Of a stretch of 64,000 nt of DNA, positions 1 to 64,000 are shown piece by piece. The translations under genes were made by a program, and so were the position numbers. Source of the stretch: Selaginella moellendorffii (lineage: Eukaryota > Plantae > Lycopodiophyta); the NCBI RefSeq assembly GCF_000143415.4, contig NW_003314316.1, positions 1 to 64,000 of the forward strand, in the 5' to 3' direction. Below the pieces are notes generated by a model that had not been told where the DNA came from, ran no database searches, and saw only the letters and a list, made by a program, of their open reading frames with translations. Positions within the stretch are counted from its first letter, which is position 1, and every line of letters begins with the position of its first letter.

Positions 1-410
1 TTTGCTAAATTAATAGAAAATTTAATAAATTAGCTATATTCTTAAAAACTAAATTGCATCAAAGATTTCGACGCCTTTTATCACAAAACAACATATTCCT
101 GTAAGTAAATATTATTCATTTGGAGTAATAACATAGTTATAGCTTCTTTTCATTAATTTGTTTTTCTTAAATTTATTTCAGCTGAAATTAATTTAAGAAA
201 GATTTGCGAAAAAAATGATGTTATTGCTTTGAATAATGATAAACAACATTTTTTGTTGCTTTATTTATTTTTACTATATACAACATGAAAAAAATAATAT
301 TCATTAGAAATTTTGTGTGTAACTCTGTGATAAAAACATTAAAATCTATAATGGAATTTTGTTTTCTGACAATATGACCAATTTATTAATTTTTTTTTAA
401 TATTAGGAAT
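1..410. mobile_element. AT-rich MITE/foldback-like element
   Basis: 1-95 is an imperfect reverse complement of ~315-410; non-coding and AT-rich; left end may lie outside the window. Confidence 0.5.
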
Positions 411-1015
411 AAAATCATAAAATTTCATGCTTTATATTACTTTATTGATACATATGTAGGGAATATTTTTACTTATAAAAAAGTAAATTTCATATTAAAT
501 AAATTAAATACCATAAAACCTTATACAATTTGATAAATTTGTTTTAAAATAAAGTGGAATTGATGTAATCATATATTAGATTTATAATAATGATATATAA
601 TAGTAATATTGCTTTATATTTGAGAATGTTATGATAAATTATATATTGGAATTTTTTCTGTAAACAATTTAGAAGATATATCAAATGTATTTTAAATTAA
701 TTGAAAATGTAAAAAATAGTTTTAAGGAGAAATTTTTATTACTTTTAAGGCATACAAATAATTTAACACTTTTCACTTTAAAAAGCTTCCAACTTTTAAT
801 CTTTCCTCTTTTATTTTAATATAAAGAAAAACTCAATAATTATTATTTCAAGATTGTTAGTACTGTTCTGTTAAGACAAACTCATAATTTTTTATGACTC
901 CTTTAACTTAAATGTATAATAGTTTATATAGCAAACTTAATATGTTAAAAAAAATTCAAATGTAACTTTTTAAAAGAATATTCATAAAACACACAAGCAT
1001 ACAATCACTCCATAG

Positions 1016-4000
1016 GCATTAGTTAGCACAAAGCTAGTTCATGGTCTTCTCCCACCTCTTCTCACACTCTCTTCCCCAAGCTGAACACCACTACCTCTAA
1101 AAGCTGCTATGGTTTGCTGAGAAAATCATCCAGACACAAACTTAAGATAGGCTGTTCTTGAGGATCAAACTCTACCACAAAATCGAACTTCGTGTATAGT
1201 CCCATTTGTCAAGACATTGCAATCAGTGTGCCATCCAAGTCAAGGATCAAAGTCGACTTTGTCATCGTGTTGATCTTCTTCCTATTGGAATATTCCTGTT
1301 ATTGTTCAAGTAAGAAAGTGATTGTAATATAAAATCAGGGTCCACTTCTCGGACAAGATCCCACACAACCACAAGCACATTATACTATATTTTCGCTTTT
1401 AAGAAAAACCTTACCCACCATATCAAGTTCTGCCGGGAAATCCTGTTGAAGTGTTTGGGCGCATATGCATGTTGAGTATTGAAACATGTTCTGATTGCAG
1501 ACCAAGATTTGAGCGTACTGTCACAAGATCCACAATCTACATAATGGCGTCACTTATTGAATCGAAGAGCAAATAAAAGATACGCACCTGAGTAACGGAT
1601 ACGAAACGATGCAAGCTTGGAGTACTGGCTAGTAGCACTATGACTGACAATCTTGTTGTATCTGGGTCAGAAAGCATGTATCAATCTCGATTTGGCAGGT
1701 TGAAAGTCGGCGTGTAGTCATGACCAAAGCCTTCCAAAGTGATGCCTTATTCAAGAATTCCTGCTTGGACAAGCGTACTTAGTACTAAAAGTCGTACCTC
1801 TACATGAAGCAACCATTGTTGGAAGTGCAACAACAATCTTGAGGAACGCCCTTGCTTTCTGTGATTGGAAATACATCAAGCTTCGCTTGTGGACCATCTC
1901 TATGTTTGTAACAAAGAGGGAGTCTTGCTGTTCTTGTTTGCTTTGCGCATTCTTGTCTATAAAGCTGATATAAATTCCTAGATGAGCCTGTAAAAGATTG
2001 AAAAAGCAAAGACAGACCTTACTGGTCACACCAAACATCCTCAAAAGTGCAGCAGGGCCAGGTCTTCCTGGCACCCACTCTTTCTCGCTTTCGCCAATTG
2101 CATAGTCAATCTCGAGTTGCTTAAAAGCAGACAAAAAAATCAAGGTAAGCCGTCTCCTCTGTTTCCATAGAACCCTAAAAACTCCATTTTCCCGCCGAAC
2201 TTCACTGAATCGTGTTGAGGCCGAGATCGGCCGAGCTGCTGCTCTTGATCTGATCCATTGGGCGGCCGATCGTCAGGGAGCGTATCGCGCTACCATTCAT
2301 CGTCCACGATGTCCAGCGGCATCCCCAGGCCAAGCCCTACCGAAGAACCGTGAGGGAGATCTCGCTCTCGGGCTCTCAATTTGATCGCGCCAATGTTTCT
2401 GTATCAGTGTCTTCTTTCTGGAAAATGTACCACATCAGCTACAAGTGCCCGGGAATTCTACGAGGACCTGGAGCGCGGCGAGATCACCACGGTCCTCGAG
2501 GAGGTACCGATCGAGTTATGGAGCTCCTCGAGTGTAAATTTCCAGGAGAATGTAAGGCGCTGCTCGATTGAGCTCCACCGCGCGGCTGGTAGCTCGAGCG
2601 GCACGCCGCGCGTCCTCCGGCAGGATCCCAGCAGGTAGATCCAGTTATCGACGCGAGCGGGATAGAGCATCGTCTCCACCACATCGATCGCATCCTCCAG
2701 GTGTCCCAGCAGATCGATCATACATCCCGCCTTCCAGGTGGTAATCGATCGCCATGGAGTGGGACTCGATTCGCCGCCATGGCTATACACAAAAGATGTC
2801 TGTCCGGGAGGAGCAGCATTTGGCGCGAGAAACCGAGCACTCCTTCTGGGTCGCTGTTTTGGGCGTGCATGTCCAGCATCACGGTCCAGGCCCCAGATCC
2901 AGCTCGGGCATCGCATCGAACAGCCTCTTTGCTCGATGTATGTGCCCGCAAGTGGCATTTGCAGCGAGCATTGCGAGTGAAACCATCGTCCACGAAGCTA
3001 AGCTATGCTCGGCAGCGCTTTTGTCAATACAGCATGCTACTTCTATAGAAAATTCTCAAGTCTATAATGTTGTGATGTAGGTGAAAATACTGTTGACCCA
3101 AGGAGATAGGGACTTTCGAGCTTCTTCGGCATAGTGGGGTTGGTCAAGCATGAAGAGCAGGAGGTTTGTGGAGATAAAGCTCTTGAGCGGCACATAATTT
3201 TGACTTCTTCAACGCTGCAGCATGATCGTCCAGGCCCAAGCCTTTTTTCGTGAAACGCTGAGTTCCACGAGACTTGATCACAAACGGGCATTTGTGAGAA
3301 GACATCGTTTGCTTCGTCGACGAGGCCATGTTTTGCAATTCTTCGCGGCTTTGACACCAGTGCCCGCATTCCATGACACAAGGTTCCAACACGGCATTTT
3401 GTAGAAAACTTCCTTACGCTGATGTAAAGGGTTGCTGCCGTACTTGGCATAAACGCTGGGCAACGCGCTCCATGCCGTCAAAGATGGTGTTTACTTTTTC
3501 AGAATGCCCGTGTTGGGCATTTGCTTCAAGCATAACCGATGTCCGAAGAACACTAAATGCATTTTGTGAAACAGGCTTTTGGCCTCTGTGACGAGCCCTG
3601 GTTTGGCATATGCCGCGAGCATCGCGTTCCACGAGACGAGATTCCTCTCATGTTTCGAAAGTATGCCGCGAGCATGACGTCCCATATTGATTTGGATCAC
3701 AACGCCACGTAGGACCACGTAGGGCTGGATAATGACGTGTCAGAATGAGACCAACTTGGCGTGTCATTGCTGCGGGGCCTTATCGCGTTGTGGAGGATTG
3801 GATTCTTCCATGGAACATCGACAATCTTTTCCACATGAACCTATCACCGCATGAATCTACCACCGAAAAATGCTAAATGGTATGCATGTGTAGTAAGTAG
3901 ATGCTATACATGGGCATTTGATGTGCCTTAAGAAAACCACTTAGTTTTCTAGATCTGGGCTTCTGTTTTTGCAGTGGCGATAGTTTGAAGCGCTCCACGC

Positions 4001-4530
4001 GTGTTTAGGCCGAGCTTGATGTAATTGAGCAAATAGTCCTTGAAGACGACGGGTTTGTAGAGAGCTGGATGGGACGAGCTGGGGGGAAGGAGCAATCGGC
4101 AACGATTTGGCTGGGCCCATGAGCGTCGCGACTGAAATCCGGAGCTTCTCCTTGTTTACCACTGCCCGGTACTCCACGCTATGATATCTTCCATTGCTTA
4201 TGATCACTTACAAAACCAATGATTGGATTCTACTGTTTGCTATTGTTTGCTGTGTTCACGATCTAAAAGTGTGCTAGGAGTGAAAAAAACAATATGACAA
4301 ATGAAAAAAATACATTTATTCCAAACACCTTTGAGCATTAGCATGTTGTGTCTTTAGTTGCATCAATTTTCATTGCAATTTGACCAATTTTTAACATTCT
4401 TTTGAACTGACTTGCTTCATCTATCTTCCCCTAATATTTTCAAACTATGATTCCTAAATGATTAATGCTTGAAATTTGATCTTGGTCTTTTCTACAGTTT
4501 ATTTCTTGCTACAATATGTACAGAGTTAAA
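1016..4530 (-). pseudogene. Mosaic copy 1: FCP1/NIF phosphatase fragment + condensed POLD1 5'-COX5C-PPR block + 2-ODD 3' end
   Basis: 1330-3650 is the reverse complement of 42218-46010 with many deletions and retained introns; 3770-4230 matches 10370-10855 directly; 1120-1270 (-) encodes STLILDLDGTLI. Confidence 0.9.
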
Positions 4531-6014
4531 CAACAGAAAATTTCTGAAACACAGAAAAATCCCAACTCAAACACATAGGTGTGTTACAAATTCTCAAACA
4601 CTTGCTTATGTACTACTTACATTGTCATCCTCCATAACCCATGATCTGATCCTCCATGTTATCATGTACCTCTAAACCTTATACCACAAGTTTTGTTATT
4701 TCCAGCTTTAGGCAGCGGGTAGCCATTAAGTGGTTATACTAGATAGTTTAGAATAACAAGTTGAGAAGTGGTTAGTAATTAGAAGTTAAAAATTTTACTT
4801 AGTGGACTAAGAGAAGTTAATGGTGTTTTCCAGTGAGTTAACAAAAAATGAGGTGAAAGATTAATCTTGAGAAAAGAGTTAAAATAAGTAGTAGAAGAAC
4901 AAAAAATAGGAGCATTAGTAATATTTTCAACTCCAGTTTACTTGGCTTATTTGCTTTTATGGATGCTTTTTCAATTATTTAAGAATTTTTTTTTGTTAAC
5001 TCAAGTTTTTTTTTTCTTCAATAACTCTAAAAGCTTCTTCACCAACTCAAGTCATGAACTAAAGAAAAATCACATATATGAATGTACTTTCAAGGTTGCA
5101 GCCATAATATTATCATCCCTAGTATAAGCCTCTTTTAATTAATCTAACAAATTTAAATAAGTGCCAAAAATATTGAAATAATAATTATTGATTTTTTTCT
5201 TTTAAATAAAAAAGTTACTGTAACCTTCTCAAATACAAAACAATATCACTATTATATATGATTACGTCAATTTCAAATTTATTTTGGAACCAGTTTTAAT
5301 AAAATATTATTTTTATACCATTTATTCTAATTAATTAAAAATATAGTTTTCCATGATAAAACTTATGCTCTAAATATGTATTAATAATAGTATAGAATTT
5401 CATATTTCTTGAAAAAAATTAGAAAACATTTAAGATTAAGTTTTAAATTATAAAACAGCTTTAAAATATAAGTAATAATTTTTCTTTAAAAAATAGTATA
5501 AGAAAATGTAATTTATACATTAAAAATTAAAATATTTATAAAAATTATCATATTTTATATAACGATACAATGTTTAAATAATAAACTTTGTTACTACCTC
5601 TTTTGATGTGGATCCATGCATTTCCACCATCAACAAATCTATTACAATATTATCTTTATTGAAGCACAAGAAACCTTGAAAACTAAAAAGATACACAAAA
5701 AAAATTTAATTATTACAATAACATTTCATGGATTATAATGGTTTTCCAAGTCCTTTTCTTTGGTTTAAAATTATAATTTCAAAATTGATTTAAGTGTTTG
5801 GTAGTTGCATATGAAGTTACAATTGATTTATCAAGATTTTGTAATCAACTGATATTTATGCGATAACTCTGAGTTTTGTTTTAGCTATGGTTATTAACAA
5901 TTTTATTGGTGGTTTTATGAGAGCTTCAGATTTTTCTAGTAATTTGTAATCACTTAACAGAAGGTCCAGATGTTTCACCTAATTTATTGTCAAAGGGGAA
6001 AATGGTGTAAGATT

Positions 6015-6072
6015 TATATATATATATAGACACACACATATATATATATACATACATACATATATATATATT
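6015..6072. repeat. (TA)n/(CA)n microsatellite
   Basis: tatatata...cacacaca...tatata run. Confidence 0.9.
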
Positions 6073-6259
6073 ACCTACCTAGGTAATTTATTAATTATAG
6101 TACTAAAGCATATGGACTGTTCGTTTAGGATTGAATCTGGTCCATCCATTTTTGTTAACCTATTTTTATATCCCGAGCTATAAATTTTACAGTATTTAAT
6201 TTAATTAATTAAAAAATTATCTTACAAACACTCCATAACGATAAATATCAAAATGGTGA

Positions 6260-9200
6260 AAGCATTAGCTAGCACAATCTCCAAATACACCCTTTTCCCC
6301 AGGCTGAACACCAACACCTTTAAAAGCTACTATGGTTTGCTGAGGAAATCATCCAGAAGCAATCCCAAGATGGGCTGTTCTTGAGGATCAAAGTCTACCA
6401 CAAAATCGATGTTCAATTGTAGTCCCGCTTGTCGAGACGTTGCAATCAGTGTGCCGTCCAAGTCAAGGATTAAAGTCAACTTGTACTGGAATATTCCTGT
6501 TATTGTTCAAATGTCAGGAGTGCTCGATCTCTCACGCCAAATGCTGCTCCTCCCGGACAAATATCTTAGGATGCGATCGATGTGGTGGAGACGATGCTCT
6601 ATCCCGCTCGCGTCGATAACTGGATCTGCCTGCTGGGATCCTGCCGGAGGACGCGCGGCGTGCCGCTCCCGCTACTAGCCGCGCGGTGGAGCTCAATCGA
6701 GCAGCGCCTTACATTGTCCTGGAAATTTACACTCAAGGAGCTCCATAACTCGATCGGTACCTCCTCGAGGACCGTGGTGATCTCGCCGCGCTCCAGAGCC
6801 TCGTAGAATTCCCGGGCGCTTGTAGCTGATGTGGTACATTTTCCAGCAAGAAGACACTGATACAGAAACATTGGCGCGATCAAATTGAGAGCCCGAGAGC
6901 GAGATCTCCCTCAGGGTTCTTCGGTAGGGCTTGGCCTGGGGATGCCGCTGGACATCGTGGACGATGAATGGTAGCGCCATACGCTCCCTGAAGATCGGTC
7001 GCTCAATGGTTCAGATCAAGAGCAGCAGCTCGGCCGCCGATCTCGGCCTCAACATGATTCAGTGATCTTCGGGAGTTTTTAGGAAAATGGAGAACCACGT
7101 CAAGGCTTACCTTGATTTTTTCGTCTGCTTTTAAGCAACTCGAGATTGACTATGTGATTGGTGAAAGCGAGAAAGAGTGGGTGCCAGGAAGACCTGGCCC
7201 TGCTGCACTTTTGAGGATGTTTGGTATGACCAGCAAGGTCTGTCTTTACTTTTTCAATCTTTTATAGGCTCATCTAGGAATTTATATCAGCTTTACAGAC
7301 ATGAATGCGCGAAGCAAACAGGAACAGCAAGACTCCCACTTTGTTACAAACATAGAGATGGTCCACAAGCGAAGCTTGATGTATTTCCAATCACAGAGAG
7401 CAAGGGCGTTCCCCAATATTGTTGTTGCACTTCCAACAATGGTTGCTTCCTGTAGAGGTACGACAGGAATTCTTGAATAAGGCATCACTTTGGAAGGCTT
7501 TGGTCATGACTACACGCCGACTTTCAACCTGCCAAATCGAGATTGATACACTGTGACTTTGTCATCTCCATTGTGAAATATTGTGATATGTTCAACACAC
7601 TTTTCTTTGTGCTTTCTGACCCAGATACAACAAGATTGTCAGTCATAGTGCTCCAAGCTTGCATCGTTTCGTATCCGTTATTCAGGTGCGTATCTTTTAT
7701 TTGCTCTTCGATTCAATAAGTGACGCCATTATGTTGATTGGGGATCTTGTGACAGTACGCTCAAATCTTCCTCTGCAATCAGAACATGTTTCAATACTCA
7801 ACATGCATATGCGGCCAAACACTTCAACAGGATTTCCCGACAGAACTTATTGATACTTGGTATGGTGGGTAAAGTTTTTCTTAAAAGCGAAAATATAGTA
7901 CAATGTGCTTGTGATTGTGCAGGATCTTGTCCGAAAAGTGGACCCTAATTTTATATTACAATCACTTTCTTGCTTTTTTGGGCGTGCATGTCCAGCATCA
8001 CGGTCCAGGCCCCAGATCCAGCTCGGGCATCGCATCGAACAGCCTCTTTGCTCGATGTATGTGCCCGGAAGTGGCATTTGCAGCGAGCATTGCGGGCGAA
8101 ACCATCGTCCACGAAGCTAAGCTATGGTCGGCAGCGCTTTTGTTATAGGGACGTTCGAGCTTCTTCGGCATAGCGGGGTTGGAAGCACGAAGAGCAGGAG
8201 GTTTGTGGAGATAAAGCTCTTGAGCGGCACATAGTTTTGGCTTCTGCAACGCTGCAGCATGATCGTCCAGGCCCAAGCCCTTTTTCGTGAAACTCTGAGT
8301 TCCACGAGACATGATCACAAAGGCACATAATTTGGCTTCTTCAACGCTGCAGCATGATCGTCCAAGCCCAAGCCTTTTTTCGTGAAACGCTGAGTTCCAC
8401 GAGACTTGATCACAAACGAGCATTTGTGAGAAGACATCGTTTGCTTCGTCGACGAGGCCATGTTTTGCAATTCTTCGCGGCTTTGACACCAGTGCCCGCA
8501 TTCCATGACACAAGGTTCCAACACGGCATTTTGTTCCTTACGCTGATGTAAAGGGTTGCTGCCGTACTTGGCATAAACGCTGGGCAACGCGCTCCATGAG
8601 ACGAGACCGTGAATCGCCATGCCGTCAAAGATGGTGTTTACTTTTTCAGAATGCCCGTGTTGGGCATTTGCTTCAAGCATAACCGCTAAATGCATTTTGT
8701 GAAACAGGCTTTTGGCCTCTGTGACGAGCCCTGGTTTGGCATATGCCGCGAGCATCGCGTTCCACGAGACGAGATTCCTCTCATGTTTCGAAAGTATGCC
8801 GCGAGCATGACGTCCCATATTGATTTGGATCACAACGCCACGTAGAACCACGTAGGGCTGGATAATGACGTGTCAGAATAAACTTTCGAACTGAGACCAA
8901 CTTGGCATGTCATTGCTGCGGGGCTTTATCGCTTTGTGGAGGATTGGATTCTTCAACATTGACAATCTTTTCCACATGAATCTATCACTGCATGAATCCA
9001 TCACCGAAAATGCTAAATGGTATGCATGTATAGTAGATGCTATACATGAGCATTTGATGTGCCTTAAGAAAACCACTTAGTTTTCTAGATCTGGGCTTCT
9101 GTTTTTGCAGTGGCGATAGTTTGAAGCGCTCCACGCGTGTTTAGGCCGAGCTTGATGTAATTGAGCAAATAGTCCTTGAAGACGACGGGTTTGTAGAGAG

Positions 9201-9670
9201 CTGGATGGGACGAGCTGGGGGGAAGGAGCAATCGGCAACGATTTGGCTGGGCCCATGAGCGTCGCGACTGAAATCCGGAGCTTCTCCTTGTTTACCACTG
9301 CCCGGTACTCCACGCTATGATATCTTCCATTGCTTATGATCACTTACAAAACCAATGATTGGATTCTACCGTTTGTTATTGTTTGCTGTGTTCATGATCT
9401 AAAAGTGTGCTAGGAGTGAAAAAAACAATATGACAAATGAAAAAAATACATTTATTCCAAACACCTTTGAGCATTAGCATGTTGTGTCTTTAGTTGCATC
9501 AATTTTCATTGCAATTTGACCAATTTTTAATATTCTTTTGAACTGACTTGAAGTGCTTCATCTATCTTACCCTAATATTTTCAAACTATGATTCCTAAAT
9601 GATTAATGCTTGAAATTTTATCTTGGTCTTTTCTACAGTTTATTTCTTGCTACAATATGTACAGAGTTAA
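6260..9670. pseudogene. Mosaic copy 2: tandem duplicate of copy 1 with internal inversion
   Basis: 6260-6510 direct to 1016-1309; 6516-7973 inverted relative to 1310-2846; 7974-9670 direct to 2856-4530; local duplication at ~8210-8420. Confidence 0.9.
6340..6485 (-). pseudogene. FCP1/SCP (NIF) HAD-phosphatase gene fragment
   Basis: Translates KLTLILDLDGTLIATSRQAGLQLNIDFVVDFDPQEQPILGLLLDDFLS: DxDxT motif in NIF-like context; no start codon or C-terminus. Confidence 0.65.
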
Positions 9671-10563
9671 ACTTTCAAAAACTAATTGACATAGAAATAT
9701 TCTTTTACTTTTATCTAGTAAAAGTTAAGATGCTGAAAAAAACTTTGAGTTTAAGAACTTCTTTCCATCTTCACTACTTTTTGGTTGACAAACTGTTAGT
9801 ATTTGTGGAAAGTTAAATGCTGCCAAGCTTTTAACATGATCATCCAAGGGGTAAGTAGAAGCAACTATCATAAAACTCATTTTATCACCTTTGCTAGTTG
9901 GTGAGAATTTAAGACTTCTCCAGTCTTGGGTTTAGTTTTCATGCTTTAAGTTATAGTTCACCCTAATTTGCCTTAAGTACCCACCTAACATTTGTCTTTT
10001 TTTCCATGTGTACGGCCAAGGCTCCTCCTGAGGATCATGGGCCCGGAATCAGGGCCCAGGTCGACCAGCCCCAATTGCCTGAAAAAGGCATATAAACATA
10101 GGACCCAGAATTTTCCTATGTACCCCACATGTACCCCCCTTATCACTAGCTCTTCAGAACTAATTTAATGAATCTACAGCAACAACTAAAAAATGGATGG
10201 AATTATTGGGAATTCTGGTCAAATGTATTTTGCTGATGTGGCAATATCCTACATGGCTCTTAACACGTGTCATTATGTTGAATTAAGTGTTTTAGATCAT
10301 GAACGTCCAATTGATCGAAGGCCCGGAATCGATTGGGCCCAGTGAAAATCTGAGCCACTCAAAGAGCGGCTGCAGGGCCTTATCGCTTTGTCTATATCGA
10401 AAAACGTAAAAGATCAGATTGTTCCATGGAACATCGGCATGAATCTTTCATGAATGTATCACCGCATGAATCCATCACCGACACGAAAATGCTAAATGAT
10501 ATGTATGTTTAGTAGATGCCATTCATGGGCATTTTCTGTTCCATATGAAAACCTCCTAATTTT

Positions 10564-11859
10564 CTAGTTCTGGGCTTCTGTTTTTGCAGTGGCGATGGTT
10601 TGAAGAGCTCCACGCGTATTGAGGCCGAGTTTGATGTAATTGAACAAATAGTCTTTGAAGACCACGGGTTTGTAGAGAGCTGGATGGGTTTTGTCGACGA
10701 GCTGGGGAGCAGGAGCAATCGACGATGATTTGGCTGGGCCAATGAGCGTCGCGACTGAAATCCGGAGCTTCTCCTTGTTTACCACTGCCCGGTGCTCCAC
10801 GCTATGGTATCTTCCATTGCTTATGATCTACACAAACAAAACCAATGATTGGATAGGTTCTCTCTACAGTTGCTACTCTTGGGCAGCAAGATCTTTGCAA
10901 CATACCTGGAGCTGATCACCCAGGTTCACGAGAAGGGCCTCTGGAAGCATTTTCACCGTGACCCACTGATGGTCCTTGTGAAACAACTGGAGACCATCGA
11001 CTTGGTTCTGGACGATGACTGTGAGAGCAGTAGCGTCGGAGTGAGCTCCAAGCCCGATTGCCCGATTGGGATCCGGACACGGCGGGTAAAAATTTATGGC
11101 TAGAATCCTCTCGCGTCCCGCCAACTCTTCGTTCAGGTATCCCGCCGGAAGCTCCAAGCTTTCGGTCATAGCTTCCAGTAACACGGACACGAAGTCATTG
11201 ATTCGCCCTCCATACGAATTCACAGCATCTCTACAGAAGAGTCTTTTTTCTTATCAAGGGCAGAAAGACCAAGCTCTTGGATTGGAATGGAAGAGTCTAA
11301 CCTTGGGAGGTGTTCTTTGGCTGGCCAGACACTATCAGCTTCCAGAGCTGACGCTTCAGCGGGGATGCGGAGAACGTCCTTCCACTCAAGGATGACGTCG
11401 CGAGAAGAATCAAAGCTAGTGGAGTAGCGCATGGGCCGGCCGTCAAACACAGTGACAAAGTACTTCATCTTATCCTCCACGGGTACGTCGTAGAAGTGCT
11501 TTGCAGCGTTTCGCATTCCTTGAAGGATATCCTTTGGAACACCATGGTTGATCACCTTCCAGGGAGTAGAATCCAAACACACAAACTTTAGCTCTTATCA
11601 CTTTCACTCCCAGGCACGGAAATCGAGAGCTCACCTGGAAAGCACCCCACTCCCGGCAAGCTTGATCCAGCTCTCGCAGGAATTCTTCCTTTCCACCAGC
11701 AGCAGCGCTACTCGTGAATTCACTCAAGTCGAGCACTGGAATTTGAGCGCCCCCGGTGGCAGCTTGGATCTGGATCTTTTGAGGCTGCACGTACTCTTGT
11801 GGAAGAGATTGGTGAATTTGCAGCTGCTCAATTAGAGCTTGGATGGGCTTTGAAGCCAT
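10564..11859 (-). CDS. 2-oxoglutarate/Fe(II) dioxygenase (DOXC class), 4 exons
   Basis: Exons ~11859-11635, 11555-11302, 11231-10906, 10827-10564; motifs IPVLDL, ACREWGAFQVINHG, NFYPPCP, HSD, HRA, RIS. Confidence 0.95.
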
Positions 11860-12034
11860 CACTCTCTCTTTCTCTTTATCTCTGGGAGCTTCTTAAAGAC
11901 GAATACCAGGTCTTTATAAGAGAGATGTGAACGAGAGAAGAGAAAGAGAGAAAGGAAGAGGGGCGAGCGCGAAGGAGCAAGCGAATTGATAGTGATATGA
12001 TGCCAGCGAATAAACTCTCATTGGTGGAAATGAC

Positions 12035-12185
12035 CACGTGTTTTATATTTTCTTTTTTGTTATTTTGGGATACTATTCACACTTTAGGTCTTTAATCTTA
12101 GGATGAGCCGAGGTTTTAAAATTTCGCCGCAAAAAGGAGAAAAAAAAAACCACACGTGCGCGACGTTAGACATATATAGCACGTG
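12035..12185. promoter_or_regulatory. Three G-boxes (CACGTG) upstream of the 2-ODD
   Basis: CACGTG at 12035, 12153 and 12180; TATA-like CTTATAAA (-) near 11915. Confidence 0.5.
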
Positions 12186-12675
12186 GGTTTATAAAAAATC
12201 AAAGTGAGAGGTGGAATGATCGATCGGGAGTACTCAATGGTCTGACTTACCATTGTCAACGTCATCCCAAATGCTGAATTCAAAAGTGCCAAGCTTTACA
12301 GGTATAAGGTGAGGAAGCACAAGATTGTACAAGCAATACCATCAACATTGTTAAATTAGTATAATTCAGTTATGGTGTATCTGTAACACGATCTAGCACA
12401 CCTCAAAAGATGTATTAAAAACATAAAAGATTATTACTATCATCTCTAGTTAGTCTCTCCCTACACCTTGATTTCAAAACTGATTATTTTGAGACCAATC
12501 CCTTGCTATGATTTAGTTAAATAGTGCTTGCTTGTCCAAACAAAGATGTGGATGTTGCATTCAAGAACAAGGATGATGACATAGATGATGTTTAGTATTG
12601 GGTGTGTGATGAAATTTGCCACATGCATCGTGCAACTGTCAATATCCTCTATTTTATAGGTGGAAAACATGGCAA

Positions 12676-13847
12676 TGTTGAGTAGTGAAACATGTTCTGA
12701 TTGCAGGGCAAGATTTGAGCGTCATCACATTTGGAACCATAGGACGACTACTGTCACAAGATCTGAAATCTACATAATGGCCTCACTTATTGAATCGATG
12801 AGCAAGTAAAAGATACACACCTGAATAACGGATATGAAACGATGCAAGCTTGGAGTACTGGCCAGTAGCACTATGACTGACAATCTTGTTGTATCTGGAT
12901 CAGAAAGCCCAAAGAAAAGTGTGTTGAACATTTCACAATATTTTACAATGAAAATGACAATCAATCTCGATTTGGCCGGTTGAAAGTCGGCGTGTAGTCA
13001 TGACCAAAGCCTTCCAAAGTGATGCCTTATTCAAGAATTCCTGCTTGGAAAAGCGTACTTAGTTTCAGTACTCTACTGGAAGCAATCATTGTTGGAAATG
13101 CAACAACAATCTTGAGGAACGCCCTTGCTTTCTGTGATTGGAAGTACATCAAGCTTCGCTTGTGGACGATCTCTATGTTTGTAACAAAGTGGGAGTCTTG
13201 CTATTCCTGTTCGTGCTTTCTTGTCTGTAAAGCAAGGGTCAAACCTAGAGGTGGTCAATCAAAACACCCTGTAAAAGATTGAAAAAACAAAGACTGACCT
13301 TACTGCGTCACACCAAACATCCTCAAAATTGCAGCAGGGCCAGGTTTTCCTGGCACCCACTCGCTTTCGCCAATCACATAGTCAATCTCGAGTTGCTGAA
13401 AAACTGACAAAAAATCAAGGTGGCGCTTATGCTCGTGTCCTCCAAGAACACAGTTCTCCATAACCCTAAAAACTCCATTTTCCCGCCGAAGATCACTGAA
13501 TCGTGTTGAGGCCGAGCTGCTGCTCTTGATCTGATCCAAGAACACATTGAGCGGACGATCGTTAGGGTGCATATCGCGCTACCATTCATCGTCCACGATG
13601 TCCAGCGGCAAGCCCTACCGAAGAGCCTGGCGCCAAGAATCGTGAGGGAGATCTCGCTCAATTCGATCGCGCCAATGTTTCTGTATCAGTGTCTTCTTGC
13701 TGGAAAATGTACCACATCAGCTACAAGCGCCCGGGAATTCTACGAGGCTCTGGAGTGCGGTGAGATCACCACGGTCCTACCGATCGAGAAGGTTATGGAG
13801 CTCCAGGAGAATGTAAGGCACTGCTCGATCGAGCTCCACTGCGTGGC
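12676..13847 (-). pseudogene. Mosaic copy 3: condensed POLD1 5'-COX5C block
   Basis: Direct similarity to ~1470-2585; reverse complement of ~43660-45865 with a partly different set of deletions. Confidence 0.9.
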
Positions 13848-14732
13848 AATATGGCATAAAAATACTTAGAAAATATAATATCTGGAATTTCCATTTTGTC
13901 TATATATAATGTAATTACCTTCAAACTTCTGAGCATATGCTATCTACAATTAAGCTTTATTATTGAGTTTTCTTGATGATATGGTTAATCTTATGACTTT
14001 AACTTTTAATGATCTTGGTTTATAAGATCCTTCAATTTTGTCTGATTCAACAATTTTTCAATTATAAATGGAAAAGCTACAATAAAATTAGCAAAATTTA
14101 ATCTTAATAAAAATAATTACGAATAAATTAGTAAAAAAAATAGAACTATATCATCAATGCAATTAGAAGAATTTTAGATGATCATATCATAATCACCTAT
14201 ATGTGAAGTAATTCTATTTTCTTTGGGCAATTTATATCGTCTTCAAACAGAAAAAAATATTCTTCTATTAGAATCATTCCAATCGCTCGGTCAAAATGGT
14301 GAAAGTGAAGAGCGTGTCTCCTGATAGAGCACATAAGCACACCCACGAGTTTGATGGAAATTTCATTACCTTCGGCATCTTGCCAAGAGTCGTAGAGGCA
14401 GGCGAATACAAGAGGGCGCTCGTCCTGGAAGTAGATATAATATGGTTGCTTCTTGCTTCCATCTTTCTTCCACTCGTAAAATCTGCAAAAGCGAAGTCGT
14501 GTGTGCAGTAGAAGATATGATATGCTTGTTTTGGTACCCTTCGACGCTCACGAGGCACCGTTTCGCTGGAAGAAGGAAACTTAAACTTAATTTATTTTTT
14601 TAGAATGGATCATTATCTCTAGTTTATTTTGTAATATTTCGAAAAGGAGCCAGCACCAAAAAGGAAAGAACCCTAAATTACAGCAATAATAATTCTTAAA
14701 AGATAGTGATCAGACTGAGGGAAATGAACTGA

Positions 14733-16571
14733 ATGTCTCAAGGGTGCCTGCGCCACCATCTTTCTATAACCCAATCCAAGCATCCAGATTCTTCTCAGCC
14801 AGACAGAGATACTTTTGTTTCAAACAAACTGATCGAGATGTATGGGAAATGTAAATCACCAGAGCAAGCACGCCGGATATTCGACAGCATTACTGTCAAG
14901 GACATGTTCTCATGGAATCTAATGCTGTCAGTGTATTTCAGAAATGACTGCCTTAAAGAAGGAAAAGAGCTTTTTGACAAGATGCCCGGGAGGGATTCCG
15001 TGTCATGGAACACCATGCTGGCGGCCTACAGTGACGAAGGTGATGTGGAAACCACAAAGAAGATGTTCCTCCAAATCCCTAAGCCGGATGTGGTATCATG
15101 GAACTCTCTCTTGTCGGCATATGCCCAAAGCGGGTATCTCCAATATGCGGCGTCAACTTTTGAGAGCATGCCCCAAAGGGACGTGATTTCGTGGAGCTCT
15201 TTGTTGGCGGGGTATGCACAACATGGGTCTTTGGCTAGAGCGGTCCAGATCTTTCACGAAATTCCGGAACGGAATCTCGTGGCGTGGACGGCCCTGATTT
15301 CCGTGTACGCCCAGCACGGGCATCTGGAGGAGGCAAAGCGGGTTTTCTGCGAGATGCCACAGCGCAACCTGGTGACGTGGACGTCTATGCTTGTAGCTTT
15401 CTCAGGAAACGGGCAGCTGGAGGAATGTGAGAAGATATTTCACTCCATGCCGCAGTGGGACGTGGTTTCCTGGAACTCGCTACTGTCGGCATATGCCCAG
15501 AATGGGCATCTTGGATACGCTTTGGGTATCTTTGCCACGATGCCTTTTCGGGACGTGGTGACGTGGAACGCTATGCTGAATGCTCACACTAGAGCCGGGC
15601 AAGCGGAGACAACCAAGAAAATCTTTGACTCTATGCCAGTCAGGAACCTTCTGTCGTGGAATCTGGTGCTGTCGGTGACTGCCCAGCAAGGGGATCTGGA
15701 AGATGTAAAAAATATCTTCAATGAGATGCCTCAAAAAGATCTTGTAGCTTGGAATGCTATGATATCAGCCCTGCTACAAAGGTGGCGGCTGGAGGAAGCC
15801 AAATCCTTGTTTGAGAGAATGCCGCAGCCCAACCTCGTTTCGTGGAACGCTATGCTTGCCGCTTATGCCCAACACGGGCATATCCGCGAGGCGGAGTGCA
15901 CTTATAGCCAGATGCCCGAGAGAGATTTAGTGTCCTGGACTTCGATGCTTGCTGCCTATGCTCAACACGGGCATCTCTGTCATTGTTGGGAAATATTTGG
16001 TAGCATCCCTGAGCGGGATCTTCTATGCTGGAACACGATGATCTTTGCTTACTCTCACAATGGCCATCTCCACCGAGCTAGAGCACTCTATGATCGTTTG
16101 CCCGAGTGGGATTCGGGCTCGTGGAGCTCACTCGTCGCCGCTTACGCTGAGAACAGGCACTGGGACGAGGCATTTAGTCTCTTCTTCGTTGGGAACCTTG
16201 TGGATCTGCCAGACGAGAGATGCTTGGCCGCTGTTTTGGTTGCTTGTACTCATGCAGGGACTGTTTTCTCTGCCAGGAGCTGCTTTGTTTCGATGAGTTT
16301 TGACCATGGGCAAGAGCCGACGAGGCAGCACTTGGTTTGCATGGTTGATCTCTTGGCGAGAGCTGGTTACCTCAGAGATGCGGAGGATTTGATCCAGAGC
16401 ATGCCTTATGTTCCAGACGTATTCGAGTGGACATGCCTTCTTGGTGCTTGTAGAAGTTACAAGGACTTCAAGTATGGAGCTAATGCTGCTTCTCGTGTTG
16501 TGGCACTCGAGCCTAGAAACGCGGCTGCTTATGTATTGCTTGCTAATGTAGCCTCTCCGCAAAAAAGTTAA
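14733..16571 (+). CDS. PLS-class PPR protein with E domain, no DYW
   Basis: 612-aa intronless ORF; tandem MP.RD.VSWN.ML.AYAQ.GH repeats; CMVDLLARAG...WTCLLGAC...AYVLLAN. Confidence 0.95.
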   Translation: MSQGCLRHHLSITQSKHPDSSQPDRDTFVSNKLIEMYGKCKSPEQARRIFDSITVKDMFSWNLMLSVYFRNDCLKEGKELFDKMPGRDSVSWNTMLAAYSDEGDVETTKKMFLQIPKPDVVSWNSLLSAYAQSGYLQYAASTFESMPQRDVISWSSLLAGYAQHGSLARAVQIFHEIPERNLVAWTALISVYAQHGHLEEAKRVFCEMPQRNLVTWTSMLVAFSGNGQLEECEKIFHSMPQWDVVSWNSLLSAYAQNGHLGYALGIFATMPFRDVVTWNAMLNAHTRAGQAETTKKIFDSMPVRNLLSWNLVLSVTAQQGDLEDVKNIFNEMPQKDLVAWNAMISALLQRWRLEEAKSLFERMPQPNLVSWNAMLAAYAQHGHIREAECTYSQMPERDLVSWTSMLAAYAQHGHLCHCWEIFGSIPERDLLCWNTMIFAYSHNGHLHRARALYDRLPEWDSGSWSSLVAAYAENRHWDEAFSLFFVGNLVDLPDERCLAAVLVACTHAGTVFSARSCFVSMSFDHGQEPTRQHLVCMVDLLARAGYLRDAEDLIQSMPYVPDVFEWTCLLGACRSYKDFKYGANAASRVVALEPRNAAAYVLLANVASPQKS

Positions 16572-16915
16572 ATAAGTTAACAATGTTTTCTTTTATGTTT
16601 TGTGTAGTATCACTAAACTAAACAGCTTTTAGATATTCCACTTTTTCTTACGAGCTGAGTTTTGTAAGGCTGCCAAAGCACAGCTTTTCTTGTCTGGATG
16701 TTTCAAAATTGAGTGGCCTCTACAGCTTCCATCTTTCCAGGATTAAAGCTTTCGCTTCACATAAATTTCAAGCACCATCACCACCCACCACCAGCACGAC
16801 AGGGACCTCTTTATTCCGATGTGACGAAGAAGAATTTAAGCCTGGAAAGATGATCGCTTTGCGAGACTGCGAGCTTTTTACATATTGTAGACTTGGAGAT
16901 GAGAACGATTCAGGA

Positions 16916-18492
16916 TCACGGGGATCTGTAGGAGTGGGAGTCTTGCCGGCGGAGAGGGATTTGCTCTGACATTTCTTCGTCATCTGGTCGTTTGACAGAG
17001 GGAAATCCATTGTAAATGGCTGCAAGACAAACCTGGATAAGGAAAAAAAACCAGAGATCCAGTCGTCATACCTCCCTTGAACGAAGGTAGCGCTGGAACT
17101 GGTTCGCAGTGATCCTTTGTGACGTGGAGCAAGTATGTTCCAGCGAGAATGGTGACGAAGCCGCAAAGCTCAGTGACGACTTGCGCAGGAGTTTGTCTGT
17201 CCCAGTCCTGGACAAACCAAATAAGTATAAAAAATGGTGGTTCCTTGGCGAAGTAGTAAACAGAAAGAACGAACCTTGAACATGATGACGCTAGCTACGA
17301 TTGTCAAGGAGGTAAACATGACATAGTAAATGGGAGATACAACTGCAGTATTAAAAGTATCTAACGCCTGCAAGGAAAACCTTGTATGAGCAACGGCAAA
17401 GAAACAAGGAAAGAAATGAAAATGACCGAGTTACCCTGTTCAGATAATTCATCTGTGTTATGACACAGGTCGCAAGCACCATTGCGAACACCCATGTCTG
17501 TGGATACATTAATTGATTGATACCTTCGAATGTCAGTTTGAGGGCAATCCCGAGAGCCTTGGCACTCATCACCTGATAGAATCAATCCATGAGGACCAAA
17601 GCAAACTTGTTGTCATCCAAAGCGCTTACCGACAGTGATCCCATAAACGAACAGATACCAATGTAGACCAGTATCTGCGTGTGCCCATACTGAGGTACGT
17701 AGAGGAAAATAAGAATCAACACCACGGCTACGACAGAGGTCGCATACAGCAAAAACGCTGGAGAAAGAAACAAAAAACTAATGAATCAAAGGCCTAGAAA
17801 GGAGGGAAAGATTTACCAGGCTCGCTCGCTAGATCCCAAACTTGCTTCACCGATTCAATATCACGTTCCCCAGGAGCATGCAAGACAATAGTCGTAGAAC
17901 CCACGACACAAAGAGCACAGCCGAGCATTCCCAGAACATGTAGCTTCTCCTTAAGAATGACATGCGCCAATGCTGCACTGTAAAAAAACAGCCTCAAACT
18001 GTAAGAAATCCATCTTCACGCTTTATCCTCCACTCACCTTACTATAATACTCAAAGCTCCTAAAGGCGTGACAAGTATCGCAGGAGCAAACGCATACGCT
18101 GCAAAGTTTGCAACCTCGCCAAATATCACTGCTCAAAGAAGTGAGCAAACTTTGTTATTTCGCATTTTCATCCTGGACAAACTAGCTTACTTGTGATCAT
18201 GCCTGCCCACCAAAGCGGTTCATACAGATAGGAGTAGCCCCCAACACCTACAAAAACACGAAAAAGCTGTGACTAGAGCACGACATTGCAACAAAAAAAA
18301 AAAAAAAAAAAAGAATTTAAAACCATGCCTACCAGCACGAACTCCAGATGCACCAGCTCTCTTAAGCCCTTTCTTCTTGATGATAAAACTCGCTCCAATG
18401 AAGAGGCTGGATGAGAGAGCCAACACCAGTCCCTTGTGATTATCCGTCGTGACGGCCATTGCTGGATCCTGCGCAGCAGTAGCCTGTGCCAT
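16916..18492 (-). CDS. NIPA-family magnesium transporter, multi-exon
   Basis: [57 protein letters not shown]-terminal IPLRRQDS. Confidence 0.93.
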
Positions 18493-18907
18493 CGAAAATC
18501 CGCGACCCTGCGCTACAAATCACTGATCCCTGAGCTGGGAGAAGGCCTTGCGCATCCAATCCGGCTCAAAATCTCGCAGCTGACATACATTCTCGGCGTG
18601 CGCCACACCTTCCCGAGAATTAGGTCGACCGCCTACCAGTGCTCCATTTCCCAGCGCCTCGCGGGATCGACGAATTCCTGCCGGTGGCGAGCTAGGGCTC
18701 TTGACAAGGACGTGGAAGCCGAGCGAAGATAGAGAGAAAACTTGGATCAGACCCTTTCGCTGTCCCTAAAATGTGTTCTTGCGAATATGCCCTGAGTTGA
18801 ATTATTTTAACGTTTTGAGACGCCAGTTTTGCCCTAGCTCTAGCTCGCCCAGCGATGGAGCGATCGATTGTGGCGCTGGTGGCTCGCGGCGGTGGCGTGT
18901 GACGAGA

Positions 18908-21900
18908 ATGGAGGTGTGTTTCTTGCTCTTCCTGCCCTAGGTATTGATCGATCGCGCAGGTGAGGAACGAGAAATATAGCGCTTGCTTGCGCCGGGGCAA
19001 GATTACGGTCGTGCGCCTCCAACAGGGCAAGGATCGCAAGCTCCATTGGACGTTTCCGAGCGGCGGGGGCGCCAGCGATGCCAGCTGCGTGGAGATCGCG
19101 CTTGATTTCTTGATCTATGGGACAAAGAATGGGGATATCGTGCATTATCTTCTTGAAGAAGATGCCCCGCTGCTTTCAACGACGTTTCATCACTCGCAAG
19201 GCATCAAAAGGTTGGGATTCTTGTCTTGCTGCTGAAAATGGTCTTTAGATCTTTTTTTGTCCATCTCTCTATTTTCTCTGATTCTTTTTCCTGCGTGTAG
19301 GCTGTGGGTTAATGTCATTGGGACACGAGTGATACTTGAGGACGAAATGGAGCATCTCTTTGTCTACAATCCTGTTTCGCAAGAGGTTCTTATCGTTTTC
19401 TGGTGGCTTTGACGGGATGAGTAAAACTTGCAGACATCCTTGATAAGCGAGACTGACAATCCGGACAACGTGCTGTGGGATTCCGATGATTCGAATGTAG
19501 TGGTGATTTCTAAAGGCCATGAAGACATGGTTTTTATCTATTCCAGTGCGAGTGTCTCACCGAAGCTTATGTTCGTAGGCTTGTCAACGACAAGGCCTGT
19601 TGGATTTGTTCCTTTGGCACTCCAGAACGGAGTTTTGACGAGCCAGGTAACTGCATGTTTGTTCATCGAGGTTTCTTATTCCTGAGTTGTGTAGCAGGGG
19701 AGTGCTCCTGTAGAAGAAGTAATTCTTGAAACACACAAGTGGATCAAGGTGAAGACGCCTACCAACTAATGACTTCCTGTTTTAAAAATGTCTGCAGGGG
19801 CGAGTTGAAAGCCAAGCTGAGAGAAGGATGAGATTTGATCAAAACATTGCTCTGTTCCATTTCAAGGAGGCGTGGAATGATGCGATTGTTTTAAATGAGA
19901 AAGAGGTACTGCTCTGTTGCTGAATGCTCCATGACGGTGTATGTCAGGTGTGGGACGCTTTAGCGAAACAGGCGCTGGAGCAGATGGATCTGGATTTAGC
20001 TTTAAAAGCTTGCCAGCAAGCAAAGGACGTGAAGATGCAAATGCTTTTACGTCCTTTGGAACACATTGAAGATAAATATTTATTCGCTGGTCATGTAATG
20101 ACAATATTTGGAGAGCATGATACAGCACAGGTACAGAGTGTGTCCAGCGAATTCTAGTGAGCGCGCAAATCCAATTAAACTTTGACAGGATTATTTTTTG
20201 AAATCTATACATCCGCAATCTGCAGTGGATCTACGAATGAGCCTACAACAATGGGATCGGGTAAGGAAGCCTGATCTTTGATCTCATCGTCCTTTTCTTT
20301 TAGGCGTTGCCACTAGCTGTTCAACTGGATTCGCCTTCAATCCATGATATAAAGTGGCACTATGCTAAGTGGCTTGAACGGAAAGGCGAATATCGTCAAT
20401 CAGTAATGCATTATCAAGATACTCTGAAAGTGTGCCTTCCCGACACACCTCGTTACTCTCAAGCAAAGGTGTAGTCTTTGATGATATTTTATCTCGTCCG
20501 TCAACCTGTCTTGTTCAGGCCGGCCTAGCACGGGCACTTATTCACGTTGGTGACATTTGGAAGGGAAAGCAGTTGGCAATAGAGTGCAATGATACGCGCC
20601 TTTTTGGCGAATGCGCAAAGATTCTCGAAGGCTTGAACTTATTACAGGTATTTCTTCTGCTATTATCTCCCGGTCAGTTTCACTATCTGATGTCGCTAGG
20701 ATGCTGCAGAACTATATGAGATGGGTAAACAACCTCAGAAGGCCACAAGGCTATACATTGCAGCCAGAAACTACTCAAAGGCTTGCTTGCTTTTGAGGGA
20801 GCTAGATAGCTTAATGTTTTACAACGAAGTAAGCTGAAGCAACACAAGAAGTTCACTACTTACATTGGTATGGCTAGTATGGGAGAGCTATGGAGGGGGA
20901 ACGAAAATATTCTGATGCATCAGCTGCATATGAAGCGGGAGAGGTGAGCATATTCGAATTACAGTGCATGTTTAACGCTTGCTCTTACTCGCAGGATTTT
21001 GAAAACGTAGTTCGGCTGGAATTAGGACCACTAAATAACCCCTCGAGAGCTTATTCTGTGGTGTATGAGGTAATCTTTCATCGAACTTGAGTTCTCCGAC
21101 TATAAGATTTACACAGACTAAGTCCATTTCCGGAGCATTTCTAGCTGCGAAGTTCTGCAAGGGAAATGGAGATTACGATCGAGCTATTGAATTTTTTATC
21201 ATGGCAAAAAGGTAATATATTATTCTTTGGGGGCATCTTTCTGCAGTATCAGCTTAATCCGGACAGTAGAAGGGACGAAGCTCGGGAGCTGGCTCAACTT
21301 CATGGTAAAATGGATGTATACACCGGACTCGTGGTCGATATAGCGTCAACTGAAGAACGTTTGACACTTGCCAAGTTAAGCTTCAATTTCCATGTTATTT
21401 CTGATCTGTGAACTTCCTTTATCCGATGGTCAGGTACTACGAATCCACGGGAAACTACACACAAGCTGGCTTACTGTTCGAACGTTGCAATGAAACAAAG
21501 AAAGCTCTTAACTTGTACCTTCAATGGGGTTCGCCTGAAGGAATTGATCAGGTAATGAGGATTATTTTAATGTATCAAGGTTAAAGCTCTTTGCTTCAGG
21601 CCATAGCAATGGTTGGGCGTCTTAAATCCGAGGAACTTATCTCGCAATTGTTTGATTTCCTGACGGATGCCACAAGAGCGGAAAAAACACAGAAACATTT
21701 GCAGCGCTTGCACACGGTCCTTGGGCATTACGAGCAGGCCACAAAAGCTGCCAGATTGATTGCTGACCAAGAGAGGGTGAGTAGAAGTGAGCTGTGAATA
21801 GTCATGTCTCTGATCATTGTTATCGTAAAAAAGGAAGCAGGCAATTATAGGAGCGGGCATCAACTTCTACTGGATTACTGTAGAACACTTCAAGATCACG

Positions 21901-22707
21901 GAAAGCAAGTGCCTAGTGAACTCCTTAGACAACTCATGCTTCTTCATTCCTACATTCTTGTAAAAACGTTAATCCGTCTTGAAAATCACAGGTTTGGCCC
22001 TGCTTAACTTTTTCCTTAATTCATTTGTTTCGTGATACATTGTTTGCTCTTCAGATTAAGTGCTCGCATGCTCATCCGCATAGTGAAAAACATTTCGATG
22101 TTTCCTGCTCACGTAGTTCAGATTCTCACATCGGCCGTTATCGAGTGTCAACGTTCAGGCCTGAAAAAATCCGCTTTCGATTATGCTTCCATGCTAATGA
22201 ATCCGGAGTACAGGTATTATTTGCTTTTGTTTTGGGAATCACGTGATTGACTTTCGATTCAGGCAGATGATTGCTCCTGCGTACAAACGAAAGATCGAAA
22301 AAATAGTACGCAAGCCGGAAAAGGTTGAAGACGAGGAGCCTCTGTCTCCATGCCCCGTGTGTTCGCTACCTATACCAGAAACGCAACTTGACTGTCCGGC
22401 TTGTGGAAGCAACATCCCTGTGAGTGCTGGCGTTTTGGAATTTTTGCCTCAATCCCTCTGTCTGTGCAGTTTTGTATAGTTTCTGGTCGGCATATGGTGT
22501 TGGAAGATTGGACAACATGCCCCAGCTGCAAGTTCCCCGCTCTCATGTCTGAGTTCTTAAAGGTCATATCCAAACATTATGATTCAAACACAGGTGTAGT
22601 AACTTCTTTAACTACAGATGCTGGAAGTAGAGAAGACATGTCCTATGTGCAGTCAACCCGTTGCTGAAGAGGACCTGGTGCTTGTAAATCCGGATTTGAA
22701 GAAGTGA
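18908..22707 (+). CDS. IFT144: Intraflagellar transport protein 144 / WDR19, multi-exon, apparently lacking the N-terminal propeller; start uncertain
   Basis: [56 protein letters not shown]-terminal [21 protein letters not shown] zinc ribbons. Confidence 0.9.
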
Positions 22708-22769
22708 TGCCGATGCTGGAAGCAGCATCGAGGCTAGCGCAAGATAACAGTAACGAACAGTAGCAGGAA

Positions 22770-23012
22770 GGGATGGCGATCTTAAACTTCCCAAGCAGAT
22801 GTTTGACGGGCTCCAGGATCCCAATGAAACGCTATGATCAGCGCGTACATGAAGCACGGATCTCAAAGATGCGAGAGACCTCTTTTGTCGTGCCATCACT
22901 TGGACAACGATGGTCATGAGCTGGATATATCCATCAAGCTCGTGGCCTAGCTAGCACAGGGGCCTCGAAAAGCTCCCAACTTGAAGACAAGAAGCTCTTC
23001 GTCAAGATGCCG
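22770..23012 (+). pseudogene. Condensed fragment of the PPR gene at 24848-26767
   Basis: Collinear with 25292-25646 with several small deletions. Confidence 0.85.
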
Positions 23013-23184
23013 CTCGTTTAGAAATAGTGGGGCTAAGGCGTCCCAGAAATGTGGCAATAATGCATATTATTTGCTATATTATTCGCACCACCTTTTTCTC
23101 TTTCTGTGACTCTTCATAGTGTACAAACCCACGCTCGTCAACGCATACTAAGGATTTTAAGGTATCTGAAAGTACACATATTTT

Positions 23185-24288
23185 TCATATCAACTTTGAT
23201 AAATCTTGGATATGGTTGAGTTTGTTTGATGCCGCCGCGTTGCTTCTGTTCGGGTCCGAAACGATGATGGTGCGCTTTGGGTCCAGAATCCAGGTCCCAT
23301 GAAACGTGCCCCCGGCTAGAAGGGGGTTATCCATGCCGTGGTAGCGGCTGCTCGCATAGTGGAACGCCAGATTCGCCGGGATTGCGCAGGAGAGAACATC
23401 CAGGAACTTCAAGAACTCCTTCCCATCCCGGGACGCGTTCGCGGCAAGGATGTCGTGGTAATAGATGAATTCTTCTTCCTTCTCCTGGATCATCCTGCAT
23501 GTAGCGTTCACTGCTTCCTGAAACGTCTTCACGCTCGGATCGGTGAGCAGCAGCACAGCCGGCAGGTTGTTCAACTTCTTCTGGTAGAACTCCTTGCGAA
23601 ACGAGAAGATATCGTTCACCATCCATATATGATCAAGCATAGCGTTCTGAGCACTGACGAAATCCGGGGACTCGACATCCTCATGTTCAAAGGAAGCGCC
23701 AATGAGTGTGTAGAACAGTGGCAGAATGAAGATGTTGTTCCTCCTGTAGAGCTTGTAGTCCTGCTTCAAGTCGTCACTCGAAATGCTTCTCGCCCAACCC
23801 TCGACAGTGGAAACTGTGCGCTTGAAGAGCTCCGGCTTCAACAGAGACCTCAAATCCTTCATCAGATCGTGGCAAGCTCGATACGCAACAATATCTGGAA
23901 CTTCCGTAAGCGATGCGGTTCCATTGCAGAGGCTAAGAACAGTGTCGAGATACGATGTTGAGGCGACCTCGTTGCCATCAATCGGGTCGTCCAGGAAAGC
24001 AATGGCCCAAGCAAACTTGGCCGACGCCACCATATTCTCTTTCGGAGCGTGAGCCGTGGAAAGGCATGTCACCATTGGAACCTTCCACTGGAGCAGGGAT
24101 TTCTTCTCCTCCGGACTCAAATCCCTCCTCGTGCATTTGAATGCCCACTCGTTTGCTTCCCTGGTGATTGACTTGTACTCGGGGTGCCTGTGGAAAGAGA
24201 GAGAGCATGGTACCTCCGGAAGCTCGAAACTCTCGAGAGCGAAGAGATGTTCTACCGCTGATAGCTTCTGCAAACACAGGCTCCCCAT
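23185..24288 (-). CDS. MTPSL: Microbial terpene synthase-like protein (MTPSL), intronless
   Basis: 367 aa; DDxxD (LDDPID), NSE/DTE-type NDIFSFRKE and RY (SRYHG) motifs; alpha domain only. Confidence 0.92.
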   Translation of the reverse strand: MGSLCLQKLSAVEHLFALESFELPEVPCSLSFHRHPEYKSITREANEWAFKCTRRDLSPEEKKSLLQWKVPMVTCLSTAHAPKENMVASAKFAWAIAFLDDPIDGNEVASTSYLDTVLSLCNGTASLTEVPDIVAYRACHDLMKDLRSLLKPELFKRTVSTVEGWARSISSDDLKQDYKLYRRNNIFILPLFYTLIGASFEHEDVESPDFVSAQNAMLDHIWMVNDIFSFRKEFYQKKLNNLPAVLLLTDPSVKTFQEAVNATCRMIQEKEEEFIYYHDILAANASRDGKEFLKFLDVLSCAIPANLAFHYASSRYHGMDNPLLAGGTFHGTWILDPKRTIIVSDPNRSNAAASNKLNHIQDLSKLI

Positions 24289-24847
24289 TTCTTTCTGCCA
24301 AGCACAATGGTTTCTTTCACGTCATGCTGCCCGGTTTGTCCGCTTGGATTGGAACATTAGTACTAGCATGAACCATTTGTAGCTTCTGTTGAACACGGAC
24401 TCTGTGTCAATCACAATGGCTTCGACAGGTCTTCGATTTATACTAAGTTTCACGTCAAGCTGCCCGTTTGTCCACAGCGCGATGGAATTGTAAGAGGAGA
24501 GAATCTACCAATTATTTAGTACTATTATAATCATTTGCAGCTATTCTAAATAATTCCGTAAAATCCGAGTGCACGATCACTCTCGTGTTCTTGTTTGGAG
24601 AGGTCAACCCTCTAATTATCTCAACTAGCTAGTGGAACGCTTCTAGTTTCCGCTCTTGGGGGCATTCAAACAATTGTGATATAAGGTTTTCTACAGCTTG
24701 AAGAAGAGAGCTTGAAACTTGATACATAGAAAATCGATCGACTCCTTCAGGCGAACCGCATTGCCAGAGCTGCAAGTTCGCCGCCCTATGAGGTGTTAAA
24801 GAATACATTATGACTCAATAACTTTCCTTTGTTTGATTGAAGAGGTG

Positions 24848-26767
24848 ATGCCTCTTCCAGCATCACCGGAAGATCACAGTGCTGATAGACTCGCAAGATT
24901 TGTCCGAGGTGCAAAAGACTTGGCCCAGGCTAGAAAGGTTCACTCTCTCGTACTCGGAAGCAGCTACAGTCGAGACAGGTACCTGGCCAATCTGCTCGTC
25001 CACATGTACGGCAAGTGCGGTAGTGTGAGAGATGCCCGGCAGGTGTTCGACGCGATCGACAGGCCCAACGTTGTGGCTTTCAACATCATGCTCGCGACAT
25101 ATGCCCAAAACGGGTATCTCGACGACGCTCGGCTCTTCTTCGACAAAATGCCACAGCGCAACGTGGTCTCTTGGAACGCGTTGGTATCGGCCCAAGCGCA
25201 GCATGGGTTTTTGGAAGAGGCACGGAGAACGTTTAGCAGGATGCCGAGCAAAGACGTGGCTTCGTGGAACATTATGATCACGGCAGCTGCCAGGGATGGC
25301 GATCTCAAACTCGCCAAGCAGATGTTTGACGGGCTCCAGGCTCCAAACCAAGTCTCGTGGAACGCGATGATCAGCGCGTACGTGAAGAACGGGGATCTCA
25401 AAGATGCGAGAGAGCTCTTTGAGAGAATGCCTTCGTCTCAACGCAATGCCATCACTTGGACAACGATGGTGATGGCGTATGCCCGGGCTGGATATATGCA
25501 ACAAGCCCATGGCCTATTTGATCGGCTAGCGGAAGAAGCAGAAGAAGATCATGGTCCTCCTCCAGAGCTATGGAACTTCATGATCACGGCTTACTCACGA
25601 AGATCCCAGCTTCAAGATGCCAAGGAGCTCTTCGACAAGATGCCGCGACGTGATCGAGTGTCCTGGAGAGCTATGGTTTCAGCGTATGCCGAGTCGGGGC
25701 ATCCTTCTAAAGCACTACTCTTGCTAAGCACCACACCATTCGAGCAAGATCTGGTCTGCCAGACAGCGATCATCGTTGGATATGGTCGTGTCGGGGATCT
25801 GGAGGCAGCAAGGAAGCTATTTGACAAGATCCCCAACCGAGACACCATCTTGTGGAACGCCATAGTCATTGCGGCTGCTCACTGCGGGGACTTCCAGACA
25901 GCGCGTCACTACTTCCAGCAGACACCCGACAAGAATGTCCAGTCATGGAACGGCATGATAAGTTGTCTCGCACAACACAACAGGCTCGATCAAGCCAGGG
26001 ATGCCTTCGACCAAATGCCGCATCGAGACGTGGTCTCGTGGACTGTGATGCTCACTGCTTACTCCCAGAGCGGCTACCACAGAGAAGCGTTCCTCCTCTT
26101 TCGACTCACGGACTTGGAAGGCATGGATCCCGACGCTGTGGCTCTGGCCTGTGCTTTCGATGCCTGTGCGAGCTTCTCGAGCAGCAGGGAAGGGAGAGAT
26201 CTTCACGGCTCCATCAGCGGCAGCAAGCTCGAGAAGGATTTGCTGGTTGCAAATGCGATGATCAACATGTATGGTAAGTTCGGGCTCCTCGATCGCGCAG
26301 AGGTGGTGTTTGAGCGAATGAACAACGCCGATGCCGTGTCATGGAACGCTATGATCACAGCTTTCGCTCAGAACGGGCTGTGGAGAGACGCCGAGCGGTG
26401 CTACTCGAAGATGCAGTGCGAGGGGCTCCAGCCGGATGGAATCACTTTCCTGGCGCTTCTCTCTGCGAGCGTTCACGCAGGGAGCTTGTCCAGTGCTTGG
26501 TGCTACTTTGTGGCGATGGAGCTCGACTACGAGCTTGTGGCGACTGCGGAGCACTTCAAGTGCATGGTGGATCTGCTAGGACGGTCGGGAAGAGTGGAGG
26601 AGGCCGAGGAGCTTGCCGCCTCCATGCCATTTCATCCTAACGTTGAGGAGTGGACGTCCATACTTAATGCACGAAAGATCCATGGAGCTAAGAATGTAAG
26701 TATCAAAGTTGCTCAAAATTTACATCAGTTGGATCCTTGCAGTCCCCTCCCATATATTTTAGGATAG
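24848..26767 (+). CDS. PLS-class PPR protein with E domain, no DYW
   Basis: Intronless ORF; ANLLVHMYGKCGSV, PPR repeats, CMVDLLGRSG...WTSILNA. Confidence 0.95.
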   Translation: MPLPASPEDHSADRLARFVRGAKDLAQARKVHSLVLGSSYSRDRYLANLLVHMYGKCGSVRDARQVFDAIDRPNVVAFNIMLATYAQNGYLDDARLFFDKMPQRNVVSWNALVSAQAQHGFLEEARRTFSRMPSKDVASWNIMITAAARDGDLKLAKQMFDGLQAPNQVSWNAMISAYVKNGDLKDARELFERMPSSQRNAITWTTMVMAYARAGYMQQAHGLFDRLAEEAEEDHGPPPELWNFMITAYSRRSQLQDAKELFDKMPRRDRVSWRAMVSAYAESGHPSKALLLLSTTPFEQDLVCQTAIIVGYGRVGDLEAARKLFDKIPNRDTILWNAIVIAAAHCGDFQTARHYFQQTPDKNVQSWNGMISCLAQHNRLDQARDAFDQMPHRDVVSWTVMLTAYSQSGYHREAFLLFRLTDLEGMDPDAVALACAFDACASFSSSREGRDLHGSISGSKLEKDLLVANAMINMYGKFGLLDRAEVVFERMNNADAVSWNAMITAFAQNGLWRDAERCYSKMQCEGLQPDGITFLALLSASVHAGSLSSAWCYFVAMELDYELVATAEHFKCMVDLLGRSGRVEEAEELAASMPFHPNVEEWTSILNARKIHGAKNVSIKVAQNLHQLDPCSPLPYILG

Positions 26768-26975
26768 AAGAGAAAGTACCACACAGGGAACACAAGGATG
26801 GATCTCCCAAGTTTTTCCAAGTTCCTGGAATTGGAAAAGTTCTTCCATGATATCATCTTTGTTGTCTATGTTGATAAAACTCACAAGCTTTTAGGCTCGA
26901 TCTCAATTGTACACAAAGTAACATAGATATCAATCATTTTATACAAATCACCTTCATTTATTTATAGAATGCCCG

Positions 26976-27965
26976 CTACTCATCTTCGTCAGAGCTTTGA
27001 TACGCTAAACCCAGCAAACCAATGTCGCCATCTTTAGCTTCTGTAGTGGATTGTGGCTGCAAAGTAGTAGGAGCTGCTGGACTCGGCGATCGTGCTTCAA
27101 CACGATCATTCGTCGCAGGGCCAGCAACACGAACTCTCTTCGGCTTTACTTCCACAATGCTCTTAAGTAGATCCTGTTGCCTACAAGAGCCAAGTCACAA
27201 AAAGAACCACGCTTGAACTTAACCAGTACCGGATTCCACTCCTTGGCTTGGGCTCTACACGGATTGCAGGGAACGCCGGAGCTTGAGAAGCGTCCACTAA
27301 GCTGGCCGCTTTGTGCTGGAAAACTCGCGTCAAGGAGATCAATCACGGAAAAAGAGATAGCCGTCTCAAAAGTGTGAAGGATATCTTAAACGCATCAAAC
27401 GCCTTCTTCTCTGATCTCCTCCTCACCCTCTCGGCATCCTCCTCGGCTTCCATCTGTTCTTTGAGGTAGAGAAGATCATCGCTGTCAAGAGCTGCAAAGA
27501 CCCTCCCAGGAAAACGTGAGAAAACCAAGAAAAAAACGAGCTTTTCCTAGAGAAATGCAAGGAATTCAAAAACTAAGTGAAGAACAGTACCGCCTCGCCC
27601 ATGCAAATACCCTCCGCGTTCCCCTGCTACCTCTTGCATCTGTTTCGCAGCGCCAATATCCCTGTCAGGGCAAGTTCTCAGTAACATCGCTCGACTGGAA
27701 GCGAAAAAATAGAAGCTTAAAACCAGTATGGCCGGTTCACTAACCCTGGCGACCATCTTCTTGAACGCCGCATCTTCATCATCTATCTTGTCTCTCAAAC
27801 CCTTGGAATACCATCTCTTATCTGCAAGAAATCGAAAATTCAGCCCACATTCCACCCCAAATCCCTTATTCTAGCAGCGAATTCGGATGTAGCAGGAATT
27901 TTTTTGGAGATCTTACCTCGCGAATCGCTGAGATTGGTGTATTCCCTCACCTCTCGCCCCGCCAT
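26976..27965 (-). CDS. Conserved plant protein of unknown function, 6 exons, one U12 AT-AC intron
   Basis: MAGREVREYTNLSDS / KIDDED / MQEVAGERGGYLHGRG / ALDSDDLLYLKEQMEAEEDAER / KAASL...RVEPKPRSGIR / QQDLLK...LLGLAYQSSDEDE*. Confidence 0.85.
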
Positions 27966-28210
27966 AGCCACGCCCGGGCAAGGCTATCTTTCTTTGTTTT
28001 TTAAAAAACCCTAGCCCTAATTGACTGACGGAAACTGCTATGACACGTCGGATTTGCGTTAACGGACGCGCCCGTTTAAATGGCTTAAACTTAAACCCGA
28101 AATAGGGCTATTTGGTTTGATATGTGAGGGAAGAGATTTTGGAACTTCTTTTACTCGTTTTCTTGGCGCTGGGCAGGGCTGGGCGGGCGGCGGCGCTGTT
28201 CGTCACGGCC

Positions 28211-29589
28211 ATGGGCTCCATTGTGACGCGATTGATCCTGTAAGTCTCGATTTCCTTCCTCCGCGCCGTGATTCTCGAGTGACAATCGCTTTCTTGGCGA
28301 TGTTTTTCTTGTAGAATGGTTGTCGGCTATGCCTATCCCGCTTACGAGTGCTTCAAAGGTGTCGAGAAGAGCCGTCCAGACATCGATGCTCTTCGATTCT
28401 GGTGCCAATACTGGTAATGCGTGACTTTTCCCTTTCCTATCCTTGCTGGAGAGAAGAACACTGTTTGTTTTGCTCATTTCTTTGCCTCGATCAGGATGAT
28501 CATCGCGGTTTTGACGATATTTGAGCGCATCGGGGACACTTTCATCTCTTGGTACGAGCTTACTCTTCCATTTCTCTCTTCTTTTTCTTTTTTTCTTCTT
28601 AAGAGCAAGAGCTTGTTTCTCCAGGTTTCCAATGTACAACGAAGCAAAGGTCGCATTTATCATCTATCTGTGGTATCCCAAAACAAAGGTCTGGTACTTT
28701 CTTAGCTGTTCTTTCAAGGGATAATAACCAGCACTCGTTGTTCCAGGGGGCCACCTACATATACATGACGTTCCTGAAACCATACGTCTCTTTCCACGAG
28801 CCAACGATCGATCGCCACCTGAACGAGTTGAAGACTCGGGCAGGGGATTTGGCTTACAATTACTGGCAGAGAGCTGCGATGTACGTGCAAGCCAGGTTCT
28901 TGGAGCTCCTTCACTACGTGGCTTCGCAAACTCCGAACCCTCCCGTCGTAACTCAGGTACGCTTTGTTACGTTTTCCTTCATTTCGAGTGTTAAGCTAGC
29001 AGAACGCGTCCTTTAACCCCGTTTCTTTGCCACTTTCGAACTTCTCCTATAGGAAAGTAGACCCGGCTGGCTGAGACGCTCCTTCACCCTTGCCTCGAAC
29101 TATGGCTACACAACCGTAGCAAACTATGTGGCCGTCACTGAACCCTCAGATGGCTCACAACTTCCCGTCCATCCTGATGCACAGGCATCGTTCAATCCAC
29201 CACACCCGCATCCAAACAGCAATCCACACCCTCCTGTCAAGACCAACTAAAAGCTTCTTCATACTTGAAAACGAAACTCCGATTCCTTTTTGTGAGCCAA
29301 AGCCTCCTTCCTCTTTTTCGTACTTCTTCCCGAGCCTTATCCTCTCTGTTAACCAAAGTAGAGCTTTGCTTTCTCGTTTTCTCTCTTCGTTTCTCGGGTC
29401 TTCTGTTTGTAATGGCCTCCTTTGTTTTTCTCGCAGAATGTGACAACCAGGGATCAACCTCCTGCTGGTGGCCAGATTGTCGAAGACGAGGACTATCACC
29501 TTGTTAATGAGGCCGAGGCACTGGAGGAGGTCCCAGAGGGTTATCGCGAGCCACTTGTCAACAGGAGAAGAGCCGCCAATGTGTGGTGA
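28211..29589 (+). CDS. HVA22-like (TB2/DP1) protein with two candidate terminal exons
   Basis: GYAYPAYECFK, LRFWCQYW, PMYNEAKVAFIIYLWYPKTKG; last exon either 29053-29250 or 29437-29589. Confidence 0.9.
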
Positions 29590-29882
29590 GACTTTTCCAA
29601 GCCTCCTCCTCCTCTCGAAAGAAAAAAAACTCGTACAAATAAGCCAGAGCTTGCGGTGTGATCGATCATACACTTCGTCCCAATAGATGGTACGTGTAGA
29701 TAGATTCCATTTCTCTGTTATCTAACTCTCGTGCTTCCAGTTTTTCCAAAGGGCATGTATATATTCATATTTCTTGTGGAAGAAGAAGAAGATATAGTCT
29801 CGAGAGACTTGGCGTGAAATAAAAGAGTGGAGCGTTACAATACCTCTTGCGATCACCGAGCGAGAGAGAGCTTGGAGTAAGC

Positions 29883-31745
29883 TTAGAAGGTACCCTGCTT
29901 GATGGCGTCTTCGTTGGCATCGCCCAAGGCGGCCTCGGACATATACTTCTCGGCGAGTTGGACCCTCTTGACGTTCTCTTGCTCCTTGACGAGCATGTAT
30001 CCATACGACATGAGCTTGTTGATGGTCATGGCCGGCTTGGCAAACGTTGGTGGCCCGTCCCTTGAGTTGACGAGCTTGGATCCAATGTTCTCCACGCCGG
30101 TGGATTCGATCCACTTCCGGACCTCGTCATCATACACTCTTGCTCTTAGAGCACCGAAGAAATCTGCGAAAGACGAAACGGAAAAAGGAGTGAGAAGTTG
30201 CGGAATGTCGATCGAGAGAAGTTCCGCGTACCGATGGATTGGCCTGGGAATGCATCCACAAGCCTCACCATGTCGTCGTCGGAGATCCCATCTGTGCGGA
30301 AGATCCCCTTGCAAACTCCTATCCTGTCCTCGCGGGTTGGCGCCCAGTAGTACTTCTCCATACGACCATCTCGGATGAGCGGCGCGTAGAGCGTGGAGAA
30401 GTCGTTTCCAGTGACGATGATTGGAACTCGGGGGATCTCCTCCTTGTTGTAGATTCCAGGGAGCTGGACGTTGGTCGGATTGTCCGCGATGTTCATGAGC
30501 GTTGCGTTCACCATCTGGTTGTTGACGGTGTACTGGGTGGTGCCACCCATTCGCCCAGCACCGGCATCCAGATCGTTGATGAAGAGGCAGCACATCTTTC
30601 CTTTCTTCTTGATGATATCCGCAGCCTCGCGGTATCTCTGCCGGATGAGTTTCGCAGGCTCTCCTGCATTTCCACTCTCGAGTTCTCCAGCGCTCATCAT
30701 GATCGGGCTGCCAGCAAAAACATGAGAATGAATGACTTGAACAAACAATAGAAACTTACTTGACACCAAGCTTGGAAAACACGAGCTCGCACTGGAATGA
30801 CTTCCCCTGACCTTTGCCTCCCCAGATTCCAAGAATGAGTGGCACCTGGGACATTGTATTTAGGAAAAACTTTAAAAAAAACTTGTAAATTAGCTTGCCT
30901 TGATGTTTGGAAGTGACATGAAGTTCTTGGCAATATGGATCATCAGCTTCTCCATGAACGCGGGTGCGATGTAAAAGCCGTCCTTGGTGTTGTCAAAAGC
31001 AAAGCTGGACGAATTCGATTCACAACATCATCAATGGATCAGGAAAAAAAAAACGAGCAACTTTGACGTAGAAGAAGAAGCTTACTTGCGCTGGGCCGTG
31101 CTGATGTACTCGTAGCTACTCATGATAGCATTCTGGGTTCCCATTCCAATGGCTCCTTGGTAGAGAGTGTCCACCATTCCCTTGCCACGAGTAATGTCCT
31201 GCTGGTCGTCCGAGATATCGGTCGCCAAGCCCCCCCATCTATCTTTCGCCGACTGCTTTGTTTCGTCCTCTGTGCTCGAAGACTCGCAAACCACCCGGCT
31301 ATGTCCGATAGCATGCGAGAGCGATGCTTGGAACGCATTCTTCCTTTTCAGGTTGAGGCCGAGAAACTGGGAATTGAGACAGGCCACCTTGGATGAGGAT
31401 TTCTGCGCTGGTAAGCTCACAGCCTGGGAGAAAGGAACAAGACAGGTCAGTGAATTCTCGATCGCGAGCAAGAATGCGCTGGATCTAATCAATGCGTTGT
31501 GGAGACGACAAAACACGATGCATTATCAACGAAACGAAATCAGGAAAGATTTCGCGATCGATCGATGCGTGATATTTCGAGCAAGAGGAACAATTCTTGA
31601 AGAAAATGTGCCCAGAATCGATCGATGCCTCGCATTGCAGCGATGGAAATGTAGCAATCTAGCGCCAGGAGCAAGAATCCATGGATGCGATCCAGAGGAG
31701 AGATTATACCTGAGCAACGGGGACCGCCTGGAGAGACGACGCCAT
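29883..31745 (-). CDS. RCA: Rubisco activase, short (beta-type) C-terminus
   Basis: Transit peptide; [14 protein letters not shown]; [11 protein letters not shown] Walker A; [12 protein letters not shown]; [11 protein letters not shown]; ends DAIKQGTF*. Confidence 0.97.
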
Positions 31746-31888
31746 TGCGAGCGAGCGAGGGAGAGCGGTGGGAGAGCTAGGTATTGCGAGAGGGGGAGTG
31801 GCGCTTCTTCTAGACACAAGATAAAAACACAATCGCGTGGTTCTCAGGCACACATTGTGCAAACCGCGCGGCTGGATCACGCGGCGCA

Positions 31889-31896
31889 CACGTGGC
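31889..31896. promoter_or_regulatory. G-box in RCA promoter
   Basis: CACGTGGC about 145 nt upstream of the ATG. Confidence 0.4.
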
Positions 31897-32106
31897 ACCA
31901 TTCTCAGGCCAGGAAGGGTGGAGAACACACGCCAGGTGGCATGCGCACAATGGCTGCAAATTAAATATTGATTCCTCTCCAATATTCCACTTCTCGACCA
32001 CGAATTTACGTTATCGGATTAGATTAACACAAAGCAAAAAAAAACCTCGTCTTAAGAGCTTAAGCACCTGCGCTACATTGTTTATTTCTCGAGCTCTCTC
32101 TTCGTT

Positions 32107-32453
32107 TTACTCCACCTTGCGCCAGTTCCTTCGAGAAATAGGGTTCATCACTACTGGATTCTCCGACGCCGTGCGCGGCCAGCCCTCATCGTACCTCCTC
32201 TCCGTCTCGGCGATCCACTCGGGCGTCATGGTGCGCGGAGTGGTGCCTGCCACAGAGAATCGAATGCGCGTTCCAGGGAAAATTAGGGCGGGGAGAAATT
32301 TCACTTGCCTCCAAAGATCTTGCGATTGGAGATGAGATCCTGGCAAACGTAGGCAAAGACGAAGGAGCCCAGCACGGCGGGCACGGCCTTCATCGGGAAC
32401 ATAGGCCCCGAAGGGCGGAACGATCGGATCACTCGCGATGCGTCCTGCGACAT
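32107..32453 (-). CDS. DUF1138/OZI1-like protein (plant cytochrome c oxidase subunit COX4/COX-X2), GC-AG intron
   Basis: ...AVLGSFVFAYVCQDLISNRKIFG|GTTPRTMTPEW...WPRTASENPVVMNPISRRN; intron 32247-32308 starts GCAAGT. Confidence 0.85.
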
Positions 32454-32611
32454 ACCTGATAAACCCTAAAAGATGGGAGCGCCGCCGCTTTAAAAACTAA
32501 AGGGGCAAACGAAAATAAGCGGCGCCGCTTAAAGCAAGCGAATATTCGTCTCATCAGTTATTCAAGAACCCTAAAAATGGTCGTGTGAATCAATCGAGTT
32601 TTGGGGGGAGA

Positions 32612-33601
32612 ATGGCGGACGAGAAGCCCCCGCCGCCCCCGCCGCCGGCGAGGCGATTGAGCCTGCTTGAGAGGAGCAGCAGGCCCGACGTCCCGAAATT
32701 CAGGTACTCCTCTCCAGTTCTCCCCTCCGCGCCGCCGCCGAGGAAGCGCGTAAGCTTTGCCGAATCGGAGGATGTGAGGATCTTCGAGGCGGACAGGGAG
32801 CCCGTCGTCCAGCAGCCGATGATCTGGTTCTCGAGCTTTAGTCCGATCGCTGACGCTGGCAGCCGGCCGGATGAATCGAGCGAGCAGGTGAAAGGCAGCG
32901 ATCAGCCCTCGACGAGCGGCGGCGGCGGCGGCGGCGCTGTTGTTGAGATTAAGAGGAGGTCTTCGTTGCTGGACAAGCCACCGGCGGCGAAAGAAGAGGT
33001 CGTGAAGAAGGATTGGCATGTCGAGCACGGCCAAGACCATGCCGAGGAGTGGTCGCAAATCTCCATGGCAGCGCAGAAGAAAGTCCATGAATCTACGAGG
33101 AAGAGGTCTAAGCGAAGCTCACGACCGATTCCAATCGGCAGCGCGGAGCAAGCTCTCGTTCCAGTGAGTGCTGCCACCGCCATGCCGTCTGCGTCGACTT
33201 CCACTGCCATAGTTGTCTGTGGAGGAGCTCCACGGCCGGAGGTGGCCGAGAAGAAGAAGAAAAAGAAGAAGAAGAAGAAGAAGAAGAAAAAGACGAAGAA
33301 GAAGAAGAAGAAAGCGAAGCAGATGAGCGTCATGGCGTTCTTGAGAGGAACTATCAAGAGAAGCAGCAAGGCCAAAGTCGAGAGAGCTCTCAAGAGGATG
33401 ATGAGACGCATCGTGACCAAAGTGAAGCGCAAGCGCGATCGAATGAAGGCGGACAAAGATGTGGACATGGTGAAGATCCGGAGGGGATTTAAGCGAGGGA
33501 GGAGGAAGAAGAAGTTCTACACGGTGAAGAAGATTCGGGGGCGTAACTTTGGATTAAAATCCTTGCTCAAGCAGTGGAAGTGGGTTTTCATCTTCTCGTA
33601 A
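32612..33601 (+). CDS. Lysine/arginine-rich uncharacterised protein with RVxF-type motif
   Basis: About 329-aa ORF; RKRVSFAESEDVRIF; poly-Lys tract; basic C-terminal third; possible further spliced exons at 33650-33890. Confidence 0.65.
   Translation: MADEKPPPPPPPARRLSLLERSSRPDVPKFRYSSPVLPSAPPPRKRVSFAESEDVRIFEADREPVVQQPMIWFSSFSPIADAGSRPDESSEQVKGSDQPSTSGGGGGGAVVEIKRRSSLLDKPPAAKEEVVKKDWHVEHGQDHAEEWSQISMAAQKKVHESTRKRSKRSSRPIPIGSAEQALVPVSAATAMPSASTSTAIVVCGGAPRPEVAEKKKKKKKKKKKKKKTKKKKKKAKQMSVMAFLRGTIKRSSKAKVERALKRMMRRIVTKVKRKRDRMKADKDVDMVKIRRGFKRGRRKKKFYTVKKIRGRNFGLKSLLKQWKWVFIFS
33248..33313 (+). repeat. (AAG)n tract encoding poly-lysine
   Basis: About 21 near-consecutive Lys codons. Confidence 0.9.
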
Positions 33602-33914
33602 GAGATTAGAACTTGCAAGGTAAGGTTTTCTCTGTGCTCTTTTATCTCTAGAGTTCATTGTCTACGATGCAGTTTGGAACTTCTTGGAGCGCACCCAGGG
33701 AAAAACCTGGCTTGCTTTTAGTGCTATAAACTGTTGATGTTCTTCTTTTCCAGACTACGGTGAGAGGCCATCCTTATTCACAAGTACGTAACTCCTATTA
33801 CAAGTTATAAGCTGCTAGAGTTTCTTATAGATTTTTTTGTCAGGGCGATACCATTTTTGAGTTCTTTTACGATACTGTTTTCCAATTGCTGGTAAGTGTT
33901 TTCGCGTAAGTAAT

Positions 33915-34345
33915 CGCATCGTCACGGTTCTTGAGAAGATTTCAAATGGCACTGCACTCAATCAAAGCTGCCAAAGAGGCAAGATATTTCGTCCGAGATG
34001 AATGCAGCAAAGCTAACCAGTACTTGCGAGTTCGAAAGCCATCCTTGAAAACCAGAGGTCTGTATAGAAATTTGCATTGTTCTTTTCTAGGAGCACTACA
34101 AGAAGAACTAAAACCTTTCATTACCTTCTCATGTTCAGGGGCCCTGTGATGCAAGTCGCCACACACTTTTGTGTGCATCTCCCGGCCTTGGGAGAGATTG
34201 GTCTTTGGATCCTGGGCGCTTTCTCGGAGCCTGAGCGTTTAAAACCCGACCGGGAATGAGCACTTGATACAGGCAAGCTGAAAAATTGCTTCTTTTTTTT
34301 TTCTCATTGACAACCCGTGGACTGCCGCTCCAGCTCGCGATCTGC
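33915..34345 (-). pseudogene. Broken copy of the At3g56010-like gene plus a ~28-nt UGT fragment
   Basis: Direct match to 38050-38470 but lacks the GGAGGPGE segment and exon 1; 34316-34344 matches 39257-39285. Confidence 0.85.
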
Positions 34346-34540
34346 ACGCTGCGACTTTTTTCACGCAAGAAGTTGGCAGGACGCTGGAATCTGATAAACT
34401 GGAATTTTATTCTCTTTTTAATTCAGAATATCTGTGGTGGATATTCCAGTCTGTAACTGTCACCGGCGTTCTTGGATCTAAGTGCTCGGAGAGAGGGGCG
34501 ATAGGAATCGGCTACTTTTTTGGCTCGTTTAGGCAGGAGA

Positions 34541-35792
34541 ATGAGTATTAAGACAGTTCAGGTAGGGGATGAGGTGTTGAGGAAGGGGCCATGGATGCCC
34601 GAAGAGGACGAGATATTGGTAGAGTATGTACGTCAATATGGACCTCGGGATTGGAGCTCCATTCGTTCCAAAGGCCTCCTCCCACGCACTGGGAAATCCT
34701 GCCGCTTGCGCTGGGTCAACAAGCTCAAGCCCGATTTGAAAAGGTTTTCCATTCTTTCATTCCGTGCTCGTGGAAAGATCACACACACACATACATATAT
34801 ATGTATATAAGCTTTGAATGTGATTTTTCTTTTGTCTCAGAAGTGGGTGTAAATTCTCCCCCGAAGAAGAAAAGCTTGTGGTGGAAATGCAATCGAAACT
34901 TGGCAACAAGTGGGCCAAGATCGCGTCGTGCCTTCCAGGACGCACCGATAACGATGTCAAGAACTTTTGGAGCACCAGGCAAAAGCGACTCCTCAGGGCG
35001 CTCCAGCGGCCAAAGACGCCGTCCGGGAAAGGCGATTGCTCCAGCCTCGACTTGCATGACATGAACAAAGAGCCCCTCAACGAGTTCTCTGCGTTCCAGG
35101 TAGAAGCAAACCACTTGTAACTTGATCTAGGAACACAAATAAAAAGAGTGGAAAAAGCTTGGTTCTTTTCTTCTTTTCTGCCACTACCAAAATGTTTCTT
35201 TTTTTTCTTCACACAAACACAGGTCCCAAGTCCTTCGTGCTCTCCCACGCTGTTGTCATCACCCTTCCAGAGTTTTGGCCCGCCTCTCTTCTTCGGAAAC
35301 GAAGAGGAGGACAACACCTTCAAGGGGCAATCTGATGAGTGGAAACCAAGTAGGCAGAGCTTGCAAGCCTTTGGTGACTTGGAAGACATGGAAGATGTCT
35401 TGACTGCAAAGTTGCCGGACATTGGGCCACCCGACTATCCGTTTCCGGATACAGATTTCTCAAACTCGAATGCTGCGGCAGTGGCGGCAGCAGCAGCAGC
35501 CACAACTGGCACCCCTCCAGCTCAACACCAACATCAGCAAGATCAACAACAGCAGCAGCAAGGTGGTGCTACCTTATGTTGTAGTGACCTTTCGGGATTT
35601 TTGGCTGGCAGTCCACCGCAATGGGAGAAGCTGCCGCTCTTGTGCCTTGATCCAGATGCGTGCATAAAAGAGGAAGGAGACTCCATCAGTCCCGACAGCG
35701 TGCTCTCTGGCTTCCCGGCTGATGTGTTTGATTCACTTGCACCCAGGTTTGGTCCTGCAAAGTTTGTCAGTATGTTTAGTCTAGTCGAGTGA
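34541..35792 (+). CDS. DUO1: DUO1-type R2R3-MYB transcription factor, 3 exons
   Basis: GPRDWSSIRSKGLLPRTGKSCRLRWVNKLKPDLK-SGCKFS, KNFWSTRQKR, C-terminal PDS...FPADVFD acidic motif. Confidence 0.9.
34652..34672 (+). promoter_or_regulatory. Putative miR159/319 target site
   Basis: TGGAGCTCCATTCGTTCCAAA pairs with canonical miR159 with 2 mismatches and 2 G:U pairs. Confidence 0.55.
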
Positions 35793-36149
35793 CTTCGTCT
35801 CCAAGCTCTAGTAGCTATTGTAGCAGTAGACTAGTAGTAATTTTTTATACGAGCAAAGCTCTCTTCATGGATCATGTGCTCCAGTAGTAGTATTCTTTTC
35901 GAGCCGAGCCTAGAGCTCAATAGAGCTCACTTTCAGAACGGTTGAAGTTGAAGAGGATGCATGTACCAGACAACGCGAGCAGCTCGTACTCACAAAGCAG
36001 CCACGAAATTTTTCTTACCGGCCATGCTTCAACATGGATTTGGATCTACGCTGCAAGACTTGACGTTCCTCTTGTTCTTTTTTCGCGTCGCGATGCACAT
36101 CTACTGGTTGTCGGCGGGTATGCGATCTTCATTAAGCTCGATTCTTCTC

Positions 36150-36420
36150 TCGCAGGTAATGGAGGAAGCCTGGCTATATTTTCGTTTCGCTGTATGGTGG
36201 ATCTTCGATCGGGCTCGGTAAGTTCTTGGATTTCTTATATTTTTTTCTCTCTTGAAGTCTTAAGTGATTCTACCGGCTCGGGAGTACACACGTTCGTGCT
36301 CTACCTTGGTCCTCACATTGCCGTGTTCACGCTCAAAGCCACCTCTGTGGACGCGACGACTTAAAAAGTCCGCTCCATACGACACACCACATTTTGAAAC
36401 GAGCGCCTCCTGTACGAGCA
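36150..36420 (+). pseudogene. VMP1/KMS1 (vacuole membrane protein 1) fragment
   Basis: EEAWLYFRFAVWWI..SSIGLG|GSGVHTFVLYLGPHIAVFTLKAT..KSAPYDT spread over several frames; intron retained. Confidence 0.75.
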
Positions 36421-37429
36421 TTGGCCTCAGTGTCCCGGACTTGCATCTGAGCTCCTTCGACCGACGAACGACAACGACGACGATATCATAGTGGTATGGA
36501 TCAAGAAGAAACCATCGAAGCTCTGGCACAAGCAAATTTAGAGCCGGGTATAGGTACCTGCTCGTCAAGGCCAACACCGAGCTAGCGAGAGCAGCAGCAC
36601 TAGACCCGCCGATTCTTTTTCCAGCCGGAGCAGCGCAGCAGCCAACATCGTGGAGCTCGAATTTATCTGTACCAAAGTTCAATGCTCGCAAATAAAGAAA
36701 CAAGAAAGGAAAAAAAACGCCATGAGGCGCACGAGGATCTTTTTACTGCATTAAAAACAGGTAAACAAACAAAAAAGGAAGTATTGAAAGATGCAGAGCA
36801 AAAATTGGCACATTTATGAATCGTCTACAAACACTCGAACAAACTCGTGAATCACAAAGCGAAAATAGCAATCGATTCTCTTTTCTGATACTTGTACATG
36901 AGATTTACGCTTGGTCCGCAGCACCACCATCGTTGTCAGCTTATTGTCATGCACCTTTCTCTTTTGCTTGTTCTCTTGCCGATGGACATGTCCAACTTCC
37001 ACGGTACAGCATGTCCTTGTTAATCTAAGCCCAAAAAAATAGTTAATCAGTAACAGCGCATTAGCAAGAGAAATCGCATATACCTTTGTCTCTATGATTG
37101 CACTTTGTATGGAGGCTTTATGTAATCCAAAAGACCAAAAGAGGTTTATAAAATAAGATAAGTTTTAAACAAATACAATCAAGACTAAGTCTTTAGCTTT
37201 ATTATCCCTATTACCCCTATGACTTGTATTAATACTTAATTGTGGTCTCCCATTCAACCTCAAACTCAGATCTCGTTTTTATATGTTTTGCAATTTATTA
37301 ATATCAACCAAAAATCAACTATGTACAAGGCTGTAGATGCTAACAAGCAGAATTTGGTAAGAATCTAGTATTATCTTGTGGCCACTCACTGTGTTCCTGG
37401 AGCAAATCAAGAGCAGCGCAAGGCAAATG

Positions 37430-37895
37430 TCAAGAAGAAGAAAAAGAAAGGATCTTCGCTGATCGATCTCTGGCTGAGTCTCGGCCAAAGGTCAAAGTCA
37501 AGAGAGCTCTCAAGAGGATGATGAGACACATCGTGATGAAGTGAAGCACAAGCACGATGGGGGCAAAGATGGAGATGGTGAAGATCGGATTTAAGAGGAG
37601 CATGGAGAACACGATGATAAAGATGAATTCATGGGCGTAACTTAGGATTAAAATTCAACAGTGGTCTTCCTGTTCTAGAAGAAGGTTTTCTCTGTGCTCT
37701 TCATCTTCCAGTTCTACGAAGCAGATTGGCACGGGGATCTTAGAAAGAAAATTCTTCAAGACTACTGCGAAAAGTAATGACGAGTACTACTATGATTGTC
37801 ATTACAAGTACATTACAAGCTGATAGAACTTTTTGTCAGGGTAATTTTTTGTTCATTTTTTAGTTCTTTCACGATAGTGTTTTCGTGCAAGTAAC
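37430..37895 (+). pseudogene. Condensed copy of the 3' part of the lysine-rich gene
   Basis: Collinear with ~33250-33912, e.g. gagagctctcaagaggatgatgagac; contains stops and deletions. Confidence 0.85.
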
Positions 37896-38043
37896 CAGTT
37901 TGGGAGGATTTTCTCAGGTCGGGCAACTAAAAATCGAAAAACTTTGATGTATTTATAAGCTGTTAACATACATTTATCCTTCCCACTAATATATCCTTGA
38001 ATAAACTACATTTCTACCTTTTGGACCAGCTTCTACTGATGCA

Positions 38044-38757
38044 TCATGGGCCATCGTCACGGTCCTTGAGAAGATTACAAATGTCACTACACTCAACCAA
38101 GCTGGCAAAGAGGCAAAGAATCGAAATCGAGAGCTCAACGTAGCAAAGCTTACCAGTACTTGCGAGTTCGAAAGCCATCCTTGAAGACAACCAAAGGTCT
38201 GTAAGGAAAACACAGTTCTGTCGTAGGATCACTAGATAAGAACTAAAATCATGCATTACCTTCTGATGTTTAGGGGCCCTTCTCCCGGTCCTCCAGCTCC
38301 TCCTGCGATGCAAGTCGACACACACTTTTGTGTGCATCTCTCGGCCTTGGGAGAGATTGGTCTTTGGATCCTGGCCGCTTTCTCCGAGCCTGAGCGTTTA
38401 AAACCCGACTGGGAATGAGCACTCGATACAGGCAAGCTGAAAAATTGCTTTTTTTTTCTCTCATCGACAACCTTGAATGTCCCGAGGAACGTTGTTGTAA
38501 GTGTCTTTTTCCGAGATCTCAGCAAGAGCGTTAGAACAACACAGTGTTGCTACCACGGCAAAGAGGCAAACTCCAGTGGCCAATCCATGCTTGGATACTA
38601 CTGCTAATTCTCCATCCTTGCGAGCTATCAAAGATTTAGAACTTACTGGAGAATGGAGCTCAGCCTTCTTACTCATGCGAAACAAAGGTCCTAGAGAGGT
38701 AAGCGAAAGACACTGTGCCATGGCCATTAGCCATCCCGCTAGGACACGTGTCAGCAT
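38044..38757 (-). CDS. Conserved Cys-containing, probably plastid protein (At3g56010-like by recollection), multi-exon
   Basis: RIQRP...CTQKCVSTCIAGGAGGPGEGPLNIRR|PLVVFKDGFRTRKY|CLVECSDICNLLKDRDDGP*. Confidence 0.75.
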
Positions 38758-38854
38758 CTCATTTGAAGGATCTAACAGATGTCAATCTTCCATTCGTCGA
38801 ACTAGCCGTTTAAAAATCACTTTGAAAACGCCGAGCATTTTGCCCTAGCGTGGA

Positions 38855-40339
38855 ATGGGGCGATGGCGGAAGAAGCCCCAAATGGTGCTTTGCGCTGCGC
38901 TTGGAAGGGGCCACATGATCCCGATGATGGGCCTCGCTCGATCGCTAGCTTCTACAGGTGAAATATCGGTCACAATCGTCTTCCAGAACGCTGGAGCTCG
39001 GAATTCCATCCAGGAAGCAACATTCTTCTCAGGGCTGGACGTGGAGCTCGCAGTCCTAGACGCGGCTAATCTGTGCGAGGATCCGCCATGGCTGACTGGC
39101 GGATCCGTCAGCGCAAGGATGCACAAGGATCGATCGCGGCGATCGCCTAAGGCAGCAGCAGGTTCCATGGATCCAGAATCGGCGCTTCGAGAGCTCCTCG
39201 CAGATCTTCTCGCTTCTCCATCGCCTCCGGTCTGCCTTGTGGCCGATTTCTCGCTGCCGTGGACTGCCGCTCCAGCTCGCGATCTAGATCTGGCGAGGTA
39301 TGTGCTCTACACGGACCCTGCGAATTTCATGGCTGTGGCGTATTTTTGCAAGAAGCTCGTGGAGATGGCGATCTTGCCGGCCAAAGATCCCCGCGAGAAG
39401 AAGATCGCTGTTCCTGGCGTCCCGGATCTCTCCCAGCACGATATTTCGCAGTATATATGGGATTCCAGGGACCAATATCACCTCCGGGTAGAACTCTGGC
39501 ACCGAAAGACAGTGGAATCCGACGGTGTGCTACTCAACACTTTCTACGAGCTCGAATCCTCGGCCGTCGATGCGCTTCGAGAAGAGATTCTCCCCGGGAC
39601 GAGCTTGTTCACTGTTGGGCCGCTCATAGCGACTGGCTCTTCCGGCTCGGAAAGTGATAGCAGATGTGCGGTGTACGGGGCCGAGAAGAATGCGTGCATG
39701 GAGTGGCTGGATTCCAAACCGGAATCCTCTGTTCTCTACGTGAGCTTCGGCAGCTGGGAGGTTCTGGTGGACGATCAGATAACGGAGCTTGCGCGAGCAT
39801 TAGAATCCAGCGGCTGTTTCTTCCTGTGGGTGGTGAGGCTCGCTCCAGGATCCAGCATTGGGAGCTTGCTGCCACAGGGATTCGAGAGCAGGGTGATCGC
39901 CCCTGGACGTGGTTTGATCGTCACGACTTGGGCGCCTCAACAGGAGATTCTCAAGCACCAGGCAACTGGAGGATTTGTGACACACTGCGGCTGGAATTCC
40001 GTGCTGGAGTGCGTTTGCTTGGCGGGTGTGCCAATGGTTTGCTGGCCTTTGATCTCGGATCAACCGACGACGTGCCGGTTTGTGGTGGACGGGCTTAGAA
40101 TCGGAGTCGAGATCCACGAGGATGCGAGTGGTTTCGTGGATAGGGGGGAGATTGAGAATGCCGTAAAGATGGTGATGGTGGAAGGCGCTGAGATGCGGCG
40201 CATTGCCGAGGAGTATAAGAGACTAGCAGCGATTGCCGCTAGCGAGGAGGGGAGCTCGAGCATCAGCTTAAGAGAATTCATGGACAAGGCACTCAAGGGA
40301 CGAAGTTATGTCCCTTGCAACTCCGGGAACTCTACGTGA
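38855..40339 (+). CDS. Family-1 UDP-glycosyltransferase
   Basis: GHMIP catalytic His; PSPG box WAPQQEILKHQATGGFVTHCGWNSVLE...WPLISDQ. Confidence 0.95.
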   Translation: MGRWRKKPQMVLCAALGRGHMIPMMGLARSLASTGEISVTIVFQNAGARNSIQEATFFSGLDVELAVLDAANLCEDPPWLTGGSVSARMHKDRSRRSPKAAAGSMDPESALRELLADLLASPSPPVCLVADFSLPWTAAPARDLDLARYVLYTDPANFMAVAYFCKKLVEMAILPAKDPREKKIAVPGVPDLSQHDISQYIWDSRDQYHLRVELWHRKTVESDGVLLNTFYELESSAVDALREEILPGTSLFTVGPLIATGSSGSESDSRCAVYGAEKNACMEWLDSKPESSVLYVSFGSWEVLVDDQITELARALESSGCFFLWVVRLAPGSSIGSLLPQGFESRVIAPGRGLIVTTWAPQQEILKHQATGGFVTHCGWNSVLECVCLAGVPMVCWPLISDQPTTCRFVVDGLRIGVEIHEDASGFVDRGEIENAVKMVMVEGAEMRRIAEEYKRLAAIAASEEGSSSISLREFMDKALKGRSYVPCNSGNST

Positions 40340-40355
40340 TCATCATGGTTAGCAG

Positions 40356-41879
40356 TCACTGGCAGTAGATGCTAGCGAGCAGAATTTGGTGACTACTGTC
40401 TCTAGGATCGAGCTCGAAGCCACGCTCAGCGCAGTACTTGGCACCGCGAACACGACCATGGCTTTTGTAAGCTGCCAGCAACGTAGCCCAAGCCACAGGG
40501 GAGTCTTGTAGCACCGGAAGACTGTGAACGAGCTCCTCGGCGATTGACAAGAATCCCGATCGCGCAGTAACGTCGACCATGCAGCACAGATGCTCCAGCC
40601 GCGGCGTCACGCCTTGCTCTTGCATCAGATGAAGGTAGCAGCGAGCTTCAGCGACAAGGCCGGCATGGCTGCAAGCTTTTACGAGAGCCGAGTACGTTAT
40701 CTCATCAGTTTCCACGCTCTCCATCCTCATTGTGTAGAACAGTTCCTTGCAGCGTTCGACCCGCCCGAAGCGTCCACAGGCCGTCACCAACACGTTCCAG
40801 CACGCGTTGCTAGTGTGGAGAACGTCGTGAGGTAGTGCCTTGAAAAGCTCTTGTGCTCCATCGCTGACGCGAGTCCCTGTGCAGGAAAACTCGTACTCGC
40901 AATGAGCTTGCAGCAAAGCAGTCCAGGAAACAACGTCCGGGTAGAGAATGCCGTCGAAGGTGATCTTCGCAAGCTCTGTGTGCCCGTTGCGAGCGTGCAT
41001 CGTGAGAAGAATGTTGGAGAGCAGCACGTCCAGTTCAGGCAGTCGAGAAAGAAAATCGAGCGCGTGAGAGGAATGCCCCTCTTGAGCATACATTTGCAGC
41101 ATCGACGCCCAAGGCACCGTCAACCAGCACGGCATCGCGTCAAACACCAGCTTTGCTTCTTCCAAATACCTGGCTTTGGCGAATCCATCGAGCAGGCAAG
41201 TGTAAGTCACTAGATTTCGTGCAGGCATCTGATCAAACAAGCTCTTTGCCTTGTCCAGGAAGCCATGGTTTCGTACGTAAGCGAAGATCATGGTGTTCCA
41301 AGAGATGATGTCCCGTACGCCAGCCATGGCGTCGAACAAAGCTCTGGCCTTGTCTACAAGGACACGGGACTGGCTATACGCCGAGAGAAGGATGTTCCAC
41401 GACGCTACGCTTCGCTCCGGCATTCTCACGAAGAGATCCTCGGCGTCTTTCAGGTACGAAAGCTTTGCATAAGCTGAGATCATCGAGTTCCAGGAGACGA
41501 CGTTGCGCTCGAGCATGGAGTCGAAAATCCGTCTGGCATCCGAGAGATGACCGTGCTGGGCATGCGCTTGGAGCATGGCTGTCCAGGACACGACGTTCCA
41601 CTCGGGCATTCTCTCAAACGTCGCCTGCGCTCCCTCGAGATGCCCATTTACGGCATAAGCCTGGAGAAGGATCGTCCACGAGTAGACATTTGGGCGAGCG
41701 ATGGTGCGGAAATGCGACACTGCTCGCTCCAAGTTGGCGCTCTGGCCATACGAATCAATCCTCAGGTTTGCCTCCAGTATGCTGCTTTGTGAATCGTAGA
41801 ACCCACCTTTGTGTTCTTGATGATAGACCACGAAGAAGAACGCAGCAATGTTACAAGAACAGCAATGCATCGCGCTCAT
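40356..41879 (-). CDS. PLS-class PPR protein with E domain; start uncertain
   Basis: PPR repeats; CMVDVTARSG...WATLLAAY...ILLASIY. Confidence 0.88.
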   Translation of the reverse strand: MSAMHCCSCNIAAFFFVVYHQEHKGGFYDSQSSILEANLRIDSYGQSANLERAVSHFRTIARPNVYSWTILLQAYAVNGHLEGAQATFERMPEWNVVSWTAMLQAHAQHGHLSDARRIFDSMLERNVVSWNSMISAYAKLSYLKDAEDLFVRMPERSVASWNILLSAYSQSRVLVDKARALFDAMAGVRDIISWNTMIFAYVRNHGFLDKAKSLFDQMPARNLVTYTCLLDGFAKARYLEEAKLVFDAMPCWLTVPWASMLQMYAQEGHSSHALDFLSRLPELDVLLSNILLTMHARNGHTELAKITFDGILYPDVVSWTALLQAHCEYEFSCTGTRVSDGAQELFKALPHDVLHTSNACWNVLVTACGRFGRVERCKELFYTMRMESVETDEITYSALVKACSHAGLVAEARCYLHLMQEQGVTPRLEHLCCMVDVTARSGFLSIAEELVHSLPVLQDSPVAWATLLAAYKSHGRVRGAKYCAERGFELDPRDSSHQILLASIYCQ

Positions 41880-43716
41880 CAAGTCTTGCACCACTCTATC
41901 CCAGCTCCAAGGCGTTCACAGCTCGTCCATTCCGGATCCTTGCTCCACCATTCTCTCCAACGTTTTGATCCAAATCTATGGCCGCCTCGGCAGCGTGGAG
42001 CAAGCCCGGCGTGTCTTTGACACAATGCACTCCCGCGACAGCTTCTCCTGGAACGTTATGCTCGTGGCATATTCGCGGAACGGGCATCTCGAATATGCCA
42101 AGGCCGTGTTTGATGCCAATCCACGCCCGGACTTTGTTTCGTGGACCTCGATAGTTAGCACTTACAGCAGCCGGGGAATGTTGCAAGATGCTCGGAATCT
42201 GTTTGACAAGATGCCCCAGAGGAATCTCGTCTCGTGGAACGCGATGCTCGCGGCATATGCCAAGGAAGGGCACGTCACGGAGACCAAAAATCTGTTTCAC
42301 AACATGCCTTTGCAAAACTTGATCTCGTGGACGATAGTTTTAAGTGTTCTTAGCCAGGCATTGCTTTTAGAGGAAGCTGAGAAGATATACCTCGCGATGC
42401 CTGAGAGAGATGCGGTATCGACGACCGTGATGCTTGAAGCAAATGCTCAACACGGGCATTTTGGCAAAGTAAATACCATCTTTGACGATATGGCGATTCA
42501 CGACCTTGTTTCATGGAACGCGTTGCTCAGTGCTTATGCCAAGTATGGCAGCAACCCTTTACATCAGTGCAAGGAAGTTTTCTACAAAATGCCCTGTTGG
42601 AACCTTGTGTCGTGGAATGCGATGCTGCTGGCCTTTGCAGGCACTGATCTCAAAGCCGCGAAGAACTGGTTTGACAACGAGATGAGCGAGCCGGGAACGA
42701 GAGATCTCATCTCCTGGAACATTCTCATGTCCGCCTTTGCAAAACACGGCCTCGTCGACGAAGCAAGCGAAGTCTTCTCGCAAATGCCCGTTTGCGATCA
42801 AGTGTCATGGAACTCGCTGCTCTCTGCGTTTGCTCAAAACGGGAGGCTGCCAGAGGCCAAGCAAGCGTTTCACGAAAAAATGCCGGCTTGGGATTCCATC
42901 TCGTGGACGATCATGCTGTACGCCTATGCTGCATCAGGCAACGTTGAAGAAGCCAAAGTTTTGTTTGACAAAATGCCGCTCAAGAGCCTGATCTCCACAA
43001 ACCTGCTGCTTTTCGTGTATGCCCAAGCCCGCTATGACGAACAAGCTCGAAAGTTCCTCGACGAAAGCGCTGCCGAGCATAGCTTAGCTTCGTGGACGAT
43101 GGTTTTGTCCGCGTACGCGCTGAATTCCCAGCTCCGGGATGCCCAAGATCTGTTCGAAAGAATGCCAGAGAAAGATACCGTGGCTTGGACCTCAATTCTT
43201 GCTGCAAATGCCACTTCCGGGCAAATGCATCGAGCAAAGAGACTGTTCGATGCGATGCCCGAGCTGGATCTCGTGGCCTGGACCGTGATGCTGGAAATGC
43301 ACGCCCAAAACAGCGACCCAGAAGGAGTGCTCGATCTCTCGCGTCAAATGCTGATCCATGGAATCCTCCCGGATAACACTGCCTTTACGTGTATGCTCTT
43401 TGGGTGTAGCCATGGCGGCGACGTCGCCGCCGGGCGTTCGAGCTTCCACTCCATGGCGATCGATTTCCACCTGGAAGGCGGGAGGAGGGATTACGGATGT
43501 ATGATCGATCTGCTGGGCCGCGCCGGACACCTGGAGGATGCGATCGATCTGGTGGAGACGATGCCCTATCCCGCGCGCGTCGATGATTGGATCTGCCTGC
43601 TGGGTTCTTGTCGAAGGATTCGCGACGCGCGGCGTGCCACTCGCGCTGCCAGCCGCGCCGTGGAGCTCGATCGAGCGGCGGCACCCTACATTCTCCTGGC
43701 AAACACATTCTCTTAA
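41848..43716 (+). CDS. PLS-class PPR protein with E domain (donor of the mosaics)
   Basis: 622-aa intronless ORF; CMIDLLGRAG...WICLLGSC...PYILLAN. Confidence 0.95.
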   Translation: MLQEQQCIALIKSCTTLSQLQGVHSSSIPDPCSTILSNVLIQIYGRLGSVEQARRVFDTMHSRDSFSWNVMLVAYSRNGHLEYAKAVFDANPRPDFVSWTSIVSTYSSRGMLQDARNLFDKMPQRNLVSWNAMLAAYAKEGHVTETKNLFHNMPLQNLISWTIVLSVLSQALLLEEAEKIYLAMPERDAVSTTVMLEANAQHGHFGKVNTIFDDMAIHDLVSWNALLSAYAKYGSNPLHQCKEVFYKMPCWNLVSWNAMLLAFAGTDLKAAKNWFDNEMSEPGTRDLISWNILMSAFAKHGLVDEASEVFSQMPVCDQVSWNSLLSAFAQNGRLPEAKQAFHEKMPAWDSISWTIMLYAYAASGNVEEAKVLFDKMPLKSLISTNLLLFVYAQARYDEQARKFLDESAAEHSLASWTMVLSAYALNSQLRDAQDLFERMPEKDTVAWTSILAANATSGQMHRAKRLFDAMPELDLVAWTVMLEMHAQNSDPEGVLDLSRQMLIHGILPDNTAFTCMLFGCSHGGDVAAGRSSFHSMAIDFHLEGGRRDYGCMIDLLGRAGHLEDAIDLVETMPYPARVDDWICLLGSCRRIRDARRATRAASRAVELDRAAAPYILLANTFS

Positions 43717-43766
43717 TGCGCGAATTTGTTTTTAGGGTTCTTGGGAAATTTACACTGCTCTAGCTC

Positions 43767-44068
43767 TCAATTCTCTTCCAGGAGCTCCATGACCTTCTCG
43801 ATCGGTACCTCCTCGACCTTCTTGATAACCGTGGTGATCTCGCCGCGCTCCAGAGCCTCGTAAAATTCCCGGACACGGCGCTTGTAGCTGATGTGGTACA
43901 TTTTCCAGCAAGAAGCCACTAATCGAGAGGAATGTTCGTGAGAAAGCCTTGGCGCGATCGAATTGAGATACCTGAGAGGCCCAGAGCGAGGCCGTAGAAG
44001 ATCTCCCTCACGATGCTTGGCGGCCTCCTAGCCGTGGCTGCCGCGGCAGTGGCGACTTTAGAAGCCAT
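43767..44068 (-). CDS. COX5C: Cytochrome c oxidase subunit 5c, 2 exons (absent from ORF track)
   Basis: MASKVATAAAATARRPPSIVREIFYGLALGLS|VASCWKMYHISYKRRVREFYEALERGEITTV...; GT-AG intron 43919-43971. Confidence 0.88.
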
Positions 44069-44451
44069 GGATTAGGGTTCTTCGCATTCTCCTCTTTCTA
44101 GCTAGGTAGGGCTTGAGGACGACGGCGATGGCGGAAAATTTCGGCCTGGGGATGCTACTGGACATTGTGGACGATGACTGGTTGCGCGATACGCTCCCTG
44201 ACGACGGTAAGATCGATCTTGTGCTAATCGATTGATCGATATTTCCTTGTCATAGATATTCCATTTCCTCCCGGCGTCGTTCCCCCGACCGATGACATGG
44301 AAGAATCGAGTATGATTTCTCTCCTCTCTGGGATCGATCGATCGCTCACTGTGTTCTTGGACCAGATCAAGAGCAGCAGCTCGCGGCGCAGGACAAATGG
44401 ACCGATCTCGGCCTCAACACGATTCAGTGATCTTTCAGAGAGACTTCTCCA

Positions 44452-44463
44452 TTGGCGGGAAAA
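44452..44463 (-). promoter_or_regulatory. E2F site in the POLD1 promoter
   Basis: TTTTCCCGCCAA on the minus strand about 20 nt before the ATG, followed by a telo-box-like TTAGGGTT. Confidence 0.65.
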
Positions 44464-44481
44464 TAGAGTTTTTAGGGTTCT

Positions 44482-47400
44482 ATGGCGTCCAGGAGGCGGG
44501 CAGCGCCATCGCAGAGCTCCGCTCCACCTCCAAAGCGCCAGGGGAGCTCTCAGGCACCGGCGGCGACGCGAATGCCAGAGCCGCCGCCTCCTCCTCCTGT
44601 CGACGAGGAGGACTTCGATGAAGATGTGTTCTTGGAGGAGACGCTTCTCAGGGACGTGGAGCTCCAGGCCACTGGCATAACTGCGAGCTTGGCCAAATGG
44701 AAGCGCAACCACGTCGAGGCGTTTGATCCAAAAGAGCATCCCGTTGGTACATAGCACTTGCTTGTTTTTGCGTCTTCTTCGAGCTTACCTTAATCTCGTT
44801 GTCAGTGTTTCAGCAACTCGAGATTGACTATGTGATCGGCGAAAGCGATAGAGAGTGGATGCCAGGAAGAACTGGCCCTGCTGCAATTTTGAGGATGTTT
44901 GGTGTCACGCTGCAAGGTCTGTCTTTGCTTTTTCAAACTTTTACAAAGGGTTTTGATTGATCATCGGTCATCCAGGAAACAGTGTTTGCTGTCATATACA
45001 CGGGTTTGAGCCTTACTTTTATATCAGCTGTCCTGACGGATGGAATCCTGATGACACGTCTAAGTTTCGCCATACTCTCGAGGTAAGTATCAATGCAATA
45101 TCATTGCGGAACTATATGTGTTTTACAGACAAGAATGCGCGAAGCAAACAGGAATAGCAAGACTCCCACTTTTGTTACAAGAGTAGAGATGGTCCAGAAG
45201 CGAAGCTTGATGTACTTCCAAACACAGAAAGCAAGGGCGTTCCTCAAGATTGTTGTTGCGCTTCCAACAATGGTTGCTTCCTGTAGAGGTACGACTTTTT
45301 AGTAGAGTACTGAAACTAAGTACGCTTTTCCGAGCAGGAATTCTTGAAAAAGGCATCACTTTGGAAGGCTTTGGTCATAAATGCTTCATCACATACGAGA
45401 GCAATATTCTCTTTGCTCTTCGATTCATGATTGATTGCAACGTAGGTGGTGGAAACTGGATTGAGCTTCCTGGTGGATCTTATCGTTTGACTCCACGCCG
45501 ACTTTCAACCTGCCAAATTGAGATCGATATACTGTAAGTTTGTCATTTCAAATGTGAAATATTGTGAAATGTTCAACACTTTTATTTGTGCTTTCTGATC
45601 CAGATACAACAAGATTGTCAGTCATAGTGCTACTGGCCAGTACTCCAAGCTTGCACCTTTTCGTATATTGAGCTTTGACATCGAATGTGCTGGGCGGAAA
45701 GGACATTTTCCAGAGCCCGAACATGATCCCGTTATTCAGGTGCGTATCTTTCATTTGTTTTTCGATTCAATAAGTGGCGCCATTATGTAGATTGCGAATC
45801 TTGTGACAGTTCAAGGGGAAAGTCGTCCTATGGTTCGAAATGTGATGACGCTCAAATCTTGTTCTGCGATAGTTGGAGTGGACGTTATGTCCTTCGATAC
45901 TGAGAAAGAGGTCCTCTTGGCATGGCGGGTAAGTATTTCTTAATAATTACAATATAGTATAATGTGATTGTGATTGTGCAGGACCTTATCCGAGAAGTTG
46001 ACCCCTGACATTATTATCGGCTATAACATTTGCAAGTTCGATATGCCTTACCTGATCGAGGTATGTTAAATTCTGTGATTTCTGCTCACGCTTTCATCTT
46101 GCCTGGGCAGAGGGCACAAAAACTTGGAATTGTGGAGTTTCCTGTTCTTGGACGTATTCGCAACAGCCGAGTCCGTGTTAGAGATGCGACATTTTCTTCA
46201 AGGTTGTAAATGCGCCTGGTGGTTGTCACTAATATTTGCTCCATTCGTTTAGGCAATATGGTATAAGGGAAAGCAAGGAAGTTTTGATAGAAGGACGCGT
46301 ACAATTCGATTTGCTACAGGTTTTTTGCATTTATTTTTGTCTGGCACTAATGTGAAGTTTCCCTGCAGGCAATGCAAAGAGATTATAAGCTCAGCTCATA
46401 CTCCTTAAACTCGGTGTCTGCTCATTTCCTTGGAGAGCAGGTTCAGAGCTTTTATTATTTTGAATAAGTCTCACCTTTGCCTTACAGAAAGAGGACGTCC
46501 ACCATTCCATCATTGCTGATTTGCAAAATGGTAACTCGGAAACTCGGAGGCGTTTGGCTGTTTACTGCTTAAAAGTGAGCCGCACTTTGGTTCTATGTTT
46601 ATATTTTCCATGTTTTCTCTGTCAGGATGCGTATCTGCCTCAGAGATTACTCGAAAAGCTGATGTTTATATATAACTATATCGAAATGGCAAGAGTAACA
46701 GGAGTTCCCATTTCGTTTCTTCTTTCGAGGGGACAAAGTATCAAGGTACAGTGGATTTTATTGTTATTTTTGCTCATTTATAACAAACACTACCCAGGTG
46801 CTTTCACAAATTCTAAGAAAATGCAGACAACGAAACTTTGTCGTGCCAAACATTAAGGGACAAGGGGCTGGGCAGGAAACCTTTGAAGGTGCAACCGTAA
46901 GTAGTTCGGGCTTTTGAATCGATTTTTATAAACGCTGCTGCGTTACAGGTTCTAGAAGCAAGGGCTGGATTTTACGAAAAGCCAATTGCCACGCTTGATT
47001 TTGCATCACTGTACCCATCAATTATGATGGCTTACAATCTTTGCTATTGCACCTTGGTACTGTACTCCATATTGTGTATTTGATTGTGGAATTACTTGTT
47101 TTATTCAGGTTAGAACGGAGGATCAAGCCAGATTGAACATAGCACCAGAAAATGTTAACAAAACGCCGTCTGGTGAAACGTTTGTCAAAACAAATATGGA
47201 GAAAGTAATAGCTCTATGTGCTTATATATGATGATTTTGACATTAATTTTCAGGGGATCCTTCCTGAAATCTTAGAGGAACTGCTTGCTGCCAGAAAGCG
47301 AGCCAGAGCCGACCTGAAGGTGATTTTAAGAAGAACGTTAAGCTTAACTTATCAAATCATTGCAGGAAGCTACCGATTCACTTGAAAAAGCCGTGTTGGA

Positions 47401-49284
47401 CGGTCGGCAGCTAGCTCTCAAGGTTAGTTTTGAAGTTATCTCCCGGATTATGGTCTCTTAACAATATTGTGTCAGGTTAGTGCGAACTCAGTGTATGGAT
47501 TCACAGGCGCAACAGTTGGCCAGCTTCCTTGCCTTGAAATTTCATCCAGCGTAACTAGCTATGGTACAATCTCATCCGTTTTGTTTTGTTGGTTTTAATA
47601 GAACGAGAGTTGCAGGAAGGCAGATGATTGAACACACCAAAACCCTCGTGGAAGGACGTTTCAACACAAGCAACAAATATGACAACAATGCAGAAGTACA
47701 TGCTCGGCTTTGTAGAATTCTCAGGATTTGATCTTCTCTTACTGTTTTCAGGTGATCTACGGGGATACGGATTCAGTAATGGTTCAATTTGGTGTCTCTA
47801 CCGTTGAGGACGCCATGAATCTTGGAAGGGAGGCGGCTGATTATATCAGCGGGACATTTACCAAGGTTTTGCCTTCATTGTATGTTTTCTCCACCGATGT
47901 TTTTTTCGGGTATTTGCAGCCTATCAAGTTGGAATTTGAGAAAGTGTACTTCCCCTATTTGCTGATTAGCAAAAAGAGGTATGCGGGCCTACTTTGGACG
48001 AAACCCGCAAAATACGACAAAATGGACACTAAAGGTATTATGACATTGTGCTACAGTATCTACTTAATGTGTGTTTTCTTGTTGTGCATTTTAGGAATTG
48101 AAACTGTTCGGCGAGATAATTGTTTACTAGTAAAAAATGTAGTGACTCAAAGCCTCCACAAGATTCTTGTTGATCGAGATGTGCCTGGAGCTGTGGACTA
48201 TGTTAAGGGCATGATTTCGGACTTGCTGATGAATCGTATGGATCTATCACTTCTTGTTATCACAAAGGTATCATGTGAATAGTATTTGTATCTGTATATC
48301 ACGGCTTGTTTCAGGGCCTCACAAAAACTGGCGATGATTATGCCGTCAAGGCTGCTCATGTTGAGCTTGCTGAGCGTATGCGTAAGGTATGTGCCTCTAA
48401 ATTAGTACATGAGATCGACCTCTGACTTGTCTCAAACTCAACAGCGTGATGCAGCCACTGCTCCAAATGTAGGCGATCGTGTTCCTTACGTCATAATTAA
48501 AGCCGCAAAGGGAGCTAAGGTTGTATGTTTTTGTTCATTGATCTGCTGTCTCTTTAAATTATCTCCTTTCGCAGGCATATGAGCGGTCTGAGGATCCAAT
48601 CTATGTCTTGGAAAATAACATTCCCATCGATCCTCAGTACTATCTGGAAAATCAGCTGAGTAAGGTACCACAAAAGACCGAGATTTGTTTGTGCGCTAAG
48701 ATTATGAGTCGCAGCCACTGCTCCGGATATTCGAACCAATTCTCAAGAATGCGAGCAAGGAGCTTCTCCACGGGAGCCACACTCGCTCCGTGTATATCAC
48801 AACGCCCTCCAACAGTGGCATTATGAAGTTCGCGAAAAAGCAACTAACCTGTCTGGGCTGCAAAGCTATAATCAGGTACAAGCTCCTACTATTTAACTGT
48901 AGCTGATTTGTCACTCGTCCTTTTGACGATAGTGGCGGCGACACACCATTGTGTAAACACTGCAACGGCCGTGAAGCGGAGCTATACCAGAGAACTGTTG
49001 CAAATGGTAGGTTCTGATATACCGTCAGCACTAACGCTACTGCTGTCACGCAGTGAGGGATTTGGAGCAGCTATTTGGAAGGCTGTGGACTCAATGCCAG
49101 CGGTGCCAAGGATCTTTACATCAAGACGTTTTGTGCACAAGGTTGAGCATTGTAGTAGTGTTTATGCCTCAACTAACAAAGGCATTGTGTTTGCAGTCGC
49201 GATTGCCCAATCTTCTATCGACGGAAAAAAGCACAGAAGGATCTGTCGGAAGCCGAACTGCAAGAGCAGCGCTGGGACTTTTAG
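44482..49284 (+). CDS. POLD1: DNA polymerase delta catalytic subunit, multi-exon, apparent +1 frameshift at ~46003
   Basis: SFDIEC (ExoI), GYNICKFD (ExoII), [33 protein letters not shown]-terminal CysA/CysB motifs. Confidence 0.97.
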
Positions 49285-49509
49285 AACATAGAAGGCTTTT
49301 CCATCTTGGACATCTCTATCAGATGTAAGGTTTCCAAGTAGAGGGGATTCATGCCTCTGAAGATATACTATAGCAGCAATCAGCAAGCTCATGACTCGGG
49401 AATATATAATGAAACATTTTCCAGTCTTTATTTATATGAAAAAATCGTTCTGCTTTCTTTCACAACACATCTTATTATGTTGAATCCATGGAACACAACA
49501 TGAAACTTT

Positions 49510-50138
49510 TTACTTCTTGTAAGCTGGTGGAGGTGGCGATGCATACTTGTAGTAAGGTGGTGGAGGGGATTCATATTTGTAGTATGGAGGCGGTGGGGAT
49601 TTGTAGTAATAGTAAGGTGGAGGTGGAGACTCGTACTTGTAGTATGGTGGTGGTGGAGACTCATACTTGTAATAAGGAGGCGGTGGAGATTTATAGTAAT
49701 ATGGAGGCGGTGGTGGCGATTCATACTTGTATGGTGGCGGAGGTGGGGATTCATACTTGTAAGGAGGCGGTGGGGGCGACTCATACTTGTATGGAGGCGG
49801 AGGTGGCGATTCGTACTTGTATGGTGGCGGAGGTGGGGATTCATACTTGTAAGGAGGTGGTGGGGGCGACTCATACTTGTATGGAGGTGGAGGTGGCGAT
49901 TTGTACTTGTATGGTGGTGGCGGTGGAGATTCATACTTGTAAGGAGGCGGTGGGGGCGACTCATACTTGTATGGAGGTGGAGGCGGGGACTCGTACTTGT
50001 ATGGAGGTGGAGGTGGTGATTCGTACTTGTATGGTGGCGGTGGCGGTGACTCATACTTGTATGGCGGGGGCGGTGGAGACTCATACTTGTATGGTGGCGG
50101 CGGTGGCGACTCATACTTGTATGGTGGTGGTGGTGGGG
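49510..50138 (-). CDS. Extensin (hydroxyproline-rich glycoprotein); 5' end lost in gap
   Basis: Tandem ~30-nt units encoding SPPPP(P)YKYE/YKYK; ends SPPPPAYKK*. Confidence 0.92.
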
Positions 50139-50238
50139 NNNNNNNNNNNNNNNNNNNNNNNNNNNNNNNNNNNNNNNNNNNNNNNNNNNNNNNNNNNNNN
50201 NNNNNNNNNNNNNNNNNNNNNNNNNNNNNNNNNNNNNN
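50139..50238. other. Assembly gap
   Basis: Run of about 100 N. Confidence 1.
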
Positions 50239-50672
50239 AAAGCGGCACCCTGTTGCTTGGGGCGTTTCCTTAGATGATATAAGGCTGCACTAAGCACAGT
50301 TCAAAGAAAAAGCCAACAAAGTTGGCACCTTGTCACAACACAAAGAAGACTTCAACATCGTGCTCATGCGGAAATATCGTCAGTTTTTCTTTGATTCTAA
50401 GAAAAAGGAAGGATTCCATGCTACAGCTTTGTCTGAATTTTTCTCCATGGAAGATCAACCTCGATATGGCACAGCACACCACAAAGAAGTCCCATTTACA
50501 CACCAACACACAAACACTGTTTCGTCGATATTTTTCCATCTCTGCTGAGGAAACTCACACCACACCGTTGAAACTCGCGATGTCGTCGGGCCTGACTCAA
50601 GCTTTGACCATCGGAAGGAACGTGTCACAGGGAAGAAGAAAAAGAGATGAGCTAAAAGCTAGGTTTCCACGA

Positions 50673-51300
50673 GCTAAAAGAAGACATCGCTGGGCTTTGC
50701 CTTGGCCTTGTCCTTCAGAGTCATGGATTGCTCTTTGGAGAAATCCCTTAGTTGTCATCCTCCACAACTTCGGATCAGATGTGTCCCGCAAACATGAAAG
50801 ACTGGTAAATGTTATGGTTCCCAGAAGAGTCACGTATGGAATCCCGCATTCAAGTTTGAACCTGGAAGTTCTTATCATAGCAAAAGCAAAAGAAAGAACA
50901 CAATCCATGTCGAGAAGCTCGGCGAGATCCAGTCACAAACTTTCTCGTCCTTGGCATTCTTCTTGAGCTCCAGTCATAGGCGACCATAGTCGGCGCTGTG
51001 GAGCGTGGCCGCCTGGGTCACAACCAGCACCTTCTTGCCCTCGTGATCCACAAAGATGGATCGCAGCGCCTCGGCATTGCCATTGACGAAGAATCCAAAC
51101 TGGACAGCGATGGCGCGCCACACATCGTCTGGCCTGATCACCAGACCAGATTGTGGTGGAAGCTGTAAGCTCTGATCGCGCTCGCCACGAAGCCATTCCT
51201 CTCCGGATGGAAGGCGCTGGCGTCCACGCTGGCGTCCTGCAACACCTGCCTGCTGGAAATCTTTGAGTCCCTCCAGGACATGGGCGTGCTGTGGCGTAGA
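50673..51300 (-). pseudogene. Condensed DUF4419 gene copy
   Basis: Collinear with 52948-54245; large deletions, frameshifts and an intron remnant. Confidence 0.9.
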
Positions 51301-51717
51301 TCTCGGCACCACGGCCGGCTCGGGAAAACTAGTTTTAAAACAGTTCTCAATAATTTCCGGCCGGCTTTGTCATTAGCATTATTCTAAAGTCCTTTGTCTA
51401 AATCAAATGGAATTCCATCTCTTATTCTGTATATATTGCACAAGATCTTAGTGAGAAGATATTGGTGACGAGGTATGATTTCAGTGAATGAGAACATGAG
51501 ACCAAACTTATATTCAAATTATAATGCTTCACAGCATATTTTTCAGTTTTTTATATAAGTTTTCTTTTTTAACTTAATGACTGATTTTCATTAAAATAGT
51601 AAAAAGTAAATAATTATTCTGTAATAGTAATAATTTGTTAGACTATGTAGGAACGCTTTGTGTGCTTGGAAAAGAAAATATATTATTATTGGTTACTAAC
51701 AAATATTATAAACTGAA

Positions 51718-51719
51718 TC

Positions 51720-51777
<58 letters not shown>

Positions 51778-51821
51778 CACAGAGAGAGAGAAAGAGAGTT
51801 TATATATATATATATATATAT
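51718..51821. repeat. (TA)n(GA)n(TA)n microsatellite
   Basis: Directly visible. Confidence 0.95.
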
Positions 51822-52947
51822 TCTAATAAAAAATGATTAAGCTCATATTTTAATTGAGAAATTAGATGACTTTTAAATATAAAGAAATCCCTATAATATA
51901 ATCCTTAAAACTGGTATTCTTTAATCAATGAATCCAGTAAGATCCCAGCTCTCTAGATGAACTATGTTGGTTTGTATAAAAAGTGTTAAAGCACTCTTGA
52001 CATAAAGAAAAATTTTCACAAATTAAAAGATATCATGGAGTGCATGGAAATTTATGACATACATTATAATGTTGAAAATTAAAATAATCATATCCATTAA
52101 AATGCAAGTACTTTTGTGGCAGAAGCTTAGGCTAAACTTTGGTGGCCACATGACTTTTACTGGGATTCTTTTATTTTTATCCAAGAGTTATTTGTGTGGG
52201 AGGTGCTCTTCAAGGATTGTGTTAGATCTTAAGCAAGAAACTAGAAAGTAGAGGCCAAAAAGTCCATGTATAATTGTTAATCTATTGAAGGAGTGAGAGA
52301 AAGCTAAAACCTTAAAAGTTGCTCACACTCACTCATAGATGGTAAACATAACTTATATTAGTGATAACTAAGAATATTAAAATTAAATGTTATTACAGAG
52401 AAAAGTTTAAAGGAGAAATCTGTTAGATTAAAAAATATTTTAGAATATACATGCAAGAGTGGGCAATGTGAGCCTAGAATGGTTTCTATTGTTCTGATAG
52501 TGGAGATACTTTCTCCAACTATCTCAATACAACTCCATTTTGAAAACCTTATTTACTTTTGTCTGGCCATAGATGTGTCACAGGTAACTATATGGAATTA
52601 CTTTTTTGTTCCTCATTTTTTCAACAATTGTCCAAAGATTGTAGTAGGAAGAATTCCCTACTACAGTTTTGGCTGAATTCTTTTACATTGAAAATCTAAC
52701 CTCCACATTTAGAGCCACCACATATTCATGACCTCATCAGACACCAACACCCTCACAACACACTATTTTGTCAATATTTTTCCATCTCTGCCCGTGCGAC
52801 ATCATGATCGTCCGGCCTAACTCAAGCTTTGAACGATTCCTGCTGGAAAAGAAGGAAACAAACAAGGGAAAAAGAGATTAGCCAGAGTTACGGATGAGAA
52901 AAACGTAACAGCTCACCATGATCCCAAAGCTTGCAGGTTTCTACAAA

Positions 52948-54310
52948 CTAAAAGAAGCCATCATGGCTGGGATTTGCCTTGGCCTTGTCCTTGAGAGTCA
53001 TGGCCCAGACAGCTTTTGGAGCAATCCCTTTGTTGTCATCCTTCACAACTTCGTATCCCATGTGTCCCGCAAACATGAAAGCCTCGTAAGTTTTCCCGTT
53101 GTCGTCCACCTTGACATCCAGCGTGAGGTAGCCGGGAGCAATGTTGCTGTCGTCGATGAACGGATACTCAAGCTCCACAGCTTTGTCCCCGGAGAAGAGA
53201 TCCCGGTAACTCTTTTGATCGCCACGCCACTTTCCATCGCTGTCAAAAACACAGAAGGAAGAGATCCAGCCGGAGATGTATGTCGGCCCCGATCCTCCTC
53301 CCAAGTGGTGACAAATTCTGTTCCAAAAGTCCGTGTCAACGTTGCCTTTGCTGCTCTCCACCAACTGGGCAGTGATTTTCTTGAGCATGACACGCCACTT
53401 CTGGCACTCGCTCCCATACTTGTCCAGTTCGTCGATCCTCCGATCGATTTCTTCCCAATCCTCGGTGGTTCCCAGGAGAGTCACGTATGGAATCCCGCAC
53501 AAAAGTTGGAACCTGGATAGAAACAAGCCCTTAGCTTCAAAGATTTAACTACAGCGAGAGACAAACCTGGAGAACACATAGCGTACCATTGACAGCAACG
53601 CAAACAAAAAGAAGTACGCAGAGTGGACACAATAGAATGACAGTGAGAGGTGATTAAACTCTATCACGTCGTTTTTCACGCAGACAAGAACGGAAAAGAA
53701 AACAAGGGAAAAAAAGAAGGAAAACTCACACACACACAGAGCAAAACCATAGCTAGAACCAAGAGGGTGAATCAACTTACTTGTATTCGAAGTAGCTCTT
53801 GAAGGTTGCCATGAGAACCACACTGCCCACCACCACATCGTTCTTGGTTGTAGTCGAGAAGCTCGGCAAGATCCAGTCGCAGACCTTCCCGTCCCTGATA
53901 TTCTTCTTGAGCTCCACGCTCATCTCCCTCGCCAGGAGCCCATAGTCGGCGCTGTGGAGCGCGGCCGCCTGGGACACAACCAGCTCCTTCTTGCCCTGGT
54001 GATCCACAAAGATGGATCGCAGCGCCTCGGCATTGCCATTGACGAAGAATCCAAACTGGATGGCGATGGCGAGCCACACATCGTCGGGGCGAATTACCAG
54101 ATTGTGGTGAGAGCTGTAAGCTTTGATTGCGCTTGCGACGAAGCCATTCTTCTGTGGATGAAAGGCACTCGCGTCGACGCTAGTGCCTTGCAACACCTGG
54201 TAGCAGCCCTCCTGCCGGAAATCCTTGAATCCCTCCAGGAAATGGCCGCGGCCTGGCGGAGATTGCTTCACCTGCGCCGGATCCTTGTCGCAAACCCTAA
54301 ATGTCACCAT
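52948..54310 (-). CDS. DUF4419-family protein, 2 exons
   Basis: NGFV..AY..HHNLVIRPDDVWLAI, HQGKKEL, PSFSTTT..D, YFEY|..CGIPYVTLLGT.EDW, SGPTYISGWI. Confidence 0.85.
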
Positions 54311-54589
54311 TCTCTCTTCTCCCTCCCTCGCTAGCAATCCACACTGTTTAAATTGATGGACCTTCACCCACGTGGCAAGGATTACATGTTAAATTTCTAT
54401 TGGCCAGAACGATATTAAAACTCAAGTCCAACGAAGAAGAAGCACGAGGAGCGAAAAAGTCGAGTCGATTGATCACCCGCTCCAAGAAGAAAAACCATGC
54501 CTAAAGCCCATATTTACAGTTGGCAAAGTGGTGTTATTATCCTGCTTCTATTATCCCGGTTAACGCTGCACTTGAAAGAATGCCAAAAA

Positions 54590-54972
54590 CAATTTGGCAG
54601 CTTGTCATAACACGGGCACACGCACAAAAAGAAAACTTTGAAATATGTCTAGGCTCGCCACGCTGGTGCGTCAACTGTCTCTCGATTCCAAGAAAAAGGA
54701 AGGATTTGCTACAGTTTTGGACGACTGCAGGTTTCAATGGTATGGTGTCAATGGGAAAATTTGCGACGAAATAGTGTTTGTGGAGGTGTCCGTGCGTGGT
54801 GAGTTCATGTATATATGGTGGCAATATCAAGGCATGACCAGAAGGAACGATTCGTTCAAAGTCACAGCCTGTATGAATTAGCCAGAGTCACTGATCAATA
54901 GAAACTGAAAAACTGAGCTTTCCACGAGCTGAAAGAAGCCATGGCTGGGCTTTGCCTTGGCCTTGTCCTCTA
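54590..54972 (-). pseudogene. Third, heavily eroded DUF4419 3'-end/flank unit
   Basis: 54915-54970 matches 52948-52992 and 50660-50715; 54620-54720 matches 50337-50432. Confidence 0.65.
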
Positions 54973-55394
54973 CAGTTCTTCCCCTGTCGTGGCATGCTAA
55001 ATTTCTGGACGATTGCTGGTAGCATTGCCATACCATATAGTGACATAAAAAAAAAGTACAAAATCAACTTAATAGCTAAATGAAATCCCAAGAAGAAAGA
55101 CCATGTGAAAGGAATAGAGATTGAGGTGAAATGTGGCCCAAAGGGTCATCCCTCAAAAGTTTGAGAAGAGCCGATATCTAACATGTTGAAACATTCACAG
55201 ATAAATGCTTCCTTGGCCAAAGATTAAAACCTATACACAGAAGATGCAGCTTTTCTTGTCGAAACCTTTAGGTTTAGGAAAAAAATTCTGAAATACCTGA
55301 TACATAAATAATTTGCTACGTGTTAGTAATGTTTGGTTTGCTTAATCCTATTTATTAATCCTATTGATCAAATAAAAGTTTATAATTAAATTTT

Positions 55395-55590
55395 TTTTAT
55401 AATTTATAAACACAAGATTACATATCAACCATTAAATGGTAGAATATATTAGAAAGTGTTTAAGCAAATTAATAAATTATAAACCTGTTTATACATTATA
55501 TAGATAAAATTAATCTAAATAGATTAAATAGTAGAATATCCTAAAATATCTAAATATATTCTAAATATTTGCTTAAGCAAACCAAAAATT
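55395..55590. repeat. AT-rich repeat related to the 62.7-63.1 kb foldback element
   Basis: Shares tttataatttataaacacaagatta...catatcaaccattaaatggtagaata with 62725-62960. Confidence 0.75.
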
Positions 55591-55965
55591 TAAAGGGTTT
55601 TGCCATTTACACACTTACACATTTGAAGTATTCCACAAACGTTCTTGACGCACTTAATCAGCGGTGCACTGTAGCTGTGGTATGTCCCTCTACCCTTTAT
55701 CGTTCTGTGGCCCGATCGGACACTTGGGGTGTCGAAGAACAAAGAACTTGTCTCTAGAGCAATATCGCAAGTTCGGAAGGTCTACAAGGACACTCAACTT
55801 GTGATAATTATAATAATCCCCCTCGCACATTGCAACCAGAGTCCTCGAGTTGGGGTAGTAATAAGGATATATGCAACTCCTGAGGAAGCCACCACAGTCT
55901 TCAATTGTAATTGGTCCTGCGAAAGCGACTGAACTAAAGGAAAACAAGAGAGGAAAGTACCTCAT
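55590..55965 (-). pseudogene. Secreted cyanovirin-N homolog (CVNH)-like gene, frameshifted
   Basis: Signal peptide then GGFLRSC...LVAMC...VDL; a second frame gives TFRTCDI...GTYHSYSAPLIKCVKNVCGILQ. Confidence 0.45.
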
Positions 55966-57649
55966 TGTTTTTCATTTCCACAGTTATATATGAGGATTGG
56001 AGTGAATCGGTTTTGACTGTGAAGATCTCATCTTGGTCACTGTGCACTTGCCAAATATGATGGATTTCCATAACAGGCTACCGTTCCACTTCTGTGTACG
56101 TGTACAATGAACAGAAACCATCGAGGCTAGATTCTTGGCCTGTTGTGTGCGCTTGGAAACAATTGGCCAATCGCAGAACACACAAAGCTACTTGTTTTTA
56201 CTCACCTTTGAGCAGTGTCCTGCTTCACGCTAAAGCGCTAGACGATCGAATCCACTGTTCCACGGCGGAGTTTTCCAAAGCAAGAAGTGCACTCCCGGAC
56301 GCTGGCTTTGCTGCTGTTCCCGCTGTGTTGTGGTTAGAAGCCTCTCTTTCTCTCTCCCGCGCGATAATGCGGCGTCGAGAGCTCCCGAATTCCCCAAGCA
56401 CTAGCATCGATTGCTCGGCGCCATGCTGCGACACCAACGGGACGCACCACCGCTGGATCATCTGCCCAAAAAGGCACGGAAGTTGCTCTGGAATGGCCCT
56501 GAGAAATCCGCCGGGTCACCATGATGGATAGATCGATCTCCTCCACCGCCGCGAATGGCCGGGGCTCTTGCATGTGCTCCATCACCAGGCACACAATCTT
56601 AGCGCGCTGCCTCCCGAAAGCCCAGCCTATCGCCGCAGCGCTTTAACTCCGGTCCGAAACTTTTACCGGCCCAATTTTTGCTCTCTCGGTACTGCTTGAA
56701 GAGGTTGTGGCGAGCCAAAGCGTTTCGCTTCTTGTCTTCCTTTTTCTTGTCCAGTCCTCTTTACGTCCCCTTAGCACTTGGCCAACACATTCTTTCTAGA
56801 AATCCTGTAAACGGGTATCATCAATCGATGAAATTGTTATGTGCGAGACTGGCCGTCAGTGGTTAGGGTGGGAAGCCTGTGGTTGTCAAGGCGAGGAATG
56901 GAGCTGGGACGAAACTCTGGGAAGAACTGTGAGAGAGGTGCCAGGCGTGCATGGTCTCGTCTGGATTGCATTTATGAGAGCTATGGGGACGTCCATGCTA
57001 GATCAATCATACTGATTGTTTTAGCGCTTTGGCGACCTGGGCGATAATCATGAAAGAGCGTACACAAATCCATATGTTTAGGGTAGATTCGCTGGCTACA
57101 AGGTGGCGCTGAGGGCTTTGGCATTTTCAGTCTTTCGCGGCCAGCGGAAGAATCATTGTCCCTGCACCTTCGATCCAGGTTAGCACCATTCTCCAATCTG
57201 TGCAGTTTTTGCTTTGGAGATGTGGGAGTGGATTTTGGTTCAGGGGTTGGAGTCACCTTGGGAGCCATGGGAGGTAGCTCCTGACGGGTTCTCTTGGAGG
57301 GATTGACACGAGCCTTCCACGAGTCCGTTTTTCCTAGAGGCCCAACCGCCACCCTAAGAAGGAAGTTGAGAGTTAAAAGAGCAGTGGTGCATAGGAGTGA
57401 TGAGGGCCAAACTGCGGCCGGGGAGGAGTTGGCTGAAATGAAGGGCCCGGGATGGAGAAAGGAGAGAAACTGAATCCAAAGAAAGCAGAGAAGAAAGTGG
57501 GTTTCAAAGGCGAGGGGACCTTGGATGGGCAGGAACAAGGACAATCGGACATATCTAGTGAGAAGAATGCAGAGAGAATGCTAGAGGCATGGAGAAACGG
57601 TCACGATCGGGTGAGGAGGAGGAAGCCTTGCAGGATATTTAAGGGACTG

Positions 57650-57875
57650 TGATGCCAGAGGAGTTGAAGCAACTACTGCCAAGATTTCCTCATGTTTTCT
57701 GACGGCCTATCGCATATGGAGGCAAGCGAGAGAACGGGTAGAAGGCATCATATTATCTGGAGCCAGGCTCTCCAACGTCAACAAGAGCATCTGAGGAGCG
57801 AGGTACAGGAGTTGCTTGCACAAGGACTCATCGAAAACAACTTGTGGTCATTTGTAGCTCCAGTATTGCTTGCCA
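57650..57875 (+). mobile_element. Ty3/gypsy pol remnant interrupted by the copia element
   Basis: ELKQLLPRFPHVFSD...EHLRSEVQELLAQGLIEN..SFVAPVLL resembles the gypsy RT N-terminus. Confidence 0.55.
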
Positions 57876-60800
57876 TGATGGAACAGGTGTAAAGGAATAG
57901 TACTTGACATATATTGGTACAGCACTTCTCTATATACACATCCTAGTTCCTTTGGTTGCACCTTGATCTCTCCTTGGTTCCAACACTCCCCCTCGATCTG
58001 ATGTCTTTTAATCAGATTGCTGCTCCCCCTGTGAAACCAGTCCAAGTTGTTGTCGTAGTCATTCAAACTGTCGGACTTCAATTGTAGTCTTTGTGAGCAG
58101 ATCTGCAGTCATCTTTATTGTGGGGATGTATCTCAGCCTGACTTCTTCTCTCTTGATCCACTCCCTGATAAAGTAATGAAACATCTTTGTTTCTCCCATG
58201 ATGCACTGGGTTCACGATGGACTGAAGACATACTGTGTTGTCATTGTAGATATTCAGTGGTACTTGCATCTCAAAACTGATATCTTGGAGCAAGCGTCGA
58301 ATCCATAAAGATTCCTTAACAGCTTCCATAACCGCATTGTACTTTGCTTCACAAGTAGCCAATGCCACCATCCTTTGTTTCTGGCTATGCCATGACACAA
58401 CTGCATTAGAGAATTTGAACATGTACCCAGTTGTTGATCTCCTATCATCCAGATCACCAGCAAGATCAGCATCTACCATTCCATATGGTATAAGTGCACT
58501 GAATCCAATTTCTCCTCCAGCCATCCCCTTGTACTCGAGATAAAGTGATGAAATTTGTCGTATGTAGTTAAAGATTTGCTCTATTGCATTGTCTCTTTCT
58601 GGGATTTTGCATGAACTGGCACACTTTGGAAATAGCTGCTGCTATATCTGGTTTGCTTGATGTGGCTAAATACATCAATGCTCCAACCACATTTTGATAT
58701 GGTAGCTTAGCCATCTCCTTCTTCTCCCCCTCGGAACGTGGTTGATCCACTTTGGAGAGCTTGTTGAATTGGAGTGCTAGAGTTGGAACTAGACGGGCAG
58801 TAAAGAAACCACCATATTCCTTAATAAGATTTGAGATATACTTATATTGATGGGCTTATCACGCACAATTTGTAAGCCTAAGCAAAAGGAAATTTTACCA
58901 AGATCTGTCATTCGAAGTTGTTTGGAGAGTAGTTCTTTAAGCCATTTAAGATTTGTTGTCTTTCCGGCCATGATGAGATCGTCAACATAAATACACATGA
59001 GAATAAGCAAGCCATCACAAAAACAATAATATAGATTCCAATCTGCTCCTGCACAAGAGAAACCAAGAGTTACAAAAAACTTGTGCAAAGTATTATACCA
59101 GAATTGTTTTAATCCATAAATGGACCACTGGAGTTTACAAATATAATGCTCCTTCCCTTGGATCTCAAAACCTGGAGGTTGCTATATATACACTGGTTCT
59201 TCCAGCTTGCTATTGACAAATGCATTCTTAATGTCCATTTGCTCAATCTCAAGTCTAAGTGATTAGCAATTGCAAGAACAAAACGAATAGAAGCTATTTT
59301 AACTATGGGTGAAAAAATCTCACTATAATTGGTTCTTGCTCGTTATGTGTATCCTTTTGCAACTAACCTTGCTTTGTACTGATCACCTATCTCCTTATAT
59401 TTTATCTTGTGAACACACTTACACTGTATGATTGAAGCCTTGCAAGGAACCTCATGTGGTGAAATGAGTGTCCAGGAACCATTCTCTAATTGAGCATGAT
59501 ATTCATCCTGCATTGCTTGTCACCAATGGAAACATTGCAGTCCAGAGAGTGCTTCTTCTAAGTTTGTTAGCTCATGAATTGCTTGTGCTGCTTGTGCATA
59601 ATAATGTATAATGTGGGATGTAGGTTTCCAAGGTCTGAGAGAGTGTTGGAGCATCCAGAGATTCACCATGCTCTGGCTCTGATAAGCCACTACTCTCTAG
59701 ATTTGCATGAGCAATATCCAACTCATTAGAATTCTAAAGCAAAGTACCTCATTTTGAGATTTTAGAGTCATTATCATCTATAGCTGGAGACAAAACTTCT
59801 TGAGATGGCAGTGAATCCTCAGGTGGTGGTTCAAGGGTAGTGGCAGTGGTGGTTCCAGAGGTAGTGGTGGTTCTGCTGGAGAAGTCTCTGGAGTTGATAA
59901 CCCTCATTATTGTTATTTCTATGTCCTTTGGTTAGAACTGAATGTAAGAAATACCTGGTGTCTTTCTTATTGCTGACTAACGAGGCAGAGTACGCTGGTA
60001 CATCTTCTCGAAAGAAAACAGTATGCCTTTAGTATTCTCATTGTAGCCAAGCATCATGCATCTTGTTGAACGATCTTCCCATTTATTTCGTCTTTCCTCA
60101 GCTGAAATGTATACATATCCTACACATCCAAACACACGTAAATATGTAATAGATGGTTTTAAACCTGTCCAAATTTCATATGGTGTTTTGTCCAGATTGC
60201 TTTTGTAGGAAGAATATTTTGCACATGAACTGTAGTATTCACAGCCTTGGCCCAAAAGAATACTGAAACATTGAATGCCTTAAGAATTGATCTGGCCGCA
60301 TCAAGGACTGTTAACATCTTCCACTCCACAACCCCGTTTTGACTATATTCATATTGTGTAGAGATTTGGAAGAAGATACCATGTGATGCAAGGATCGTCC
60401 GGAATTCTCGTGAGAGAAGCTCCTGTCTTCCATTGACTCTAAGTGTGTGGATTGTCATCCCACATTTATTTTCTGACTCTCGAATCCATTCCAGAAACTT
60501 ACAAGGGTGATGCTCCCCAAATAATATTTTTACCTCAAGTTGACACTTTCTTTGGAAGTGTTTTCTTTTTCATCTTAGCTTGAAGACATACCTCACATGT
60601 GTCTGAACTTGTGTGCTTCAAGTCTGGCACTCCAAATACTAGCTCAGGGATTTCCTTCACTCGTTAAAAGCTTGCGTGGCCTAGCTGAAGATGCCATAGT
60701 TGTAAATATGAGTTTTTAGAAAAGGAGATAGAATGCACACTTGGAATGTCTAGTGAAAGGAAATAAAGGCCATTCAAGGCCATTGCCTAAGCAATTCGTG

Positions 60801-62281
60801 TTCAATGAAGAATAAAATCTGCTGCAGTGCAATGAAAGAATGTGTACACTCCTTGCTCTACGAGTTTCGAGACAGACAGAAGGTGTCTTGCTAGCTTCAG
60901 CACATATAAAACGTTAGCAACCTCAAGTTGAAGACATGAAAAATAAACTGTGCAATATACAATTATTTGTAAAGCTTCACCACCTGCTATGCTAATTGAC
61001 ATATCAAATTTCCTATAGCTTATCTGTCTGAAGAACATCTTATTTGAAGTCATGTGATGCATTGCTCCACTATCTTGCAGCCAACTCATACTCTGACATT
61101 TCCCACTTTGAGCATAATTTGAAAATACGAAAGATGAGTCCTTGAAAAATGAATACCATTAAGATTGTCCTCTTCCTCATGTGCTGCTAATTTTGCAATC
61201 GGCCCCTTTCATTTGCAATCCTTTTGACAGAGACAATCCATTGCAAAATGCCCAAAACCACAGCATTCATTGCAACGAACACTCCCATACTTTTGTCATG
61301 CTTGTTCCACCGAGTTGCATTCACTTGAAAATTTTCGTCACTTGAAAGAATTTCTTCCAGTCATCTGAGCTGCCATCGCCACCATTTCCTCATCCTTGGA
61401 CTCTCCAACATCCTTGTCTTGAAAGACCTTGTTCAAGCTGGCATAATGGTGGATGTTAGCGATCACTTGATCCAATCCTAGACAAAGATAATTATTTGGA
61501 GTTCCATCTTGGCTTTCTAGTACTTCTCATTCAGTCTGAGTATCATGAGAGCACCAGTCGCATTGGAAAATTTAGATCTCATATTCTGCAACTTATCCCT
61601 AAGAGCTGTCATCCGATCTATGTAATCCTGAGCCTTCTCATGCGGACCTTGGTGGCAGTTCACCATCTCTTGGAAGATGCTCATCTCTATCACCCAAGAC
61701 TACTCACAATAAAATTGTTGGAGAGTTTTCCAAGCTACAGCTGCTGTTTGAGAATTTTTCACCTTCAAGATATCCTCTGAATGCACTTGCTCCATCAGCA
61801 TCACTTTTGCAGTGACATCATTCTGTTTGAAATCATCATGCCATCACTGATATGCTTGTCTTTGCTCCATAGACATTTGAGCAACTTCTTCTGGAGGGAG
61901 AAGAATTGGCACCTATTCACGCCTTGTGACTACTCCCAATACCTTCTTCTTGGAGAACTTGGCTTCCATGATGGAAAACCATCGAAATGCATTATCATGA
62001 GAAAGAAGAAGCTTCCCTTCCTCCTTTCCCTTCCCCATCTCAACCTAAGCCCTTACTGTCTAGCCTATTCTTGCAAATCCACACCACTTCTCTGCACTGC
62101 TTCTATGGTTCATGCCACAAATCATTGTACACCACTAATGGATTGGAAAAACCAGAGCCCTAGAAAAGAGAATCTTTTGATCCCTCTGATACCATGATGG
62201 AACAGGTGTAAAGGAATAGTACTTGACATATATTGGTACAGCACTTCTCACCTTATATACACACCCTTTGATCTCTCCTTG
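57876..62281 (-). mobile_element. Decayed Ty1/copia LTR retrotransposon
   Basis: LTRs at 57876-57985 and 62195-~62281; PBS TGGTATCAGAG (62184-62194); PPT 57986-57993; zinc knuckle, DSGA protease, integrase (KTPYEIWTG), YVDD RT and DAD RNaseH in copia order; many stops. Confidence 0.93.
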
Positions 62282-62789
62282 AAGTCACTTGAATGTTCTT
62301 CCCAACTCATTATTGAGAAAGTTCAAAAAGCCACCAAGTTTTTTTTTTATGTGGCAGGGGTAGTGTATTCTCAGCTAGAGTTGCGGCAACAACAACGCAA
62401 TCCAAACATTTCCACTGGAAGGGCATGCACAAAGACATACGAACGTAGATAGTGCATTGTCTCGTCTGTCAACAAATTGAGACAGTTTGTGGGTCTCCCT
62501 TCAATCTAGCCCAAGGATGCAACCTTTGTTATCGTTGTCAACATTTTCAGCAGAGAAGGTTGCAAACAAATTTACAGTATGTATGAGAAGGTTACACTCT
62601 TTAGTAAATAATATAATATTTTTTATTTTTAAAAATAAAATAATTTGCTGTGTGTTGCATGTAGTTTTGTAATCGTAATGTTATTTTTATTATTAATCCA
62701 ATGAAAGTTATAATTATAAACATGTTTATAATTTATAAACACAAGATTATTCTTATTGCATATCAACCATTAAATGGTAGAATAAAAAT

Positions 62790-63126
62790 GAGTATACTAG
62801 AAAGTGTTTAAGAAAGTTTATAAATTATAAATGCAAGATTAATTTAAATGAATAACAACCATTAGATGGTAGAATATCCTAGAATATCTAAGCATATTTT
62901 AGGTATATTCACTACCATCCCACTACTTTAAGAAACCAAAAATTCATTGCTTAAGCAAAACCTGAATGGTAGTGAATATGCCTAAAATATGTTTAATATT
63001 CTAGGATATTAACGGGTGTTATTTAGTTAGATTAATCTAAACTTTCTTAACACATTCTAGTATATTTTTGGTTTGTTTAAGTAAGCCTACAGGGGGACTG
63101 GGATGATAGTAGATATACCTAGAATA
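62790..63126. mobile_element. AT-rich foldback/MITE-like palindrome
   Basis: 62873-62916 pairs with 62968-63010; 62793-62860 pairs with 63018-63065. Confidence 0.65.
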
Positions 63127-64000
63127 TGTCAGGAATCCCTCAATTCTTGCTACATTCCTGACTTTTGCCGGATTCCTGACCTGCAGACCACATTCCTAAC
63201 TCTCGAGACACTTCCCTATCCCTAACTCTCGAGACACTTCCCTATTCCTGACTCTCTGATTTCTGAGTCTTGAGCCACATTCCTGATGATGATGTGGCAC
63301 TTATTCGACCTCAACTATATTTAGGCCATCCTCGATCCAAGAGTGGTGGAGCTTTATCAACCTATAGTATATATAGGTTAGCCTTGTTCCATTTCTCTAC
63401 AATCTGAATCAACACCAGTCAAAGGCCTCTTCTTTCTTTCCACTAGCTTTTCTCTTTGTCTTTTGCATTTTCCAGTCTTGATCTTGTTGGGGGTCTTGAC
63501 AATTTGATTCAGATTGTGTTTTTTGCTTTTGCTTTAGCTCGTTTCGATTGTTTGATTGCCTTTTTCTTTTTCCCCCCTTTTTCTTTCTTCTTGCCGATGG
63601 AGTCTCCAAGCCATCCTGATTTCTTTGCCGAAGTCCTTGCAAAAATTCAGTTTGAGAATACCGAGCTGAAGGTGACCCTTCTTCGCATGCAGCAAGAGCT
63701 TACTTCACTTTTGGCTCAAGGATCCAACAAAGTCCCTGAACCAAAGGTGAGTTTCCTGGCGAAATTTTCAGGCAAGCGTTCGGAGCTTCGCGGATTTCTG
63801 AACCAGATGGAGCTGATCTTTGCACTTCAACATTGGCAGTACCCCACTCCCGAGTCTCAAATCGGCGTGATTGAGACGTTGCTCGAAGGTACAGTTTTGT
63901 CATGGTTTTCTCCTCTTTTGGAGAAGAGCATGAAAGGGGTCATGGTTCCAGAGTTCAATTGTTCAAAGAGAAGCTCGAAGCATGTTTTGGCAAGACGAAT
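63127..64000 (+). mobile_element. Ty3/gypsy (Tcn1/Tf1-like chromovirus) 5' LTR and gag, running out of the window
   Basis: LTR TGTCAGGA...TCTTGACA (63127-63501); gag from ATG 63597: EPKVSFLAKFSGKRSELRGFLNQMELIF..YP..LLEG...WF. Confidence 0.85.

Follow-up and report, generated by a model that had tools for sequence, protein, structure and literature searches.

A haplotype-variable inverted repeat of POLD1, COX5C and PPR gene fragments in Selaginella moellendorffii, most likely a duplication scar

At the start of Selaginella moellendorffii scaffold GL377620.1, decayed pieces of a PPR gene, of COX5C and of POLD1 face each other as a long inverted repeat, which raises the question of whether the locus is a hairpin-forming silencer of its parent genes or merely the residue of local genome rearrangement. 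The window analysed here, the first 64 kb of that scaffold (GL377620.1:1-64000), points to the latter: local duplication and repair probably produced this structure as a side effect, and the locus is most likely a haplotype-variable duplication scar and not a dedicated RNA gene.

The sequence-only reading had described a second copy of a duplicated block in which the middle is flipped while both flanks remain direct, and had suggested self-comparison as a check; self-BLAST and a repeat search of the window recovered the inverted arms, and a global alignment agreed. The arms lie at 1308-2696/2846 and 6512/6568-7975, align over 1390 bases with 95.0% identity and 9 indel events, and are separated by 3.67 kb (3665 bases), in keeping with the earlier estimate of ~3.7 kb. 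They are nested in two direct copies, copy 1 at 1064-4531 and copy 2 at 6287-9672, whose flanks share one orientation (1064-1307 with 6287-6511, and 2847-4531 with 7976-9672); reciprocal clean junctions occur in copy 1 between 1307 and 1308 and between approximately 2846 and 2847. A third, partial copy at 12709-13778 is direct to copy 1 and, as had also been claimed, inverted relative to arm 2 (~81% identity). An assembly gap at the junctions is ruled out, the single N run of the window lying far away at 50139-50238. The structural part of the earlier reading thus holds: one of the two duplicated blocks was inverted internally, which produces a ~1.45 kb inverted repeat with POLD1, COX5C, PPR and promoter sequence.

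Each unit is a mosaic of HAD-like, POLD1/COX5C/PPR and 2OG-oxygenase pieces. The left direct flank of copy 1 (1064..1307, minus strand) is a dead HAD-like hydrolase gene fragment with a DLDGT motif and an internal stop, and weaker homology to copy 2 reaches left to ~1000. Arm 1 (1308..2846), collinear with the donor in reverse orientation, holds fragments of POLD1 exons 2-8 with introns (minus strand), a promoter remnant, a COX5C remnant without its ATG (plus strand) and a PPR 3' end (minus strand). The direct-repeat part of copy 1 comprises a further PPR fragment with internal deletions (2847..3648, minus strand; donor 43330 to 42218) and a piece derived from the 2OG-Fe(II) oxygenase gene nearby, namely its last exon, part of an intron and 3' flank (3801..4228, minus strand; 86% identity to 10417-10854). 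Beyond a unique, A+T-rich and CpG-depleted part of the spacer with AATAAA/ATTAAA on both strands (4532..6222), copy 2 begins with an HAD-like fragment 86.5% identical to 1064-1307 (6287..6511, minus strand), continues with the flipped arm 2 in the orientation of the donor genes (6512..7975), and ends with a direct-repeat part ~98% identical to copy 1 (7976..9672, minus strand), in which the PPR fragment carries a 95-bp tandem duplication at 8226-8416 and the 2OG-oxygenase fragment occupies 8975-9364. The parent of the 2OG fragments in both copies, an apparently intact gene of four exons, lies at 10560..11862 (minus strand), and copy 3 (12709..13778), which is older and partial, retains POLD1 fragments, a promoter remnant and a COX5C remnant.

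The arms had been said to derive from three genes 30-40 kb away, including their shared promoter, and their source was indeed located at 42.2-46.0 kb, in the PPR/COX5C/POLD1 region running from 46008 to 42218 on the opposite strand (81-92% identity). This region contains an intronless, PLS-type PPR gene of 622 codons (41848..43716, plus strand), COX5C (43767..44068, minus strand; exon 1 44068-43972, exon 2 43918-43767, 82 codons, the joined exons having been checked for length and reading frame) and, head-to-head with COX5C, the DNA polymerase delta catalytic subunit gene POLD1 (44482..49330, plus strand, exon bounds approximate), of which no part other than the 5' leader and exons 2-8 (up to 46008) recurs in the copies. 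An E2F-like 10-mer in the shared promoter (44454..44463, minus strand) ends 18 bp upstream of the POLD1 start codon; the sequence, TTTTCCCGCC, occurs in the window only at 2187-2196, 13478 and 44454 (minus strand), against 0.1 occurrences expected by chance, and the E2F site reported as kept at ~2187 and ~13477 is therefore found in copies 1 and 3, while a 10-bp deletion took it out of arm 2.

The donor ORFs look intact. In the copies, introns remain aligned and reading frames are destroyed, as in DNA-level duplicates, and a retrocopy was rejected because the introns are retained. Copies 1, 2 and 3 share the same deletions relative to the donor, including POLD1 exon 1 and the COX5C ATG, the PPR fragment is truncated and also lacks internal stretches, and the tree of copies is (donor,(copy 3,(copy 1,copy 2))). 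Since the donor block is collinear with copy 1, the flip is derived in copy 2. Rfam returned zero families at the gathering score; for three ORFs inside or beside the arms, public assemblies yielded neither a record nor a close relative, which carries little weight for or against transcription. Look-ups of exact products came back empty for the PPR ORFs, the UGT ORF, a junction-spanning ORF and a copy 1 ORF, and protein searches with single exons or ORFs as queries found no protein near-identical to the PPR at 14733-16568 or to the ORF of the copy 2 PPR fragment.

The S. moellendorffii assembly consists of two haplotypes of ~98.5% similarity (PMC7801247), with which the 1.8-2.3% flank divergence of GL377624.1, the syntenic scaffold of the other haplotype, is in agreement. 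The counterpart region, reached via exon 3 of the 2OG-oxygenase gene, holds a single copy, flipped like copy 2 and with the same right junction; copy 1 is missing, the comparison having extended leftwards to GL377624.1:114716, and a counterpart of the spacer at 4532..6222 was not found in that haplotype. GL377624.1 aligned as one collinear piece from 6582 to 8587 of the window, a range that crosses the right junction, and hence is arranged in the same inverted way; a flip and right junction common to both haplotypes imply that the inversion is real and old. The absence of copy 1 from GL377624.1 means, in turn, that the inverted repeat formed by copies 1 and 2 exists on one haplotype only. Within the arm, copy 2 groups with the copy of the other haplotype (16 derived sites and 4 indels in common; 3.9% divergence versus 5.1% between copies 1 and 2), whereas in the direct part copy 1 groups with copy 2 (2.1% versus 7.5%), and these discordant trees indicate probable gene conversion in the direct-repeat part.

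From these comparisons, we infer an order of events in which a PPR/COX5C/POLD1-5' block would have been copied at the DNA level to a site ~30-40 kb away, eroded by many deletions, and joined to pieces from two other genes, one HAD-like and the other the adjacent 2OG oxygenase. Re-copying of this mosaic would have produced copy 3 first and then copies 1 and 2, after which a two-break inversion in the copy 2 lineage may have turned 1.46 kb around, at a time when the haplotypes of the sequenced plant had not yet separated. Gene conversion would subsequently have allowed copy 1 to overwrite the direct-repeat part of copy 2, and, with only the flipped copy on the other haplotype, copy 1 was either lost there or kept only here. 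Long double-stranded RNA would form only from a single transcript spanning arm 1, the A+T-rich spacer of 3.67 kb and arm 2; such read-through is presumably rare or absent, the locus probably has no function, and any small RNAs would be incidental. Some observations count against reading the locus as a scar, namely the long, 95% identical arms, the E2F-like promoter motif kept in copy 1 and the DCL1, DCL3 and DCL4 that the species carries (PMC5569507), as well as the stretch left of the locus (221-1063), which is 15.8% diverged from its counterpart on the other haplotype, so that simple loss of copy 1 by unequal crossing-over is no explanation.

With respect to hairpin formation, 980 bases of the arms lie within perfect runs of at least 21, and cofolding of arm 1 with arm 2 gave 1334 intermolecular pairs at -2645 kcal/mol, with -1747 gained over the separate folds; according to this model, the arms would pair strongly if co-transcribed. 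Each arm shares 82-86 perfect 21-mers with the donor region; counts by gene give 45-47 per arm for POLD1 exons, 14-34 for COX5C and 0-7 for the donor PPR gene, and, at three mismatches or fewer, 297-319 of the about 1450-1520 arm 21-mers (~20%) match POLD1 exons, 71-74 COX5C and 106-170 the donor PPR gene. None of the arm 21-mers comes this close to the other three PPR genes of the window, and silencing of related PPR genes was rejected for these three. Instead of forming the compact short-loop fold-back of a proto-MIRNA, the arms are separated by 3665 bases at 35% G+C, in which AATAAA and ATTAAA motifs occur several times, on both strands. No promoter was found upstream of the first arm, and since the promoter remnant lies within arm 1, transcription initiated at this remnant could take in only ~500 bp of the arm. 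Maintenance of arm similarity by selection or conversion is ruled out, as the arms diverge by 5.0% versus 2.0% in the direct flanks (p = 2e-5). A clear signal of methylation-driven CpG decay was not seen in the arms, either in CpG observed/expected ratios (0.88-0.93, versus 0.24-0.43 in the CpG-depleted 58-64 kb stretch) or in C-to-T changes, which at CpG sites are only ~2.7-fold above those at other C/G sites (5/88 sites).

These properties bear on two ways in which the repeat might act through RNA. A selected multi-target hairpin, whose siRNAs would tune POLD1, COX5C and PPR transcripts in trans, could draw on the perfect and near-perfect donor matches of the arms and would have a precedent in the inverted duplication of target genes, an accepted source of hairpin loci in plants (Allen et al. 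2004, cited in PMC10827316). It is nevertheless very improbable, given that the partner arm in copy 1 is missing from the other haplotype, the arms drift as neutral DNA, the window's three remaining PPR genes lack any match at up to three mismatches, and the donor ORFs appear intact. Moreover, POLD1 and COX5C are housekeeping genes, the constitutive silencing of which would be costly. The more specific proposal that a hemizygous long hairpin, confined to one haplotype of a heterozygous lycophyte, is transcribed and diced by DCL4/DCL1/DCL3 into siRNAs that dampen POLD1 and COX5C in trans is likewise hard to credit; if true, several genes would be subject to a silencer that segregates naturally, in a species without DCL2 or a clear 24-nt siRNA class. 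Low-level transcription could, alternatively, yield endogenous inverted-repeat siRNAs acting mainly in cis on the copies, with little or no donor effect and no selected role, a reading that we consider unlikely but worth weighing. Consistent with it are the predicted pairing of the arms, the position of the locus among expressed-type genes, the promoter remnant kept in copy 1 and a 107-residue JGI gene model called within the flipped arm on the other haplotype, together with the recognised class of endoIR-siRNAs, to which transcribed inverted repeats of this kind give rise in angiosperms (PMC10827316). Against it stand the long, A+T-rich spacer with poly(A)-like motifs on both strands, the location of the promoter remnant within arm 1, the arms without CpG decay, and a species in which a clear 24-nt class is absent and CHH methylation is reported missing. 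Overall, the indirect evidence (absence of copy 1 from one haplotype, spacer, promoter position, CpG content and PPR mismatches) leans against a dedicated silencing locus, and, judged from sequence, a hairpin function appears unlikely.

Two further explanations concern the origin of the arrangement, and both are given very little credence. If the linkage of copy 1, spacer and copy 2, seen in this one scaffold only, were an assembly error at the scaffold end, the inverted repeat would exist on no real chromosome; copy 1 does lie less than 4.5 kb from scaffold position 1, the other haplotype has a single copy, and the right parts of copies 1 and 2 are 98% alike, near allelic divergence. On the other hand, the sequence runs without a break and without any N until 50139, and copy 1, copy 2 and the copy of the other haplotype are all distinct (arm divergences of 5.1%, 6.6% and 3.9%), which requires at least one haplotype to hold two copies. 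The sequences flanking copies 1 and 2 are unrelated, which means that these copies are not alleles stacked in tandem; that possibility is ruled out by the unrelated outer flanks and the three distinct sequences. The mosaic units might instead be cargo of a gene-capturing transposon (Pack-MULE or Helitron) spread by local transposition, as fragments of at least three unrelated gene regions in each unit and a weak A+T-rich inverted similarity around copy 1 (546-864 versus 5160-5284, 76-82%) could suggest. Yet copies 1 and 2 end sharply, without terminal inverted repeats, target-site duplications or Helitron-type ends, and Pack-MULE or Helitron capture was rejected on the failure to find such termini at the unit ends; copy 2 is not flanked by any inverted pair, the vicinity showed no transposase ORF, and two of the three donors lie at most 45 kb away, as local repair-associated copying predicts.

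Three kinds of known system come close to the locus. Like the endoIR-siRNA loci IR71 and IR2039 of Arabidopsis, it combines two lengthy, imperfectly matching arms of opposite orientation on one chromosome, whose transcription would yield double-stranded RNA on the kilobase scale, the endoIR-siRNA route using a Pol II transcript without the need for an RNA-dependent RNA polymerase (PMC10827316); unlike these loci, whose arms are non-coding or transposon DNA, the arms here are gene fragments, the loop is 3.67 kb and A+T-rich, and the repeat is present on one haplotype only. With young MIRNA genes and the maize Mu killer locus it shares arms that are inverted copies of genomic sequences with perfect 21-nt stretches. 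Those loci are single transcription units with a demonstrated target effect, whereas three genes are represented here at 81-92% identity, with no promoter ahead of the first arm. It also resembles the duplication scars of double-strand-break repair by filler DNA or template switching, in the intron-bearing DNA copies, the joined pieces of nearby genes, the clean junctions without transposon ends, the many deletions, the further local duplication and inversion, and the haplotype differences; the distinction is that the repair mechanism is one that we infer and that the inversion happens to give a hairpin-capable layout.

The current value of the locus is descriptive, as a well-resolved dead patchwork of neighbouring genes that has been duplicated, inverted, converted and left variable between haplotypes. 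It also advises caution, in that hairpin-shaped repeats of this kind in S. moellendorffii should be taken as silencing loci only on the strength of RNA data. Were the hairpin active, it would provide an early-vascular-plant case in which inverted repeats made of gene fragments generate trans-acting small RNAs, and the difference between haplotypes in having or lacking one arm would lend itself readily to a genetic test.

A repeat search and self-BLAST of the window resolve two direct copies of a composite unit, c1 (1064-4531) and c2 (6287-9672), whose middles are mutually inverted (1308-2846, arm 1, against 6512-7975, arm 2), with clean and reciprocal inversion junctions between 1307 and 1308 and between ~2846 and 2847 in c1 coordinates. 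A partial third copy, c3 (12709-13778), shares the orientation of c1 and is inverted with respect to arm 2, to which it is ~81% identical; the structure described in the sequence-only reading, a flipped middle between direct flanks and a c3 inverted to arm 2, is real and was well described, with coordinates right to a few bases. Global alignment of the arms gives 95.0% identity over 1390 aligned positions with nine indel events, and perfect runs of at least 21 bases cover 980 bases. The window's single run of Ns lies at 50139-50238; just downstream of POLD1, a tandem array (49500-50140, ~30-bp period, ~80% unit identity), His/Thr/Ser-rich or Gly-rich by frame, runs into this 100-N gap.

In the self-BLAST the copies align at 81-92% identity with the opposite strand from 46008 to 42218, bearing out the proposed origin from three genes, including their shared promoter. 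The donors are an intronless PLS-type PPR gene (41848-43716, plus strand), the 82-codon COX5C (exon 1 44068-43972, exon 2 43918-43767, minus strand) and, head to head with COX5C, the DNA polymerase delta catalytic subunit gene POLD1 (start 44482, plus strand). The 10-mer TTTTCCCGCC at 44454-44463 ends 18 bp before the POLD1 start codon and recurs in the window only at 2187 (c1) and 13478 (c3), against a chance expectation of 0.1, in agreement with the claim that an E2F site is retained in these two copies; in c2 it was removed by a 10-bp deletion. Since c1 is collinear with the donor through the right breakpoint, c2 is the one in the derived, flipped state.

In a four-way alignment of the donor and the three copies, POLD1 introns are retained, which makes the copies DNA-level duplicates and rules out a retrocopy origin. 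One set of deletions relative to the donor is common to c1, c2 and c3 and takes the COX5C start codon and nearly the whole of POLD1 exon 1; the PPR fragment is missing ~370 bp at its start and has internal deletions as well. From site patterns the tree is (donor,(c3,(c1,c2))), with 4.75% divergence between c1 and c2 and 11-15% between copies and donor. The units are mosaics that join these pieces to a dead HAD-like hydrolase fragment in the left flank of c1 (1064-1307) and to a 2OG-Fe(II) oxygenase fragment (3801-4228: last exon, part of an intron and 3' flank) derived from an apparently intact gene at 10560-11862. No transposon termini were found at unit boundaries, and the whole window is without an Rfam match. 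The c2 PPR fragment holds a two-copy 95-bp tandem duplication (8226-8416, 92% identity) absent from c1, and c1 is flanked by weak (76-82%), collinear, A+T-rich inverted similarity between 546-864 and 5160-5284 that may be left over from an earlier rearrangement or from a transposon end.

An exact-product match to the terpene-synthase-like ORF at 23188-24288 identifies the window as GL377620.1:1-64000 of S. moellendorffii GCA_000143415.2. The corresponding region of the second haplotype was reached by a query with the third exon of the 2OG-oxygenase gene, which retrieved a 94% identical protein (P0121) encoded on GL377624.1 amid the same neighbours (IFT-like, NIPA, 534-residue PPR model, 2OG oxygenase); all searches used exons and ORFs individually. 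Substitution divergence between GL377620.1 and GL377624.1 is 1.76% over 13730-22000 and 2.3% over 9725-12700, which fits an assembly published as two haplotypes of ~106 Mb with ~98.5% similarity (PMC7801247), and the interval GL377624.1:93403-114716 (L003) is treated here as the other haplotype. The 534-residue public model begins at 14838 and takes out 129 bp as an intron from what in the window is an uninterrupted 612-codon PLS-PPR ORF (14733-16571), to which a large protein search returned no near-identical protein. Amid ordinary plant genes, the minus strand carries at 23185-24288 a 367-codon ORF, free of introns, that encodes a terpene synthase domain of microbial type (PF19086).

L003 aligns to window 6582-8587 as one collinear piece through the right inversion junction at 7975, which is less eroded there than in c2. 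It holds a single copy, cA: after a relative of the c1 left flank (window 221-1260) come an unrelated insert of 520 bp, the flipped arm, the PPR and 2OG fragments and then the stretch equivalent to the window from 9725 on. The c1 direct arm and the spacer have no counterpart in L003, so the c1/c2 inverted repeat exists on the window's haplotype only; on the other, the flipped arm can pair with c3 alone, weakly, and c3 there lacks ~500 bp (window 13234-13729, the promoter and COX5C remnants), a second structural difference. Inside the flipped arm of L003, a 107-residue gene model (14556-14937, plus strand), probably a COX5C-remnant prediction, lies just downstream of the retained E2F-like 10-mer (14459-14468).

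The locus occupies the first 8 kb of the 1.34-Mb scaffold GL377620.1, and misassembly could have created the c1-c2 linkage at this scaffold end, which we consider very improbable. The inversion is seen in two separately assembled scaffolds and is therefore real. The sequence-only reading had also proposed a candidate multi-target hairpin-siRNA locus. In its favour, the arms are predicted to cofold with 1334 intermolecular pairs at -2645.5 kcal/mol, a gain of ~-1747 kcal/mol over the two arms folded apart; each shares 82-86 perfect, mostly exonic 21-mers with the donor region, and at ≤3 mismatches 297-319 arm 21-mers match POLD1 exons, 71-74 COX5C and 106-170 the donor PPR gene. Inverted repeats that are transcribed are known to give rise to siRNAs in plants (PMC10827316), and S. 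moellendorffii has DCL1, DCL3 and DCL4 (PMC5569507).

Against hairpin production stands the spacer, 3665 bases of 35% G+C with three AATAAA and five ATTAAA motifs on the plus strand, eight and five on the minus strand, and, on the latter, also a duplicate of the 3' end of the 2OG gene. The sole promoter remnant sits within arm 1, so a transcript from it could take only ~500 bp (COX5C/PPR) of that arm. The CpG observed/expected ratio of the arms is 0.88-0.93 and that of the spacer 0.42; C-to-T changes on the c1 and c2 branches affect 5/88 CpG sites versus 7/334 other C/G sites, a weak, non-significant excess, and the arms accordingly do not look like long-methylated repeats. The within-window contrast is 58001-64000, where strong CpG depletion (0.24-0.43) and TG/CA excess are consistent with long-methylated DNA. 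In this species DCL2 is absent, no clear 24-nt class is seen and CHH methylation is reported missing. That the arms incidentally give small RNAs is unlikely; that they form a selected multi-target silencer is far more doubtful, for the three other PPR genes of the window share no arm 21-mer at ≤3 mismatches and one haplotype dispenses with the partner arm. The locus is likely a duplication scar that varies between haplotypes, where an old inversion lies opposite a paralogous copy by chance.

The history of the locus differs between its parts. For the arm, c2 is sister to cA, with 16 derived sites and four identical indels in common (c2-cA 3.9%, c1-c2 5.1%, c1-cA 6.6%), whereas in the direct-repeat part (2847-4531 versus 7976-9672 and L003) c1 groups with c2 and cA is the odd one out at 92 sites (c1-c2 2.1%, c2-cA 7.5%, c1-cA 8.0%). 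Divergence between c1 and c2 declines from left to right, from 14% to ~1%, the arms being more diverged than the right flank (68/1388 versus 32/1565 sites, p = 2e-5). The A+T-rich left flank at 221-1063 differs by 15.8% from the reverse complement of L003 4787-5620, against 1.8-2.3% in neighbouring allelic sequence, which does not fit simple loss of c1 by unequal crossing-over; beyond it GL377620.1 ends after 220 bp, and the other haplotype runs on with unrelated sequence. On the simplest reading, the c1/c2 duplication and the inversion in c2 would predate the haplotype split, gene conversion from c1 would later have overwritten the direct part of c2, and the inverted part would have escaped. 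The two discordant trees would thus show, in a natural setting, direct repeats homogenised by gene conversion next to a segment that its inversion protects.

Follow-up and report, generated by a model that had tools for sequence, protein, structure and literature searches.

The shortened, collinear gene copies found in a 64-kb window of the Selaginella moellendorffii genome (the whole stretch of DNA analysed here) are, with a probability of about 0.8, ordinary non-processed (DNA-level) duplicate pseudogenes under deletion-biased decay. In this compact, deletion-prone genome their erosion proceeds at a steady, roughly Drosophila-like rate and calls for no special copying machine. Selaginella has one of the smallest genomes among vascular plants, and deletion-biased DNA loss is, as a principle, textbook knowledge. 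The rate obtained here (approx. 0.2 deletions and 5 bp lost per substitution) helps to explain how this genome stays small, and places a lycophyte on a common scale with Drosophila and rice, with deletion junctions almost devoid of microhomology. A search of the accessible literature found no paper with such a measurement of DNA loss for Selaginella.

Relics and their parent genes

Relics were detected by self-BLAST and gapped alignments to the parent (Table 1). Copies were recovered at or near all eight positions where the initial annotation had placed shortened collinear relics, with two reservations: R5 is barely shortened, and R8 is weak, consisting of a few short blocks only (score 113–146, against 30 ± 7 for shuffled controls). 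The donor genes, POLD1 and COX5C included, were identified ORF by ORF with Pfam and PDB searches; only the first ~1.5 kb of POLD1 was copied into the relics. The assembly gap lies outside all relic-parent alignments, the nearest being that of R7, and ORFs running through it are meaningless. Elsewhere in the window, a terpene-synthase ORF shares 96% identity with SELMODRAFT_422882 (Selaginella moellendorffii).

Table 1. Positions of relics, parent genes and the assembly gap in the window
Feature	Position	Strand	Description
Unit A	980–4560		Donor-derived part 1330–3648
Relic A	1330–3648	-	Inverted copy of D; 2197 bases aligned, 8.7% mismatch
2OG-Fe(II) oxygenase 3' fragment, unit A	3796–4228	+	Parent 10412–10854; little eroded
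Unit B	6204–9700		
Relic B, part 1	6547–7960	+	From D 43363–46004; inverted relative to relic A
Relic B, part 2	7973–8793	-	From D 42218–43313
2OG oxygenase 3' fragment, unit B	8975–9364	+	
2OG-Fe(II) oxygenase gene	10412–11862	-	Pfam 2OG-FeII_Oxy and DIOX_N; 3' end 10412–10854 is parent of fragments in A and B
Relic C	12690–13850	-	Copy of D 43652–45870; many deletions common with A and B, ~11 private
R4, PPR fragment	22757–23013	+	261 bp vs 373 bp of parent 25283–25646 (PPR gene 24833–26767)
R5	33917–34343	+	Copy of 38052–38488, upstream of UGT gene 38855–40339; just 8% shorter
R6	37488–37892	+	Copy of 33368–33911 (3' end of gene 32585–33601 and downstream); 33% shorter
PPR gene	41848–43716	+	Intact, intronless, 622 aa; Pfam PPR E = 7.8e-84; parent of PPR part of relics A and B
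Donor block D	42218–46010	+	3' three quarters of PPR gene, whole COX5C, COX5C-POLD1 promoter, first POLD1 exons and introns
COX5C gene	43767–44068	-	Two exon ORFs; exon ORF matches PDB 7jro_h (cytochrome c oxidase subunit 5C), E = 7.6e-6
POLD1 gene (DNA polymerase delta catalytic subunit)	44482–49328	+	Exon ORFs match DNA_pol_B, DNA_pol_B_exo1, zf-C4pol
Assembly gap	50139–50238	.	Abuts extensin-like 30/90-bp tandem array 49526–50136
R7	50406–51321	+	Copy of 52646–54283 (DUF4419 gene region); 48% shorter
R8	54669–54976	+	Third, very degraded copy of 52643–52998 / 50393–50714 segment

Relics A, B and C retain ~91% identity to the donor block in the kept blocks and are reduced in length by 40–50%. 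The proposed condensation of about 3.8 kb of donor to about 2.3 kb, with very similar blocks remaining, was borne out: 3783 bp of donor correspond to 2336 bp of relic, with 8.7% mismatch across the aligned bases. Relic A has suffered 45–61 deletions (~1.6 kb lost) and carries an 81-bp insertion at 3028–3108, for which no source was found within the window; its ORF at 1751–2140 contains a POL3_N remnant. Relic B (6547–8793) contains an internal inversion, and its second part bears a 95-bp tandem duplication at 8226–8416 and a PPR remnant (ORF 8315–8848). Units A and B are arranged in tandem, 5.2 kb apart, and adjoin the parent gene of their 2OG fragments; their flanks (980–1320 and 4229–4600) hold no informative ORFs, so that the VMP1 and FCP1 fragments named in the initial annotation were not located. 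R5 (33917–34321) and the 2OG fragments are barely shortened (5 deletions, 26–37 bp in total).

The relics are DNA-level copies, as initially proposed, because they keep promoter and intron DNA while their exons, too, are cut by deletions. In the four-way alignment, blocks of the COX5C-POLD1 promoter (44335–44485) are kept, as are POLD1 intron blocks, e.g. 45534–45600 in relics B and C. Deletions fall within the intact PPR ORF and the POLD1 exons (e.g. 45378–45487); those of 31, 66, 23, 71 and 48 bp strike the PPR ORF, and the longest relic ORFs span 130–178 aa. Copies of the donor block start partway through the PPR gene and stop partway through POLD1. Collinear non-coding DNA is thus kept with frames destroyed or the gene truncated, and in all essentials (introns and promoter in collinear order, arbitrary in-gene breakpoints, broken frames, proximity to the parent) the relics do not differ from non-processed (duplicated) pseudogenes. 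Compared with vertebrate pseudogenes, they are unusually short for a divergence of ~9%.

Genealogy of the copies

The deletions 43681–83, 43872–76, 43928–43, 44084–104, 44202–334, 45378–487 and 45667–728 are identical in A, B and C. So many identical deletions show that A, B and C go back to a single founder copy of 42218–46010 through two re-duplications, and not to three independent events. The tree is ((A,B),C),D, with 57 substitutions on the stem, 10 on AB, 15 on A, 17 on B and 29 on C in 907 four-way columns, among which only 6 homoplasies occur. Comparison of shared and private deletions, suggested as a check, revealed both kinds: private deletions are present on all five branches, including those of the sisters A (~4) and B (~7–8). 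R5 and R6 each represent one half of a single ~1-kb duplication. The eight loci reduce to approximately 4–5 copying events, and the earlier term 'recurrent' overstates their independence.

We propose that the relics originated in local segmental duplications within ~45 kb, either tandem or inverted and dispersed, in which parts of nearby genes were copied along with promoters and introns; these copies would have lacked function from the start. The founder of the donor-derived relics was probably re-duplicated twice, once together with the 2OG-oxygenase fragment, in an order suggested by the tree, and one daughter copy would later have undergone a 1.4-kb inversion. All copies would then have drifted, presumably neutrally, under deletion-biased indels of 1–133 bp with 0–4 nt of microhomology, which struck former exons, introns and promoter alike and roughly in proportion to substitutions. 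Microhomology of this extent is typical of double-strand-break end joining, the pathway that may have produced the deletions.

Deletion spectrum and junctions

Deletions exceed insertions in both number and bases: the clean deletions, with a median length of 13 bp, a mean of 27 bp and a maximum of 133 bp, number 63 against 9 clean insertions, and across six segments 2765 bp were deleted and 278 bp inserted, a ratio of ~10. Between 1 and 12 bp the size distribution is flat. Each annotation class has lost 32–93% of its sequence, deleted and kept bases have the same GC content, and no motif was found at the deletion boundaries. The substitution spectrum is ordinary (Ts/Tv ~1.5, mild CpG effect), and RIP-like or methylation-driven mutation was rejected on this ground.

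The few junctions inspected earlier had shown microhomology of 0–2 nt, and this holds for 57 of the 63 clean deletions; the mean is 1.06 nt (null 0.71) and the maximum 4 nt. Illegitimate recombination between short direct repeats, reportedly described for LTR retrotransposons of Arabidopsis and rice by Devos and by Ma and Bennetzen, has as its defining feature direct repeats of a few to ~15 bp on either side of the deletion. The Selaginella relics resemble that class in that non-functional DNA is lost through internal deletions tens of bp long, which counteracts genome growth. They differ at the junctions, where microhomology is 0–1 nt in 45 of 63 deletions (71%) and exceeds 4 nt in none.

Rate of DNA loss

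From this single window and its ~4–5 independent copies, we estimate ~0.15–0.23 deletions and a net loss of ~4.5–6 bp per substitution, and a half-life of ~0.12–0.15 substitutions per site. Rice LTR retrotransposons show 0.095 deletions and 2.79 bp lost per substitution, and D. melanogaster 0.114 deletions and 6.9 bp (PMC1940013); vertebrates lose 0.02–0.3 bp per substitution (PMC3542557). The loss in Selaginella therefore falls between rice and D. melanogaster, at about twice the rice value and far above vertebrate ones, and its event rate is roughly double the values for rice LTR elements and D. melanogaster. As in the Petrov-type 'DNA loss' of Drosophila dead-on-arrival elements and rice LTRs, deletions greatly outnumber insertions and scale with substitutions; however, the present figures derive from duplicated gene fragments rather than transposons, their spectrum is not dominated by 1–3 bp events, and there are hints of junction re-use. 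The deletion bias put forward in the initial annotation is supported in kind, while its description as unusually strong receives moderate support only, the loss being ~2x that of rice and about that of D. melanogaster.

A simulation of random deletion at a constant rate (r = 0.22) yielded relics of ~1100 bp, matching those in the window. Simulated numbers of called deletions were 7.5 for the stem, 14.9 for C and 9.0 each for A and B, compared with 7, 19, 6 and 9 observed; because of alignment noise, called counts differ from true counts in the simulations. Deletions are thus proportional to substitutions, save for a mild excess on the AB branch (13 called vs 6.2 expected; P = 0.03, rising to 0.13 when the branch length is doubled).

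Alternative explanations

Deletion could be continuous and yet non-random, with new events starting at earlier junctions or at sites prone to breakage. Existing scars would then be the origin of further erosion, and segments would be eroded to very different degrees, a reading that we regard as unlikely. Single boundaries shared exactly by different AB and C deletions lie at 43698, 45811 and 43998, and those at 44075, 44114/5 and 43823/4 are shared almost exactly; 6 of 12 overlapping AB/C pairs have one exact boundary in common, against 1.9 expected (P = 0.013–0.027), and three different overlapping deletions meet at 45282–45334. Loss is also heterogeneous: the 2OG fragments and R5 lost 0.5–1.4 bp per substitution compared with 6–7.5 for the donor-block relic at the same divergence (P = 0.002–0.04 under r = 0.22, with short segments biased towards seeming intact). 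The numbers are nevertheless small and the P values modest, the boundaries carry no motif, small islands between old deletions make common boundaries fairly likely, and alignment noise contributes. It is rather improbable that deletions are no uniform rain and instead restart preferentially at old scars or recurrent break sites with occasional bursts, as on the AB branch. If such restarting were true, erosion would move outward from existing junctions, and some dead segments would be shredded next to others, equally old, that are hardly touched; were it to hold throughout the genome, a specific break-repair route would be indicated as the basis of its compactness.

Steady decay after duplication also accounts better for the data than shredding at the time of copying, the alternative raised in the initial annotation, in which discontinuous template-switching synthesis (MMBIR or interrupted SDSA) would have made all deletions at once. 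MMBIR/FoSTeS or interrupted SDSA does yield copies that are collinear but skip internal stretches and at times contain filler, and unaligned filler of 3–14 nt occurs in 9 of the 45 net deletions of relic A. The AB branch, with 11–15 deletions against only 10 substitutions, likewise lies above the constant-rate expectation. The breakpoints, however, do not stem from a single copying event: deletions are private to A, B, C and AB, so that every branch of the genealogy has skips of its own. Both sisters carry comparable numbers of private deletions, and the new copy can be only one of the two; the private deletions of C (~11) are in proportion to its 29 substitutions. Relic lengths and counts follow from the constant-rate model, the 2OG fragment that was copied as part of these units has hardly been eroded, and microhomology is nearly absent, barely exceeding chance. 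The AB excess is mild, and template switching is very unlikely to be the main cause.

Capture of gene fragments by a transposon (Pack-MULE or Helitron) might explain why units A and B join fragments of separate loci, the donor block and the 2OG gene, between AT-rich flanks. It is highly improbable, as no terminal inverted repeats were found at the ends of these units, the donor block keeps three adjacent genes and a promoter in native order, and the units stand in tandem beside the 2OG parent.

Slippage between PPR repeat units was rejected, since the gaps do not come in multiples of 105 bp and COX5C, the promoter and POLD1 show the same pattern; gene-conversion patches were rejected likewise, perfect identity being confined to short blocks (17–21 bp for the longest). 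Processed retrocopies with introns appearing as 'deletions', or artefacts of PPR paralogy or assembly, are scarcely credible even though some gaps are intron-sized (57, 62 and 110 bp) and the start of the donor lies in a PPR gene built of repeats: the relics lack the precise loss of all introns and of the promoter that marks a retrocopy, which refutes this origin for A, B and C, the 110-bp gap and most others lie within exon ORFs or the intronless PPR ORF, and the blocks are strictly collinear and 85–100% identical, far above the similarity of PPR paralogues in the window.

Shortened copies of a donor block

The shortened copies of neighbouring genes described in the initial annotation are real and ordinary in kind: they are non-processed pseudogene fragments of local duplications, decaying under deletion bias. 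Self-BLAST and sensitive BLAST agreed on their presence in the window. In the largest case, the donor block D (42218-46010) comprises the 3' three quarters of an intact PPR ORF, the whole of COX5C, the COX5C-POLD1 promoter, and the start of POLD1 with its first exons and introns. Relic A, an inverted copy at 1330-3648, retains 2197 aligned bases with 8.7% mismatch and measures 2336 bp vs 3783 bp of donor, which bears out the proposed reduction from about 3.8 to about 2.3 kb with retained blocks still similar. This shortening comprises 45-61 deletions (approximately 1.6 kb in total), accompanied by 3-13 insertions, the ranges depending on the treatment of tiny islands; for one insertion private to relic A (3028-3108, 81 bp), no source was found anywhere in the window. 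Relic B is the same copy as A, with the segment 6547-7960 inverted and a 95-bp tandem duplication at 8226-8416, and relic C (12690-13850) is the counterpart of D 43652-45870. The deleted fraction (PPR CDS 32%, COX5C 39%, promoter 56%, remaining POLD1 39%) was alike across annotation classes, with the exception of POLD1 exon 1 (93%), and GC was equal in deleted and kept bases.

As the deletions cut the intronless PPR ORF and the POLD1 exon ORFs (e.g. 45378-45487), and promoter and intron blocks are kept in the relics, the copies arose at the DNA level, as had been proposed; the same features rule out retrocopies. No support was found for transposon capture of units A and B, the larger tracts holding these two relics.

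Because of the inversion inside relic B, 1308-2696 and 6568-7975 form a 1.4-kb inverted repeat with 90-93% identity, approximately 4 kb apart; since it carries POLD1, COX5C and PPR sequence, a read-through transcript could fold back.

Number of copying events

Relics A, B and C have many deletions with identical boundaries in common (43681-83, 43872-76, 43928-43, 44084-104, 44202-334, 45378-487 and 45667-728). On the tree ((A,B),C),D, substitutions in 907 four-way columns were distributed as 57 on the stem common to all three relics, 10 on the AB branch, 15 on A, 17 on B and 29 on C, with six homoplasies; given this clean partition, there was one founder copy of D, re-duplicated twice later. 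Units A (980-4560) and B (6204-9700) lie in tandem, 5.2 kb apart, each with a 3' fragment of the 2OG-oxygenase whose parent sequence (10412-10854) is directly downstream. Relics R5 and R6 each represent one half of a single duplication of approximately 1 kb (33368-34343 vs 37488-38488). Its decay is reciprocal, the half adjoining the live gene having stayed long in either copy and the other half being eroded. The eight loci are real, but they represent about four or five copying events and not eight.

The other relic pairs all hold, with differing strength. R4 (PPR-derived) retains 261 bp vs 373 bp of its parent, R6 has 369 aligned bases vs 550, and R7, with a DUF4419 remnant of 56% amino-acid identity, 849 vs 1640. 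R5 is hardly shortened (399 vs 436), and R8 (54669-54976) consists of a few short blocks only, with a score far above that of shuffled controls.

Rate of loss and deletion junctions

Loss, computed as ln(L0/L)/d, was 5.9 bp per substitution for the D relic, 7.5 for C, 5.1 for R7, approximately 3 for R4 and R6, and 0.5-1.4 for R5 and the 2OG fragments (pooled, approximately 4.5). The low values are significantly under the D-relic rate (P = 0.002-0.04), with short segments biased to look intact. The 2OG fragments (3796-4228 and 8975-9364) and R5 (33917-34321) are approximately 10% diverged from their parents and have lost 6-13% of their length, vs 42-48% in the adjoining D-derived relic at the same divergence; this uneven erosion could reflect constraint, chance or heterogeneous deletion.

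Published values are 0.095 deletions per substitution with a mean of 29 bp (2.79 bp per substitution) for LTR retrotransposons of rice, and 0.114 with a mean of 60.7 bp (6.9 bp per substitution) for D. melanogaster (PMC1940013); vertebrates lose 0.02-0.3 bp per substitution through indels of ≤30 bp (PMC3542557). Deletions of ≤30 bp alone remove approximately 2 bp per substitution in relic A. The deletion bias is present; the 'unusually strong' of the initial annotation is only moderately supported, the bias being about twice that in rice and about at the Drosophila level. Our literature search found no paper giving such a loss rate for Selaginella.

Sixty-three unique deletions with clean flanks had a median of 13 bp, a mean of 27 and a maximum of 133 (14 of ≤4 bp, 12 of 8-12 bp and 9 of 17-21 bp); clean insertions numbered only nine. 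The spectrum is flat to approximately 12 bp, 1-3-bp events not being dominant, with a shoulder near 9-10 bp and no sharp peak. Mean microhomology was 1.06 nt vs 0.71 under random placement (P = 0.008), and the low values noted earlier at a few junctions proved general, with 0-1 nt in 45 of the 63 and never more than 4 nt. No motif was found at the deletion boundaries, and the substitution spectrum was ordinary. The junctions look like products of end joining, unlike those of repeat-mediated illegitimate recombination.

Continuous decay or loss at copying

No branch of the tree is free of private deletions. A manual count within the four-way region gave approximately 17 for the stem, 11 each for AB and C, and 2-3 for each of A and B; when the full A/B homology is considered, relic A has approximately 4 and relic B 7-8. 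We simulated decay on this tree from its measured branch lengths, with deletions placed at random and their sizes taken from the empirical list, and passed the output through the aligner and event caller used for the real relics. With 0.22 deletions per substitution, relic length was approximately 1100 bp (observed, approximately 1064-1160 bp), and called events, simulated vs observed, were 7.5 vs 7 (stem), 14.9 vs 19 (C), 9.0 vs 6 (A) and 9.0 vs 9 (B), so that a steady process accounts for nearly everything. Two mild departures are suggestive only. The AB branch has 13 called events vs 6.2 expected (P = 0.03; 0.13 with this branch doubled), and 6 of 12 overlapping AB/C deletion pairs have one common boundary vs 1.9 expected (P = 0.013-0.027), as in C 45811-45820 vs A/B 45811-45847 and in 43698-43743 vs 43698-43780; in D coordinates, the common boundaries lie at 43698, 43998, 44075, 44115 and 45811. 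At 45282-45334, three different overlapping deletions are present in A, B and C.

Template-switching synthesis, offered earlier as the alternative by which the deletions were made during copying, is not required, and the private deletions of both sisters A and B contradict it, since only one of the two can be the 'new' copy.

Gene content and assembly gap

Gene map of the window, from Pfam on single ORFs and one PDB sequence search (exons unjoined, ORF by ORF)
Feature	Position	Strand	Basis
2OG-Fe(II) oxygenase	10412-11862	-	Pfam, single ORFs
PPR gene	14733-16571	+	Pfam, single ORFs
Terpene synthase, microbial-type, intronless ORF	23185-24288	-	96% identity to SELMODRAFT_422882
PPR gene	24833-26767	+	Pfam, single ORFs
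UGT	38855-40339	+	Pfam, single ORFs
PPR gene	40356-41894	-	Pfam, single ORFs
PPR gene	41848-43716	+	Pfam, single ORFs
COX5C	43767-44068	-	Match to 7jro_h, E = 7.6e-6 (PDB sequence search)
POLD1	44482 to ~49328	+	DNA_pol_B, exo1, zf-C4pol matches
Extensin-like tandem array	49526-50136		30/90-bp period
DUF4419 gene	53777-54367	-	Pfam, single ORFs

The assembly gap at 50139-50238 immediately follows the extensin-like array, whose minus-strand reading is of the Ser-Pro(n)-Tyr-Lys-Tyr-Glu type and whose assembled extent ends exactly at the gap; tandem arrays are a typical spot for an assembly break. No relic-parent alignment touches the gap, the nearest being that of R7, from 50406, and ORFs reading through it were discounted as meaningless. 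SELMODRAFT_422882, at only 96% identity, is the best database match of the terpene synthase ORF (23185-24285), and the remaining matches are likewise from S. moellendorffii, which places the window as land-plant DNA of this species or a very close one. Exact-sequence look-ups of three proteins from the window gave no match; the window may therefore represent the other haplotype, or an assembly or accession different from the annotated one. The two neighbouring PPR ORFs on opposite strands are head to head, with a 47-bp overlap of their listed 5' ends; the ORF on the minus strand begins with GTG, and its true start may lie further inside.
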